A stretch of DNA of 64,000 nt from Candidatus Poribacteria bacterium (GTDB lineage: Bacteria; Poribacteria; WGA-4E; WGA-3G). Position numbers and translations under genes: made by a program. This document shows, piece by piece, positions 1 to 64,000 of the stretch (the stretch's first letter is position 1; each line of letters starts with the position of its first letter). Location: contig CBDBFU010000014.1 of assembly GCA_965205025.1 (NCBI GenBank), positions 128,001 through 192,000 of the forward strand. The letters are read 5' to 3'. The notes beneath the pieces were generated by a model, which saw nothing but the letters and a program-made list of their open reading frames with translations, made no database searches and was not told the origin of the DNA.

Positions 1-2602
1 ACAGATGGGTAGCATAGAACTCAATCCAATTTCCGCTGAAATTACTTACGGATTAGAACGCATTGCACTCTACTTACAGGATGTCGATACATTCTTTGAC
101 ATCCGTTGGAACGAACACATTAACTATGGGGATGTCTACCACCAAGCGGAAGTCGAGTACTCAACCTACAATTTTGAACACGCCAACGTCAATATGCTGT
201 TTGACCAGTTTAGCACTTATGAGAAAGAAACCTATGCATGTTTAGACGCCGGTTTAGTTCTTCCCGCAACCGACCATGTGCTGAAATGTTCACACACCTT
301 CAACATGCTCGATGCACGCGGTGTTATCAGTGTAACTGAACGAGTCAGTTATATTGAACGTGTTCGAAGACTTGCACAGAGAATTGCACGCGCTTATGTA
401 GAACAACGCGAAGAGATGGAACATCCACTCCTCAACAGTTTCAAAACAGAATCGTCTCCAATTGAAGTCAGAGAATCTGCTTACCACAATACCAATCAAG
501 AACAGGATAATGCAGACCTCCTCTTTGAAATCGGAACAGAAGAGATACCAGCAAGTTATATCCCTCCAGTATTAAATCAACTTAAAGAAATCGCATCCGA
601 TTCACTCTCTACACACAGAATACAAATTGGTGAGATCCAAACATTCGGCACTCCACGTCGCATTACACTTGCAATTAAGGATATTAAAACACATCAGGAA
701 AGCCAAGAAACAGAAGTTGTAGGACCACCAAAACAGATTGCCTTTGATGATAACGGTGAACCCACAAAAGCTGCCATCGGTTTCGCCAAAACACAAGGTG
801 TAGATATTGCTGATCTCCACATTGTTGAAACCGAACGTGGTGAGTATATTGCTGCGTCTAAAAAGGAAATTGGTCTACCAACACAAGAATTACTCCAATC
901 CTTTATACCAGAATGGATTGAAGCACTTCGTTTTCCAAAAACAATGCAATGGGAAAATGTAGACAATGCAACACAAGCACGACCTCGCTTTGCACGTCCC
1001 ATTCGATGGATTGTCGCTTTACTCGGTGAAAAAATCATCGACTGTTCCTATGGTGCTGCACAAGCAGGACGACAAACTTATGGTCATCGTTCACTATATC
1101 CAGATCCAATTACATTAGATTCAGCGGATGTGGATTCCTATATTAAAACATTACTCGATGCAGGTGTTAATGTCTGTCCCATAAAACGCAGAGAAATTAT
1201 CAAAGAAAAAGTACGAAATACATTTGAATCCGAAGGGTGTTTAATCAAAATAGATGAAGAGCTTTTAGATACAGTTAACTACCTTGTTGAAAATCCACAA
1301 CCTATAGTTGGAAATTATAGTGAATCACATTTGGAAATTCCGCCTGAAGTATTGATAACTGCAATGAAAAAACACCAACGTTATTTCCCTATGTGGAAAA
1401 CTGAAACTGAACTTGTACCGAAATTCATTACGATTTCAAATGGAACAGATGGAAATATGGATGGCGTACAACACGGAAACGAACGGGTTCTGAATGCTCG
1501 GTTAAATGATGCTGAATTCTTTTATAGAGAAGATCAAAAAACTTCTCTCGCGGAAAAAGTAGATAGATTGGATACTGTTATATTCCATGCAAAACTGGGT
1601 TCTCTATTGAACAAGGCAGAACGTCTAAAAGTATTGGTTAGATTCATTAGTACAGAATTAAAAATTACTGAAACAACAATACATCAAGTTGAACAGGCGG
1701 CCTGGTTGTGTAAAGCTGACCTTACCACATATATGGTAATCGAATTCCCATCATTACAAGGTGTTACAGGACAATATTATGCAAGAAATTCTGGTGAGTC
1801 AGAGCAAGTTGCCACAGCAATCGCAGAACATTACCAACCATTGGGAGCAGACACACCTTTGCCTGAATCAGAAGTTGGTGCCATACTCGCTATAGCAGAC
1901 AAGATAGACACTATCGTCGGATACTTCGGTATTGAAGAACGGCCAACGGGTTCACAAGATCCATATTCATTACGTAGACATGCCCTCGGAACAATTCGTA
2001 TTCTTCAAGACCGTCAATTACCCCTTTCATTAGATGCAGTTGTGGAAAAAGCAATCTCACTTTATGATGTTAATTTAGCTGATGATACACAATCAAGTGT
2101 TCTAAGTTTTATTAAGGAACGTCTCCGCGTTATCCTACAAACGCATGAATACACCCCTGACCTTGCAGATGCAGTGTTAGCAGTCGGTGATGTTGACATT
2201 ATAGATATACTCAACCGTGCGAATGCTCTGGCTGAATTTCGCTTGACTCCTAATTTCGAGGATATATATAATGCACTCAATCGTGTATTGAGAATATTAC
2301 CCGATGATACATCAGAAAATGTGGATTATTCGCTACTAAGTGATGATGCGGAAAAACAACTCTATAAGCATCTTACAGATGCAGAACCCAACCTTGAAGG
2401 CTCTGTTCAAAAGAGATTATATTCACAACTACTAAAACAGTTAGCCAATTTACAACCTTCAATAGATCAGTTCTTTGATGATGTTTTAGTAATGGCAAAA
2501 GAATCTGATATACGGGAAAACCGTCTGGCATTACTCAATCGAATTGCAAGACGCATCTATGCTGTAGCCGACCTAACAAGACTGGTTATTGCTGGAGAAT
2601 AA
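1..2602 (+). CDS. glyQS: Glycine-tRNA ligase, fused alpha+beta subunits (5' truncated by window edge)
   Basis: GlyQ C-terminal motifs [10 protein letters not shown] and [20 protein letters not shown] run in frame into GlyS motifs [31 protein letters not shown] and FFDDVLVM. Confidence 0.95.
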
Positions 2603-2675
2603 GCAAGTAGTTTACAGTTTTGTTGCAATTTAATATGACTGTCAACAGAAACATAACTATAAATGAATAAAACCT

Positions 2676-5600
2676 ATGAAACAATATTCTATATTTCTTG
2701 TTATACTTATATTATGTGGGACATTTATCATCGGTTGTGCTGATAAAGAAGACAAAGCACTTCTCTCTGCCAGACAAGCAATCGTTGACGGAAACTATCC
2801 AGCGGCACAAACAGCAGTTGATAAATCTCGACAAAACAACCCTGACAATCAGGAAGCAGTATTCCTAAGTCGTCTTCTACAGTTACGTACCAGTACAGAT
2901 ACAAACGGTTGGCATCAGGTTATCGCACAGATATTAGATCATTTGAAATCAGTTAATTCAGATATCAGAGCAATAACAATACTTGATGATCCCGATTCCG
3001 ATGAATTAAACAGACAAGAAAGACTTATAAGGTCACGGAATTCTATATCCGGTCTACTGGTTTCCGCACTTGCAATAGCGGTTGAAAAACAACCCGAACT
3101 TCTATCCAATTTAGCAAATAGATCGGATGCAGTCATTGTAACCGCTCTATTAGAAGCTCAAAAATGTTATCAACCGAATGTTCATACCACTATTGAGAAT
3201 CTATTCCAACAAATCAACACAACAACAGAAAACACAGTCGCAAATCTCACAGACATCCTAAATAATCCGAATCAGACAGATCCACAGATTAGGGAATCCG
3301 CCATTCGTGAATTATATACTCTCCAATCCTCTGACCAGATTCCAATATACCAATCAATCCTGTCCAAGACTGATGAAGCCCCAGAAGTGTCTTATAGTGC
3401 AATTGTCGCAGTAGAAGGACTCTGTCAACCCGATTCACCACTGAATGAACAAGTTATTCCCCTCCTTCAATTAGCAACAAGAAACAATAATGCACAAGTA
3501 CGTATGCACGCCGCCAAACTTATCGGTAAACTACAAACTGCCTCTGCTGTTGATGATCTCATCAAACTCCTATCTGATTCAAACGCATACGTTAGAACAA
3601 CAGCAATAGCAGCTCTTGACAGAATTGGACAACCATCGGTTCTACCGTTATTAGATGTTCTTGAGACCGGTGCAACAAATATAATCCCTGATGAAGATAA
3701 CGGTTTTTCTGATCAATACAAGTATATAGCAAGTGCATATATTGACGATTCTTGGATGAAAAAATATAGATTGAGAGCACAGACTGCTGCAATTGAAACC
3801 CTTGCTACACTCCGATCCGAAAAAGCAGTTCTCCCTATAATTCAACTCTTAGACAATGAAGATCTAAAAGGTGCAGCACATATTGCATTAATTACAATGC
3901 GTGGCACAGCAGTACCAGCACTAATACTCGCCCTACAAACTGGAGAACAAGTAATTCAGTTAGAGTCAGCAAAAGTATTAAGTTCTATTGGGGACCGACG
4001 AGCAATTGCACCCTTTATTGATATATTAATGGTTGATGTTGATAAAGAGGTGAAAGCAATTGCTGCACAAGGTCTGGGAAACATGAGAGCACGCGGTCCT
4101 GAAAACAGTGCCGTTATGGCTCTTTCAGAGGCACTGAAATTAGATGACACTACTGTTACCCAAGCAGCAGAAGCATTAGGAAAGATTAATGTCGATATTG
4201 AAGACACAACCCGTAAATTGATTGCAATTTCACTAGATAAACTCCGACGGGAAACTGTACGGACGGCAGCATTAAATGCATTATGGCAACTAAAACCTGC
4301 ATCCGCCACTCAACCCATGTTATTACTCATGCTAAATGATGAATCAAGTCCTGTTATTCGAGCGAATGCAGTGAAAGTTCTCAGCCGAATTCAGGATACT
4401 GAAACCCTTAATGCTCTGTTTTGGGTCTTATCAACACAATTTGATGAGATATCAGATTTTCAACGGCATATGAAACGTAAATTCAAAACGCTGGATGCAT
4501 TAAGATCTCATCTTGATTCTCTCAATATCATGTGGACAGCTGATTACCCACGTCCATATTACCGTATCTGGGGAGAACTTAAACCGATCCCAAGCCTTGT
4601 AAGGAGTGAAGTCGCAAGAGCACTCGGTATTTTTAAAGGTGAAATTGTCGTTGAACCGTTAGTGAATGCACTTACCGATGATCAACGCGCTACTGTCAGA
4701 CGGAATGCTGCATGGGCACTCGGGAGAGTTAGTGGGGATCAGGCAATTGATGCCCTTATTACCGCGTTAAAAAAGGATAAGCAAGGTGTCGTTAGACAAG
4801 AAGCTGCCATTGCATTAGGTACAATTAAATCAACTAAAAGTGTCGACGCGCTTTTGGATATCATAAAGACGGACAAATACGAAACTGCCCGTCTCGAAGC
4901 AACCAAAGCACTCCGAGAAATAAATCCAACACTGGCGGATAAAGGACTTGTTGATATTATCAAGAAAGGGCGAGGAAGTTTTGAAGACGGGTTTGAAGTA
5001 CAATCTGTACAGAACGAAGTAATCGGTGCCTTATTACATAATGGCAATGCCGTTACTACTGAACACCTACTAAATGCACTTAATTCTGCTGATGACGAAT
5101 GGACACACTGGGCAATAGTATATATGTTGGGTGTAATACACCATAAGTCATCCTTAGATGCTGTACTGTCTCGTATCGATCACGATAGTTATATAATTCG
5201 TAAAGAGGCAGTAACCCGATTAGGGGGATATAAAAACCGTGATACCGTTGAACCATTGATTGCTATCGTTCAAAATAAAACCGAATCGAAATCAATCCGT
5301 GCTGCTGCAATTGGATCCTTAAATGCACTACGCGATGAACGCTCTGCACCTATACTCCGGGAAGCCCTTAACGATGAAAATAGTGCAGTCCGTTGGTATG
5401 CTGTCGCTGGGTTAGGAGGCATAAAAGATGCGAAAGCAGTTGAAAAATTACGCCAAATGGTTGAAAATACTTTAGAAAATGATGCTATACGAGCTGCTGC
5501 AGTATCCGCAATCGGAAATATAGGTGATCAATCCTCAGAAGAGCTCCTTATTCGGGCACTTAGCAACCGAATTGGGAATATATCTAATAATGCCATCGCT

Positions 5601-6530
5601 GCTCTGGGTAATATGGAAATCATATCTGCTGTTCCCCATCTAATTAGAATTATGGAAGATGTGAGTATTCCATTGAATGCAGGTACAGCCTTATTAGCAA
5701 ATGCCTCACCACGCAGTAAAGCAACAGTTGCTCTCGGTAAAATTGGTGGACAAGATGCAATTACTGCATTAGCAAACCGCCTTATTGATGATACTGAATA
5801 TATTATTGCACTGGAAGATGAGGCAAATAGACGAAATTTAGCTTTAGATGATAGAAAACGGAATTGGAGCTGGGAACCTATTGTTGGTGCTGCGAAAAAG
5901 CATAAATTACCTGAATTCATAGCTGAAAAGATGCAGACACGCGTGGATGATGAATGGGAAAGTCCTCCTATCAGAAACGCTGCTTCTGTTGCTTTAGGAC
6001 GCACACGTTCACTTGATCCTACAAAACTACGAGAAACTCTCGCAGATCCAGTAGTGGATACACGGAAAGATACCGCACGCACAATCGGAGAATCTGGAAC
6101 AGTTGCTCTCATAGATGATCTCATCCTGGTAGCAAATGGTGAAAAGGAAGACAATAAAGATGTTCGGCGATTAGCAACACAAGCTTTAGGTGCACTCGCT
6201 CAGGCTTCCACTACAGACGCATTGATTGAAATAATGAATAAGGATGAAAATCATATTGAAATACGAAGAGATGCTGCACGTGCCCTTGGGAAAATAGCTT
6301 CAGATGGTGCAGTAGCTGCACTTGTGGATAAATTCACGAAACTATATGCCGATAAAACTGAGCGCGCACTACAATTAGATATCATTCGAGCAATGGGTGA
6401 TGCAAAAGACAAGAGTACAACACAAATTTTAGAAACGGTCTTAGAAGATACAGATGCAGATATACATTTCCTTGCGGCATCCGTCCTTTTTGATATAACA
6501 GGAAATGGATACGGATATAACCGACTGTAA
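2676..6530 (+). CDS. Large HEAT/PBS-lyase repeat lipoprotein
   Basis: Signal peptide with lipobox (FIIGC), then many VRxxAAxALG-type HEAT repeats over 1284 aa. Confidence 0.85.
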   Translation: MKQYSIFLVILILCGTFIIGCADKEDKALLSARQAIVDGNYPAAQTAVDKSRQNNPDNQEAVFLSRLLQLRTSTDTNGWHQVIAQILDHLKSVNSDIRAITILDDPDSDELNRQERLIRSRNSISGLLVSALAIAVEKQPELLSNLANRSDAVIVTALLEAQKCYQPNVHTTIENLFQQINTTTENTVANLTDILNNPNQTDPQIRESAIRELYTLQSSDQIPIYQSILSKTDEAPEVSYSAIVAVEGLCQPDSPLNEQVIPLLQLATRNNNAQVRMHAAKLIGKLQTASAVDDLIKLLSDSNAYVRTTAIAALDRIGQPSVLPLLDVLETGATNIIPDEDNGFSDQYKYIASAYIDDSWMKKYRLRAQTAAIETLATLRSEKAVLPIIQLLDNEDLKGAAHIALITMRGTAVPALILALQTGEQVIQLESAKVLSSIGDRRAIAPFIDILMVDVDKEVKAIAAQGLGNMRARGPENSAVMALSEALKLDDTTVTQAAEALGKINVDIEDTTRKLIAISLDKLRRETVRTAALNALWQLKPASATQPMLLLMLNDESSPVIRANAVKVLSRIQDTETLNALFWVLSTQFDEISDFQRHMKRKFKTLDALRSHLDSLNIMWTADYPRPYYRIWGELKPIPSLVRSEVARALGIFKGEIVVEPLVNALTDDQRATVRRNAAWALGRVSGDQAIDALITALKKDKQGVVRQEAAIALGTIKSTKSVDALLDIIKTDKYETARLEATKALREINPTLADKGLVDIIKKGRGSFEDGFEVQSVQNEVIGALLHNGNAVTTEHLLNALNSADDEWTHWAIVYMLGVIHHKSSLDAVLSRIDHDSYIIRKEAVTRLGGYKNRDTVEPLIAIVQNKTESKSIRAAAIGSLNALRDERSAPILREALNDENSAVRWYAVAGLGGIKDAKAVEKLRQMVENTLENDAIRAAAVSAIGNIGDQSSEELLIRALSNRIGNISNNAIAALGNMEIISAVPHLIRIMEDVSIPLNAGTALLANASPRSKATVALGKIGGQDAITALANRLIDDTEYIIALEDEANRRNLALDDRKRNWSWEPIVGAAKKHKLPEFIAEKMQTRVDDEWESPPIRNAASVALGRTRSLDPTKLRETLADPVVDTRKDTARTIGESGTVALIDDLILVANGEKEDNKDVRRLATQALGALAQASTTDALIEIMNKDENHIEIRRDAARALGKIASDGAVAALVDKFTKLYADKTERALQLDIIRAMGDAKDKSTTQILETVLEDTDADIHFLAASVLFDITGNGYGYNRL

Positions 6531-6554
6531 CGATAATCAGATCAATTAAGATCA

Positions 6555-6650
6555 TTACCCCAGAGGGGTAATATGTCTATAGAAAATGGTGTATTCACCC
6601 CTTGCACTCCAGCGGAGTGCTATGTCTATAAATAAGTGGCAACTTAAGAT
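6555..6650. repeat. REP-like hairpin doublet (family D) with a right end matching the MITE-E TIR
   Basis: ttacccc-aga-ggggtaa-tatgtctatagaaa, then gcactcc-agc-ggagtgc-tatgtctata 49 bp later. The end agtggcaacttaag resembles ggtggcaacttggg at 52210. Confidence 0.75.
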
Positions 6651-6689
6651 AAAATAACAACCATTAACCAATAACTGATAGGAGTTTAT

Positions 6690-7013
6690 ATGGCATTTTT
6701 TGAATTAAGGCAATACCGCACACAACCCGGACAACGCGACAACTGGGTAAAATATATGGAAGAAACAGTTATACCATTTCAGATTTCAAAAGGAATGGTA
6801 GTTATCGGAAGTTTCATCGGTGAGGAAGAAGATGACCTTTACGTCTGGATACGACGGTTTGAAAGTGAAGAACAGCGGGAACAACTTTACGCTGCTGTTT
6901 ATGAAGATGACCGATGGGTAAATGAGATTTCACCAAAAGTTGGAGAACTCATTGATAGATCCAAGATTGAGGTTACACGTATGGAACCCACTTCACGCTC
7001 ACCACATCAATAG
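6690..7013 (+). CDS. NIPSNAP family protein
   Basis: FELRQY start, GMVVIGSF and YVWIRRFESEEQRE pattern, 107 aa, GGAG RBS. Confidence 0.85.
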   Translation: MAFFELRQYRTQPGQRDNWVKYMEETVIPFQISKGMVVIGSFIGEEEDDLYVWIRRFESEEQREQLYAAVYEDDRWVNEISPKVGELIDRSKIEVTRMEPTSRSPHQ

Positions 7014-7030
7014 AATTACGGAGATACCGT

Positions 7031-7777
7031 ATGAATACTGAAGAAAAATATCTGTTCGATCTATGGGGATATGTCAATATTGAAGGTGTGTTGGGTGAAG
7101 AAGATTTGACAGAACTCAATGCATTAATTGATTCACAAAACTATCCTGATCCCAAGGACGATGATATCCATTCACAACGTTTCGGTGGTTTCTTAAGCTG
7201 GGAAAATGACGCGTTTCGGAGACTTCTAAACCATCCACGTATCATGCCGTGTTTAGCTGAGATTGTGGGACCTAAATTTAGACTTGATCATGTCTACGGT
7301 ATCTTGATGATAGATGGTAATCCAGGGGGTACACTTCACGGTGGCGGAACACCTTACGACCCATCACAATATTATGTCTTCAGAAATGACCGGATGTATA
7401 ACGGTCTAACTGTAGTATCATGGGCATTAACAGATATGCTTCCTGAACACGGTGGTTTCTGTTGTATCCCCGGAAGTCATAAAAGCAACTATCCCTGTCC
7501 TCCACAGTTCCGTCCCGTGGTAGACAACAAGACCTGTATGGCACCCGTTCATCAAAAGGCAGGAGATGTCGTTATTTTTACAGAGGCATTGACACATGGA
7601 ACGCTGCCCTGGACTGCAACACATGAACGTCGCTCAATTCTATTCAAATATTCTCCAGGACATGCATCCTGGGGACAAGGTAGATATGACGATGACCTAC
7701 GGGAACTCATGACCGAAGAAGATCAGAAATTAATGCTTGAACCACCTTACGTCGCACATCGAAAAACAGTGGTGTAA
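7031..7777 (+). CDS. Phytanoyl-CoA dioxygenase (PhyH) family protein
   Basis: GGFCCIPGSHK, AGDVVIFTEALTHG and ERRS motifs. Confidence 0.9.
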   Translation: MNTEEKYLFDLWGYVNIEGVLGEEDLTELNALIDSQNYPDPKDDDIHSQRFGGFLSWENDAFRRLLNHPRIMPCLAEIVGPKFRLDHVYGILMIDGNPGGTLHGGGTPYDPSQYYVFRNDRMYNGLTVVSWALTDMLPEHGGFCCIPGSHKSNYPCPPQFRPVVDNKTCMAPVHQKAGDVVIFTEALTHGTLPWTATHERRSILFKYSPGHASWGQGRYDDDLRELMTEEDQKLMLEPPYVAHRKTVV

Positions 7778-7816
7778 TACGGTGTGTAAAAGATTTTCAT
7801 TTTACCTAACACCAAT

Positions 7817-7880
7817 GAAATCTCAATTCCAATTCATCCTGTCTGAATTTCGAGATTGACAGTTTATTCTTCACTACTAT
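7817..7880. repeat. Degenerate dispersed repeat (family F), copy 1
   Basis: aaatctcaattccaa...tgacagt..attc.tcactac is shared with 33638-33700. Confidence 0.55.
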
Positions 7881-7999
7881 AGTTTGGACAATTCTAATTT
7901 AGGGAAACTGAGTATCTAATAATAAGTCTATTTTAACGCCAGCTTGATAATAAGAAATGTCAGTTCTATAAACAGTATTTTGTCCTGAGGACAATCTTT

Positions 8000-8024
8000 G
8001 TAGCACAAACTTTCCAGTTTGTGC
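8000..8024 (+). repeat. GTAG-type REP-like hairpin
   Basis: GTAG-cacaaact-ttcc-agtttgtg; the same hairpin recurs near 14480, 25581, 51746, 56036, 61845 and 62028. Confidence 0.75.
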
Positions 8025-8108
8025 AATCGGGTGTTAGTTAAAAGTTCGGGTTACAATGTGTCTTATCAAACTCACTTTATTTTAGGAGTTTTCTATATCA
8101 AAAATACC

Positions 8109-8180
8109 GTACTCCAGCGGAGTACTATGTCTATAGAAAACAATATCCTAACAGACTGGCACTCCAGCGGAGTGCTATGT
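8109..8180. repeat. REP-like hairpin doublet (family D)
   Basis: gtactcc-agc-ggagtac-tatgtctatagaaa and gcactcc-agc-ggagtgc-tatgt, 50-bp period. Confidence 0.8.
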
Positions 8181-8240
8181 GTCAATACACTTCGTATGAA
8201 AAACATATAAGTACTTAACACATATTCAAGTAATATATGA

Positions 8241-8370
8241 ATTAACAAATGTGATTCACGGAGAAATGGTCTACTTTAAAATATAAACCCTTATAGAATA
8301 AGGCTTCGTAGAATTGCTCCGTGAAGGTTTCCGTGAAAGTACAATCATCTCGGAACGATAAATATTAACA
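8241..8370. repeat. 130-bp dispersed palindromic element (family C), copy 1
   Basis: Collinear with 33943-34072 and 51875-52004: ttcacggag...aaacccttatagaataagg...ctccgtgaaggtttccgtgaaa...aatattaaca. Confidence 0.9.
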
Positions 8371-8502
8371 CCTTTCTCCATTTACATAATCCATACATCT
8401 AACATAATACGGAACTGTGTGTCTATGGTTCTATGCATTAAATTTACACTGACAACTGACTATCGTTGACTGAGAGCCAATAGTTGACGGCTGATAGTTA
8501 AT

Positions 8503-9654
8503 CTACCAATCCGCGACACTACCATCTGATTCATAATAGTACTCACCACCGAGTTCTTCAGAATAAGTGTCAAGAATTTGCTCTGCCTCCTTCTCATCTA
8601 TCTCAAATCCTAATCCAGGCTTTGTGGGTAATTCAATATGACCATCAATAACCTGCCACTCATCTATAAATAACCCCGCCCCTAATCCATTATCAATTTG
8701 TTCCTGAATGAGAAAATTAGGTACAACAGCATCAACATGAAGGGAGGCAGAGAAAGCAACAGGTCCGATTGCACAGTGTGGGGCAATATGGATATAGTAT
8801 ACCTCTGCCATGTTAGCGATTTTCTTCAATTCTGTTATCCCACCTGCATGAGATGTATCCGGTTGCAAGTATGCTACAGCCTGCTTTTCAATCACATCAC
8901 GAAATTCCCATCGAGAAAGAAGACGTTCACCCGTAGCAATTGGATATGGCACATGGTCAGATACCAATTTTAATGCATCTACATTCTCTTGCGGAACTGG
9001 TTCTTCAACAAACATCGGACGCATCCCTTTTATCTCATTACATACCTCAATTGCAAGGGCAGGTGTCATTTTACCATGAAAATCAAATGCAAGTTCTATA
9101 TCAGGACCAACCATTTCCCGCATAGCATAGGCACGTTCGACAAAAGCATCAATCACAGTAGGAGGTTCATGACCACGCCATTTACCACCAGGTCCACTCT
9201 TGAACGCAGAATAATTACCCTTACTCTGCAGGAAATCAAGACGTTCTTTTGCAGCACCTAACCCCTCATCAGTCATGCTACCGATACCCCAATGAGCATA
9301 CACACGGATACGATCACGTACTGCACCCCCTAACAGTTTGTATGAAGGTACATCATAATATTTTCCAGCGATATCCCACAATGCCTGATCAATACCAGAC
9401 AATGCAGACATTAGGACATTGCCTCCTCTAAAGAATGCGGACCGATATACATGTTGCCAATGATGTTCAATGCGTAGTGGATCTTTACCGATATAATACT
9501 CAGTTAATTCTTCTACTGCAGCCCACGTGCTCTTAGGTTTACCTTCCAGTGTGGTCTCACCCCAACCAACGATACCGGTATCCGTCGTAATCTTTACAAG
9601 ACGCATACGATGACGAGGATAAAATTGTTCAATCTTTGCAATTTTCATTACCAT
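8503..9654 (-). CDS. dgoD: Galactonate dehydratase (mandelate racemase/enolase family)
   Basis: GWGETTLEG, SGIDQALWDI, DFHG, FVEEP, IATGERL and APHC motifs. Confidence 0.8.
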   Translation of the reverse strand: MVMKIAKIEQFYPRHRMRLVKITTDTGIVGWGETTLEGKPKSTWAAVEELTEYYIGKDPLRIEHHWQHVYRSAFFRGGNVLMSALSGIDQALWDIAGKYYDVPSYKLLGGAVRDRIRVYAHWGIGSMTDEGLGAAKERLDFLQSKGNYSAFKSGPGGKWRGHEPPTVIDAFVERAYAMREMVGPDIELAFDFHGKMTPALAIEVCNEIKGMRPMFVEEPVPQENVDALKLVSDHVPYPIATGERLLSRWEFRDVIEKQAVAYLQPDTSHAGGITELKKIANMAEVYYIHIAPHCAIGPVAFSASLHVDAVVPNFLIQEQIDNGLGAGLFIDEWQVIDGHIELPTKPGLGFEIDEKEAEQILDTYSEELGGEYYYESDGSVADW

Positions 9655-9823
9655 TTCCTCTCATATATAGACTATTTTAACTATATTTGCTATTTTAATA
9701 GGAACACTGATAATTCACAACACATAATACCATCTGATTTCATGTATAAATCTTAGCTCAACAATATATCGTTTACAATAAACTATATTCTTGACATTAC
9801 CAACAACTAAGTCCTATTAACTA

Positions 9824-9943
9824 ACGTGAGTTTGATAGTAGGCAAATAAGCTTCATTTTTCAAAAAATATTACTCTTATATGCCCGGTAGGTGCGGTTTC
9901 CTAACCGCACCGAACATAAAAATATGATTTATCAAACTCACGT
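9824..9943. mobile_element. 120-bp MITE (family B), copy 1, with REP cargo
   Basis: TIR acgtgagtttgata/tatcaaactcacgt, 7-bp TSD ttaacta, internal GTAG-gtgcggtt-tcct-aaccgcac hairpin; near-identical to 31059-31178. Confidence 0.9.
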
Positions 9944-9986
9944 TTAACTAACAACTTACAACTATTAACTATTCCAAGGAGAACTA

Positions 9987-11327
9987 ATGCCTTCACAACC
10001 AAATGTATTATTTATGATCGCGGATGACCATAGGTGGGATGCCATCGCAGGAATGGGTGATCCGACTGTAAAAACCCCAACAATGGATTCACTCATGGCA
10101 CGAGGGACAACCTTCCGACAAACACACATCATGGGATCACTCGTTGGTGCTGTCTGTGTACCCAGTCGAGCAGCTGTACTCACCAGTGCTAACCTATTCA
10201 GAAGCGGTGGAAACCAGATAAACCCAGATTTAGCTGTGTGGCCACAAACTATGCGCGAATCTGGGTACCATACTTTCTTCAGTGGGAAATGGCACAATGA
10301 CAGAAACACCTTTTACAATAGCTTTGATGATGGTGCAAAGATATTCTTCGGTGGTATGGGTAATCAGTATAAAGTTCCTGTTTTCGATTTTGATGCCACA
10401 GGAAAATATCCAAATGAAAACAAGTATATTGGTGATAAGTTCTCTACAGAACTGTTTACGGAATCAGCTGTCCAATTCCTACAGAACTATGACCAAACGG
10501 ATCCGTTCTTTGTATATCTCTCCTTTACCTCTCCACACGATCCAAGGACACCTCCAGGAGAATACGCAACAATGTACTCTCCTGAAGACATTCCTATACC
10601 AGAGAATTTCTATCCTGAACATCCGTTCGATAATGGAGAAATGAGGATACGAGACGAAGAATTAGCTCCGTTCCCCCGAACTCCAGAAATCGTACAACAG
10701 CACATCGCAGATTACTACGGAATGATTTCAAGTCAAGACGCTGAAATGGGACGGATGATACAAACTCTGGAAGATATCGGTCAATTAGAGAACACAATTG
10801 TTATCTATACCGCTGATCATGGACTGGCAGTGGGACAGCACGGATTATTCGGTAAGCAAAATCTATATAACCACAGCATACGTGTCCCCTCAATTTTCGC
10901 TGGTCCAGGAATTCCTGAAGGACAAATGGTTGACGCACTAACCTATTTATACGACCTATTCCCAACCGTATGCGACCTGACAGATGTAGAATGTCCAAAT
11001 ACTGTTGAAGGAAGTAGTTTGGTACCATTAATGGAGGGGTGTGTTGATACAATTCGTGATTCTGTCTTTGCAGCCTACAAAGACATACATCGCACAGTGA
11101 GTGATGGACGTTGGAAACTGATCCGAAACTATGTCTCTAAGGATAATGGGAAAGGAACAGATATAATCCAACTTTTCGACCTGGAAAATGATCCTTGGGA
11201 AATAAACAACCTCGCTGATCAGTCAGAACATGCTGAACGGATTAAAACGTTAGCTGCTGAAATGAAAAGATGGCAGAACGAAACCGACGATTTCATGAAG
11301 GATGTACCTGTCTTATTGAATGGTTAA
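9987..11327 (+). CDS. Sulfatase (Cys-type, choline-sulfatase-like)
   Basis: PNVLFMIADD, CVPSR signature, GKWH, SPHDP and ADHG motifs. Confidence 0.92.
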   Translation: MPSQPNVLFMIADDHRWDAIAGMGDPTVKTPTMDSLMARGTTFRQTHIMGSLVGAVCVPSRAAVLTSANLFRSGGNQINPDLAVWPQTMRESGYHTFFSGKWHNDRNTFYNSFDDGAKIFFGGMGNQYKVPVFDFDATGKYPNENKYIGDKFSTELFTESAVQFLQNYDQTDPFFVYLSFTSPHDPRTPPGEYATMYSPEDIPIPENFYPEHPFDNGEMRIRDEELAPFPRTPEIVQQHIADYYGMISSQDAEMGRMIQTLEDIGQLENTIVIYTADHGLAVGQHGLFGKQNLYNHSIRVPSIFAGPGIPEGQMVDALTYLYDLFPTVCDLTDVECPNTVEGSSLVPLMEGCVDTIRDSVFAAYKDIHRTVSDGRWKLIRNYVSKDNGKGTDIIQLFDLENDPWEINNLADQSEHAERIKTLAAEMKRWQNETDDFMKDVPVLLNG

Positions 11328-11356
11328 AGGATGTACCTGTCTTATTGAATGGTTAA
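11299..11356. repeat. Perfect 29-bp tandem duplication of the sulfatase 3' end
   Basis: aggatgtacctgtcttattgaatggttaa occurs twice in tandem. Confidence 0.95.
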
Positions 11357-11369
11357 TTGTCTAAAATTA

Positions 11370-11411
11370 TAGGGCAAAGTCGACCTCATCAAATGAGATG
11401 GCTTTGCCCTA
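11370..11411. terminator. Probable bidirectional terminator between convergent genes
   Basis: tagggcaaagtc...ggctttgcccta stem. Confidence 0.65.
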
Positions 11412-11434
11412 ATATTCTCAGATTATTCTATCGG

Positions 11435-11740
11435 TTATTGACGAACACTTACTGATCTGCTACTCACTGTAACAGAACCTGCAACTGCCCCTATAAGAAT
11501 ATCAATTACAGAAAGAGAGGTGGTGATTTCATAGTCACTCGCCCCACCTGCCATGGCGTTTGTATCTACTTCGTTGATTGGTACGAGCCCCCATAAGATA
11601 TACCATTGACGCGCTTCTGTAGTGTCATTTCCTTGTGCACCATTACCTACTTTGTGGACATGAGTAGCACAGCCAATAACTAACAACATACAAGCAATCA
11701 TTAGAATTGCAGAGTATCTTTTAAGCATGATGTTCTCCAT
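11435..11740 (-). CDS. Bor/Iss-like small lipoprotein
   Basis: Lipobox VIGC, WYILWGLVP motif, ~100 aa; start may be 11728. Confidence 0.65.
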   Translation of the reverse strand: MENIMLKRYSAILMIACMLLVIGCATHVHKVGNGAQGNDTTEARQWYILWGLVPINEVDTNAMAGGASDYEITTSLSVIDILIGAVAGSVTVSSRSVSVRQ

Positions 11741-11763
11741 CTATTTTTGTTTTTTAGTTATCA

Positions 11764-12390
11764 TTACTTATAACTATCTATAAAGTCAATTGACCCGATT
11801 GATGATTCAATGGCTGACAATTCAGATTTGTATACTTCAATCGGAACGCGATAATCCACCTCAAAAACTAAAGTTTCAGGGGAATCACATATCAGTTTGA
11901 TCAGTACAAAATCTGATGCAATAACCATTAACTGGTGGACACGAAACGCATCCTTCATAAATACCGCTTGCTTAACCTTAGCTTTCGGAAATTGGTTTTG
12001 GTAAGCAATGGTAAGATTCTGTAATAAAGTCTTATCAGGAACAATACCTGTCCAATCTACCTTTGACACAATGCAAACTGCTTTCGAATCCTCATTTAAG
12101 AAGATCCTTCGAGGAACAATTTCTAAACCTTCCATTGGTGACGTGTCTACCGCCTTCACAACTTCCGACACCATTGATTCCTCAACTTTTTTCCACCCTT
12201 TGGGTGATGCTAATCTAATCTTGAGTTCTGTATCTATTAATACAGGTTCAAGCTTTGATTCATCAACATTAAAAACAAGTGTCTCGTAGGTGTTTTTCTT
12301 TACATTAGGTTTATCGCACCCAACAAAACACATAATTGAAATAACGATGATACATTCAAAAAAAATGTATAATACTAATTGATTCTTCAA
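11764..12390 (-). CDS. Hypothetical lipoprotein
   Basis: Hydrophobic N-terminus with FVGC lipobox; 208-aa ORF. Confidence 0.7.
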   Translation of the reverse strand: MKNQLVLYIFFECIIVISIMCFVGCDKPNVKKNTYETLVFNVDESKLEPVLIDTELKIRLASPKGWKKVEESMVSEVVKAVDTSPMEGLEIVPRRIFLNEDSKAVCIVSKVDWTGIVPDKTLLQNLTIAYQNQFPKAKVKQAVFMKDAFRVHQLMVIASDFVLIKLICDSPETLVFEVDYRVPIEVYKSELSAIESSIGSIDFIDSYK

Positions 12391-12431
12391 TATGATAATC
12401 CTTGTTCAGACAATAACGTATAAAAATAATA

Positions 12432-12477
12432 AAAAGATTACGAGTAATGAAATAAAATTCATTACTCGTAATCTTTT
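12432..12477. other. Perfect 20-bp inverted repeat between divergent genes
   Basis: aaaagattacgagtaatgaa-ataaaa-ttcattactcgtaatctttt. Confidence 0.9.
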
Positions 12478-12669
12478 AGGTTAACTACATTTGAGTTAAT
12501 GCAGGATTTTTATACTTACACTATCTCAATCGGTTAGATAAAAAGTCTGTTTCCTCGCCAAAATGACATATATTAATGTCTCACATCCCTCCAAATACCA
12601 TTGACTTTCAACCCTCTATTACGTTAATCTATATAACAAGGAAACCAGCATCTGTAAAGGAATTCACAA

Positions 12670-13197
12670 ATGAAACGATATCACGCAATCGTGAACCGGT
12701 CTACTCTATGGACTATTTCTATTCTTATTCTCAGTTTTGCAATAATTGCACCGGTACAGGCAGCATCACGTACACATACATTTGAAATAACTCTGTTTAT
12801 ATCTGGATTAGGTTTACAGGTCGGTAGCACACTTTTTAACACCTCTGCACAGGAACGGTACGAGGATTATCTTACCGCTACTATTCAAGAGGATATTCAA
12901 ACTAAGAAAGATGCAGCTGCTACTCACCAGAATACAAGTGTTATCATGCGACGGGTTGGATATGGCTGTATAGGTTTAGCTGTTATACTCTCTATTTTCA
13001 AACAGATAGATAATATAGAGACTAACACCGTACCTTCATCTCAGATTCAAGACCAGTTTAAAAAGGGATTATATCTTACAGATTACAAATATAAACCTAC
13101 TCGCTCTCTATTAGATGAATCACCACGATTTAGTTTCCGTCCACACTATGACTTTAAAACACAACGTGCTTCCTTAAGTTTATTTCACAAATTTTAA
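12670..13197 (+). CDS. Hypothetical exported/membrane protein
   Basis: Signal peptide (VQA), two hydrophobic segments, C-terminal Phe. Confidence 0.7.
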   Translation: MKRYHAIVNRSTLWTISILILSFAIIAPVQAASRTHTFEITLFISGLGLQVGSTLFNTSAQERYEDYLTATIQEDIQTKKDAAATHQNTSVIMRRVGYGCIGLAVILSIFKQIDNIETNTVPSSQIQDQFKKGLYLTDYKYKPTRSLLDESPRFSFRPHYDFKTQRASLSLFHKF

Positions 13198-13279
13198 GTT
13201 GTTCTATGACCAATTTCCTGTATGTTGCCTGTATGTTAACTTCCATATCTACTAATCGTTTTTTCACTAAAGGAGTATC

Positions 13280-14425
13280 TTGATGTCCTCGAATGTCAAT
13301 CTCTTTGATAAACACACCAGATATCTTCGGCTATCATACTTTTCTCTTATTAGTATTCCAATATATCTTATGATCCTATTTTATTCTGGATGTACAAATA
13401 CCGAAGATTATGCCAATCCTCTTGACGCAGATAATTTGCGAACTGCAGGATCACCTGACGACTTTAAGCTCTATGCTGGTGATAGACAGGTCCGAGTAAC
13501 TTGGGCAGAAACTGACTCAGAAGGAATCAAATCTTACAAAATATACCGACGTTCAAACAGTAATTCTGATGAACCCTTTGAGTTAGTCGGAACGGTAGAT
13601 GCACCAGCACACGAATTTGTAGATACACAAAATATTCAGAATGACCGGGTAGATTCTCTTGGTCGTATTCTTTCTTATGAATATCGTATATCTTATGTTG
13701 ATGTTAACGGTGTAGAGACACCGGATCCGGACAATCCCCCAAGTCCGACTGATGAACCATTTCGATTCTGGCAATCAGCAACAGTCACACCAAGTGTTCC
13801 ACCACCAGCACCGGTAGTTACAATTGGAACACCAAGTGACCTCACTGTGAAACTCTTTTGGGAAGGATATGAATTTCCAGATGATTTTTCGTTATTTCGA
13901 GTTTACATTGCGAGAGATGATGGGGACGGAAAAACTCCTGCTTTCAGAATTAGTCATGATATTAAACGCGATCAAAATTACTTCTTTGATTTGAGTTTCC
14001 GAAAGGACGGTGAAGCCAAGGTGTATCGTGTCGCTGGAGTTGATAAGTTCGGTGTAGAAGCAATTACTGCTATTAGTGCTACATCACCAAATTTTCCACC
14101 TGCAGCCCCACAAAACTTTAGGGTATTTTATGCAGCACGGTCATTTTTTAATAATAAGTATGATGCTATCATGTCATGGAAAGCAAATACAGAATATGAC
14201 CTTGCCGGTTACCAAATATATTCAAAGGATGTTGAAGGAAACTTAATTCCACGTAGAACATTAAATAAACGTGATAACGGTGTTACTATTTCAGGGGAAG
14301 ACCCACTTGTTATAAATCAACAAGCTGTACTTCGTACATATTTTATTACGGCATTTGATGATACACCGGGTCCTGATGGCAAAAGAGATGAAAGTGAATT
14401 AGTAGAAGCAATATCGCCTCAATAA
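13280..14425 (+). CDS. Fibronectin type III domain lipoprotein
   Basis: YSGC lipobox, NPLD, FN3-like repeats (VTW...YKIYR, YEYRI, SWKANTEYDLAGYQIY). Confidence 0.75.
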   Translation: MMSSNVNLFDKHTRYLRLSYFSLISIPIYLMILFYSGCTNTEDYANPLDADNLRTAGSPDDFKLYAGDRQVRVTWAETDSEGIKSYKIYRRSNSNSDEPFELVGTVDAPAHEFVDTQNIQNDRVDSLGRILSYEYRISYVDVNGVETPDPDNPPSPTDEPFRFWQSATVTPSVPPPAPVVTIGTPSDLTVKLFWEGYEFPDDFSLFRVYIARDDGDGKTPAFRISHDIKRDQNYFFDLSFRKDGEAKVYRVAGVDKFGVEAITAISATSPNFPPAAPQNFRVFYAARSFFNNKYDAIMSWKANTEYDLAGYQIYSKDVEGNLIPRRTLNKRDNGVTISGEDPLVINQQAVLRTYFITAFDDTPGPDGKRDESELVEAISPQ

Positions 14426-14448
14426 TAATTCCAGTCCTTTGAAACTTA

Positions 14449-14707
14449 TACCATTTCTAATTGAAAATGTCTCTTTTTGTACCACAAACTTTATGAGGAT
14501 TAAGAAAATATTTCGGTAATTCTAATTTTCCAAAATCCGGTAGGTGCGGTTTCCTAACCACGGGGAATGCCATAAGGCATTCATACCGTTGATTTGGATC
14601 TTATCTTTAATAATACCGAATTTAAAAATTAATCTTCATCAGTTTGGGACCTGAAAAATGACTACCATAATAACCGCCTAATGAGACAATAATTTATAGA
14701 AATAGTA
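14449..14707. mobile_element. MITE family A with nested insertion
   Basis: Ends taccatttc/gaaatagta with TTA on both flanks; matches 56004-56116 apart from a 147-bp insert. Confidence 0.85.
14493..14639. mobile_element. Nested 147-bp TIR element (family G) inserted in a REP hairpin loop
   Basis: Ends atgaggattaa/ttaatcttcat plus ttcggta/taccgaa; carries ccggtaggtgcggtttcctaacc; absent from the 56004 copy. Confidence 0.8.
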
Positions 14708-14775
14708 TTACCAACAATTTTGCACTCTTACATTAGATAGACAACCACTAACTAACTATCATTAAAGGAAGAAAA

Positions 14776-15723
14776 ATGTCTATTACATACCGAATTCTCT
14801 TTGGTATCCTTATAATATCATTAACTATAACGCCTCCAATTCTGGCTCAAGCACCACCAGCAACGCAACTCACAACAATACAGACTGCTGAACCTATTGG
14901 CAAAGGTGGCTCTACAACATCCTTCAGTTTTTTCCAATATTCTAAAAAAGATGGATTGGCACCAGACCATTCACAAAGTGTTGTAATTGGCGGTTTTGAA
15001 GAACCCCATGAAGTTAACCTTGATATCCAAACTTTCCTTGTACCTATAAGATTTATTTACGGATTAGGTGATAAACTTGACCTGCAACTTGGGGCAACTC
15101 TATCTACTGGTGGTGTACAAAAAGTAGTGAAAAATTTTTACAACGCAGAGGATTCTATTTTAGATGCGAAAGATCGAGTATACGAACAACATATCTATGA
15201 AGGCGTGATTGGTCTAAAATATAATATTAAACCTGAAAAGAATGACGGGTTTCCAAGTATTTCTGTCGGAGGTGATTTCTATTTCGGATTAACTGCTGAT
15301 GATAGACTGAATTCTAATGGGGATTTTCTTGACAGGACTCCAATTGATGGGTTTCCATTTATCGGAGCATACCCATATATTGTTGGCACACATAGGTTTG
15401 GTAGATATTTTAAGGTACATGCTGGGGCAGGAATCTCGCTATCCTCCAAAATGTTGAAAACGACAGATTTTTTTATTGCGAACTGGTTGGCTGGAGGAGA
15501 AGTCGCTGTCTCGGATGACCTGTGGATCGCAGCTGATTTTACTCGTGAACAACAATATGCTGGTATAAATGTCTCGAATATGTTAGGTCTCGCAATGCGG
15601 TATGCTGTTTCAGATAATTTAGCATTTCAAATAGGAATCAATTCACTCCCCGGGATCCACTTTAACCTAACATTAGGTGGTGCACAAGCAGAAGCAACAA
15701 AAGGAGATAAGTTATTATTCTAA
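14776..15723 (+). CDS. Putative outer-membrane beta-barrel protein
   Basis: Signal peptide (ILA-Q), alternating beta-strand pattern, C-terminal Phe. Confidence 0.6.
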
Positions 15724-15766
15724 CTGCTATCTGCATACAACTAATAACTATTATCCATTAACTATC

Positions 15767-16216
15767 ATGAGAGCAGTTATCCAACGCGTAAAATCTGCAA
15801 GTGTCACAGTTGACAATAAACTCGTTTCTGAAATAGGTCCAGGGTTGCTCATCTTTCTCGGTATATCACACAACGATACCAAAACAGATTTAGATTATAC
15901 TGCTAACAAAATTGCCAATCTTCGCATTTTTGAAGATGTAGAAGGTAAAATGAATTGTTCCCTTCTTGATACAGGTGGGGAAGCTTTAGTTGTGTCCCAA
16001 TTCACTCTCTATGGAGATTGCCGAAAAGGACGACGTCCCAGTTTTATTGATGCAGCACGTCCTGATGTAGCAAACGACCTATATGAACAGTTCATCACAA
16101 CATTAAAGCAGATAAACATCCCAACACAGGGCGGCACCTTTCAAGCAATGATGGATGTACAACTCATAAATGACGGTCCTGTAACCATCCTATTAGATAG
16201 TGATAAACAGTTTTGA
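15767..16216 (+). CDS. dtd: D-aminoacyl-tRNA deacylase
   Basis: MRAVIQRV start, SQFTL and NDGPVT motifs. Confidence 0.97.
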
Positions 16217-16603
16217 ATGATTGTGATTTATTAGGAATAGAAAACTGTGTTGAATTATCAACTCTTTCCACGTTCAATTGGAATAATAGACCAAATTCAT
16301 GATGTAATTACCTGTTTTGAAAAAACCTATAATGAAATAAGATCAAATGAACCCGTAACTAATTGTCATCGTTTTAATTGCTGAGAATCTCTAAACTATT
16401 AAATATAAACAGGGAAAAATAAAGATCTTGTTCCAACTAATCCACTTACCACTTCAAGCACTTCGGTGATTTAATATTAACCGATTAATATAGGATTAGA
16501 CTCCGTTCTGTTGTATAGTAAACAGATTATATTGATTGACTCGGTAATGTGAGAATTGACCGACATTATTGGTAAACAACATCTATAGAAGGATGAGAGA
16601 AAT

Positions 16604-17419
16604 ATGGAGAATCATGAATATATAGATACCGTCAAAATGGGTGATTGTATTGAATTGATGACGGATATGCCTAATGATTGGGTTGACCTTGTTATTACTG
16701 ATCCACCTTTTGCTATTGACTTTAAAGCAACTCGGGACAATTACAATCGTAATGGGGATGTTGTCCTTCAAGGTTACAATGAAATAGAGGGACGGGATTA
16801 TCTCACGTTTACACGTAATTGGCTTTCTGAAGCAACAAGGGTGTTAAAAGAATCTGGCAGCATGTACATTTTTTCTGGTTGGAATTACCTAAAAGACCTT
16901 TTAATCGCTATTGATGAATGTGGACTGACAACAGTGAATCACCTGATTTGGAAATATCAGTTTGGTGTTGTGACTAAGCGAAAATACGTAACATCACATT
17001 ATCACTGTTTATACTTGTGTAAGAATGATAAGAAAAGACGATTTTTCCCTTATAATCGTTTTGATAAGGATGCGAAAACTGAGACTGGTGGTTCAGCTCA
17101 TTACAGAGATAAAGAAGATGTATGGGAAATCAAGAGAGAATATTGGAAAGGTGCTATCAAGACACCAACCAAATTACCTGCTGAGCTTGTTGAGAAAATT
17201 CTTGATTATTCAAGTCAAAAAGGGGATATTGTCATGGATCCGTTCTTAGGATCTGGACAGGTTGCAGTAGTTAGTAAAATGAAAGAACGCCATTTCATTG
17301 GTTTTGAAATTGTACCAGAATACTATGAATTTGCTCGGGAACGTGTTGAATCGGGTAAATACTTAATTCATAATACGGACGAAGAACCTATATGGACATT
17401 GTTTAATGAGGATGGATAA
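16604..17419 (+). CDS. Site-specific DNA amino-methyltransferase, beta class
   Basis: DPPF (motif IV) precedes DPFLGSG (motif I). Confidence 0.92.
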   Translation: MENHEYIDTVKMGDCIELMTDMPNDWVDLVITDPPFAIDFKATRDNYNRNGDVVLQGYNEIEGRDYLTFTRNWLSEATRVLKESGSMYIFSGWNYLKDLLIAIDECGLTTVNHLIWKYQFGVVTKRKYVTSHYHCLYLCKNDKKRRFFPYNRFDKDAKTETGGSAHYRDKEDVWEIKREYWKGAIKTPTKLPAELVEKILDYSSQKGDIVMDPFLGSGQVAVVSKMKERHFIGFEIVPEYYEFARERVESGKYLIHNTDEEPIWTLFNEDG

Positions 17420-17425
17420 TACTTT

Positions 17426-18088
17426 ATGGTAAATAGTAGAATTATCAGTATAGTAGAAGAATTGAATATTTCCAGTAGTAATATTCCAAAAATTTGGGAT
17501 GGGAGAAATGCTATTCTTGAAATGAGAGAAGGAGGTTCTAATCAGTGGAGACAAATGGAATGGATGGGTTTTTATTTTGAATATCTGTGTGAAAAACATT
17601 TTGGACATTTATTAGAAATACCTGGAAAGAAATATGCAAACACGGAATTTGACGCATTTAATCAGGTCTGTTGGGATTTTAAAGCACATGCAGCTAATAC
17701 TACAAGACACGATGTGGTTACAAATGATGTGGAAGCAATAAAAAATGCACTTGAGGAATATGGTTATTATGGGATAATCCTTGCAATTGGTGAAGTAGAA
17801 TATAACGATGAAGAAAGGACATTTAAAAGATGGCATGATGAACTCAAAGAAGGAATTAGTAAATATGAAACAAATAGAATCAATAGAGGGGCAATGTCAA
17901 GACGTCGAAAGACTGAGTTTGTCTTATCAGAAATCCATTTTATTTGTTTAGATCTTGAGACTTTGAATCAGTGTAGCAGTTTATATCATCAAGGCAGAAA
18001 CTCTAATGGCAAGCCGAGACCACCTAAGTATAATGTAAATATCCAGAAAATTCCTGATACAGCATTAATCGCTACTAAAGAATATTAA
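17426..18088 (+). CDS. Putative type II restriction endonuclease
   Basis: Starts 6 bp after the MTase stop; E...EFD...WDFK resembles a PD-(D/E)xK centre. Confidence 0.6.
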   Translation: MVNSRIISIVEELNISSSNIPKIWDGRNAILEMREGGSNQWRQMEWMGFYFEYLCEKHFGHLLEIPGKKYANTEFDAFNQVCWDFKAHAANTTRHDVVTNDVEAIKNALEEYGYYGIILAIGEVEYNDEERTFKRWHDELKEGISKYETNRINRGAMSRRRKTEFVLSEIHFICLDLETLNQCSSLYHQGRNSNGKPRPPKYNVNIQKIPDTALIATKEY

Positions 18089-18114
18089 GTACAATTATTC
18101 ATACTGAGCAAACC

Positions 18115-19755
18115 ATGCGTAACAGACCCCCAACTATAGGTGAATACCTACTCAATAAACTGGAAAGTTACAATATTGGACATATCTTCGGTATCCCTGG
18201 TGATTATGTACTTCGCTTCTATAAACTAATTGAAGAAAGTTCAATTCAACACATCGGTATGACACGAGAGGATGCAGCCGGATATGCCGCAGATGCCTAT
18301 GCACGCACAAAAGGTATGGGGGTCGTATGCATCACATACTGTGTCGGTGGATTATCTACTGTGAATGCTATCGCTGGGGCATACGCTGAAAAATCACCAG
18401 TTATAGTCATTAGTGGTGCTCCAGGAATCAATGAACGCGGAAAAGATGCTCTCTTACACCATAAAGTAAAAGATTTTCATACACAACAACGGATCTATGA
18501 TGAAATTACCGTCGCAACAGCACTTCTTGATGAACCCTTTACTGCATTCAATGAAATCGATAATGTCCTTGATGCTGTATTTCACTATAAACGACCAGGA
18601 TATATTGAACTCCCTCGAGATATGGTAGATGTGCGTGGCACACTCTATCGACGGGCATCAACAGGTGGACACATGAGCGACACGGAATCCCTAAACGCTG
18701 CTGTTAAAGATGCTGTAAATTTCATAAATCAAAGTAAGAATCCTGTTATTCTCGCAGGTGTCGAATTACATAGGTTCGGATATCAAGACAAATTACTCAA
18801 AATTGTAGAAGAAAAACAGATAGCGGTTGTTGCAACATTACTCGGTAAATCGGTCATGCCAGAGGCACATCCACTCTACTTAGGTATTTATGAAGGTGCA
18901 ATGGGCAGAAGTGAGATCACAGAATTCGTTGAGAAATCAGATTGTGTAATCATCCTTGGGGCATTTATGACCGATGTTAATCTCGGAATTTATACTGCAA
19001 ACCTTGATCGATCAAGGTCAATTTATGCAACTTCAGAAAAAATCTCTGTACAATACCATAGTTACGACGATGTGATGTTTGAGGATTTCATTGATCTGTT
19101 AAATTCAGACAAATTACGAAAACAGAAGAAACCTAATTTAGGTTGGATTCAACCTGAGTCAAAACCATTTGATGTTAAACCTAAAAAACCGATAACTGTC
19201 GAACGGTTTTTCCAGCATCTAAACACATTTATCACTGAGGAAATGACTGTGATAGCAGATGTGGGTGATAGCCTATTTGGTGCTGCAGAATTACGTATTC
19301 CACAACACACAAATTTCATCAGTCCAGCTTATTACACTTCGATGGGTTTTGCTGTCCCCGCATCCATAGGAGCCCAACTTAGCGTGCAAAATACACGACC
19401 CCTTGTAATCGTGGGAGATGGTGCATTTCAAATGACTGGAACTGAGTTATCTACTACGGTACGGTACGGATTGAATCCTATTGTGTTGATCTTGAATAAT
19501 CAAGGGTACGGTACAGAACGGCATTTACTTGAAGGCACATTTAACGACATAGGATGTTGGAACTATAGTTCATTGCCAACACTCTTTACCGCTGGACATG
19601 GTTTTCATGTTCGAACCGAAGGTGAATTTGATAATGCCATGAAGGCAGCATTGGATGAAACGGAACAATTTATCATTATTGAAGTAGAACTTGAAAAAAT
19701 GGATCGATCCCCTGCTCTGGCTCGATTAGCAGAACGGATGTCAGAGGAGATTTGA
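18115..19755 (+). CDS. TPP-dependent alpha-keto acid (indolepyruvate/pyruvate) decarboxylase
   Basis: FGIPGDY, AGYAADAYAR, LHH and GDGAFQMT...NNQGY motifs. Confidence 0.92.
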   Translation: MRNRPPTIGEYLLNKLESYNIGHIFGIPGDYVLRFYKLIEESSIQHIGMTREDAAGYAADAYARTKGMGVVCITYCVGGLSTVNAIAGAYAEKSPVIVISGAPGINERGKDALLHHKVKDFHTQQRIYDEITVATALLDEPFTAFNEIDNVLDAVFHYKRPGYIELPRDMVDVRGTLYRRASTGGHMSDTESLNAAVKDAVNFINQSKNPVILAGVELHRFGYQDKLLKIVEEKQIAVVATLLGKSVMPEAHPLYLGIYEGAMGRSEITEFVEKSDCVIILGAFMTDVNLGIYTANLDRSRSIYATSEKISVQYHSYDDVMFEDFIDLLNSDKLRKQKKPNLGWIQPESKPFDVKPKKPITVERFFQHLNTFITEEMTVIADVGDSLFGAAELRIPQHTNFISPAYYTSMGFAVPASIGAQLSVQNTRPLVIVGDGAFQMTGTELSTTVRYGLNPIVLILNNQGYGTERHLLEGTFNDIGCWNYSSLPTLFTAGHGFHVRTEGEFDNAMKAALDETEQFIIIEVELEKMDRSPALARLAERMSEEI

Positions 19756-19976
19756 ATAATACCACCTCTATATCCAGGTTTATTACGTGTGTAAACGATT
19801 TGGAATTCCAGTCCTATAGACCAATTGATTAAACCTCCACTAAAAATACCTTCTATAAACAGTTTTCTATTGCATTATTTTGGTAAATTAGTTATCATTT
19901 ATCCACATAATTCAGATTAACTAATCTGATGAATTATCCCTGAAATAGACATTTTGCCAGTTGACAAGGTCACACA

Positions 19977-20834
19977 ATGGAAAACAATCATAACCAATCA
20001 ACTCCCCTCACCCCCGATCAGTTAGTTCAATGGGAGAACGACGGATACCTATTATTAAAAAATGTTGTGCCGGAATCTATGATAAATGGTGTTCGTGATA
20101 GGTTCGCAATCGTAGTAGACGGGATTATTAATGAATTGAAAGAACAGAATACGATTGATGATGTAGGGGAAAATTTACCTTTTGAAACTCGTTTCTTGGA
20201 TGTTGCAGGTGAACATGCCAATCGGTTTGGCCGTTCATGGCGTGGGCAAATTGCAACATCCGAAATATTCGACCTACACTATGCCAAACCTCTTATTGAT
20301 GCCATCGGTCAACTCACTGGAACTGATGTAATCGGACATCCCGTGTTTAACGCACGTCCAAAATTACCAAAACAACAATTAACAGTAGTTCCATGGCATC
20401 AAGATAGCGGTTATTTTGGTACAATAAGTGAAAACTCATTAATTCCAACTGCCTGGATTCCGCTGGTACCCGTAGACGAAACAAATGGATGTTTGCAGGT
20501 AGTCGCGGGTTCACACACGTTAGGTGTCGTTAGCCACCACACAGAAAATCGGGAAGGCAAGTTTCTTGAAGTGATGGATGAACTCATAGAAGAATCACAG
20601 ATAGTCACATGTTCCATGGATATTGGAGATGCATTGGTTTTCAACAACCTGACTCTACATCGATCCCTACCCCACACAACAAGCGAAATCATTCGTTGGG
20701 CAATCGATATTCGATACCTGCGTGACGGTGACCATCCTGGATCAATCTATTGGAAAGATCCAGACTTTAAGTGGGTTATAAAGAGTCAATCACAACCCCT
20801 TACTTCTCTATCCGAGTGGCTCGAAATGTGGTAA
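19977..20834 (+). CDS. PhyH family dioxygenase
   Basis: WHQD, NGCLQVVAGSH and LHRS motifs. Confidence 0.92.
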   Translation: MENNHNQSTPLTPDQLVQWENDGYLLLKNVVPESMINGVRDRFAIVVDGIINELKEQNTIDDVGENLPFETRFLDVAGEHANRFGRSWRGQIATSEIFDLHYAKPLIDAIGQLTGTDVIGHPVFNARPKLPKQQLTVVPWHQDSGYFGTISENSLIPTAWIPLVPVDETNGCLQVVAGSHTLGVVSHHTENREGKFLEVMDELIEESQIVTCSMDIGDALVFNNLTLHRSLPHTTSEIIRWAIDIRYLRDGDHPGSIYWKDPDFKWVIKSQSQPLTSLSEWLEMW

Positions 20835-20851
20835 TATAATACATCATGCAA

Positions 20852-20990
20852 TACCATTTCTTTTAACCTATCAAACACCTACATACGTACTTTAATGAGT
20901 ATCGTAGGGAATGAAATGTCTGTAGAAACGACTGAACTTAGAATATCATTTCCACTGCTAATAATGTATTCAAATCAAATAGAATTGGTA
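20852..20990. mobile_element. MITE family A, degenerate
   Basis: Ends taccatttc/gaattggta; internal atgtctgtagaaa resembles the family D tail. Confidence 0.55.
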
Positions 20991-21096
20991 TTACACACAT
21001 CAATCTATCCTTAATCAAACCCTACCTCAAAAGTCACTTGCTTTCTTATTAGACATTAGGCATAATAATACCATCCACCAACAAAGGAATACATCT

Positions 21097-22113
21097 ATGC
21101 CAAGAGTGCCTTTTCAAACACTATATGATGAATTCTATCGCGTATTATCTGCAGTCGGTTTTACAGGGGACAGAGCAAAATTATGTGCAAAATTATTCGC
21201 AGAGAATCAAAGGGACGGAGTATATTCACACGGACTCAATCGATTCCCCGGATTTGTCTCAGGTTTGGAGAGTAAACAAATCAATTACCATGCACAACCA
21301 GAGAAAATAGAAAGTTTTGGAGCACTTGAAAGGTGGGATGGTAAGATGGGGGTAGGACTTGTAAATGCACACATCTGTATGCACCGTGCAATGGAAATCG
21401 CTGCCGACAATTCCATCGGATGCGTAGGACTTTCAAATACAAACCACTGGATGCGCGGAGGTGCTTATGCATTACAAGCTGCAGAAGCAGGATATATCGG
21501 TATGTGTTGGACAAACACCACAAAACTCATGCCTCCTTGGGGATCTGCAGATAAGAAGATCGGCAATAACCCATTAGCGATTTCAATCCCCCGTGATGAA
21601 GGGCACATACTCCTTGATATGGCAATGAGTCAATATTCCAACGGAAAATTAGAAGTACTCAAACTACAAGAAAAGGAACTACCATTACCCGGGGGTTATG
21701 ATACCCAAGGTAATCTCACTCTTGACCCTGGAGAAATCCTTACATCACAAAGGGCTGTACCAATAGGTTACTGGAAAGGTTCCGGTCTGGCTCTCGTCCT
21801 TGATACGATAGCTGCCGTTATTACTGGTGGACAAGCAACACATCAGATAGGAAGACAATCATCAGAATATGCTGTATCCCAAGTTTATATAGCAATAGAT
21901 GCAACTGGAATTGCAGGACAATCTATGTTAAACGACACTGTGGATGCAATAATAAATGACTTCCATACGGCTACACCTTTAGATGAATCTGAAGAAGTAC
22001 GACATCCTGGGGAAGGAATGTTACGAATACGAAAAGAAAGTACTGAAAAGGGTGTCCTTGTAGATAAAACACAGTGGGAAGCACTACAATCTATGATGAG
22101 AGATACCTCATAG
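21097..22113 (+). CDS. yiaK: 3-dehydro-L-gulonate 2-dehydrogenase (Ldh_2 family)
   Basis: DGVYSHGLNRF, NTNHWMRGG, GNNPL, DMAMSQYS and GYWKGSGL motifs. Confidence 0.9.
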   Translation: MPRVPFQTLYDEFYRVLSAVGFTGDRAKLCAKLFAENQRDGVYSHGLNRFPGFVSGLESKQINYHAQPEKIESFGALERWDGKMGVGLVNAHICMHRAMEIAADNSIGCVGLSNTNHWMRGGAYALQAAEAGYIGMCWTNTTKLMPPWGSADKKIGNNPLAISIPRDEGHILLDMAMSQYSNGKLEVLKLQEKELPLPGGYDTQGNLTLDPGEILTSQRAVPIGYWKGSGLALVLDTIAAVITGGQATHQIGRQSSEYAVSQVYIAIDATGIAGQSMLNDTVDAIINDFHTATPLDESEEVRHPGEGMLRIRKESTEKGVLVDKTQWEALQSMMRDTS

Positions 22114-22251
22114 TTAATACTATAGTATTACATTTCTTGTCAATTAATCTTATCTTCTTAACAGGTTATATCACTAAAGGGAACAGGTGTTACATAACCT
22201 TGGACATTAACCATAGGCGTCAATTTAGGAGAAAAAATGTTGTATCCCAGT

Positions 22252-22279
22252 CCGGTAGGTGCGGTTTCTAACCGCACTG
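22252..22279 (+). repeat. GTAG-type REP-like hairpin
   Basis: ccggtaggtgcggtttctaaccgcactg. Confidence 0.8.
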
Positions 22280-22344
22280 AATTTATGCCAAACCTTGGAT
22301 TGAAAGTTTTCTCGTATAATCCATAATTAAATTCTAAAATCAAT

Positions 22345-23469
22345 ATGACCCTACGTGCAGGAATCGTTGGATGCGGTGGAATCAGTCGAAGCCACGCAGC
22401 AGCATACGACGGTTTAGACAACATTCAACTCATTGCAGTATGCGACATTAACACGAATGCACTGAAGAACCGTGCTGATGAATTTAATGTTCAAAACCGG
22501 TATACAGACTACACCAAGATGTTTTCACAAGAAGACCTTGATATCGTTAGCGTCTGCACACATGCACCATTACATGCCCCAATCACAATAGCTGCAGCAG
22601 AAAACGGTGTTCATGTCTTATGCGAAAAGCCGTTGTCTGTTGATTTAGCAACTGCAGATCAAATGCTCAAAGCATGTAATAACGCGCAAGTCCATTTAGC
22701 GGTGAGTCACCAATTCCGATTTACACCATTGTTTCGACACGCGAAAAATCTCGTTGAATCAGGTAAAATTGGAGAGTTACGCTCCATACGAGAAGTCGGT
22801 AAAGGTAGAGAAGCAGGTTTTGAGTTAATGGAGATGGGAGTCCATTACTTTGACGAGATGGATTTCTTCATGAATGGTATCTCTTGGATTCAAGCACATA
22901 TCACTTATAATGGACAGGACGTTACAGAATCAGATATTATGCACAGTAGTCAATTATGCACTACAGACCGACGGGATAATGGTATGGTTGCTGGTGATAC
23001 CATGCTGATACATATTGGAGGATTAAGCGGAGCATACGGTATTATGGAACTCTATCAAAGAGAACAACGTCACGGGTGGATGATGGGACCACATCTACTC
23101 GGTTCCAACGGACAATTAATGATAAAACCGAACCCCGAAACTGGGATTGATGAATTGTGGTACTGTCCTTTTGATGTCTCCTTTGCCAAACATACTCCTG
23201 ACTGGGAACTGATAGAACTTGATACTTCCGAATTTATAATCTCTGGAAAAGCGTGGATGTCTCGCCACACAATCTGGAGTGCTAAAAACATACGAGACGC
23301 TATCCTGAATGGAACTCAACCCGAACTCGGTGGACAAAAGGCACTTACCTCCCTTGAGTGTGTTAGTGCAACATATACTTCACATTTTACTCATAAGAAA
23401 GTACAACTTCCTTTGGAAAAACGAAACCATCCACTTATAAAACGTCTTAATACAGGAGCACAAAACTGA
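22345..23469 (+). CDS. Gfo/Idh/MocA family oxidoreductase
   Basis: GIVGCGGI Rossmann motif and HVLCEKP. Confidence 0.92.
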   Translation: MTLRAGIVGCGGISRSHAAAYDGLDNIQLIAVCDINTNALKNRADEFNVQNRYTDYTKMFSQEDLDIVSVCTHAPLHAPITIAAAENGVHVLCEKPLSVDLATADQMLKACNNAQVHLAVSHQFRFTPLFRHAKNLVESGKIGELRSIREVGKGREAGFELMEMGVHYFDEMDFFMNGISWIQAHITYNGQDVTESDIMHSSQLCTTDRRDNGMVAGDTMLIHIGGLSGAYGIMELYQREQRHGWMMGPHLLGSNGQLMIKPNPETGIDELWYCPFDVSFAKHTPDWELIELDTSEFIISGKAWMSRHTIWSAKNIRDAILNGTQPELGGQKALTSLECVSATYTSHFTHKKVQLPLEKRNHPLIKRLNTGAQN

Positions 23470-24324
23470 ATGAAACTTGCTTTTTTTGATGACTATAATC
23501 TTGGTGTTATTACTGGAGATACCATTGTTGACATTTCTGAAGCAGTCAGTGATATTTCATACCATACACCACAAGAACTTATTCAGATGGTAATTGAGAA
23601 ATTCAATGACTTGAAACCACTTATTGATGATACAGTTGAAAATAACACTGGTGTTCAGTTGGATACAGTTACGCTTAGACCACCACTTCCAAGACCCGGT
23701 CAACTGGTTTGTATGGCTGGGAATTACATTGAACCTGATAGTCCAACAAGACTGGAATTTAATGCATTTCTCAAATCTCCAAACAGCATAATCGCAACTC
23801 AAGATACTGTTGAACTCCCAACAGCGGATGTCGGTGTATTCCATTTTGAACCTGAGTTAGCACTTGTGATTGGTAGACAAGCAAAACATCTCACTGAAGA
23901 AAATGCACTGGATCATGTATTTGGATACACACAATTTATTGATGTATCTGCTCGCGGTTTACATGGTGGTTTCTTCTTAGGTAAAAGTTGGCACACCTTT
24001 GCACCTATGGGACCCGCACTCGTCACATCTGATGAAGTGTCCGATCCAAATAAACTTGACGTAAAACTCTGGATTAACGATCGTTTGCAACACGATTTCT
24101 CCACCAACTCAATGGCTCGATTCATCCCCGAATTATTGGTTGAAATAACAAACGTAATCGCATTAGAACCGGGAGATGTCGTTTCAACAGGAACACATCA
24201 TGAAGCACTTACCGATGTCGGTGATGGTGATACAGTTCGATTAGGAATAGAGAATTTCGGTCCTGAGTTGGATGTGAATGTACATGATCCGTTAAAGAGG
24301 ACAACATGGCGTGGAGAGGAATAA
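23470..24324 (+). CDS. Fumarylacetoacetate hydrolase family protein
   Basis: FEPELALVIG, DVSAR, GKS...PMGP and GDVVSTGT motifs. Confidence 0.92.
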   Translation: MKLAFFDDYNLGVITGDTIVDISEAVSDISYHTPQELIQMVIEKFNDLKPLIDDTVENNTGVQLDTVTLRPPLPRPGQLVCMAGNYIEPDSPTRLEFNAFLKSPNSIIATQDTVELPTADVGVFHFEPELALVIGRQAKHLTEENALDHVFGYTQFIDVSARGLHGGFFLGKSWHTFAPMGPALVTSDEVSDPNKLDVKLWINDRLQHDFSTNSMARFIPELLVEITNVIALEPGDVVSTGTHHEALTDVGDGDTVRLGIENFGPELDVNVHDPLKRTTWRGEE

Positions 24325-24329
24325 AAAAG

Positions 24330-24359
24330 TTGACAATGCCATCAGTTTGCATGTATAAT
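24330..24359 (+). promoter_or_regulatory. Sigma70 promoter
   Basis: TTGACA-N18-TATAAT upstream of the 24493 gene. Confidence 0.75.
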
Positions 24360-24492
24360 TTTAAAAAATTGGGATTTTGGACGTTGCTTACATGCCCTTA
24401 CTACAACTTGATTCGTGATGTCCTAAGGTTGGAAGAATTGATTTATTGTAATATGGAACAGACTTGTTCCTGATGATAAGGAGAAGCGATTA

Positions 24493-25419
24493 ATGAAAAA
24501 ACACAGAAATATAACCGTTTATGCTATCCTGGGAATTGTCTGTGTATGGATGCTTGGCTGCGGAGGGTGTAATCCAGAACCAGCACCAACTGGGATGACA
24601 CCGACTGAAGGATCTGAATCTGGTGGAACCCCTGTCAAGATTACTGGTGAAAATTTCGATACGAAAAACGGTGTAACTGTTACCTTTGGAAATATAAAAG
24701 GTCTAAGTGCTACTACTTCAAGTGCAACCTTAGTTACTGTCGTAACCCCTGAAGGAACTGCCGGAGAATCCGTAAATGTTGTTATTACAAATAATGGAAA
24801 ACCAGATGCACCTGTTACACTTAGTCAAAAGTTCACATATACTGATGCAACACCACCAATGGTAACAAGCACTGATCCGACAGATGGTACGGTTTTATCT
24901 GAATATGAAGACTCTCTAAACATTAGAGATAGTCTCACTGTCACATTTAGTGAACCTGTCGATGCAAATAGTGTTACCATTCAGGTTGCAGTCGCAAAAA
25001 CCGAAGAATCCTTAAGTGAACCTGCTGAAGAGATGCTTAGTGGAACAGTAAGTGGGAGTGGAGATTCTGTAACTTTTACCGCAGATATGCCAATGCGATG
25101 TGGTCGTATGTATAACGTAACTATTTCCGATGCTACCGATATGGCAGGGAACGCACTTGTAGATTCACACAGTTTCAGTTTTAGTACTACCAGCCCCGAA
25201 CTCGTAAGGAGTTATCATGTTAAAGAGGAAGATATTCAAGATGAAAATGGTGAGGCTGCTCTTAGACTGATTGCATCACGTCCTGAGATTTTTGATGATC
25301 CAGAGAAGTGGACGCGGTTAGTTGCTGGAAACCAAGACGACTATATCTTTGATAGGACAAGGCTGAGTGTTGGACAACATTTATGGATTAAACGTGGTCC
25401 GGCTTGGGGCGATAAATAG
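24493..25419 (+). CDS. Lipoprotein with IPT/TIG, Big_5-like and LysM-like domains
   Basis: Lipobox MLGC; PTEGSESGGTPVKITGENF (IPT); DATPPMV...TFSEPVD...DMAGN (Big_5); YHVKE...LRLIA...LSVGQHLWI (LysM-like). Confidence 0.8.
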   Translation: MKKHRNITVYAILGIVCVWMLGCGGCNPEPAPTGMTPTEGSESGGTPVKITGENFDTKNGVTVTFGNIKGLSATTSSATLVTVVTPEGTAGESVNVVITNNGKPDAPVTLSQKFTYTDATPPMVTSTDPTDGTVLSEYEDSLNIRDSLTVTFSEPVDANSVTIQVAVAKTEESLSEPAEEMLSGTVSGSGDSVTFTADMPMRCGRMYNVTISDATDMAGNALVDSHSFSFSTTSPELVRSYHVKEEDIQDENGEAALRLIASRPEIFDDPEKWTRLVAGNQDDYIFDRTRLSVGQHLWIKRGPAWGDK

Positions 25420-25447
25420 ACTGATAAGAAACCATACATATAACTAT

Positions 25448-25474
25448 AAAGCCGTGTAAATATTACACGGCTTT
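25448..25474 (+). terminator. Rho-independent terminator
   Basis: aaagccgtgtaa-ata-ttacacggcttt followed by a T-rich tract. Confidence 0.8.
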
Positions 25475-25518
25475 ATTATTTTAACAAAATCGCATTGTAG
25501 TCCCAACAACCACTATTC

Positions 25519-25660
25519 CACCAATCCTTCTTTGTACCACGGTTAATCTTCGGGTATTTTATAACGGGGAACGTCTAAATGTAACACAAACTTCCAGTTT
25601 GTGTAGTGTTTCAAGCAAAAATATCACCTAATCATGGGAGAATCATTTATAGAAATGGTA
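25519..25660. mobile_element. MITE family A, degenerate left end
   Basis: gtaacacaaacttccagtttgtg core and catttatagaaatggta right end, as in the 61992 copy. Confidence 0.6.
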
Positions 25661-25725
25661 TTAGTAGGTTCGGTTCTAACCAAGGTCATTTCCATACACC
25701 GATACACTTATAATTACACTTCACT

Positions 25726-25752
25726 CGGTAGGTTCGGTTTCTAACCGAACCG
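25726..25752 (+). repeat. GTAG-type REP-like hairpin variant
   Basis: cggtaggttcggtttctaaccgaaccg shows a compensatory change relative to the 9886 copy; a partial copy lies at 25664. Confidence 0.75.
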
Positions 25753-25944
25753 GAATTTCAATCTAATAAGTTTACATTCTAACCAATTCCATAAGCTCTG
25801 TTTCTAGATTCAGATAAGTGTATACATTTCCTCTCTACCACAGTACGATTACAATCGCGTGTAAAATTTACAGATTAAAAGAAAAACGGATTGGCATTAA
25901 CTAAATCTAATTGCCAATCCGTTTTGATAATTTATATAGAAGTA

Positions 25945-26814
25945 TTAGGCACCGTTACCGTTTCCGTTGCCATTACCATTTCCATTTCCGTTACCATTTC
26001 CGTTGCCATTACCATTGCCGTTGCCATTACCATTTCCATTACCGTTACCATTTCCGTTGCCGTTACCGTTTTCACTATCATCCATCTTTGGATCATCCAT
26101 CTCTGAATCATCCTTGTCTGGGTCATCCATCTCTGAATCATCCTTGTCTGGGTCATCCATTTCTGAATCATCCATCTTTGGATCATCCATCTTTGGATCA
26201 TCCATCTTTGGATCATCCATCTTTGGATCATCCATCTTTGGATCATCCATCTTTGGATCATCCTTCATCAATGATACAAAGACATAATCATTACCTTCTC
26301 CAGCCTTTGAATGACACTGGTCACAATTATTAGTTCCTTCTTCATTGATAGGGATGTTGTTGCCATCAACTCCATACATCCATCCACCAAGATTAACATA
26401 CATCGGATCATCGGTTTTTGTCATTGTTGCGACATGTACGATTTGATCTGCCATTTCATCTACACCAAAAACTTCCTTGACAATCATAGATCCCACAGGA
26501 TACATCTTATCGCCTTCAGACATGTTTGCTGCTGCCGCGGCTTCGTTGAAATAGACAGTCCGAGGACCAGGTGTATGTGCCGCACCGGTTCCTGCCGGAT
26601 TCATTGCTGCTGCAGCTTCCGCAACAGTCATCATGGGTGCTTCAAGGTCAACACTCATCCATGACTTATGCGCCATCATATCCATATCTTCTTCAGGGTC
26701 CATTATCTCTGGATCCATCATAACCTCATCTAACATGTCTTGAGTACGCTCACAAGCCATGAAGGCTACCGAACAAATTAAAACTGTAATCAAGAGCACT
26801 TGATATCTTAGCAT
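25945..26814 (-). CDS. Cytochrome P460-like lipoprotein with low-complexity C-terminal tail
   Basis: Lipobox FMAC; RTVY, PVGSMIVKE, GGWMY and CDQCH...DYVF motifs; tail of (MDDPK/MDDSE)n then (NG)20. Confidence 0.8.
   Translation of the reverse strand: MLRYQVLLITVLICSVAFMACERTQDMLDEVMMDPEIMDPEEDMDMMAHKSWMSVDLEAPMMTVAEAAAAMNPAGTGAAHTPGPRTVYFNEAAAAANMSEGDKMYPVGSMIVKEVFGVDEMADQIVHVATMTKTDDPMYVNLGGWMYGVDGNNIPINEEGTNNCDQCHSKAGEGNDYVFVSLMKDDPKMDDPKMDDPKMDDPKMDDPKMDDPKMDDSEMDDPDKDDSEMDDPDKDDSEMDDPKMDDSENGNGNGNGNGNGNGNGNGNGNGNGNGNGNGNGNGNGNGNGA
25951..26265 (-). repeat. Coding tandem repeats: 6-nt NG x20 and 15/30-nt MDDPK/MDDSE units
   Basis: Perfect ggatcatccatcttt repeats; the NG tract uses mixed synonymous codons. 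Confidence 0.95.
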
Positions 26815-27047
26815 TTTTAATGTTCCTTTTCTTTTCTATAGAAAAATAAATTTTAGAGTTACTAACCAACAGTTAATCAAAACTCTAATAGAATAAAGCA
26901 GTTCATGAGCTGCTCTATACACAGTTAATGTAATACACAACTTCATTTTAACAGATTATAGCATACTTCAATTTATAATTCAAAAAATATAATTCCGTCT
27001 TCATTTAACCAATTTAAAGATTCCTATTCTCAATAAAGCAACTATTT

Positions 27048-28652
27048 CTAATCCGGTTTAAGGATTTCTAAATAGATCTCCTGAATATAAGCATTCTTAG
27101 AATCTTGTGATTTGGCATCAGTAATTACCCTTCGCGCATCAGAAATCCTATTGAGTCGATAATAAACAAGGGCAAGCGTTGCCAAATGGGTGGGCCGGTT
27201 ATCAATTTTAACAGCATCATTCGCAAGAACAAGTGCCTCTTCCAACAATCTGCTTTCTCCAGCAAGAAGGGATGCTAAAGCATTCTTTGGAAAAGACACA
27301 TCGGGAGCAAGTTTAATCGCTTGCCGAAAATCAGTTTCCGCTTTTGCTGATTCTCCCAGTTGTTGTTGTACCTGTCCTCGCCAAAAATAACCTGGTGCCC
27401 ATGTTACCTCTTGGCGAATCCCCATTGTATACGCATCAATTACTCCCCCTAAATCCCCAAATGACCTCCGTAGATTCGCTAATTGAGAATAGGTATCCAA
27501 AAAATCAGGATCATTCTGAATCATAGTTAAGAAATGTCTTTCGGCATTATTATGATTACCCAACTTTGCTTCAATTATCCCTAAATGTAACAATGCCTGT
27601 CGTGAATTAGTTTCATAGCCAAGCACACGTTCGTAAGTCCTCTTGGCAGATTCCAGATTGTTTAGTTGCATCTGAACAAAAGCATAATCTTTCAAAGCAG
27701 GTATGTATGTCTCATCGGTTTCCAATGCCTTCTGCAATAGTTCTAATGCAGGGGGTCCCTGTTGTTTTTCTATAAAAACTCGCGCCTGTTTCCAGTATAT
27801 CTCTGCCAATGTTCTTTTGTACCGAGAACGTGCTGTGTTTGCTCGCTTAACTTCACCGAGTTCATCGAATAGGTCCGCAAGAGATTTGTAAAATAACGGT
27901 TCATTTGGATTCGTATCAATTGCCTTTTCATAAAAATGTTGTGCAACCTCATACATATCTCGTTCCCGCGCCGCCTCACCTCTGCCATAGATAGCACTTG
28001 TCAGTGTTACATCTAACGTATGTGCTTCCCTGAATACTGCATCGGCTTCATCATAACGGTTCAGCTTTAACAGGATATATCCAAGATTATTATAGGCTGC
28101 TGTTGATGCAGGATCTAATTGAACTCCTATGATATAGTAGCGGCGTGCTTGTTCCAAGTTTCCACGTTCTGTCTCTATTTGTCCTAAAGCAATATACCAA
28201 ATCACAGGAGCATTTTCACCTGCTCCCTTAACAGCTTTCTGAAAAAATTCATCTGCTTTATCCAATTGCTTATTCCGATGATATGCAGTCGCAAGTTTGG
28301 CTTGTACGGTAGGTTCAATCAAAATACGTTCAGTTTGTGGAAATTGTGAAATCAGATCTAAGGCACGTAGAAATGAAGTAATTGCGTCAACATAATTCCT
28401 AAGTTTTCCTGATGCATCACCTATTCCAATATGTGCTATAGGTAATTCAGGATGCTGTTTTACAATCGACTGATATATTTGAAGGGATTCATTCCATTTC
28501 TCTTCTTGAAATGTATTTTGACCATTCTCAAGTTGATTATGAACCTGTTCAGGAAAGGTAGTTAAATCCCAAGGGATGATTTCGGCAGATGAGGGCAAGG
28601 GGATTATAAACAATAGAAGACATAGGAGATGCCGGAAAAGACACAGATTCAT
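27048..28652 (-). CDS. Secreted tetratricopeptide repeat protein
   Basis: Signal peptide and multiple TPR consensus units (AYNNLGYILLKLNRYDEA). Confidence 0.9.
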   Translation of the reverse strand: MNLCLFRHLLCLLLFIIPLPSSAEIIPWDLTTFPEQVHNQLENGQNTFQEEKWNESLQIYQSIVKQHPELPIAHIGIGDASGKLRNYVDAITSFLRALDLISQFPQTERILIEPTVQAKLATAYHRNKQLDKADEFFQKAVKGAGENAPVIWYIALGQIETERGNLEQARRYYIIGVQLDPASTAAYNNLGYILLKLNRYDEADAVFREAHTLDVTLTSAIYGRGEAARERDMYEVAQHFYEKAIDTNPNEPLFYKSLADLFDELGEVKRANTARSRYKRTLAEIYWKQARVFIEKQQGPPALELLQKALETDETYIPALKDYAFVQMQLNNLESAKRTYERVLGYETNSRQALLHLGIIEAKLGNHNNAERHFLTMIQNDPDFLDTYSQLANLRRSFGDLGGVIDAYTMGIRQEVTWAPGYFWRGQVQQQLGESAKAETDFRQAIKLAPDVSFPKNALASLLAGESRLLEEALVLANDAVKIDNRPTHLATLALVYYRLNRISDARRVITDAKSQDSKNAYIQEIYLEILKPD

Positions 28653-28656
28653 ATAT

Positions 28657-29700
28657 TTACTTCACCGGTAGAGTCGTGATTTCGGTAACTCGATTCAAGG
28701 CTTCATCTAAAATATACCACGATATTTTCGATTTTTGTTTGATAAGCCATTTCTTATACTCAGTTTCCGCCTTCTGTTGACGAATCAATTTTACAATTTC
28801 ACCTTTAACTTCTGAATACTGTCTCTGCCTTGAAGGAGACTTCTTAATCTTTTTTACGATAATATGTCCCTTTGGTATAGATAGTGGACCTTTATATTCT
28901 AAAGGTTTCAATTCCGAGACAAGTGCTCCTAATGAGGTATTTGATGGAATTGTTTCCACACCTACACTAATGGTTGGGTTTGCTTGATAGTCCTTCTGAA
29001 TATTATTAAATGTTGCACCTTGTTTTAACCGAACCATAATTTCTTCAGCAAGATCCTTCGCTGTCGAATTATCATCTTCTTCTGGAACAGTAATTCTTAA
29101 GGAATTAACCGTAACCATTTCAGGCACAAAAAAATCTGCCCTATTTTGTTCAAAGTATTGTGGTGCTAAGTCATCAATCTCTTTTTTATCAACAGAGTTA
29201 ATAAATTCAAGTTTATAATACTCATCGAAAACAATACTATCACTTATCCACTGCTTAATTACTTCCATTTCTATTTCTTGGTTACTTAGAATAGTACTAA
29301 ATACATCTTTAGACGTATATGTCACTCCGAACGCAGCTAATTTTTCATCCACCTGTTTCTTACGATCAATTGTCGTGAGACCAATGTGTTTTGCTTCCTG
29401 TAAGACTAATTTACGATTAATAATTCGATTCAGATATTTTCGTTTCTCCACTTCAGTCGCCTTATTGGGGACAGTTTTGTTGATTATCCCTTCAATACGA
29501 AATTCATTCACAAGATCACTCTGCGTAATTGGCTGTGTATCAATAACCGCAATGATAGAGTCAATTAAAGTTTGTGGGTTTACATTCCCTAAAAATACAA
29601 ATAACAGAAGGGTAATAGTAGCTGTAGATGTATATGATTGATGGATTATTGATTTGTTCATTTCAGGTGATATCATATCGTAAATTCCTGTTGAATTCAA
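28657..29700 (-). CDS. SurA/PrsA-like periplasmic chaperone with degenerate parvulin domain
   Basis: IDSIIAVIDTQPITQSDL SurA N-terminus and GATF...GPLSIPKGHIIVK. Confidence 0.75.
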   Translation of the reverse strand: MNSTGIYDMISPEMNKSIIHQSYTSTATITLLLFVFLGNVNPQTLIDSIIAVIDTQPITQSDLVNEFRIEGIINKTVPNKATEVEKRKYLNRIINRKLVLQEAKHIGLTTIDRKKQVDEKLAAFGVTYTSKDVFSTILSNQEIEMEVIKQWISDSIVFDEYYKLEFINSVDKKEIDDLAPQYFEQNRADFFVPEMVTVNSLRITVPEEDDNSTAKDLAEEIMVRLKQGATFNNIQKDYQANPTISVGVETIPSNTSLGALVSELKPLEYKGPLSIPKGHIIVKKIKKSPSRQRQYSEVKGEIVKLIRQQKAETEYKKWLIKQKSKISWYILDEALNRVTEITTLPVK

Positions 29701-29757
29701 GGTTTATTGCTGTGTATAGAACAACAAATACACCAACACTGATATGAACTTTAATGA

Positions 29758-30930
29758 CTATTCCACCAACCCAATTACCCCACAACCAATACGAGCTCCT
29801 GCCCCAGGTCTTACTCCTAACGCCTTTATAGTTGATATTATCCAGTCTTTAAACGCCAAATCATCTCCTTGGAAATAACCCAACACCCATGCAGTCGTAC
29901 GTTCATCCAGAAAATTTGTTAGTAAAAGATTATAGCCTATAGTGTCATTAGAGTTTTCTATATCTACACCAGATGTAATATAGAAATGTGTCAACCGATT
30001 TTTCATCTCCTGTTCAAAATCTTTTGGTAATCCTGATGGAAATATCTGCTTATATTGATTCGTAAAGAAATCGGAATCTACGGGTAAACCTTGATCCCTA
30101 AAGAAATCATAGTATGCTTCTAATGTCCTCGGTTGGATTTTCAAAAATGTTTGATATGTCGGTGTCCCTTCAAATGGAATTGAAATTAGTATTTTTGGGT
30201 CAACTAATTGTTCCGGTCTTAAAAAACAATTCAGCAACAACTCTAACAAGTTATGACTATGAGGACTGAGTTCTTGTCCGGGGAGATGGTGATTATCTGA
30301 TTCCAAGTCTATATGTTGAGCAAGCACAGCCAGAGTGCAGACATGTGTGTCTTGTGGAATTACATCAACCCTTTGCCCTTGTATATGGGTATGCATACCC
30401 GTGTTATCAACATGAGGATTGGTCTGAAATGTGTCTCCTGTTTCATGTATCAGTATCAATTTATTCAGAATATCCGTATTGGGATCACCACCGATTGACC
30501 AAAAAGGTGTTGTAAATTCTAATATACCACTACCATTTTCACTTACTTTGATGTTACCTATTTCTCCAACCCCAATTGGTGGTGTGTCAGGAGAAGCCTC
30601 CGCAACAGATATACCAGCAGTTCCAGCGGAGATTTCCAAAGGATGCCAATGCGGTCCAACATCACTACAATCTTTCCCTATATGGAGATGTGCTGCATGC
30701 AATCCGGGTGTAGCATTATGAATTTCAATTGTAACATGCACCACATCATCTATCTCCATAATATTAGTAGTCCCTTTCAGATTACTACCGTCTAATGCAG
30801 TGATATGAGCAAAGGCTACTTTATTGACGGGTGTAGTGGTAATAACCTCTATCGGTATCCTCTCACATCCGACACCAATTAAAACTTTCAATACGATCAA
30901 GATAAAACACCAATTATGTCTAAATGTCAT
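29758..30930 (-). CDS. Cu/Zn superoxide dismutase-like lipoprotein with large insertion
   Basis: GLHAAHLH, CSDVGPHWHP, GEIGNI and LILIHE motifs, then GAGARIGCGVI at the far C-terminus. Confidence 0.8.
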   Translation of the reverse strand: MTFRHNWCFILIVLKVLIGVGCERIPIEVITTTPVNKVAFAHITALDGSNLKGTTNIMEIDDVVHVTIEIHNATPGLHAAHLHIGKDCSDVGPHWHPLEISAGTAGISVAEASPDTPPIGVGEIGNIKVSENGSGILEFTTPFWSIGGDPNTDILNKLILIHETGDTFQTNPHVDNTGMHTHIQGQRVDVIPQDTHVCTLAVLAQHIDLESDNHHLPGQELSPHSHNLLELLLNCFLRPEQLVDPKILISIPFEGTPTYQTFLKIQPRTLEAYYDFFRDQGLPVDSDFFTNQYKQIFPSGLPKDFEQEMKNRLTHFYITSGVDIENSNDTIGYNLLLTNFLDERTTAWVLGYFQGDDLAFKDWIISTIKALGVRPGAGARIGCGVIGLVE

Positions 30931-31058
30931 ATAATTCCCTGAACCTTATATATAAAATTACAATATAATCCTCTATTTTACATACTAAGTATTGTAATGA
31001 ACAAACTGCCTGTGTCAAGTATTCTACAAAAGGTTAAGGCATGGAACAATATAGTATA

Positions 31059-31178
31059 ACGTGAGTTTGATAATAGGCAAATAAGCTTCATTTTTTAAAA
31101 AATATTACTCTTATATGCCCGGTAGGTGCGGTTTCCTAACCGCACTGAACATAAAAATATGGTTTATCAAACTCACGT
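31059..31178. mobile_element. 120-bp MITE (family B), copy 2
   Basis: Same TIR and REP cargo as the 9824 copy; 7-bp TSD tagtata. Confidence 0.9.
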
Positions 31179-31211
31179 TAGTATAGAATGACATGAATCA
31201 GTCTTACTCAG

Positions 31212-31240
31212 TTGACTTCAGAAACCGTTATGTCTATAAT
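31212..31240 (+). promoter_or_regulatory. Sigma70 promoter of the sulfatase
   Basis: TTGACT-N17-TATAAT; supports ATG 31271 as the start. Confidence 0.65.
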
Positions 31241-31270
31241 ACACATAAATCACCCTATGAGAACATAGAA

Positions 31271-32718
31271 ATGTCAAAAAAACCTCCGAATATTCTCTGG
31301 ATATGTACCGACCAACAACGATATGATACATTAGGTTGTTACAGTAATCCATTTGTCCAAACACCCAATATAGATAAACTCGCACAAGAGGGTATAGTTT
31401 TCAATTATGCCTACTCTCAAAGTCCTGTTTGCACACCGAGTAGAGCAAGTTTCCTCACAGGTCGATACCCACGTACTACACGATGTAGACAGAATGGACA
31501 AGCAATACCACCAGATGAAGTTCTGGTAACAAAACTATTACAAGATGCTGGATATGTCTGTGGTTTAGCAGGTAAACTTCACCTTGCTCCATGTAATCCT
31601 CAAGTTTGTAAGGGAACAGAACAACGTATTGATGATGGCTATGATCAATTCTTCTGGTCACACGATCCTGCAGATGCATGGTCCACACACGATTATATTC
31701 AGTGGCTATCAGATAAAGGATTACGTAGAAATAGCACACCGTTCCCAGATTCAAAATATGTTCGTGTGATTCCATCAGAGGAACACAGTCAAACGACATG
31801 GAGTGTTGAATGTGCAATGTCCTTCATCGGAACTGCCTCAAGATTTAAGCAACCATGGCTTTTCTCTGTAAATATGTTTGATCCTCACCATGCATTCGAT
31901 CCACCAATAGCAGCACTGGAGCGTTATCGTGGAATTCTAAACGATATACCATTACCAAACTATGTTGACGGAGAACTAAACAACAAACCAATTTGGCAAC
32001 AGATTGATCATGGTGGAGCTTATGGTGGCAAATCGGGTTATCCATTCCAAGAAATGAGTGATGACGAGCACCGTTGGATTACGGCAGCATATTGGGCAAT
32101 GATTGATGTAATAGATACACAAGTCGGACGTCTAATTCACTTCTTGGATGAAATTGAACAGAGAGAAAACACAATTATTATCTTTACATCTGATCATGGA
32201 GAAATGCTTGGGGATCACGGTATATACCTAAAAGGACCATATTTCTATGAACCTGCTGTTCGGGTGCCACTCATCATTTCAGGACCGAATATGTTGAATA
32301 ATGGTGAAGGTTCAGATGCCCTTGTGGAATTAGTGGATTTAGCCCCCACACTAATGGAAGCAGCCAATTGGAACCATTTCCTGGTATGCAGGGTCAAAGT
32401 ATATTGCCCATGCTATCAGGGGCAAAATGCTTGGATTCACATAGGGAGGATGTCTATTGCGAATACTATAACGCTATGGGTTGGCATCGTGAACCCACTG
32501 CAAATGCTACGATGGTAAGAAACTATCGCTATAAGATAGTTGCTGCACATGGTACTGATAGTGGAGAATTATATGATCTGGAAACCGATCCGAATGAAAC
32601 ACACAATCTATGGAACAATTCGGATTACAAGGATGTAAAACTAACTATGCAGGATAGATTAATCGATCGGATGGCATGGACAGTTGATCCATTACCTGAA
32701 AGGCAAGCACCGTGGTAG
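31271..32718 (+). pseudogene. Sulfatase with 1-nt frameshift near 32368 (real or sequencing error)
   Basis: PNILWICTDQ, CTPSR and SDHG in the first frame; LEPFPGMQGQS...GELYDLETDPNE continues in another frame. Confidence 0.85.
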
Positions 32719-33348
32719 CAATAAATATAGACAGTCCTTATTATAAATTAATACATCTCCATAAATATCCCTCTATTACTTCCCTGATATTTATTTGTTT
32801 ATTCATTTCAAACCCAGTTGTATACTCAGATAATATCCTACAACGGTGGGATCAAGATCTTTTTAATCGAATTTACGATGCACCACCCCATAGTGAACCA
32901 TTGTGGACTGGAATGGAAATAACCACAGAATTTGGACACTACCGTGCAGTCATGGGGTGCTCTATTTTGCTTATGGCGTACGGTAATGAAGACCATCGAA
33001 ATACTGGACGACTTGTCACTTCGGCATACTTAGGGGCATGTGTTGTAACATACGGAATGAAACACCTGATTGGTAGAAAACGTCCACTTGATACTACTTT
33101 GGGGAGTCCAGCAATGCCATCAGGACATGCAGCGTTAGCATTTAGTACAGCAACCGATTCTTGGGTGTCGATATCCGAAGTGGCGTATACCCTTATATAT
33201 TGGTGCTGGACTGGTAGGATTCTCACGCATCTATCTTGGAAGACATTATACATCAGACGTGTTAATAGGTGCTGGCATCGGCACAACAATCGGTTTCCTC
33301 GTCTGGAACAACCGCAATGACGTTGTTAAAATGGGAGTTTTTAACTAA
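32712..33348 (+). pseudogene. PAP2 family phosphatase with +1 frameshift near 33155
   Basis: KxxxxxxRP and PSGH in the ORF; SRIYLGRHYTSDV (motif 3) in the shifted frame ending at TAA 33348. Confidence 0.85.
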
Positions 33349-33376
33349 ACAACCTATATTAGTGGGATTCGGATAC

Positions 33377-33616
33377 TTAATTAAGCGTATTTACATTGTT
33401 CTCTGCTTTGGTATAGTCAATAAACTCCAAGGGATTTGTTCCATTCTGATATTCCTCAATATTCGTGTATCTGTCTTTGTCATTATCCTCTAAGGAATTG
33501 GAAGCATCCAAATAATTAAGCTCATATCTCTTTTCCCATTCATTAGGCATTCCATCCTTATCACTTTCAAGTGATGTTGGTAGACTCTTCAATTCTGCCC
33601 AATCACAAACATCTTT
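33377..33616 (-). pseudogene. C-terminal remnant of a pectate-lyase-like protein
   Basis: WAELKS...SDKDGMPNEWE...DNDKDRYTNIEEYQNGTNP Ca-binding tail; no N-terminal domain upstream. Confidence 0.6.
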
Positions 33617-33637
33617 TTGTCAGTCAATAATTCCACT

Positions 33638-33700
33638 AAAATCTCAATTCCAAATAAATCTAATCAGAATCTACCGACTGACAGTAAATTCATCACTACC
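33638..33700. repeat. Degenerate repeat family F, copy 2
   Basis: Similar to 7817-7880. Confidence 0.55.
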
Positions 33701-33942
33701 CTAATCCAGTTTAATTACCCATTATTAGAAACAAAATCTAAAAAATATGAAGAAAACACCCATAAAATAACATCTAACATACATATATCACAAAAAGCAT
33801 AAAAGATTATAGGTTAGTACACAAACTAAAAACTGTAAACTCATAAATAAGAACTAATGACTATCTTTAAAAACGATCCTAATTACGGAATCTTATATAC
33901 GTCAAAAAAGCATACCTTAATCCACACTTAAGTTGTATAATA

Positions 33943-34072
33943 GTTAACAAATGTGATTCGCGGAGAATTGATGCATTTAAAATTATAAACCCTTATAGAA
34001 TAAGGATTCGCAAAATTGCTCCGTGAAGGTTTCCGTGAAAGGACAACCATCTCAAAACAAAAAATATTAACA
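33943..34072. repeat. 130-bp element (family C), copy 2
   Basis: Collinear with the copies at 8241 and 51875. Confidence 0.9.
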
Positions 34073-34124
34073 CTTATTGACATATATGTCCAGCGTTACA
34101 TGTTGGGTTGGCAATTCCCGCCAC

Positions 34125-34153
34125 TTGACACACCCCCATTCCCATGCTATCCT
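34125..34153 (+). promoter_or_regulatory. Putative promoter of the R-M operon
   Basis: TTGACA-N17-TATCCT with an extended-10 TG. Confidence 0.6.
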
Positions 34154-34193
34154 TACTAAACAAATCAAGGACAACTTGTAGGTAAAAATATCT

Positions 34194-35333
34194 ATGAGAA
34201 CTACACATAAGATCCTTTTTCAAGATTCACGTGAGTTGAAGGAAATTCCATCAGAAAGTGTTGATCTTGTGGTCACCTCGCCACCTTATCCTATGATAGC
34301 GATGTGGGATGAAATGTTTGGCAATCAGAATCCAGACATTCAGGATGCGTTAACAAGTGGCAGTGGAAATCAGGCTTATGCGTTGATGCATGAAATTCTC
34401 GATTCTGTCTGGGATGAAGTCTTTAGAGTTTTAAAAAACGGCAGATTTGCATGTATTAACATAGGGGATGCAACGAGGACGGTAGAAGGTAATTTTTGTT
34501 TGTATCCGAATCACGCAAGAATCTTGACTTATCTATTAAAGATAGGGTTTTTAGCTCTACCTGATATCCTTTGGCGAAAACAGGCAAACACACCAAACAA
34601 GTTCATGGGTTCGGGGATGCTCCCCGCGGGTGCTTATGTTACGTTAGAACATGAATATATTCTGATTGTAAGAAAAGGTCCTAAAAGGATATTTAATTCA
34701 GAAAAAGAAAAACAAAACAGACGTGAAAGTGCGTTGTTTTGGGAAGAAAGGAACGTCTGGTATTCAGATATTTGGTTTGATCTTAAGGGAACTACGCAGA
34801 AACTTAATAAAACATCAAGGGATAGAAGTGGGGCATATCCTTTTGAATTGGCTTATAGACTTATAAACATGTATTCAGCAAAGAATGATGTAATATTAGA
34901 CCCATTTTTAGGGACTGGTACAACAACTGCTGCGGCGATGGCATCAGGACGAAATAGTATCGGTGTTGAAATTGATGAGAGTTTTCGACAGTCAATAGAT
35001 CCAATTGCTTGTGAAATTATTCAATTTTCAAATGATTATATACATGACAGAATAATAAGACATTTTGAGTTTGTCAATGAACGTCTCCAAAGTTCAAAAC
35101 CCTTGAAATATAAGAATAAATATTACAGATGTCCAGTGGTGACAAGTCAAGAACAACATATAATTGTGAATTTCCTAAAAGAAGCTCAAACGAATAAAAG
35201 CGATATTTTTGATGTTTCATATTCACCGGAACCAGGTCCATTAGTTTTTGATGACTATGCTCTAACTAAATCTAATGAAAAGATGCAATCTATTAAAAAG
35301 CAAAATCAACTGAATATATTTGATATGCAATGA
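34194..35333 (+). CDS. DNA (probably N4-cytosine) methyltransferase, beta class
   Basis: TSPPY precedes DPFLGTGTT. Confidence 0.92.
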   Translation: MRTTHKILFQDSRELKEIPSESVDLVVTSPPYPMIAMWDEMFGNQNPDIQDALTSGSGNQAYALMHEILDSVWDEVFRVLKNGRFACINIGDATRTVEGNFCLYPNHARILTYLLKIGFLALPDILWRKQANTPNKFMGSGMLPAGAYVTLEHEYILIVRKGPKRIFNSEKEKQNRRESALFWEERNVWYSDIWFDLKGTTQKLNKTSRDRSGAYPFELAYRLINMYSAKNDVILDPFLGTGTTTAAAMASGRNSIGVEIDESFRQSIDPIACEIIQFSNDYIHDRIIRHFEFVNERLQSSKPLKYKNKYYRCPVVTSQEQHIIVNFLKEAQTNKSDIFDVSYSPEPGPLVFDDYALTKSNEKMQSIKKQNQLNIFDMQ

Positions 35334-35357
35334 GTTGAAATTATTAGAGAGCAGCGT

Positions 35358-35944
35358 ATGAAAATAAAACTGAGTAATGATGAGATTCAGGAGTATGTGA
35401 TTAAAGCACCAACATACGAATTTCCAAAGTATACGACACAAATAATGAATCTTACTAATCAAAATTCACAAGCCACGCGCCCAAAAAATGTTGGACAAAT
35501 GACTGATTTAATCCAAGAATTTCCAGGACAAACTTTTGACGAATGGGTTCAATGGTATCAAGAAAGATATCCGAATGCAATTGATGAGGCTACTGAAAAA
35601 ATAATACAGATGGTAGAAACCTTAAAGAAGCATTCATCAAAATTGACCGTGAGATGGTTAGGACGTGGGTTGAAGATTTGATACTTGTTAAAACATACAC
35701 AGGACTTAGATTTCAGGAAGCAATTCTGCGAAAGTTATCAGAAATCAAAGGTTGTGATTACCGTCTAGCAGAACCTTCTGAAGAATCCCAAGGGATTGAT
35801 GGTTTCGTAGGTGAAGATGCATATTCCATTAAACCAAATACGTATGAAGTAATGCCGTTTCTATCTGAATCGATTGATATTAAAATGATCTTTTACGAAA
35901 AGAAGAGGGATGGTGTTGTGTTTGAAATTCAAGAAGATGAATGA
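35358..35944 (+). pseudogene. MjaI-family restriction endonuclease, frameshifted near 35618
   Basis: FPKYTTQIMNL...ATRPKNVGQM..LIQEF, then WVEDL...EESQGIDGF...SIKP in a second frame; restoring one A in gaaa(a)cctt joins them. Confidence 0.8.
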
Positions 35945-35988
35945 ACTATTGAAGAAAGAAATGAAGCATAATAAAGTGATAGAATCTT

Positions 35989-36654
35989 ATGAAAATGCAG
36001 AATTTCGTTGCAGAATTTGTCGGCACCTTCGCGCTAATCTTTATCGGTGCAGGCGCGTTAGCAATTGATAAAGGAGGATTATTAGAGGTTGCACTTGCAC
36101 ACGGGTTCGTGATTATAGGGTATGTGTATGCCTACGGACATATCTCAGGTACACATATTAACCCTGCTGTGACGCTTGGATTTTTGGTAGCAGGTGAAAT
36201 TCGATTTGGTGCAGCCATAGGATATTGGATTGTTCAGTTTGCTGGTGGAATTTTAGGGGCGTTCGTACTTAAAGGAATGTTACCGGTGGACGGTGATTTA
36301 GGAGTCACTATTTTGGCGGAGAATGTATCCGTAACCCAAGGACTCTTTGTTGAAATCGTGCTGACCTTCTTCCTCGTCAATACGATTTTCAATACTGCAG
36401 TAAGTGGTAAAGTTGGAAACTTTGCTGGACTCGCCATAGGGTTAACTTTAGTTGCTTGCATCCTGATGGGTGGACCGTTGACGCGTGCTTCACTGAATCC
36501 TGCCCGGACGCTGGGACCTGCTATCGCAGCCGGTGCTGAACATGCTCAGTGGGGTAACATCTGGCTTTATTTTGTCGGTCCTTTTATAGGAGCAGTGCTC
36601 GCAGCACTTCTCTATATCGGTGTTTTGAAAGATAAAGGAACTGAAACTGAATAG
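35989..36654 (+). CDS. Aquaporin (MIP family)
   Basis: AEFVGTF, HINPAVT and SLNPAR (two NPA boxes). Confidence 0.95.
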   Translation: MKMQNFVAEFVGTFALIFIGAGALAIDKGGLLEVALAHGFVIIGYVYAYGHISGTHINPAVTLGFLVAGEIRFGAAIGYWIVQFAGGILGAFVLKGMLPVDGDLGVTILAENVSVTQGLFVEIVLTFFLVNTIFNTAVSGKVGNFAGLAIGLTLVACILMGGPLTRASLNPARTLGPAIAAGAEHAQWGNIWLYFVGPFIGAVLAALLYIGVLKDKGTETE

Positions 36655-36683
36655 TTGATAATTTAATGTGAGTTGGGTAGTTA

Positions 36684-36798
36684 TACCATTTCTATTTAAA
36701 TAGTTCACATTATGAATACTCTTAGTAGTCCCCCTGATAAGGGGGATTTAGGGGGTTTCTTTAAGTTAATAATGGGCGATCATTATTTAGAAATGGTA
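36684..36798. mobile_element. MITE family A carrying a G/C-run palindrome
   Basis: TIR taccatttcta/tagaaatggta, TTA TSD, cargo tccccctgataagggggatttagggggt. Confidence 0.8.
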
Positions 36799-36962
36799 TT
36801 AGATTGAATATAGATAATGCTATAGAGGCTTCGGTGGTGATTCCCTACGGGATTTATCAAATTGACATTAATTTAAAATAAAACTGGTTGATGCCTTTTA
36901 AGCATCAACCTTACTTTTTTACTATTGCAAGGCACAGAGTCCTTGCAATACAATACGGTGGA

Positions 36963-37658
36963 TTAAGCCTCAACGTTGATCGGAATTTCCGTTGGTTTAG
37001 CCTCTTCAGTTTTCGGAATCTCAATAGTCAAAACACCATTCTCGAATTCGGCTTTTATATCATCAGTTTTCGCATTTGGTGGAAGTGGGAGTACCCGTTT
37101 AAAACTCCCATATCGTAATTCCGACCGGCGTGGGTGTTGTGTTTCATCTGCCTGCTTCCGCTCCTTCTTCCCTTTTACCTTCAATAAATCGTCAGTTACA
37201 GTAATACTAACATCGTTTTGTGAAATGCCAGGAAGTTCAACTATCACTTCATACCTATCTTCAGAAACAGAAAACTCAATGGGTGGATGCCAATTGTTTT
37301 TTCCTCTTTTCGTTTTTCCCTCACGAAACGCGAACCTCTTGTCAAAAACGTGCCGCCTCCGATTGTGATGCCAGAAAAAATCTTGCATTGGATGATGTGG
37401 TCTGAAGTTTCCTTGTGCTGAACGGCGGCGATTTCTCCTACCTCTCGGTGGACGATGTTCCCAATTTTCACGTGATACGAATGGTCGGTGTCGTCGTGGA
37501 CTTCTTACTTGTGATTGTGGTCCCTGTCTTCCACCCTCAGTCTGTTGCAAACGGTGACGAGGTCTCCTATTCTGTCCGGGACCTCTACCTTGTGCCGGAC
37601 GACTTCTCCGTGGCCCTTGGAAAGCACCTCTTGGACCGGGTTGTGGTCTATTTCTCAT
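36963..37658 (-). CDS. Hsp20/alpha-crystallin small heat-shock protein with Arg-rich N-terminal extension
   Basis: ELPGI, ELRYGSFKRVLPLP and AEFENGVLTIEIPK motifs; GGAG RBS precedes ATG 37658. Confidence 0.85.
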   Translation of the reverse strand: MRNRPQPGPRGAFQGPRRSRPAQGRGPGQNRRPRHRLQQTEGGRQGPQSQVRSPRRHRPFVSRENWEHRPPRGRRNRRRSAQGNFRPHHPMQDFFWHHNRRRHVFDKRFAFREGKTKRGKNNWHPPIEFSVSEDRYEVIVELPGISQNDVSITVTDDLLKVKGKKERKQADETQHPRRSELRYGSFKRVLPLPPNAKTDDIKAEFENGVLTIEIPKTEEAKPTEIPINVEA

Positions 37659-38030
37659 TTCAATTCTCCATTTCTAATCTTATATTCTAAATTATTCTCT
37701 TTTTCATTAGTATTTGACCACTATACTTATGAAATGTTCGAAATAAGTGATGCAAAGTTAACAGGACATGTATAATCAATTACGGAATTAGTCGTTTTAG
37801 ACTTGGTAAAATATTTAAAAAGTGCGATAATCCCTCGTATTGATTGGGTTTATATGGTATAAGAGATAAGAAAATAGGGGGCTGTAACCCCCTAATTGAA
37901 CACAAAAAACGAGTTATTTTCTGATATTCTCACTTATCTACATTGTATAAGAATCCGTCAGAAAAATCAACTTATTACGGAGTATCTGATGGATTGATTA
38001 AGATTATGGAGATGTTCCCAACCCAAAGAA

Positions 38031-38123
38031 TCGAGGATTGGAATCCCCTCCTATAGAAGAGAAGATCAGGGATTCGAAACCCCTACTACAGATGAGGATA
38101 ACGGGTGTGGAAATCCCATACAG
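38031..38123 (-). repeat. Three degenerate tandem REP-like units
   Basis: tcgaggattggaatcccctcctata / tcagggattcgaaacccctactaca / acgggtgtggaaatcccataca. Confidence 0.55.
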
Positions 38124-38192
38124 AAGGTTTTCTTATTTTTGTTTTCTTTATTGCTTGTGTCAACAGAATTATCATGTTAAAATATCATTTGT

Positions 38193-39575
38193 ATGAATTC
38201 AAATGATACAGAATATATACATAGAAAGTTCCAATCTTTCCTTGGTGACCGTTATATTACCGATACTTTCGTTCGTACATCTCATGCTAAGGATGCATCA
38301 TACCACGAAGGGGAACCACCATTTGCAGTTGCTTTTCCTCAGACAAACAGCGAGGTATCGGAAGTTGTAAAGGTCTGTTCAGAATATAAAATACCCATTA
38401 TTCCATTTGGTGCCGGTACAGGAGTAGAAGGGGCAGTTACGTCCAATGATAACAGTCTATGTATATCTACAATGAGGATGAATAGGATTCTCCGTGTGGA
38501 ACAGGATGATAAAGATGCGACTGTACAGTCAGGTGTGACTCGACTACAGTTAAATAATCATCTTTCAGAAATTGGTAGTCAACTTCATTTTCCGGTTGAT
38601 CCTGGTGCTGATGCATCAATTGGGGGTATGGCTGCAACCCGTGCGTCAGGAACGAGTGCTGTTTTATACGGTACGATGGTGGAAAATATACTCGGTTTGA
38701 CTGTAATAACGTCTGACGGGTCGATTGTTAAAACTGGAGGAAGAGCAAAGAAGTCATCTGCCGGTTATGACCTTACTCGATTGTTTATCGGTTCAGAAGG
38801 AACATTAGGTATAATTACTGAGATTATTGTGAAATTAGTTCGTCAACCAGAATCTGTTGCTGCAGCGGTTTGTGCATTTTCGTCTATTGAGGATGCTGTA
38901 AATACAGTTATAGAGGTTAATAATACAGGTATTAATATCGCACGGATTGAGTTATTAGATGAAAATCAGATGGTAGCAGTTAATAAGTATTCTGGATCTG
39001 ATTATGAAATAACCCCTACACTCTTTTTTGAGTTTCACGGAACTATTAACCATGTTGAGGAAAATTCAGAATCGTTAGGACGGATTGCAACTTCTCATGG
39101 TGGTAAGAATTTTCAGTGGACATCTGAGGAAAAGGATCGAAAACGACTATGGCAGGCGCGATATGATTGTTATTATGCATCACTGAATTTACGTCCTGGA
39201 TCAGTAGGATATGTAACTGATGTATGTGTACCTATCTCCAATTTGGCAGCATGTATATCACAAACAAGAACAGTGTTGAGTAGATCGAACCTTTTATACA
39301 CCATATTGGGACATGTTGGAGATGGTAATTTCCATGTTGTTTTTCCACTTGAATCAGGAAATGAGGATGAATTGGCAGAAGCACGAAGACTGAGTTTGCA
39401 AATTGTAGAAATTGCCTTAATGATGGAAGGAACATGTACAGGTGAACATGGTATTGGAATAGGGAAACGCGAGGCATTACTGAAGGAGCATGAAGAAGGA
39501 GTAGGTCTCATGCGGACAATTAAACAAGCATTAGATCCATATAATCTGATGAATCCTGGCAAAGTGTTTAATTAA
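38193..39575 (+). CDS. FAD-linked oxidase (D-lactate dehydrogenase/GlcD family)
   Basis: FPVDPG, SSAGYDL, GSEGTLG, GHVGDGNFH, GEHGIG and NPGK motifs. Confidence 0.92.
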   Translation: MNSNDTEYIHRKFQSFLGDRYITDTFVRTSHAKDASYHEGEPPFAVAFPQTNSEVSEVVKVCSEYKIPIIPFGAGTGVEGAVTSNDNSLCISTMRMNRILRVEQDDKDATVQSGVTRLQLNNHLSEIGSQLHFPVDPGADASIGGMAATRASGTSAVLYGTMVENILGLTVITSDGSIVKTGGRAKKSSAGYDLTRLFIGSEGTLGIITEIIVKLVRQPESVAAAVCAFSSIEDAVNTVIEVNNTGINIARIELLDENQMVAVNKYSGSDYEITPTLFFEFHGTINHVEENSESLGRIATSHGGKNFQWTSEEKDRKRLWQARYDCYYASLNLRPGSVGYVTDVCVPISNLAACISQTRTVLSRSNLLYTILGHVGDGNFHVVFPLESGNEDELAEARRLSLQIVEIALMMEGTCTGEHGIGIGKREALLKEHEEGVGLMRTIKQALDPYNLMNPGKVFN

Positions 39576-39580
39576 TTACA

Positions 39581-40670
39581 CAGGACTTACGCAAAATTAC
39601 AAAATGTGTTATTCTTATTGATTATGAACACATTTACACATTCTAAAAAGAAGCAAGACTTATTTTCCGATTATTGTCAATATTTGTTTTCAAGTTTTAC
39701 TAATTTTACACAAACTTATTTTGCTAAACATACAGACCGTTGGAGCCACGATCAACTCAATCGCTTTCTGAGAGACGAAAACATTCCTACAAGTGAACTC
39801 TGGGCATCCGTCAAAGACGACATCGACTTTGATGAAGAAGGATACCTGATTTTTGATGATGTTGTGCTGTCAAAAATACATTCTAAACGGATTGAAATAG
39901 TACGCTCTCAATGGAGTGGTAGTGACAGAAAGGTGATTCAAGGTATCGGTATTGTCACCTGTCTCTATGTCAACCCTAAGACACAGGAATATTGGGTCAT
40001 TGATTACCGTATTTTTGACAGAGATCATGACGGTAAAACCAAAATCGATCATTTATTGGATATGTTGCACGATGCTTATTCTAAGAAACAACTCCCATTC
40101 CGGACAGTCTTGATGGACTCTTGGTATGCGTCCATGAAAGTGATGAAAGCGATTGATAGACTTTCTAAGATCTATTATGTTCCGTTGAAACGAAACCGTC
40201 TTGTGAATGATACCAAAGGTGTAGAACCTCACAAGGCAGTCAAAGATCTATCTTGGTCTCAAGCAGAAAAGAAAAGCGGTAAACGCGTACATCTCAAAAA
40301 CTTTCCGAAAGGTTCTGTCGTAAAGTTATTCCGGTTTGTGTCTGATACCGGACGCACGGAATATATAGTGACAAACGATTTGACACAATCAAATGTGGAT
40401 ATGACTCACCAAAAGTGTCGTCTCCGTTGGAAGATTGAACTCCTTCATCGTGAGATGAAACAAGTAACCGGTATTGGTAAATGCCAATGTCGTAAGGTGC
40501 GTGCCCAGAGAAATCATATTGCGTGTAGTTTCCAAGTATGGGTCTTTATGACGCGTGTTGTACGTGCTGTTGGACAAAAGATTTACGAGTTTAAAGATGG
40601 TTTATTGAGTGATTACTTAAAACATCAACTCTCAAATCCTTCAATAAAATTTAAAACTGCGTAAGTCCTG
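39581..40670 (+). mobile_element. IS701-family-like insertion sequence, intact
   Basis: 13-bp perfect TIR caggacttacgca/tgcgtaagtcctg; 6-bp TSD attaca at 39575-80 and 40671-76. Confidence 0.93.
39606..40664 (+). CDS. DDE transposase (IS701-like)
   Basis: SHDQLNRFL, LIFDD, VLMDSWY and RWKIExxHRExKQxxG motifs; the stop codon lies in the right TIR; start may be 39624. Confidence 0.9.
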   Translation: MLFLLIMNTFTHSKKKQDLFSDYCQYLFSSFTNFTQTYFAKHTDRWSHDQLNRFLRDENIPTSELWASVKDDIDFDEEGYLIFDDVVLSKIHSKRIEIVRSQWSGSDRKVIQGIGIVTCLYVNPKTQEYWVIDYRIFDRDHDGKTKIDHLLDMLHDAYSKKQLPFRTVLMDSWYASMKVMKAIDRLSKIYYVPLKRNRLVNDTKGVEPHKAVKDLSWSQAEKKSGKRVHLKNFPKGSVVKLFRFVSDTGRTEYIVTNDLTQSNVDMTHQKCRLRWKIELLHREMKQVTGIGKCQCRKVRAQRNHIACSFQVWVFMTRVVRAVGQKIYEFKDGLLSDYLKHQLSNPSIKFKTA

Positions 40671-40851
40671 ATTACATTAAAATTTCAACCATTAGAATAA
40701 TGGAGGTTATATTTCAATGAGAACATAATTAATGGATATCCACATATATCCATACGCTCTAATCATAGTTTAGAGAAATATCTATTAGGATCGAGAACAA
40801 ACAACCATTCCCAAATAATATACAATTCTACTGATTATAAGAGAATATAAA

Positions 40852-41853
40852 ATGTCTAAAGATTGGAAAATATTAATAACTGATTATGCATGGACATCAC
40901 TTGAACCTGAACAAGAAGTCATATCTAAAATTGGAGGTGAATTAATTATAGCTGAATCCGGTTCAGAATCAGAATTGGTGAAATTCGCCCCAATAGTGGA
41001 TGCTATTCTTACTTGTTGGAAACCAGTTCAGGAAAGAGTAATTAATGCGGCAAAAAAATGTCAGATTATCTCCAGATATGGTATAGGTGTTGATAACATA
41101 AACGTAGTAACTGCTACAGAACAAGGAATTATAGTAACGAATGTTCCAACATATTGTGTAGATGAGGTATCAGATCATACTATTGCACTTATGCTTAGTT
41201 GTGTTAGAAAAACCTCTCGTTATAATAGATCAGTCAGATCTGGTAAATGGGATTCATCTATTGGTGAAAAAATGTATCGGTTACGTGGTAAGACATTAGG
41301 TGTTATTGGATTTGGCAATATTGCAAAATCAGTAATTCAGAAGGCTATATCTTTTGGACTTGAAATTAAAGTTTATTCTCCTCGAACATCTGAAAAAGAA
41401 ATAGAAAATCATGGAGCGATAAAGGTCTCGTTTGAGAATCTTCTGAGTGAATCTGATATACTCACGATACATGCCCCATTAACACATGAGACTCATCATA
41501 TGTTTAAATTTCAAGAATTTTGTCAGATGAAAAATTCTGCCTATCTTATTAATACTGCTCGTGGAGGAATCATTGATTCTGGAGCACTTGAAAAAGCATT
41601 AAAATCCGGAGAAATAGCAGGAGCGGGAATTGATGTCTTGGAAGCCGAACCCCCTTATATAGATGAACCCCTTTTATATATGAATAATGTTGTAATAACT
41701 CCTCATGCAGCCTATATGTCTGAGGAATCAATCCATGAATTGCAGATTACTGCTGCAAAATGTGTGGTTGATGTGTTATCTGGACAACTTCCAAAGACGG
41801 TGATTAACCCAACTGTGTTAGAACAATCAAACCTTCGGGCAAATATAACATAA
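40852..41853 (+). CDS. D-isomer 2-hydroxyacid dehydrogenase (CtBP/SerA-like)
   Basis: RYGIGVDN, GVIGFGNIA, INTARG, DVLEAEP and TPHAA motifs. Confidence 0.92.
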   Translation: MSKDWKILITDYAWTSLEPEQEVISKIGGELIIAESGSESELVKFAPIVDAILTCWKPVQERVINAAKKCQIISRYGIGVDNINVVTATEQGIIVTNVPTYCVDEVSDHTIALMLSCVRKTSRYNRSVRSGKWDSSIGEKMYRLRGKTLGVIGFGNIAKSVIQKAISFGLEIKVYSPRTSEKEIENHGAIKVSFENLLSESDILTIHAPLTHETHHMFKFQEFCQMKNSAYLINTARGGIIDSGALEKALKSGEIAGAGIDVLEAEPPYIDEPLLYMNNVVITPHAAYMSEESIHELQITAAKCVVDVLSGQLPKTVINPTVLEQSNLRANIT

Positions 41854-41906
41854 AAGGATAATTCTGGTTATTCGAACAATCATAATTTAAGATTTTGGAG
41901 AACTTA

Positions 41907-43100
41907 ATGGAACAACTTCCTGATGCAACTGGTCATTTCGGACAGTTCGGTGGTAGATATGTCCCTGAAACATTGATGCCAGCGTTATTAGAATTAGAAG
42001 AGGCATACACATCACTAAAGGACAATATTGAATTTCTGAAGGAATTTCAGTATTACCTAAGTGAATATGTCGGACGTCCGAATCCACTGTATTTTGCTGA
42101 ACGGCTCACGAATAATCTCGGGGGTGCCAAGATCTATTTAAAGCGTGAGGACTTAAACCATACTGGTGCCCATAAAATCAATAGTGCAATTGGACAAATC
42201 TTGTTAGCAAGATGGATGGGAAAGAGACGTATTATTGCTGAGACAGGAGCTGGACAACATGGTGTAGCCACAGCAACAGTTGCAGCAAAGTTTGATATGG
42301 AATGTGAAGTATATATGGGTGAGGAGGACATTGAAAGACAATCACTCAACGTATTTCGTATGCAACTGATGGGTACGAAGGTGGTTCCGGTAGATACAGG
42401 TTCTCGTACCTTGAAAGATGCAATCAATGCATGTTTCCGAGATTGGGTTACTAATGTCCGGACGACGTACATGTTACTTGGATCTGTAGTTGGAGCACAT
42501 CCTTATCCAATGATTGTAAGAGATTTTCAAGCTGTAATTGGAGATGAAGCAAGAACGCAGATATTAGAACAGACAGGTGAACTCCCTGACTGTGTGGTGG
42601 CTTGTGTTGGTGGAGGAAGTAATTCACTCGGGATGTTCTATCCATTTTATCATGATGAGTCTGTTGAACTCATAGGGGTTGAGGCTGCTGGTGAAAGTAT
42701 AAGCAGTGGAAGACATGCTGCCCCACTTACAGCAGGAACTGTTGGTGTATTTCATGGAGCAAAGTGTTATCTTCTACAGGAGGAAGATGGACAGATTACT
42801 CCAGCTCATTCAATTTCTGCAGGATTGGATTACCCTGGTGTTGGTCCTGAACATAGCTATTATCGGGAAACTGGAAGAGCAGAATATGTTCCAATTACTG
42901 ATAAACAGGCAGTTGAAGGTTTTCAACTATTATCTGAAACTGAAGGTATTATTCCCGCATTAGAATCTGCTCATGCCATTGCTTATATACGGGATCTCGC
43001 ACCAAAACTTGGAAAAGATAAGACTATTTTAGTTTGTCTCTCCGGTCGTGGTGATAAGGATGTGTATACGATTGCTAAAGAATTAGGGATAAGTTTGTAA
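41907..43100 (+). CDS. trpB: Tryptophan synthase beta chain
   Basis: [30 protein letters not shown] and SGRGDKD motifs. Confidence 0.97.
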
Positions 43101-43239
43101 TTTGATCATTCAGTATCCGTTAACGTGTGTATGAGAATAAGTGTGGTATCCTAAAACATTACACACCCTCTTATTACCATTGCAAGCGAAATTTGAAAGT
43201 GCTATAATACGGTATATTTCCAGTTAAGCAGGATGCATT

Positions 43240-43854
43240 ATGAAACCAGAAGCATCTCAATCGGTTTCAGAACAATCCTTATCCAAGAAGGTACGTAAGT
43301 TTATATACTTACTGTCTCATAAAGATGGACCAATTCGTAATTGGCGTTTTTTCCCAACGTATATACTCCTACGCAAATTGCGATCCGATTCAGCCGAAAT
43401 ACGAGCTTATGCCGCTGAAGGTTTAGGACCAATAGGTTATGCATCAGCAGTTGAGCCACTCATAAACGCATTATCAGATGATAATCCATCTGTACGTAGA
43501 TTTGCAATTTCATCACTTGGAAAAATAGGGGACTTACGTGCTGCTGATGTAATCATTCCTTTCCTACAGGATGATGAAGTGGATATGCGGTGTACAACTG
43601 TTGTAGCTTTAGGGGAGTTGGGACTTCATGATAAGAGAGAATTGCATTCATCTCAAAATGTGATAGATGCATTGATTAGAAGTGTTACCGATACGGATAG
43701 ATCCGTCTGTTCTGCAGCAGTCGTGGCTTTAGGTAGAATTGGTAACCCACAAGCTATATCAGCACTCAATGAGTTAGCAGAATCTACTGAGAGCGAATGG
43801 ATTCGTCGGTATATAAGTGAGGCATTACATCAAATTGATGAACAGAATAATTGA
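43240..43854 (+). CDS. HEAT repeat protein
   Basis: Repeated IRAYAAEGLG / VRRFAISSLG / AAVVALG units. Confidence 0.85.
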   Translation: MKPEASQSVSEQSLSKKVRKFIYLLSHKDGPIRNWRFFPTYILLRKLRSDSAEIRAYAAEGLGPIGYASAVEPLINALSDDNPSVRRFAISSLGKIGDLRAADVIIPFLQDDEVDMRCTTVVALGELGLHDKRELHSSQNVIDALIRSVTDTDRSVCSAAVVALGRIGNPQAISALNELAESTESEWIRRYISEALHQIDEQNN

Positions 43855-44330
43855 AAATGAAAATACAGATCAAAAAAGGAAAAAAGCGCTACAAACATAA
43901 ACCTGATACACTCACATGTATTCGTGATGATGGAAGTGCAACATGGTCACATATTCATCATGGGTTTGCTCTTCACGATTTGACTCATTACGTAGTTGAA
44001 ACCACTCTGGGTCTCAATGATGCCTTTTTTGGTTTAGTTGCAAAAGGTTATAATATCCCTGAATTTAGTCTGCCTAAATCTGATCGTTCATTTAATATTC
44101 CTGACGAAGCGATCTCAGTTGAACCTATTGTTGCACTTCTTCAGATGGAACATTGGGACAGTTTTCCAGAGAAATTAATTAACAAAGATTCACCAGAATT
44201 ACCACCGCATGTAACCTCTGAACAGATAGATACTATGCGAAAAAGACTATATGAATTAGTTCAGAAATGGAAGGAACTGTTACCTGGTGAGTCTTTAGAA
44301 TTAGAGTATACTTATCAAAATGAACAGTAA
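43851..44330 (+). CDS. Hypothetical protein
   Basis: 159-aa ORF overlapping the upstream stop; HDLTHYVVE motif. Confidence 0.7.
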   Translation: MKMKIQIKKGKKRYKHKPDTLTCIRDDGSATWSHIHHGFALHDLTHYVVETTLGLNDAFFGLVAKGYNIPEFSLPKSDRSFNIPDEAISVEPIVALLQMEHWDSFPEKLINKDSPELPPHVTSEQIDTMRKRLYELVQKWKELLPGESLELEYTYQNEQ

Positions 44331-44574
44331 TTGTAATACTTGACTACGGTTATTTAGTTTTAAGAATTTCTTGTTAATGTGTGTTACTTAGAGTTTGTCT
44401 TGTAAGTTAGGTTGACTTCGCAAAACCCAACAGGAACGAAAGATGTCGGGTTTTGCTCCCCTTTACCTATAAGTGTAAACTTAAGGACTGAAACCCATCA
44501 TTTCCGTTGCTTAGCCAGTTCACAAGCTCCGTTTTGATGTGCTTACAGGTACTTTTACACACTTCCAACTGACC

Positions 44575-45141
44575 GATGGTATCACCGCTGGTCGTTCAGA
44601 GGAAAAACAGGTATCTATCGTACAACAGATAGTGGAAAAAAATGGCATAGTTTTAATCATGGTTTCAAGAATACTATTGTTCAAAAGTTAATCGTTTCAA
44701 ATAACAATCTATATGCAAGTACAAATGAAGATATATTTTGGTCAGTTGATGGCGGTGAAAATTGGAACGATCTCGCTGACAACCTACCATTTTCTGTTGA
44801 CTCATATAACTCTTTAGTCTTTGCAGGTAATACACTTTATGTAGCAACGAATAAGGGTGTGAACTGGTCAAGAAACAGGATTGTCTGGCAGACGGTAATA
44901 GGAACGGAAAATTCTGATCTCGTAATACAAAACCTTTCAGTTGATGGAACTACAGTATACGGTCAAGCCGATCAACAGATATATACATTGAAAAAAATGT
45001 AATAAATGGCAACCCATCACTGAAGATATCCCATACCAAGTATCCTCTATAGCAGCAAATAACAATACCTTATATGTAGCAACCCTCGGAGGTGGAGTTC
45101 TTCGTTATGAACTTAATTCTACCAAAAAATCCTCGAAATAG
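44575..45141 (+). pseudogene. 5'-truncated, frameshifted BNR/Asp-box beta-propeller fragment
   Basis: No start codon; reads GIYRTTDSGKKW...WSVDGGENW...LYVATNKGV to TAA at 45002, then LYVATLGGGVLRY after a shift in an A-run. Confidence 0.75.
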
Positions 45142-45160
45142 ATGATTTATGAGATATGCT

Positions 45161-45682
45161 CTAACCAAACATAGACAATTGTCCACCTGTTATACGCTCA
45201 ATTATCTCTTCTTGTGTTTTCAGTTCAGTATTCTTATCTATATGAACAACAGGTAAATCCTCAGAAATCAGTGTTGCCCCAATCAGTTTACATCGATGGC
45301 AGTGTTCCGGTTTTCCCTCACTACACATAAGGGCAACACGCTGTTGCTGTGAAAAAGCAGAATGGATACGTGCAATCCCTTGCTGAAAGAATTCCGTCTG
45401 CTTAACCTTTTCATAATCAACCATACCATTCACATAGCACGATTCATCATCAGGTTTCCCACCAAGTAATTCACCCATAAACACATAACGTATACCGTGT
45501 TTCTGTACTTCATTCTCAAGTGGTTCCTTTGAAAATTCTTGCTTATATCCAGAATACGGAACAGAACGTACATCAATGAGGAACGCAATATGGAATTGTT
45601 TTAAAACTTCGATAAACTCTGTAATCGAACGGCTTCCATAACCGATGGTATAAATAGGAATAACGTCTTTAGTTGTATCCAT
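45161..45682 (-). CDS. DUF488 domain protein
   Basis: IYTIGY, LIDVRSVPYS, LGG and LMCSE...CHR motifs. Confidence 0.88.
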   Translation of the reverse strand: MDTTKDVIPIYTIGYGSRSITEFIEVLKQFHIAFLIDVRSVPYSGYKQEFSKEPLENEVQKHGIRYVFMGELLGGKPDDESCYVNGMVDYEKVKQTEFFQQGIARIHSAFSQQQRVALMCSEGKPEHCHRCKLIGATLISEDLPVVHIDKNTELKTQEEIIERITGGQLSMFG

Positions 45683-45766
45683 GATGATAGTATATTATCA
45701 CATATCATACTTATAGACAATCAACTAATAACGAATCCATGTATCTGACAGAAAATCCATAATTCC

Positions 45767-45795
45767 TTGCTATCCTACACTGTATTTGTTATATT
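45767..45795 (+). promoter_or_regulatory. Putative sigma70 promoter
   Basis: TTGCTA-N17-TATATT with an extended-10 TG. Confidence 0.5.
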
Positions 45796-45842
45796 GTTAT
45801 AGTTATGAAAATTACAAATTGCCAATAAAATAATCTCATAAT

Positions 45843-47900
45843 ATGAAACATCCAATTTCAAAATTGATTCCCGTCCTAATCATACTCGTTGTATTCCTTC
45901 CAAATGCAATTTCCCAAGAAACCGAACCTGTTCCCGTTACTGGGATACATACACTAACCTTAAAAACTGTAAGATCTAAATCTGATAATCTACACGATGC
46001 CCCATGGAAATATCATCCTGGTGATAACCCCGATTGGGCTAAACCGGATTTTGACGACACCACTTGGAAATACCTTTCACCATTAATAACTCAAGATAAT
46101 TTAAAAAATAAAGAGTGGCAGGGAATTGGTTGGTTCAGACTTCACATCTCAGTTCCAGACGAAGAACTCTGGAACAAACCTTTAGCACTAATTGTATCCT
46201 ATCAAGCAGGGGCTTCTGAAATATATCTTGATGGTGAACTCATTTATTCATTCGGTAAAGTTGGAAATAAGAAAGAAGAAGAAGAACACTATTGGGAACG
46301 TGACCCACAAGGATTTAGTTTCTCAGCTAAAACCGACCACGTTATCGCTGTTCGATATTCGAATTACTCGTATAATCAATTTACCCCCGTACTTGGGTTT
46401 AGACTGAGACTTTCAGAGTTGAATGCCGCTATAAAATTTCGTACCATTTTACTTCGGGAACTTACGACAATACAGATGGTAATATCGGCGGTATTAGGTT
46501 TTTTAATGCTTCAACATCTGTTGTTATTTATCTTTTATCCGAAAGCAAAAGAAAACCTATATTTCTCTATATTGACAGGAAGCAGTGCTGCGATTGTATT
46601 TATTGCCCTTCAATTCTTCCTGATAGCGACAAGTGCACCAGAAATCATTACACTTGGTAGATTTTTCTTCATTGTTTCTGCAGTGATGTCTCTGTCATGC
46701 CTACTATTTCTCTACGCTCTTTTTTATTCAAAACTTCCAAAACTATTTTGGTTCTTTCTTATAGGTTGGATCGGAATTTTCATTTTAGGTTTGTTCTCAT
46801 TTGATCATTCTTCCTTAAGTTTAACAATTGACAACTCTCTTGTTTCTTTTTCACATGGGATGCTTCTCCCTGTTTTTTCAATAATTTCTGGGTTGACATT
46901 TTTAGAATTGGTAAGAATCATGATTGTGGCCGTCTTTAAACGAAAAGACGGGGCATGGATTTTTGGACTTGGTTCACTCTCTCCGTTTATACTACCTTTT
47001 ATATACGGTATAATAATCGCTCGGACGGGATGGGAATTGAATCAAACACTTGCCTCACTTCTATTCCTACTGGCACCGATCTTTTCTATGTCTGTTTACT
47101 TAGCACGAAACATTGCACGGACCAGTAGAAACCTTCAAAGAGAGACTATTGAACGGCAACATTTAGAGGTAGAAAATACACGTAAAACAGAGGAGTTGGA
47201 AGAAGCACGGAAACTACAATTATCTATGTTACCAGAAACCGCCCCTGAACTTCCTAACCTTGATGTAGAATTTAAAATGCATCCGGCAACTGAAGTCGGT
47301 GGCGATTATTATGACTATAATCTATCTGAAGATGGGAAGATCACTATTGCTATTGGAGATGCAACAGGACACGGGATGAATTCTGGATTAGTTGTGTCCG
47401 CAGTGAAATGTCTTTTCAAAACATCTGACCCAAATGATGGAAACTTAGAAACTCTGGAGCGAATGTCACAAGGTGTAAAAAGTATGAATCTGAAAAGACT
47501 CTACATGGCAATGACACTCGCTACATTCAAGGATAATATATTGACAATTACTGCAGCAGGTATGCCACCCACACTCATTTATAATGCTGAGGATGACAAG
47601 GTTGAAGAGATACTCCTTGAAGGGGCACCATTAGGTAGATTTGTTGGTGAAGACAGAGAAGAAGCAACATTTGAATTAGATACAGGTGACACTGTGCTGC
47701 TGATGAGTGATGGTCTACCGGAGATGTTAAACCCAAAAAATGAAATACTGGATTATCCAAGAACAAAAGAACTATTTTCCGAGATTGCCGATAAATCACC
47801 AAAAGCCATTATCAATCATCTGTATGATGCCTGCATATCCTGGGCAGAAGGAGAACAACAAACAGACGACATCACCCTTGTAGTCATAAAGGCAAAATAA
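45843..47900 (+). CDS. Membrane sensor PP2C/SpoIIE (RsbU-like) phosphatase
   Basis: Extracellular WKYHPGD...GWFR jelly-roll, ~7 TM helices, VGGDYYD, GDATGHG, SDGL and DDIT motifs. Confidence 0.9.
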   Translation: MKHPISKLIPVLIILVVFLPNAISQETEPVPVTGIHTLTLKTVRSKSDNLHDAPWKYHPGDNPDWAKPDFDDTTWKYLSPLITQDNLKNKEWQGIGWFRLHISVPDEELWNKPLALIVSYQAGASEIYLDGELIYSFGKVGNKKEEEEHYWERDPQGFSFSAKTDHVIAVRYSNYSYNQFTPVLGFRLRLSELNAAIKFRTILLRELTTIQMVISAVLGFLMLQHLLLFIFYPKAKENLYFSILTGSSAAIVFIALQFFLIATSAPEIITLGRFFFIVSAVMSLSCLLFLYALFYSKLPKLFWFFLIGWIGIFILGLFSFDHSSLSLTIDNSLVSFSHGMLLPVFSIISGLTFLELVRIMIVAVFKRKDGAWIFGLGSLSPFILPFIYGIIIARTGWELNQTLASLLFLLAPIFSMSVYLARNIARTSRNLQRETIERQHLEVENTRKTEELEEARKLQLSMLPETAPELPNLDVEFKMHPATEVGGDYYDYNLSEDGKITIAIGDATGHGMNSGLVVSAVKCLFKTSDPNDGNLETLERMSQGVKSMNLKRLYMAMTLATFKDNILTITAAGMPPTLIYNAEDDKVEEILLEGAPLGRFVGEDREEATFELDTGDTVLLMSDGLPEMLNPKNEILDYPRTKELFSEIADKSPKAIINHLYDACISWAEGEQQTDDITLVVIKAK

Positions 47901-47942
47901 CGTGAGACTATACTATATGTCGTAATTAAACATATCTTGGTC

Positions 47943-47972
47943 TTGCTATTTATAGGTGAAATCTGTTATATT
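47943..47972 (+). promoter_or_regulatory. Putative promoter, duplicated at 52041-52070
   Basis: TTGCTA-N18-TATATT with TG; conserved in both duplicated units. Confidence 0.55.
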
Positions 47973-48143
47973 AAGGGACATGGTAGCCGAGAAATTGAAA
48001 AATCAAACCATAAATTTAGAACTTTTCTTGAAGATTTACGTCTATATACATGGGATTATTTTGAAATAAAAGCAATTAAAATGAAATTATGAATAGTGTA
48101 TTATTAAAAAATCTTTAGCAGCAGAAAATTACAGGAGAATATC

Positions 48144-51100
48144 ATGAATACAAGGGAAGGTTATACCGAACTACAATCTAAGATATTAGATGCACGACGT
48201 GTATGGAAACGAAGCCTCTTCTGGACAGGAGCCGCTATCGTACTAATTGGACTTCTTGCGATCCTTGTTGGAGAATCAATTGTAGATTGGTTGATGCCAC
48301 TCCCAAGTACTGTTCGGGTTGTAATGCTTGTAGGTATTGTTGTAGCAGTAATCTACCTACTATATAGACACATCATACAACCCTTGAAAGCTTCGTTAAC
48401 GTTGCGAGACGTAGCACTAAACGTTGAGGAGAAACATCCCAATCTTGAAGATAGACTTGTAAGTGCAGTTCAATTCGGATCACGCGAATCTGATGATCCC
48501 ATTGAATCTCATATGCTACAACGTCTCCTTGAAGATACTACTAATAAAATTAAAGGCATTGATTTTAAGGCTACAATCGACCACAGCCGGACTCGAAAAT
48601 ATGTTAGTATTGCAATCTTAGTAATTGCTGCATGCGGCTTACTCACTCTCCTATTTCCTACAGAGATACAGACCAGTTTAATGAGAGTATTGGTTCCATG
48701 GGAGAAAACAAAACCCATTTTATCTACGAAAGTCGCCGTTTCACCTGGAAATGCTCGTATTCTTATAGGAAAGAGTTTACCAATTGATGTGACTGTAACT
48801 GGGAAAACTACTGATAAAGCAATCTTAACATATTATAGCAAAGATAACCCACCCACTGCTGATAGTGAAGGAAGCAAAAAAGAGATAAATATGCTGCAGA
48901 ATCCTGATGATAAACGGGGTTTTGCCTATGAACTCTTCAATATCGAAGCAGAGATGGAATACTTTGTTACTGTCAATGAGACCACATCTGAACGATACAC
49001 GATTGAGGTATTTGAAATGCCAAGGGTGGAAGATATCTCTGTCGCATACACCTATCCTGAATATACTGGTCTCACCCCGGTTATTCAACAAGGAAGCGGA
49101 GATGTACAAGCTGTCGTCGGTTCAACAGCAGAAATTCGCATCACAGCTAATAAAGCAATTCAGAAGGCTACATTCACACATCAGACTTCAAAGACTGAAC
49201 CTATTATTGATGAGATTGATGAAGATAAAGAAATCACACCAGATTCTCCTGAAATGATTATCGCAGATGGCAACATACTTACGAAGACACTACAAGTTAC
49301 CGAGGATGGAAAATACAGTGTAGAACTGCTCTGTATTGATAACTTTAATAATGAAATTCCTATTGAATACAATATAAAAGCTAATCCAGATAACCCTCCA
49401 GAAGTGGTAATCAAAGAACCCGGACGCGATGTCAAAGCTTCAATACTCGAAGAGGTTAAAATCGTTACTGAAGCAACAGATGACTTTGGGGTTGAACAAC
49501 TAAAACTGATGTACCGAATAGGGGGTGGAGAATTACAGGAACTCCTTATGGAATCTCCTGTTGAACAACTATCTGAAGATAGTAATACGGGACCCGCAAA
49601 ACACTTTAAATCTGGTACATATACATTCTATTTGGAAGAATTTGATGTTGAACCGGGTGAAATAATTACATATTATGCACAGGCTATTGACAACAATACA
49701 CTAACTGGCCCCAGTGAAGGTAAGAGCGATATTTTTTTCATAGAGATTAAACCCTTTAATCAACGACTTTCAGAAGGTGAACCATCAGAAGACGGAATGC
49801 CAAACCCATTCCTTGAATTAATTGCTTCACAGAAACAAATTATACGTGAAACATGGAATCACATTAACTCACAACCACCCACCATGACAGAAGATTACAT
49901 ATCAGCAGTCAAAAAGACTGGAACGAAGCAATCAGAATTAAAAGATAGAACTCAGAAGGTTACAGATGAATTGAGCATGCAAATGCAAGAAGTACAAATC
50001 GATCCAGAAATAATGATGAACCTTGAAGAAGCTATTGATATGATGGGTGAGGCAACAAATCATCTAAATGACACACAACCCACTACTGCAATTCCACCTG
50101 AACAAGCCGCTCTTGAACTCCTTATAAAAGTCAATCTGGCATTTCCAAAAGTGCTTAGGCAAGCAAGGAATAGCCAACCCCAACTTGCTGAGAACTTTGA
50201 ACTGGAAATGGAAGATCTGCAGAATGAACTTGAGCAAAATCAGGAAGAACTCGAACGGGAGATGCAAGAACAGACACAGGAAATGTTAGACCAAGCCAGA
50301 GAAATGCTGGCACAACAACAGAATCTAAATCAACAGAGTCAACAAATGGGGAGAGAAAGTCAACCATCTCCAAGTGATATGCAGCAGAACAGTCAACAAC
50401 AAGGCGAGTTAGCACAACAGGCACAGCAGATGTCACAACAACTCGGTGAAATGCAAGGCAATGCTCAGGGCACACAGAGTGAACGTTTATCACAAGCAGG
50501 ACAAGCGATGGAGCAAGCCGGTGAACAGATGCAACAAGCATCACAAGGCATGGAACAGCAACAACCCCAGTTGAGTGCCGCAAAAGGTGAAAAAGCTGAA
50601 GAACGGCTCGAACAAGCCATCGATCAACTTGAAAGGGCTGCCGCTGAATTCACTGATAACGCATTAGAGAGAACAGCTGAACAACTACAACAGTTGACCG
50701 CTGAACAATCTGATGTTCAACAGCAAACACAAGAATTACGAGAAAGATCTCAGGAAACTGGGATGCGTCCAGAAGATTACAGACAAGCTTCTGAACTCGC
50801 AAATGAACAACGCCAACTCCAACGAGACTTAGAATCTGTTGAAGAGAATTTGAATAATCTATCAGAGCAACTCAACCAAGAGAATCCTGAGGCTGCACAG
50901 AATGTTCAGAACGCATCAAGGCGACTCTCTGAAGAACAAACTTCAGAAGATATGGGAACAGCTCAAAGAGCATTACAATGGCGAAGTCTACAATCTGCTG
51001 AATTAAATCAACAAGAAGCTCTTGATACTCTACGAGAAGCACAAAACGATCTGCAACAGGCAAGGTCTAACATGGCACGCAATGAAGAAGAGCAACTTGA

Positions 51101-51653
51101 AGCTACACTTGACCAACTCCAAAGTTTTGAAGAACAGATGCAGGATATTCAACGCGAACGGGAAGCGATGGAAGGACAAGAACAAACAGAGGAGCAACAA
51201 CAGCGAGAACAACAACTTGCTGAACAACAACAGCAACTCGAAGAGCGTATGCAACAAGCACAACAAGCTATGCAAAACGCACAGCAAGGTCAGCAGCCCG
51301 GACAAGAGGGACAGCAACCCGGTGAACAAGGGCAGCAACCCGGGCAGCAGGGTCAACAAGGACAACAACCCGGTGAAAATGACTTGGCAAGAAGTGGACC
51401 TGAATCCAATCGTGAGATTAAGGAACTCTGGTTAGATCTTCTTGATAGTGCACAGTATCGTGCCGGAAATCGTAAGAATCCGTTCCCAAATTATGAACTC
51501 GCAATACGAGACCTGAGAAAACTTGAGACCGCTATTGAAGAACGGCTTAACCTCCTACAAGAGATGAAACAGCTAACTCAAGTTGCTAAGGAAGATGTAC
51601 CACCAAAATACAGAAGACTTGTTGACAACTACTACGAATCTTTAGCAAAGTAG
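48144..51653 (+). CDS. DUF4175-like membrane-anchored coiled-coil protein, copy 1
   Basis: N-terminal TM helices, LEDRLVSA, DNPPEV, ATDDFGV, Q/E-rich coils, C-terminal VPPKYRRLVDNYYESL. Confidence 0.8.
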   Translation: MNTREGYTELQSKILDARRVWKRSLFWTGAAIVLIGLLAILVGESIVDWLMPLPSTVRVVMLVGIVVAVIYLLYRHIIQPLKASLTLRDVALNVEEKHPNLEDRLVSAVQFGSRESDDPIESHMLQRLLEDTTNKIKGIDFKATIDHSRTRKYVSIAILVIAACGLLTLLFPTEIQTSLMRVLVPWEKTKPILSTKVAVSPGNARILIGKSLPIDVTVTGKTTDKAILTYYSKDNPPTADSEGSKKEINMLQNPDDKRGFAYELFNIEAEMEYFVTVNETTSERYTIEVFEMPRVEDISVAYTYPEYTGLTPVIQQGSGDVQAVVGSTAEIRITANKAIQKATFTHQTSKTEPIIDEIDEDKEITPDSPEMIIADGNILTKTLQVTEDGKYSVELLCIDNFNNEIPIEYNIKANPDNPPEVVIKEPGRDVKASILEEVKIVTEATDDFGVEQLKLMYRIGGGELQELLMESPVEQLSEDSNTGPAKHFKSGTYTFYLEEFDVEPGEIITYYAQAIDNNTLTGPSEGKSDIFFIEIKPFNQRLSEGEPSEDGMPNPFLELIASQKQIIRETWNHINSQPPTMTEDYISAVKKTGTKQSELKDRTQKVTDELSMQMQEVQIDPEIMMNLEEAIDMMGEATNHLNDTQPTTAIPPEQAALELLIKVNLAFPKVLRQARNSQPQLAENFELEMEDLQNELEQNQEELEREMQEQTQEMLDQAREMLAQQQNLNQQSQQMGRESQPSPSDMQQNSQQQGELAQQAQQMSQQLGEMQGNAQGTQSERLSQAGQAMEQAGEQMQQASQGMEQQQPQLSAAKGEKAEERLEQAIDQLERAAAEFTDNALERTAEQLQQLTAEQSDVQQQTQELRERSQETGMRPEDYRQASELANEQRQLQRDLESVEENLNNLSEQLNQENPEAAQNVQNASRRLSEEQTSEDMGTAQRALQWRSLQSAELNQQEALDTLREAQNDLQQARSNMARNEEEQLEATLDQLQSFEEQMQDIQREREAMEGQEQTEEQQQREQQLAEQQQQLEERMQQAQQAMQNAQQGQQPGQEGQQPGEQGQQPGQQGQQGQQPGENDLARSGPESNREIKELWLDLLDSAQYRAGNRKNPFPNYELAIRDLRKLETAIEERLNLLQEMKQLTQVAKEDVPPKYRRLVDNYYESLAK

Positions 51654-51681
51654 ATAGCAGCATTCTACTTAAGAAGAATTT

Positions 51682-51713
51682 GGGACAATATGGGAAAACC
51701 CAGTTGTCCCTTT
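51682..51713 (+). terminator. Rho-independent terminator
   Basis: gggacaa-ta-tggg-aaaa-ccca-g-ttgtccc-ttt. Confidence 0.75.
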
Positions 51714-51717
51714 CTTA

Positions 51718-51826
51718 TACCAATTCTTATAATAGTCTCTTTAATGTACCATAAACTCCCAGTTTGGGCGGTATTTCAAGACATGCGTAACAACTATACA
51801 TGGAATAAACATTTATGGAAATGGTA
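51718..51826. mobile_element. MITE family A with REP cargo
   Basis: Ends taccaattc/gaaatggta; body similar to 61992-62107. Confidence 0.8.
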
Positions 51827-51874
51827 TCAGATGAAACCAAAGTTGTATTCCGCTTATACTTAAGTTATGCAAAT

Positions 51875-52004
51875 ATTAACGCATGTGATTCACGGAGAAT
51901 TGGGGTTATTAAATTTATAAACCCTTATGGTGTAAGGGTTCGTAAAATTGCTCCGTGAAGGTTTCCGTGAAAGTGCAATCATCTCAAAACGATAAATATT
52001 AACA
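51875..52004. repeat. 130-bp element (family C), copy 3
   Basis: Collinear with the copies at 8241 and 33943; lies in the duplication junction. Confidence 0.9.
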
Positions 52005-52071
52005 ATGTTTTGCCAATCACACCCCAACTGTTGAAATGACTTGCTATTTATATGTGAAATCTGTTATATTA

Positions 52072-52224
52072 ACCTAAGTTGCTACCAACGGATTTTGATC
52101 GTTTCAACACAGTTTTTTAGACACCTGCCTCACTCCAAAGGGGTGATATGTCTATAGAAAAAGGTATATCAACATCCTGCACTCCAGCGGAGTGGTATGT
52201 AAGTAAATAGGTGGCAACTTGGGT
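52072..52224. mobile_element. 153-bp MITE (family E) carrying a family D hairpin doublet
   Basis: TIR acctaagttgctacc/ggtggcaacttgggt, TSD tatatta; the empty site is at 47967-47973. Confidence 0.9.
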
Positions 52225-52403
52225 TATATTAAGGGATATGACAACAGGGAAATTGAAAATCTAACCATAGATTTAGAACTTTTCTTGAAGATTTACGTCT
52301 ATATACATGGGATTATATTGAAATAAAAGCAATTAAAATAGAACAATTATGAATAGTGTATTATTAAAAGATCTTTAGCAGCAGAAAATTACAGGAGAAA
52401 ACA

Positions 52404-55400
52404 ATGAATACAAGAGAAGGTTATACCGAACTACAATCTAAGATATTAGATGCACGACGTGTATGGAAACGAAGCCTCTTCTGGACAGGAGCCGCTATCG
52501 TAATTATCGGACTTCTTGCGATCCTTGTTGGAGAATCAATTGTAGATTGGTTGATGCCACTCCCAAGTACTGTTCGGGTTGTAATGCTTGTAGGTATTGT
52601 TGTAGCAGTAATCTACCTACTATATAGACACATCATACAACCCTTGAAAGCTTCGTTAACGTTGCGAGACGTAGCACTAAACGTTGAGGAGAAACATCCC
52701 AATCTTGAAGATAGACTTGTAAGTGCAGTTCAATTCGGATCACGCGAATCTGATGATCCCATTGAATCTCATATGCTACAACGTCTCCTTGAAGATACTA
52801 CTAATAAAATTAAAGGCATTGATTTTAAGGCTACAATTGACCACAGCCGGACTCGAAAATATGTTAGTATTGCAATCTTAGTAATTGCTGCAAGCGGCTT
52901 ACTCACTCTCCTATTTCCCACAGAGATACAGACCAGTTTAATGAGAGTATTGGTTCCATGGGAGAAAACAAAACCCATTTTATCTACGAAAGTTGACGTT
53001 TCACCTGGAAATGCTCGTATTCTTATAGGAAAAAGTTTACCAATTGATGTGACTGTAACTGGAAAAACTGCAGATAAAGCCACACTAACATATTATAGCA
53101 AAGATAACCCACCAACGGTTGATAGTGATGGAAGCAAAAAAGAAATAAATATGCTACAGAATCCTGATGATAAACGGGGTTTTGCCTATGAACTCTTCAA
53201 TATCGAAGCAGAGATGGAATACTTTGTTACTGTCAATGAGACCACATCTGAACGATACACGATTGAGGTATTCGAAATGCCGAGGGTGGAAGATATCTCT
53301 GTCGCATACACCTATCCTGAATATACTGAACTCAGTCCAGTTGTTCAACAAGGAAGTGGAGATGTACAAGCTGTCGTCGGTTCAACAGCAGAAATACGTA
53401 TCACAGCTAATAAAGCAATTCAGAAGGCTAAATTCACACATCAAACTTCAAATACTGAACCTATCATTGATAGGATTAATGAAGAAACAGAAGTCACACC
53501 AGATTCTCCTGCAATGACTATCGCAGACAGCAACATACTGACAAAGACACTACAAGTTACCGAGGATGGAAAATACAGTGTAGAACTGCTCTGTATTGAT
53601 AACTTTAATAATGAAATTCCTATTGAATATAATATAAAAGCAAATCCAGATAACCCTCCAGAAGTGGTAATCAAAGAACCCGGACGCGATGTCAAAGCTT
53701 CAATACTCGAAGAGGTTAAAATCGTCGCAGAAGCTACAGATGACTTTGGGGTTGAACAGTTAAAACTGATGTACCGTACCGGTGCTGGGGAATTACAGGA
53801 ACTCCTTATGGAATCTCCTGTCGAACAACTATCTGAAGATAGTAATACTGGACCTGCAAAACACCTAAAATTTGGTTCATATACCTTCTATTTGGAAGAA
53901 TTTGATGTAGAACCAGGTGAAATATTATCATATTATGCACAGGCTATTGACAACAATATACTAACTGGACCCAGTGAAGGAAAAAGCGATATTTATTTCA
54001 TAGAGATTAAACCCTTTAATCAACGACTTTCTGAGGATGAACCATCAGAAGGTTCTTGTCCAAACCCATTTCTTGAGTTAATTGCTTCACAGAAACAAAT
54101 TATACGTGAAACATGGAAACATATTAACTCACAACCACCCACCATAACAGAAGATTACATATCTGCAGTCAAAAAGACTGGAACGAAGCAATCAGAATTA
54201 AAAGATAAAACTCAGAAGGTTACAGATGGATTGAGCATGCAAATGCAAGAAGTACAAATCGATCCAGAAATCATGATGAATCTTGAAGAAGCTATTGATA
54301 TGATGGGTGAGGCAACAAATCATCTAAATGACACACAACCCACTACTGCAATTCCACCTGAACAAGCCGCTCTTGAACTCCTTAATAAAGTCAATCTGGC
54401 ATTTCCAAAAGTGCTTAGGCAAGCAAGGAATAGCCAACCCCAACTTGCTGAGAACTTTGAACTGGAAATGGAAGATCTGCAGAATGAACTTGAGCAAGAT
54501 CAGGAAGAACTCGAACGGGAGATGCAAGAACAGACACAGGAAATGTTAGACCAAGCCAGAGAAATGCTGGCACAACAACAGAATCTAAATCAACAGAGTC
54601 AACAAATGGGGAGAGAAAGTCAACCATCTCCAAGTGATATGCAGCAGAACAGTCAACAACAAGGAGAATTAGCACAACAAGCACAGCAGATGTCCCAACA
54701 ACTCGCTGAAATGCAAGGCAATGCTCAGGACACACAGAGCGAACGTTTATCACAAGCAGGACAAGCGATGGGGCAAGCCGGTGAACAAATGCAACAAGCA
54801 TCACAAGGAATGGAACAGCAACAACCCCAATTGAGTGCCGCAAAAGGTGAAAAAGCTGAAGAACGACTTGAACAAGCCATCGATCAACTTGAAAGGGCTG
54901 CCGCTGAATTCACTGATAACGCATTAGAGAGAACAGCTGAACAACTACAACAGTTGACCGCTGAACAATCTGATGTTCAACAGCAAACACAAGAATTACG
55001 AGAAAGATCTCAGGAAACTGGGATGCGTCCAGAAGATTACAGACAGGCTTCTGAACTCGCAAATGAACAACGCCAACTCCAACGAGACTTAGAATCTGTT
55101 GAAGAGAATTTGAATAATCTATCAGAGCAACTCAACCAAGAGAATCCTGAGGCTGCACAGAATGTTCAGGACGCATCAAGGCGACTCTCTGAAGAACAAA
55201 CTTCAGAAGATATGGGGACGGCTCAAAGAGCATTACAATGGCGAAGTCTACAATCTGCTGAGTTAAATCAACAAGAAGCTCTTGATACACTACGAGAAGC
55301 ACAAAATGATCTGCAACAGGCAAGATCTAACATGGCACGCAATGAAGAAGAACAACTTGAAGCTACGCTTGACCAGCTCCAAAGTTTTGAAGAACAGATG

Positions 55401-55904
55401 CAGGATATTCAACGCGAACGGGAAGCGATGGAAGGACAAGAACAAACAGAGGAGCAACAACAGCGAGAACAACAACTTGCTGAACAACAACAGCAACTCG
55501 AAGAGCGTATGCAACAAGCACAACAAGCCATGCAAAATGCACAGCAAGGTCAACAACCCGGTGAACAACTCGGACAGCAGGGAGAGCAACCCGCACAGCA
55601 GGGACAACGGGGACAAGAACCCGCAGAAAATGACTTAGCAAGAAGTGGTCCAGAATCCAATCGTGAGATCAAGGAACTCTGGTTAGATCTTATTGACAGT
55701 ATGCAGTATCGTGCCGGAAATCGTAAGAATCCGTTCCCAAATTATGAACTCGCAATACGAGATCTGAGAAAACTTGAGACCGCTATTGAAGAACGGCTTA
55801 ACCTCCTACAAGAGATGAAACAACTAACTCAAGTTGCTAAGGAAGATGTACCACCAAAATACCGAAGACTTGTTGACAACTACTACGAATCTTTAGCAAA
55901 GTAG
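52404..55904 (+). CDS. DUF4175-like protein, copy 2 (tandem paralog)
   Basis: Nearly identical to 48144-51653. Confidence 0.8.
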   Translation: MNTREGYTELQSKILDARRVWKRSLFWTGAAIVIIGLLAILVGESIVDWLMPLPSTVRVVMLVGIVVAVIYLLYRHIIQPLKASLTLRDVALNVEEKHPNLEDRLVSAVQFGSRESDDPIESHMLQRLLEDTTNKIKGIDFKATIDHSRTRKYVSIAILVIAASGLLTLLFPTEIQTSLMRVLVPWEKTKPILSTKVDVSPGNARILIGKSLPIDVTVTGKTADKATLTYYSKDNPPTVDSDGSKKEINMLQNPDDKRGFAYELFNIEAEMEYFVTVNETTSERYTIEVFEMPRVEDISVAYTYPEYTELSPVVQQGSGDVQAVVGSTAEIRITANKAIQKAKFTHQTSNTEPIIDRINEETEVTPDSPAMTIADSNILTKTLQVTEDGKYSVELLCIDNFNNEIPIEYNIKANPDNPPEVVIKEPGRDVKASILEEVKIVAEATDDFGVEQLKLMYRTGAGELQELLMESPVEQLSEDSNTGPAKHLKFGSYTFYLEEFDVEPGEILSYYAQAIDNNILTGPSEGKSDIYFIEIKPFNQRLSEDEPSEGSCPNPFLELIASQKQIIRETWKHINSQPPTITEDYISAVKKTGTKQSELKDKTQKVTDGLSMQMQEVQIDPEIMMNLEEAIDMMGEATNHLNDTQPTTAIPPEQAALELLNKVNLAFPKVLRQARNSQPQLAENFELEMEDLQNELEQDQEELEREMQEQTQEMLDQAREMLAQQQNLNQQSQQMGRESQPSPSDMQQNSQQQGELAQQAQQMSQQLAEMQGNAQDTQSERLSQAGQAMGQAGEQMQQASQGMEQQQPQLSAAKGEKAEERLEQAIDQLERAAAEFTDNALERTAEQLQQLTAEQSDVQQQTQELRERSQETGMRPEDYRQASELANEQRQLQRDLESVEENLNNLSEQLNQENPEAAQNVQDASRRLSEEQTSEDMGTAQRALQWRSLQSAELNQQEALDTLREAQNDLQQARSNMARNEEEQLEATLDQLQSFEEQMQDIQREREAMEGQEQTEEQQQREQQLAEQQQQLEERMQQAQQAMQNAQQGQQPGEQLGQQGEQPAQQGQRGQEPAENDLARSGPESNREIKELWLDLIDSMQYRAGNRKNPFPNYELAIRDLRKLETAIEERLNLLQEMKQLTQVAKEDVPPKYRRLVDNYYESLAK

Positions 55905-55932
55905 ATAGCAGCATTCTACTTAAGAAAAATTT

Positions 55933-55964
55933 GGGACAATATGGGAAAACCCAGTTGTCCCTTT
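55933..55964 (+). terminator. Rho-independent terminator (duplicate)
   Basis: Identical to the 51682 hairpin. Confidence 0.75.
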
Positions 55965-56003
55965 CTTATACCAATTCTTATAATTATAGTCTCTTTAATG
56001 TAA

Positions 56004-56116
56004 TACCATTTCTAATTGAAAATGTCTCTTTTTTGTACCACAAACTTTCAGTTTGTGACCTGAAAAATGACTACCATAATAACCACCTAATGAGACAATA
56101 ATTTATAGAAATGGTA
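56004..56116. mobile_element. MITE family A abutting a truncated family A left end (55969-56003)
   Basis: TIR taccatttcta/tagaaatggta, cargo gtaccacaaactttcagtttgtg. Confidence 0.85.
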
Positions 56117-56190
56117 TTACACATTGAAGGGAACAGTTGTTCTTACTACAGAATACTCTAATCACTTTACAATTATAATGGAGGATAACT

Positions 56191-57018
56191 ATGGCACAAC
56201 CTTTTATTGTTAAGCCTGGTGGAAAGATAAGTCTTAACGGTGGCGGAGAGGATTTCAATCCTGAACATTCACCAGAATTTACCGGGTCTTACCGAAAAAA
56301 AGGTGATACAAAGAAATATCTGAAAAAGCTACATAAACAGATGTTAAAGCTTCAAGAACTATTATACGCTGGAGGAGAACACGCAGTCCTAATTATCCTT
56401 CAAGGTATGGATACCTGTGGAAAAGATGGAACTATCCGAAAGGTAATGGGAGGTATTAATGTCCAAGGGTGTAATGTCGTCAATTTTAAAGTTCCTACAA
56501 TAGATGAGATTTCTCGTGATTACCTATGGCGAGCACACAAAGCTGTACCACAGAGAGGTAAAATAGGAATCTTCAATCGGTCCCATTATGAAGATGTTCT
56601 TGTTGTTAGGGTACATGATCTCGTACCAAAATCAGTTTGGAAACAACGCTATCAACAGATTAACGACTTTGAAAAAATGCTGGTGGAAAATGGAACAATT
56701 GTCTTGAAATTCTTTCTGAACATCTCAAAAGATGAACAGAAAGAACGGTTAGAATCACGAATAAACGATCCTACCAAGCATTGGAAAATTACCAAAGCCG
56801 ATATACGTGAACGTTCATATTGGGATGATTACATGGAAGCTTATGAAGATGCACTCAATAACTGTAGTACGGATTGGGCACCGTGGTATGTTATTCCCGC
56901 CAATAAAAAATGGTATCGTAATCTGGTTATTACTGAGAGAATTGTAAATACTCTTGAAGATATGCACATGAAATACCCAGAACCCGATTCTGATGTTTCC
57001 AAACTTATTGTTGAATAA
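56191..57018 (+). CDS. ppk2: Polyphosphate kinase 2 family protein
   Basis: QGMDTCGKDG Walker A, FNRSHYE and APWYVIPANKKW motifs. Confidence 0.92.
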   Translation: MAQPFIVKPGGKISLNGGGEDFNPEHSPEFTGSYRKKGDTKKYLKKLHKQMLKLQELLYAGGEHAVLIILQGMDTCGKDGTIRKVMGGINVQGCNVVNFKVPTIDEISRDYLWRAHKAVPQRGKIGIFNRSHYEDVLVVRVHDLVPKSVWKQRYQQINDFEKMLVENGTIVLKFFLNISKDEQKERLESRINDPTKHWKITKADIRERSYWDDYMEAYEDALNNCSTDWAPWYVIPANKKWYRNLVITERIVNTLEDMHMKYPEPDSDVSKLIVE

Positions 57019-57035
57019 AGAATACAGGAAAACTC

Positions 57036-57332
57036 ATGAAAGTCAATCTCCTAAGTAACAATAAAAAACTTGTAAGTATAGTAATGCTCGTAGGTTCACT
57101 ATTGATATGTATAGGTATATTGCTGAATATCGCAAATATCTGGATGAGTTTTTCAATATGTCTATTAGGTGCAGGATTAATCACCGCTTTTTGGAGTGCT
57201 TTCTCACACAATATCATTAAGGCAAAGGAGACAGGAGTTAAACCATCACGGTTTGTAGGTAATATCTCTTTCATGATATTGTCCATATTCTGGATAGGCA
57301 TATTAGTTTGGATATACTCCACAATATATTAA
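57036..57332 (+). CDS. Small membrane protein
   Basis: Three hydrophobic segments; AGGA RBS. Confidence 0.65.
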   Translation: MKVNLLSNNKKLVSIVMLVGSLLICIGILLNIANIWMSFSICLLGAGLITAFWSAFSHNIIKAKETGVKPSRFVGNISFMILSIFWIGILVWIYSTIY

Positions 57333-57385
57333 TCTAAATATGCCATGTACACCTATCTTCTGTATTGAATCTTAAGGAACATTGA

Positions 57386-58165
57386 ATGCTCTCGACTGAA
57401 CAGTTAGAACAATTTGAAGAAAAAGGGTATCTTTTACTATCTGGGTTAATTCCCAAGAAAACCATTAAAAACGCAGAACAAGCCATGTGGCATTCTTTGG
57501 GGATGGATCCAGATGATTCTGAAACATGGGAGCAGGTGAAACGTCCATTTCTAACCGGTTTTTATATAGAGAAGATGTCTAATGAAAACCGAATTGAACT
57601 CTTTGGTCTTACACATCCAGATATTCTTGCATGTTGTACGCCTGAATACCGAACCGTTCTCATGCAACTTGCCGAAAGATATCCTGAAATACCCCATTGT
57701 AAATGCAGTGAACCTGATAGTGTATGGGCGATGAACCAATTCCCTGATCCATCTGAATGGAGAGTCACTACACCCCATCTGGATGGATATTCCAGAGATT
57801 TACGGTTGGATCCAGGTACATTCCGGGCAAGCAGTCTCACCTATCTTACCGATGCTAACCCACAACAAGGAAATACTGTGATTTGGCCTGAAGGACCGGA
57901 ACGCATACGTTCATTCCGAAAAAAGAATCCAGATTTTTCTAATCATATACAAGATATCCGAAAGATATTCTTAGATATTGAACTTGGTGAACCAATGGAA
58001 ATTGTTGCTAAGCAAGGCGATGTACTACTATTCCATCATTTATTACCACATACGAGTACAATTAACGCGACCCCATCACCCCGCTTCGCAATTCGTTATA
58101 TGTGCCTGTGTTTTGAGTGCCGTCCTTGGCAAAAAAGAGGAGAATGGAACATCTGGATGCCATAG
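57386..58165 (+). CDS. PhyH family dioxygenase
   Basis: FEEKGYL, PHLD, GDVLLFHHLLPH and PRF motifs. Confidence 0.85.
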   Translation: MLSTEQLEQFEEKGYLLLSGLIPKKTIKNAEQAMWHSLGMDPDDSETWEQVKRPFLTGFYIEKMSNENRIELFGLTHPDILACCTPEYRTVLMQLAERYPEIPHCKCSEPDSVWAMNQFPDPSEWRVTTPHLDGYSRDLRLDPGTFRASSLTYLTDANPQQGNTVIWPEGPERIRSFRKKNPDFSNHIQDIRKIFLDIELGEPMEIVAKQGDVLLFHHLLPHTSTINATPSPRFAIRYMCLCFECRPWQKRGEWNIWMP

Positions 58166-58218
58166 ATTCACTGATTTGATGAATGAACTGACACAGAAAT
58201 TTGAATGGAAATTTGAAG

Positions 58219-59445
58219 ATGGATTTATCAAGAATTGTTCCTCGCATTGAATCCTTACGGGTCAAGAACTATCGTGCATTACAAGATGTCAAAATACGAG
58301 GTATTACCCCGGTAACAGCATTTTTAGGCTCAAACGGAAGTGGAAAATCAACACTTTTTGATGTCTTTGCATTTCTTGCAGAATGCTTCACAGAGGGTTT
58401 ACGTCGCGCTTGGGATAAACGTGGACGTTTCAATGAATTAAGAACACGGGGCAATGATGGACCTATAGAGTTTGAATTGAAGTACCGAGAAAAGCCTAAT
58501 ACTCCTATTATTACCTATAAATTAACCATTAATGAAACAAAAAAGGGACCAATCGTTGAAAATGAATCATTACAATGGAGACGTAAACGCTATGGAAAAC
58601 CATTCCGCTTCCTGGATTTTGGTAAAGGTAGAGGAAATGTAATTACAGGTGAAATGCCAGACGAGACAGATACACGAATTGAGGAACAGTTGGATGATCC
58701 ATCGATGCTGGCAGTCAGCACTCTTGGACAATTAGCCAGACACCCACGCGTTAGTGCTCTTCGAAGATTTATTACTGGATGGCATCTCTCCTATCTTTCT
58801 GCCGACGCTACACGGGGGATACCAGAAGCTGGACCCCAGGAAAGATTATCTGAATCAGGAAATAATCTACCAAATGTTATACAGTATTTGAAGGAACAAC
58901 ATAAAGACAGGTTGGATGAAATACTCTCAATTTTATCCAGAAGAGTTCCAAGATTAGAAAAGGTGGACGCTGAAATTATGTTGGACGGACGTCTTTTGTT
59001 ACAAATTAAAGATGCTCCATTTGATCAGCCAATATTAGCTAAATTCGTATCTGATGGAACACTGAAGATGCTATCCTATCTAACCTTATTATATGATCCT
59101 GAACCTCCGTTGCTAATTGGTATTGAAGAACCAGAGAATTATCTACATCCACGTTTGTTGAATGGTTTGGCAGAGGAATGTCATAAAGTGTCGGCATTAT
59201 CTCAAGTAATGATTACAACCCATTCACCACAATTTATTAATGAATTTCGTGCTCAAGAGGTATGGGTTCTATATAGGGATGAAAAAGGTTTTACTGTATG
59301 TAAACGCACTTCAGATATGCAGGGGGTCAATGAGTTTATCGCGACAGGGGCTAAGTTAGGACAGTTATGGATGGAGGGCTATTTTGAATTTGGTGATCCA
59401 TTAACTAATTCTGACAATCTAATAGGAAATAGACATGCATCTTGA
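58219..59445 (+). CDS. AAA_15/AAA_21-type (ABC-like) ATPase
   Basis: [30 protein letters not shown] and TTHS motifs. Confidence 0.92.
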
Positions 59446-60052
59446 ATTCCTCTTGGAAGAACGTTCTACAGAGGTAACACTAATTGAAATATTGTCCAAG
59501 ATTATCCCTGAAAATGTTGACTTCAAATGTCATGTTTTTCAAGGAAAAGAGGATTTACTTAAGCAACTTCCTAATAGGTTGAAAGGGTACCGTCAGTGGA
59601 TACAAGATGATTGGCGGATTGTGGTACTGATTGATGAAGATCGGGAGGATTGTCTTGAACTGAAACAGAAGTTAGAAAATGTTGCACGTCAGGTAGGCTT
59701 TTATACTAAATCCAATAAGTCCCAAACTGGCAACTTTCAAGTAGTTAATCGCATAGCAATTGAAGAATTAGAAGCTTGGTTTTTAGGAGATCCGATAGCA
59801 ATTCGGTATGCTTATCCGAAAGTCTCAAAATCCTTTCATCGCCGTTCCAAGTATCGCAACCCTGATAAGATACAAGGTGGCACCAGTGAAGCATTAGAAC
59901 GATTGTTAAAACAATATTACCCAAATTGGTTCCCTAAGGTTGAAGTTGCCCGAAACATTGCTCACTATATGCAACCAGAACGTAATAAATCAAAAAGTTT
60001 CCAAGTATTCATCGAAGGAGTTAAGGCTTGTGTTGAGAATTACAATGTATAA
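59435..60052 (+). CDS. DUF4276 family (TOPRIM-like) protein
   Basis: [22 protein letters not shown] and NKSKSF motifs; overlaps the ATPase stop. Confidence 0.85.
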
Positions 60053-60141
60053 TTCAATCCGTATGGATATTCATGTATAGGTATTCAATACAAAAATAGA
60101 AAATTTTACAACTACTCACTAAATCTAATCAAGGAGAACTA

Positions 60142-60936
60142 ATGTTTAATATTCTATATCTTAGAAAATCAAAATCTATAAAGATAATAGCACATAATTA
60201 TGTGTCGTTATTAATTCCTCTGACAGTTCTATTCTGTAGTCTCATCTTCACCCCAGTAGTTAAGGCACAAGATATATTACTACAAACAGGATTTGAGGAT
60301 TTCACTATAGGTGAACCACCAACTGATTGGCAGGTAAGAGGGGAACAGATCAATGTTACCGACGAAACCGCTAAAAACGGTAATAAGTCTCTCGGAATTT
60401 TTGGCGGATCAAATGATGATAGATGTGGGGTCGCTATTGATACAGAAAATCCTATCATTTCTGTCGAATTTTGGGTGTTCATCAATGGATCTGGAAGAGC
60501 ATTCAACCTAAAGGTTATCTCTGATGATAACATCCACGCGAATGACGGTGGAGTATACATGAATTGGAATGTAAATGCAGTCCGTTTATACAACGGATCG
60601 GCATGGGTCGCTATTGGTGAATTCCCATTTGGAAGTTGGAGATATGTTCGAGTTGTCGCAGATGTAAGTAAGAGTGAATTTGATTATTATGTTGGAAAAG
60701 ATAGAGACGAAGCACTATTGGCTGAACCAATTTCAGGACTATCCTTTAGAAAACCTGCCACTAATCCCACAGCACAATGGGTTGTTTTTCATATCTATTC
60801 ATCGGTTGCCCAAGGGTTTGTAGATGATTTACTCATCTATGAAGGCGCAGATCCACCCGTCTCAACACCTGTCGAATCCAAAGATAAGCTTACAACTTAC
60901 TGGGGACAGGTCAAGAAACAATCCCATTTACGATAG
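60142..60936 (+). CDS. Secreted concanavalin A/LamG-like beta-sandwich protein, paralog 1
   Basis: Signal peptide (VKA-Q), GFE, SVEFWV, VDDLLIY; C-terminal KLTTYWGQVK. Confidence 0.7.
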   Translation: MFNILYLRKSKSIKIIAHNYVSLLIPLTVLFCSLIFTPVVKAQDILLQTGFEDFTIGEPPTDWQVRGEQINVTDETAKNGNKSLGIFGGSNDDRCGVAIDTENPIISVEFWVFINGSGRAFNLKVISDDNIHANDGGVYMNWNVNAVRLYNGSAWVAIGEFPFGSWRYVRVVADVSKSEFDYYVGKDRDEALLAEPISGLSFRKPATNPTAQWVVFHIYSSVAQGFVDDLLIYEGADPPVSTPVESKDKLTTYWGQVKKQSHLR

Positions 60937-61008
60937 ATACCATTTATCGTATCGAAGTTTGGTTAGACACAATTAATCGATTAGATACAAATTCGATAAG
61001 GAGAGAAA

Positions 61009-61773
61009 ATGAAGAAAAGGTACAGATTCAAAGTCAAGAGAACATCTATAGCAGTAGTACTTGTTCTACCATTAATGTGTCTTCTTCTAAACTTCTATCT
61101 CTTACAAGATGCCGTTTCCCAAAAGGTCTTTATACAAACTGGATTTGAAAAAGAAACCGTGGGTAAACCACCAAAGGATTGGGAAGTTAGAGGTGAAGGT
61201 TTTGAGGTGACAACAGATACCGTCAAAACAGATAAGAAAGCACTTGCAATCTTGCTTGGACCTAATGATGATAGAGTAGGAGTTCCAATTGAAACTGACA
61301 ATCCAATCATTTCAATTGAATTTTGGGTTTATATTGAAGGTGGGGGTAGATCATTTAACCTCAAAATAATTACTGCAGATGATATAGCACAACACAATGG
61401 TGGTCCATATATCAATTGGAATGGTGATTCTGTCCGTCTTTTTGATGGAGCGGCATGGGTTCTAATTGATGAATTTGATACTAATGAATGGATATATGTT
61501 CGCGTTGTTACAGATGTAAGCAAAAGTGAATTTGATTTCTATTCTGGGGAGGATCGAAATCTGGCATTAAAAGACCGTGGTAAAAAAGGACTCCCATTTC
61601 GTAACCCCGCAGTAAATCCTACTGCCAAATGGGTTGCTTTCCATGTTTATTCAATGACAGCACCTGCCTATGTAGATGATGTGTTAATCTACGAAGGCGA
61701 CGAACCGATAAACTTGGCAGTTGATCCACTCGGAAAACTCACGACTTTCTGGGGAAATATTAAAAAGGAATAA
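61009..61773 (+). CDS. Secreted concanavalin A/LamG-like protein, paralog 2
   Basis: Collinear with paralog 1; C-terminal KLTTFWGNIK. Confidence 0.7.
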   Translation: MKKRYRFKVKRTSIAVVLVLPLMCLLLNFYLLQDAVSQKVFIQTGFEKETVGKPPKDWEVRGEGFEVTTDTVKTDKKALAILLGPNDDRVGVPIETDNPIISIEFWVYIEGGGRSFNLKIITADDIAQHNGGPYINWNGDSVRLFDGAAWVLIDEFDTNEWIYVRVVTDVSKSEFDFYSGEDRNLALKDRGKKGLPFRNPAVNPTAKWVAFHVYSMTAPAYVDDVLIYEGDEPINLAVDPLGKLTTFWGNIKKE

Positions 61774-61843
61774 TCCTTTAGTCTCACCAAGAAACAAAGG
61801 ACAGATACATGATATGAATCAATAATAACATTAATTTCTACCT

Positions 61844-61902
61844 TGTACCACAAACTTCCAGTTTGTGCCTCTTGATGTCTCAAACTGGAAGTTCACCTTA
61901 CA
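61844..61902. repeat. Inverted REP-like doublet
   Basis: gtaccacaaacttccagtttgtg...caaactggaagtt...ttaca. Confidence 0.65.
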
Positions 61903-61991
61903 GAAATTGACTAACTATCAGCATTTCCAATTAAAGACTGTGTTTCCATGTCAAAAAACCTATAGGTAACAACTTAGCATAAAATTAGTAA

Positions 61992-62107
61992 TACCATTTC
62001 TGATAATTAATGTCTCTCTTATGTGGTGTAGCATAAACTTCCAGTTTGTGCGGTATTCAAGACAAGTTTGACAACTGTTCATGGGATAAACATTTATAGA
62101 AATGGTA
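61992..62107. mobile_element. MITE family A with REP cargo
   Basis: TIR taccatttct/agaaatggta, TAA TSD, cargo gtagcataaacttccagtttgtg. Confidence 0.85.
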
Positions 62108-62150
62108 TAAGTATCCTTGGAAATTGAAGTGAATTAAATAGAGGTGTATT

Positions 62151-62966
62151 ATGGATAACGGAACAGTTAAACTCACACCCGCACAGAGGTTACACTTTGA
62201 CATATACGGGTTCGTCCTATTAGAAAATGTACTCACCAAAAATGAAATTGAACGGATGAAAAACGCACTTTATAAAATAAAAGCTGATGATTTAATCGAG
62301 GATCAACGAGTTTATGTCCGTCCAAATGGCGAACACCATGTACTGTTCGGTAATCTTGTGGAGTATGATCCCGCACTATTAGATTATGCTGCACATCCAA
62401 AACTGGTTCCACTCGTTGAAGAAGTAGTAGGAGGAGCAGTTCGGCTTGAGGAAACAGAAGCTATCATCAACAGTCGAAACCCAGATGTTGATTTAGATCA
62501 ACTTTTTGATAGGAAATACAACCCCACTGGATTTCATAGAGGAACACAACACGGATGGGGAACATACATCGAACAAGATAAGTTCCACTGTATCTTTGTT
62601 AAAACACTCGCATATCTAACGGATGTAGGTCCAGACGATGGAGGGACATGTCTAATTCCTGGAAGTCACCGATTAACTTGGAATCAACATGAGATGATTG
62701 ATGCTGCAATGTCAGATGATAAACTCATCCATCAAGTTGAAGCGTCTGCAGGGTCGGTATTACTGTTCGGAGAATCACTTATACACAGTACTACAGCAAT
62801 ACGAAGCAATAAAGAACGTGTTATTCTCGTAGCCGGATATACGCCACCTATGGTACGGGAATGGCCAGGAAACGAAGTGAATCCAGAATTTATTGAGACT
62901 CTTCCAGAGGAGATTCGACCACTAATTTCTGGGAGCGACAGTTGGCACTGGAAACGTAGATATTAA
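62151..62966 (+). CDS. PhyH family dioxygenase
   Basis: FDIYGF, GGTCLIPGSH and AGSVLLFGESLIH motifs. Confidence 0.88.
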   Translation: MDNGTVKLTPAQRLHFDIYGFVLLENVLTKNEIERMKNALYKIKADDLIEDQRVYVRPNGEHHVLFGNLVEYDPALLDYAAHPKLVPLVEEVVGGAVRLEETEAIINSRNPDVDLDQLFDRKYNPTGFHRGTQHGWGTYIEQDKFHCIFVKTLAYLTDVGPDDGGTCLIPGSHRLTWNQHEMIDAAMSDDKLIHQVEASAGSVLLFGESLIHSTTAIRSNKERVILVAGYTPPMVREWPGNEVNPEFIETLPEEIRPLISGSDSWHWKRRY

Positions 62967-63004
62967 TACAATACTCAGGTAATAAAGTAAATCTCTACCT
63001 ACCT

Positions 63005-64000
63005 TTATGCCCCAGAAGTTCTCGGCATCCACAAAGACTCTTTACCCATCTCCGCAAATAACAATTTCATCACAAGTTCCGATTTCAACTCCGTATGCTC
63101 AGCGGAATCCCACAGATTGTTAACCTCACCCGGATCCTCGTGCATATCAAACAACTCTCCATAATCACGGTTATAATACACAGTGAGTTTATACCTGTCA
63201 TCAACGTATGTTTTCACATGGACAGTCGTTGGTTCATGATGATTCTCTACGATAACATGGTCACGAACTTCTTCCTGCTGACCATACCAAACCGGTGTCT
63301 GATCAACTCCTGTCATCGGATGGGGTATATCAATTCCAGCAGCACTCAAAAATGAAGGTGCTAAATCTACCAATGTCTGAAGTGCATTAGACTCTTTTCC
63401 AGAAGGAACAACACCTGGATATCGTACGATATAAGGCACGCGAATCACATCCTCGTAATGGAACGCACCCTTAGCAATTAGTCCATGTTGTCCATAAAAA
63501 TGTCCATGGTCAGAAGTAAACAGAACCAATGTATTGTCTGCCAATCCCAGTTCATCAAGTTTACATAATATCTGTCCAATATACTTATCCATCAGACTCA
63601 CCATACCATAATACACTGCAATATCTTTGGCAAGTTCATCTCTGTCCCTTAGATGTGATCTGAATCCATGCACACCCTTACCACTCTCACGCCATTCAGA
63701 AAAATCAGGTTTCCTCTGTTGGGTCATTTGGAAATGCATCGGATTCTTATCATGTTCACCTTCTGTTACGGATGGAACAGTCAAGGCTTCTGGGTCATAC
63801 ATCGTATCCCAAGGTTCAGGAACAAGATATTTTGGATGGGGATCGAAGAAACTTGCCCATAGAAAGAAGTTCTCATCATTCTCCTGATAACTTTCCATTA
63901 AAGCATTCGTTCTTTCAGCAATCCAGGTATCATAATGATACTCTTCAGGAATCGGCCACTTCCTGTATTGTCCTTTAGCATTTCCGGTGGGAGGAGAATA
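63005..64000 (-). CDS. Sulfatase (5' part beyond window edge)
   Basis: FFDPHP, YYGMVS, TSDHG and GELFD motifs; the frame stays open to the window end. Confidence 0.9.
   Translation of the reverse strand, partial: YSPPTGNAKGQYRKWPIPEEYHYDTWIAERTNALMESYQENDENFFLWASFFDPHPKYLVPEPWDTMYDPEALTVPSVTEGEHDKNPMHFQMTQQRKPDFSEWRESGKGVHGFRSHLRDRDELAKDIAVYYGMVSLMDKYIGQILCKLDELGLADNTLVLFTSDHGHFYGQHGLIAKGAFHYEDVIRVPYIVRYPGVVPSGKESNALQTLVDLAPSFLSAAGIDIPHPMTGVDQTPVWYGQQEEVRDHVIVENHHEPTTVHVKTYVDDRYKLTVYYNRDYGELFDMHEDPGEVNNLWDSAEHTELKSELVMKLLFAEMGKESLWMPRTSGA

Follow-up and report, generated by a model that had tools for sequence, protein, structure and literature searches.

The intergenic DNA of the window (the whole 64-kb stretch analysed, from a Poribacteria genome which we take to be that of a sponge symbiont) contains MITEs, each enclosing a short hairpin repeat, and we give a probability of roughly 60% to the reading that the small, non-coding mobile DNA which it carries forms two layers nesting in each other. 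The first layer would be ordinary cut-and-paste MITEs (families A, B and E) and the second tagged 25-35-nt REP-like stem-loops, with the consequence that two kinds of tiny mobile DNA would nest in, and spread with, each other. Hairpins are copied as passengers with their shell, as was seen directly, and small hairpin units, together with an element that we call G, insert at hairpins that are already in place (inside them or beside them), including hairpins within MITEs.

Shells and hairpins of the window

The four TIR shell families that a preliminary description of this DNA had placed in the window (A, B, E and G) were all found where it had put them (Table 1), and all hold GTAG-tagged stem-loops of 25-35 nt. 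The stem-loops of the second layer, which belong to at least six sequence families and mostly carry a GTAG (or GTAC, ATAG) tag at one end, occur as single units, inverted pairs or tandem arrays, and also within first-layer elements, and on this reading they behave like REP units.

Table 1. Shells, partial elements and free hairpins, in window positions.
Feature	Position	Strand	Remarks
Ep: partial E, right end and both hairpins	6557-6650	+	80% identical to E
B3: diverged family-B shell	7936-8077	+	7-bp duplication TATTTTA; GTAG-CACAAACT hairpin
Free tandem pair of CACTCCAGCGGAGTG hairpins	8108-8174	+	without E ends
B1: family-B MITE, ACGTGAGTTTGATA ends	9824-9943	+	duplication TTAACTA; ~66-nt GTAG-GTGCGGTT unit
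A1: family-A MITE (TACCATTTC...GAAATAGTA)	14449-14707	+	flanks TTA/TTA; holds nested G
G: 147-bp element, ~11-26-nt imperfect inverted ends	14493-14639	+	no target duplication
A7: diverged A shell, GAATTGGTA end, different interior	20852-20990	+	flanks CAA/TTA
Free ~66-nt GTAG-GTGCGGTT unit	22213-22281	+	75% identical to B2 interior
A6 (A6r): right half of an A element, CACAAACT hairpin	25580-25660	+	left arm gone
Two free GTAG-GTTCGGTT hairpins	25664-25754	+	directly beside A6r; 25664-25685 degenerate, other copy 25726-25754
B2: family-B MITE	31059-31178	+	7-bp duplication TAGTATA; GTAG-GTGCGGTT hairpin
A5: family-A shell, GTAG-TCCCCCT..AGGGGGA / GGGGG cargo	36684-36798	+	duplication TTA/TTA
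Three clustered, tagged GGGATT/AATCCC-type hairpins	38033-38123	-	tags on minus strand
Empty E site (CTGTTATATTAAGGG)	47963-47977	+	first copy of tandem duplication
A4: family-A MITE, TACCAATTC end	51718-51826	+	flanks TTA/TCA
E: MITE, ACCTAAGTTGC / ACCCAAGTTGC ends	52072-52224	+	duplication TATATTA; two tandem CACTCC..GGAGTG hairpins
A4': 32-nt left arm only of A4-type element	55969-56000	+	stops at tandem-duplication boundary
A2: family-A MITE, CACAAACT hairpin	56004-56116	+	flanks TAA/TTA; adjoins fragment A4'
Free inverted CACAAACT hairpin pair	61843-61902	.	REPIN-like doublet; second copy degenerate
A3: family-A MITE, GTAG-CATAAACT hairpin	61992-62107	+	duplication TAA/TAA

Family A is present as seven copies and one fragment, with a length of about 113-139 bp and imperfect inverted arms of ~30 nt starting TACCAWTTCT. 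The sequence TACCATTTC occurs 16 times in the window against 0.81 expected (none of 100 shuffles reached 16); ten of these occurrences are A element ends, four lie within a coding tandem repeat (25974-26054) and two are in or at genes. The earlier count of about seven copies stands, and the “TWA flanks” given with it prove to be a TNA target duplication of 3 bp, whose left and right copies match in three of the seven elements (A1, A3 and A5) and do not in A2, A4 and A7, A6 having no left end. The shells do carry differing cargos, namely the CACAAACT hairpin in five copies (A4 is 80% identical to A3), CCCCCT/GGGGG in A5 and another interior in A7; the A5 cargo recurs in an A shell from Poribacteria (L084) and is similar to that of a Microcystis A shell (L039). 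Fold z values were -5.0 for A2, -4.5 for A5, -7.7 for B1 and -3.4 for G.

The termini of family B occur six times in the window compared to 0.64 expected, and each of its three copies has the 7-bp duplication previously noted for the family; B3 is a third copy, added here to B1 and B2, with CACAAACT, the hairpin that it has in common with A shells, in place of GTGCGGTT. Families B and E both have ends beginning AC and a 7-bp duplication. The GTAG-GTGCGGTT hairpin, described earlier from B and G shells, is indeed present in B1, B2 and G, and also in A shells of four other loci (L041, L087, L095 and L060).

The termini of E and G, taken alone, are at chance level (13 and 30 of 100 shuffles, respectively, reach the window count), but both elements, as had been proposed, are real, and can be called insertions because uninterrupted counterpart sequences exist for comparison. 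For E, which has one full copy, this is a paralogous site in the partner copy of a tandem duplication, and for G, a single copy in the loop of the CACAAACT hairpin of A1, it is A2 (87% and 96% identical to A1 on the two sides of G). G contains a truncated GTAG-GTGCGGTT hairpin and then a ~33-nt GGAATGCC..GGCATTC unit.

Free-standing copies of the hairpins, also claimed previously, were recovered as the inverted CACAAACT pair, the GTGCGGTT unit and the GTTCGGTT and CACTCCAGCGGAGTG pairs (Table 1). Hairpins are commoner in shells than intergenic density predicts, as a curated count placed 15 of 25 copies within shells that form 15% of the intergenic DNA (binomial 3e-7), a count that is partly circular because shells were recognised around hairpins.

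Copying and nesting

Passenger copying is evident from B1 and B2, two insertions with 96.7% identity whose sites have 7-bp duplications that differ, and from the close relationship of A1 and A2. Insertion points were found in a hairpin loop or next to a GTAG tag. Within one Poribacteria MAG, the ~33-nt GGAATGCC unit is present in no copy (L081), one copy (L022) or three to four copies (L069), the units of L022 and L069 lying at one GTAG-adjacent point where L081 has none; the unit lacks a GTAG of its own and, within G, is placed after TAACC and not after GTAG. In a cyanobacterial shell (L107) the hairpin loop is split by a ~90-nt insert, and in L055 an A element adjoins a truncated A element. 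The hybrid model put forward in the preliminary description, in which REPs ride in DDE-mobilised shells or insert into them, is supported in part, with direct evidence for passenger copying (B1/B2) and for insertion into shell hairpins (G, the series of 0, 1 and 3-4 copies, and the cyanobacterial loop).

Under the two-layer reading, the combinations of shell and cargo come about in two steps, both of them seen here: hairpin units and G insert at hairpins already present, and a hairpin, once inside, is copied with every transposition of its shell. DDE transposases with genes at other places in the genome may move the shells in trans, and the hairpin units may be moved by an HUH/Y1 (RAYT-like) enzyme specific for single strands or through template switching linked to replication; a folded MITE or hairpin would probably offer its single-stranded apex as the preferred landing site. 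Neither a RAYT or Y1 gene nor a transposase with matching ends was found among the 47 ORFs of the window, nor any transposase or RAYT among 86 ORFs on the flanks of 25 loci that are Poribacteria (22) or Poribacteria-like (3), and so both enzymes are ones that we infer. The only IS of the window (39581-40670, DDE_Tnp_1) was rejected as the shell parent, as its ends are unrelated to those of A, B, E and G. No recognisable IS was seen among 32 candidate end pairs listed in ~407 kb, and the three of these pairs that were scanned with Pfam are not transposases.

The window elements are strictly intergenic, and the CACAAACT stem, on our reading of the alignment, shows a pair-keeping change on both sides in four loci (L029, L073, L052 and L019). 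These observations, with the conservation of the composite A/CACAAACT element across many Poribacteria MAGs, would fit hairpins that are host-selected modules (transcript 3'-end stabilisers, terminators or protein-binding sites), where hairpin-bearing MITEs are preferentially retained and the hairpin/MITE association is convergent, with no mechanistic link. We consider this improbable, since no T-run follows the stems in the window sequence and retention would leave nested insertions and arrays unexplained; moreover, hairpin tags in other Poribacteria loci are oriented randomly to the flanking genes (11 co-directional, 10 opposite), which gives no support for a role at the transcript level.

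A-type elements across public genomes

A scan of public genome contigs for A ends gave at least 106 A-type elements, a sample and not a census. Among the matches listed, 92 of 106 have identical 3-bp flanks, all TNA (TTA 40, TAA 34, TGA 11 and TCA 7), and the same 11-nt termini are found in at least eight phylum-level lineages; the 106 include 47 cyanobacterial, 33 Poribacteria, 12 Desulfobacterota-like and 3 Chloroflexota elements and 7 single lineages, each lineage listed having its own hairpins. A perfect interior stem of at least 7 bp is present in 45 of the 106 listed compared to 2.2% of 2120 shuffles, and 22 of the 106 are GTAG/CTAC-tagged (0.14% in shuffles). That all this is an artefact of assembly, or chance similarity among AT-rich palindromes between genes, would accord with the chance-level termini of E and G, but it is next to inconceivable given A and B end counts far above shuffles, empty-site comparisons that hold for E and G, and those 92 matching flanks in independent genomes.

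Whether cargos are interchangeable, as had been suggested, depends on the scale. Among the matches listed, ~27-nt arms in Nostocales are, on our reading, shared by at least four unrelated interiors. Among the 44 Poribacteria-type A elements listed, classified manually, the cargos were CACAAACT (27), GCGCAAT (7), GTGCGGTT (4), GGGGG (2), GGGAATCGG (2) and others (2), but a given type of inner arm is mostly tied to a single cargo, and L098 is the only clear arm/cargo chimera. As the ~30-nt Poribacteria arms mostly co-vary with cargo, interchangeability holds only for the 11-nt termini, over evolutionary time, and not as free shuffling. No cargo-less shell was found in ~407 kb, and no B, E or G ends were seen in 36 other Poribacteria-type loci.

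Such co-variation is what plain MITE subfamilies would give, and it bears on a simpler explanation with one mobile layer, in which MITE subfamilies share transposase-binding termini, the hairpins are their interiors and not independently mobile, and shared or free hairpins and arrays arise by recombination, gene conversion, template switching in excision-gap repair and shell decay. B1/B2 and A1/A2 represent whole-element copying, the ORFs searched contained no RAYT, and the free GTGCGGTT unit of the window resembles the whole B interior and not the hairpin alone; A4' and A2 meet at a duplication boundary, indicating that elements recombine. We nevertheless hold this explanation to be unlikely. 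The hairpins of the window also occur in other Poribacteria MAGs outside shells, conserved to the base, and genomes with differing shells share hairpin segments of 23-30 nt at 100% identity. The ~66-nt GTGCGGTT-type unit found free in the window forms an array (three tandem and one inverted) without any shell ends in L055, the GGAATGCC unit stands free in L003, L035, L069 and L070 and its copy series, from a single genome, lies at an exactly defined point, and the cyanobacterial hairpin is shell-free in Planktothrix and Pseudanabaena plasmids.

Relation to known repeat systems

In 2008 Elhai and colleagues reportedly described small dispersed repeats of Nostoc, 21-27 nt long and hairpin-forming, which were inserted in other repeats and argued to be mobile. 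Family A resembles MITEs derived from the IS1031 subgroup and cyanobacterial “type II” MITEs in being small and non-coding, with inverted ends, a 3-bp TNA duplication and many intergenic copies. A TNA target preference is described for IS1031-type elements (IS1031 subgroup, IS5 family; PMC1676026), and the TNA duplication is the sole basis on which A is assigned to IS5/IS1031. As a cyanobacterial example, Anabaena sp. 90 is described as having numerous MITEs with ends that correspond to none of its resident IS, and its genome lists a disrupted IS5/IS1031 element (PMC3542288). Unlike IS5-derived MITEs, the A elements yielded no parent IS with TACCAWTTCT ends, and their interiors are lineage-specific tagged hairpins and not IS remnants. 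Nezha, a MITE of Anabaena/Nostoc of about 130-170 bp, is likewise cyanobacterial with inverted ends, but family A was rejected as Nezha because the reference copy of Nezha is described with a direct repeat of 10 bp (PMC6042816), against the 3-bp TNA of A.

The hairpins are like the GTAG REPs and REPINs described with RAYT (Di Nocera et al. 2013, PMC3733652; Bertels and Rainey 2011, PMC3116915) in being 20-40-nt palindromes with GTAG at one end, several families to a genome, arranged singly, in inverted pairs and in clusters. They differ in that most copies here are single hairpins in elements with target duplications, no RAYT was seen and one inserting unit has no tag of its own. The preliminary description knew of no account of such an arrangement, but partial precedents do exist: GTAG-15 dimers of Anabaena variabilis are regularly found within long palindromes (Di Nocera et al. 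2013, PMC3733652), and both the mosaic BIMEs of Escherichia coli and IS elements that target REP hairpins (IS1397, IS621 and IS1594) are established (PMC3184786). The insertion of G in a hairpin loop is the same kind of event as that of a REP-targeting IS, but G is 147 bp, non-coding and without a duplication. Like BIMEs, the elements described here are mosaics of hairpins and other short motifs, whereas they are bounded by transposon ends and copied as units, and this nesting of hairpins and shells is a form of the known repeat mosaics that has been studied less.

Shells and hairpins in the window

The TIR-bounded miniature elements (shells) of families A, B, E and G all have inverted ends and are short (<~500 bp) and non-coding, as MITEs are, measuring 109-139 bp in A (259 bp in A1, which includes G), 120-142 bp in B, 153 bp in E and 147 bp in G. 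They are dispersed as seven A copies with one fragment, three B copies, and one E with a partial E, while G was seen just once across the window plus ~343 kb of other loci. The seven A copies and the fragment were recognised by alignment and exact flanks, matching the preliminary description's estimate of about seven. Against an expectation of 0.81, the nine-base A end TACCATTTC is found 16 times, and 10 of the 16 are A-element ends; four are chance matches arising from tandem coding repeats in a cytochrome P460-domain gene. The A element proper runs TACCAWTTC...GAAWTGGTA (A6 lacks the left arm), and its flanks, described earlier as TWA, are in fact TNA, three bases on each side, identical in 3 of the 7 copies (A1, A3 and A5) and mismatched in A2, A4 and A7. 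The 7-bp duplication claimed for family B was present in 3/3 copies; B1 and B2 share 96.7% identity across 123 nt but have different duplications, and B3 is a diverged copy with its own duplication (TATTTTA) and a different hairpin.

Neither E nor G has ends that, taken alone, are more frequent than chance, and yet both families proved to be real insertions. E lies in the second copy of a ~4.1-kb tandem duplication with TATATTA, a 7-bp duplication, on both sides, and the first copy retains the uninterrupted site, so E inserted after the tandem duplication. G splits A1's CACAAACT hairpin within the loop, precisely where A2, 87-96% identical, runs uninterrupted, and no target duplication was found at this insertion site. 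The ends of B, E and G were not found in the other loci examined. Single-strand folds were well below those of shuffled sequences for A2, A5, B1 and G (z -3.4 to -7.7) and less marked for A3 (z -2.3) and B3 (z -1.4).

The right boundary of the tandem duplication falls inside an A element, which is A4 on one copy and, on the other, the 32-nt left-arm fragment A4' fused to A2. Together with the later E insertion this means that small elements mark the rearrangement, and they may have mediated it.

Hairpin families (our reading of intergenic sequence), shells and other features of the window (positions in nt)
Feature	Position	Description
H1 hairpin		GTAG/GTAC-CACAAACT...AGTTTGTG; in five A copies and B3
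H2 hairpin		GGTAG-GTGCGGTT...AACCGCAC, part of ~66-nt unit; in B1, B2 and G
H4 hairpin		ATAG-type CACTCC...GGAGTG, mostly tandem pair; in E and partial E
H5 hairpin		GTAG-TCCCCCT...AGGGGGA; in A5
H6 unit		~33-nt GGAATGCC...GGCATTC unit; in G
Hairpin cluster	38033-38123	GGGATT-type
Hairpin pair	61843-61902	Inverted; reversed partner 61881-61902
Free H2 unit	22213-22281
A1	14449-14707
A2	56004-56116
A4	51718-51826
A6	25580-25660	Right half only
B3	7936-8077
Uninterrupted E site	47963-47977
Tandem duplication	47942-56002	94.8% identity over 3806 nt; DUF4175-domain genes 48144-51653 and 52404-55904
Insertion sequence	39581-40670	1090 bp, sole IS in window; 13-nt inverted ends CAGGACTTACGCA; 6-bp duplication ATTACA
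Transposase ORF of IS	39606-40664	DDE_Tnp_1/DDE_5
Unclassified repeat	8214-8384, 33916-34086, 51848-52018	~150-170 nt; also 2145-2290 of locus L035
Cytochrome P460-domain gene	25945-26814	Minus strand
P460 tandem coding repeats	25940-26290	15-nt and 12/18-nt, in 3' part of gene (plus-strand reading)
DNA methylase gene, then MjaI-like ORF	34194-35988
Inverted repeat	12432-12477	Perfect, 20 bp, 6-nt loop; between divergent genes

The hairpins that the shells enclose resemble REPs, which are palindromes of 20-40 nt, in their unpaired GTAG-like tags at one end (GTAG/GTAC for CACAAACT, GTAG for GTGCGGTT and TCCCCCT, ATAG for CACTCC), the H6 (GGAATGCC) unit being without a tag of its own, and also in their many intergenic copies, which occur as singles, as an inverted pair and as an array of four in L055, a public locus. 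Each family has 1 to 8 copies in the 64-kb window (curated count; H5 and H6 one each). By a curated and partly circular count, 15 of 25 hairpin copies lie inside shells, which make up 15% of the intergenic DNA. The same A shell does carry different cargos (H1 and H5), and a single GTAG hairpin, H2, is shared by B and G, both as first described.

By our own count the tags number 19 on the plus and 4 on the minus strand. All 7 A elements share the plus-strand orientation of the 19 tagged hairpins, and reversed hairpins are confined to the GGGATT-type cluster and one partner of the inverted pair. The plus-strand excess could reflect replication direction; an orientation rule relative to transcripts was rejected because tags in other loci follow no rule with respect to flanking genes.

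The window has a G+C content of ~39% and ~10.4 kb of intergenic DNA (counting stretches >=60 nt), and encodes a fused glycyl-tRNA synthetase, HEAT and TPR repeat proteins, three sulfatases, four PhyH dioxygenases and two large DUF4175 paralogues. Over the whole window no Rfam family was matched at the gathering threshold and ARAGORN found no tRNA. The unclassified repeat is 76-81% identical among its window copies and 86% identical to the copy in another Poribacteria MAG, has a strongly conserved core (TTAAC..ATGTGATTCACGGAG..CTCCGTGAAGGTTTCCGTGAAAG..AAATATTAAC) and in 2 copies has an A element within 17-30 nt; the 171-nt form gave no Rfam match and no covariation (both sides changed in 0/28 predicted pairs). 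The perfect 20-bp inverted repeat is unrelated to any of the repeat families. The ORF after the DNA methylase gene aligns with the 164-position MjaI restriction endonuclease profile over its first 69 positions only. The next 300 nt have a coding appearance yet belong to no long ORF, and the restriction gene is thus possibly broken.

Family A and its cargo in other genomes

A scan of public-genome contigs with the pattern ATACCAWTTC-N(88-118)-GAAWTGGTAT gave at least 106 loci. Among the matches listed, 92 of 106 have identical 3-bp flanks, all of them TNA, showing that these are transposition products rather than chance palindromes. The listed matches include 47 cyanobacterial loci (mostly Nostocales, with one Microcystis), 33 from Poribacteria, 12 Desulfobacterota-like, 3 from Chloroflexota and 7 from single lineages. 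Beyond the four named groups, MITEs with these ends and a TNA duplication occur among them in Verrucomicrobiota, Chlamydiota, Rickettsiales, Dadabacteria and a Peregrinibacteria MAG. Such a distribution implies a widespread transposase group. Interiors of the listed matches are hairpin-rich and lineage-specific: 45/106 contain a perfect stem of >=7 bp (2.2% of shuffles) and 22/106 a GTAG/CTAC tag (0.14% of shuffles). The window's own repeats matched, among the loci listed, only those of Candidatus Poribacteria MAGs, whole elements agreeing to 80-88% and hairpin segments of 23-30 nt to 100%. The window is therefore probably part of a Poribacteria chromosome, although none of these loci belongs to its own genome.

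When 44 Poribacteria-type A elements were set side by side in one orientation, ~30 nt at each end were common to them and the interior consisted of a tagged hairpin and a spacer. By our own classification 27 carry H1, 7 a GCGCAAT hairpin, 4 H2, 2 H5, 2 a GGGAATCGG hairpin (H7) and the remaining 2 other cargos. In their inner part the arms mostly track the cargo, so that the elements look like subfamilies, and this co-variation is accounted for by the main rival explanation, in which there is one layer only, of MITE subfamilies that recombination and repair have reshaped. One locus (L098) is a clear chimera, in which an H2-type arm accompanies two H1 hairpins, and in Nostocales, on our own reading, identical ~27-nt arms surround at least four unrelated interiors. 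The proposal of interchangeable cargo thus holds for the termini, and for whole arms in Nostocales, but not as free shuffling on short time scales. No cargo-less shells were found in ~407 kb. In a further A element (L059, 2001-2125) an H1 hairpin is joined past its loop to a CACATTCT-type variant hairpin, which on our reading is another hybrid made at a hairpin apex.

Hairpins as probable units in their own right

Hairpins also occur independently of shells. In L055, H2 forms three tandem and one inverted ~66-nt units without any shell ends, and this unit is the same as the free copy in the window and the interior of B; H6 is free in four loci (L003, L035, L069 and L070), and the cyanobacterial hairpin enclosed by the Nostoc-type shell is present shell-less in Planktothrix and Pseudanabaena plasmids. 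Such shell-less arrays are left unexplained by recombination among MITE subfamilies, and so are serial insertions. One MAG has three A/H7-type elements with 0 (L081), 1 (L022, 2968-3114) and 3-4 (L069, a half element) H6-like units, which in L022 and L069 lie at the same point, immediately 3' of the GTAG tag. In a Nostoc-type shell on a Fremyella plasmid (L107) the hairpin loop is split by ~90 nt, and in L055 an A/H1 element adjoins a truncated A element bearing the GCGCAAT hairpin. Evidence for hitch-hiking comes from B1/B2 and A1/A2, which are whole-element copies at different sites.

The best reading distinguishes two layers that nest, MITEs of DDE type and hairpin units resembling REPs. 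The units would insert next to GTAG or at the apex of a hairpin, and would then be copied along with the host shell. Nested insertion and co-copying did take place in these elements, and we infer enzymes that would move the shells and the hairpins. A more far-reaching joint reading is tentative, and we give it a probability of roughly 0.3: the GTAG hairpins of Poribacteria and Cyanobacteria would be an actively mobile class, transposing as single strands with a preference for landing where folded DNA exposes its apex (beside a resident GTAG tag, in hairpin loops or at a MITE centre), and unrelated TNA-type DDE and HUH/Y1-type systems would repeatedly build co-propagating composites, a partnership that may have arisen in several phyla or moved into them with the TACCAWTTCT shell.

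The multiplication of REP-type hairpins is still argued chiefly from genome statistics. Hairpins within elements that have clean duplications offer dated, bounded contexts in which hairpin gain is visible as a discrete event, and serial insertions next to one GTAG tag are concrete substrates for a biochemical test. If the joint reading is true, the 0/1/3-copy series records successive natural insertions at a GTAG site and the long-open question of REP spread becomes directly testable. That many MITEs of Cyanobacteria, Poribacteria and sulfate reducers have one terminal signature and a TNA target in common points, besides a single transposase group, to gene flow between sponge symbionts and cyanobacteria or to their convergence. 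In the annotation of Poribacteria genomes, much intergenic DNA and the boundary of at least one duplication can be put down to these repeats.

Candidate enzymes and known systems

No transposase with matching ends was found among the 47 window ORFs, and the ends of the one IS in the window are unrelated to those of A, B, E and G. Y1/RAYT proteins were found in 0/47 window ORFs (Pfam) and in 0/86 ORFs beside Poribacteria-type loci (NCBIfam), these searches covering the window and those loci; the same 86 ORFs, which leave aside the other 55 long loci, contained no transposase. Exact A-end pairs 300-3000 bp apart gave two MITE pairs only and no autonomous partner, and among 32 listed end pairs with one mismatch and an interval-filling ORF (~407 kb) none was a recognisable IS, the three scanned encoding TPR, methyltransferase and PALP proteins. 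A blastn search of plasmids with the Nostoc-type element matched 21 records; of the two inspected, one has the same shell around a larger interior and the other holds one more MITE copy, with no IS in either.

Our literature search turned up no account of REPs lying inside elements that have target duplications, in agreement with the preliminary description, nor of such elements in Poribacteria, and the matches listed for the shell terminal strings were unrelated primers and similar. Tiny hairpin repeats nested within other repeats are reportedly treated most closely by Elhai and colleagues in 2008.

Family A shares its 3-bp duplication at TNA with the IS1031 subgroup of IS5, for which this target is reported (PMC1676026). 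The best-known cyanobacterial MITE, Nezha, with ends of ISNpu3 type, has a direct repeat of 10 bp (PMC6042816), against the 3-bp TNA of A, and family A was on that account judged not to be Nezha. Di Nocera et al. (2013) defined families of GTAG-tagged REPs, some of them cyanobacterial, remarked that some GTAG repeats lie regularly within long palindromes and left the matter there (PMC3733652). Delihas (2011) gives an overview of REP-targeting IS elements (PMC3184786), and Bertels and Rainey (2011) consider REPINs as possible building blocks of more complex repeats (PMC3116915). The REPIN form, an inverted REP doublet as the mobile unit, was seen here only in the inverted pair of the window, whereas the copies borne by shells are single hairpins or tandem pairs.
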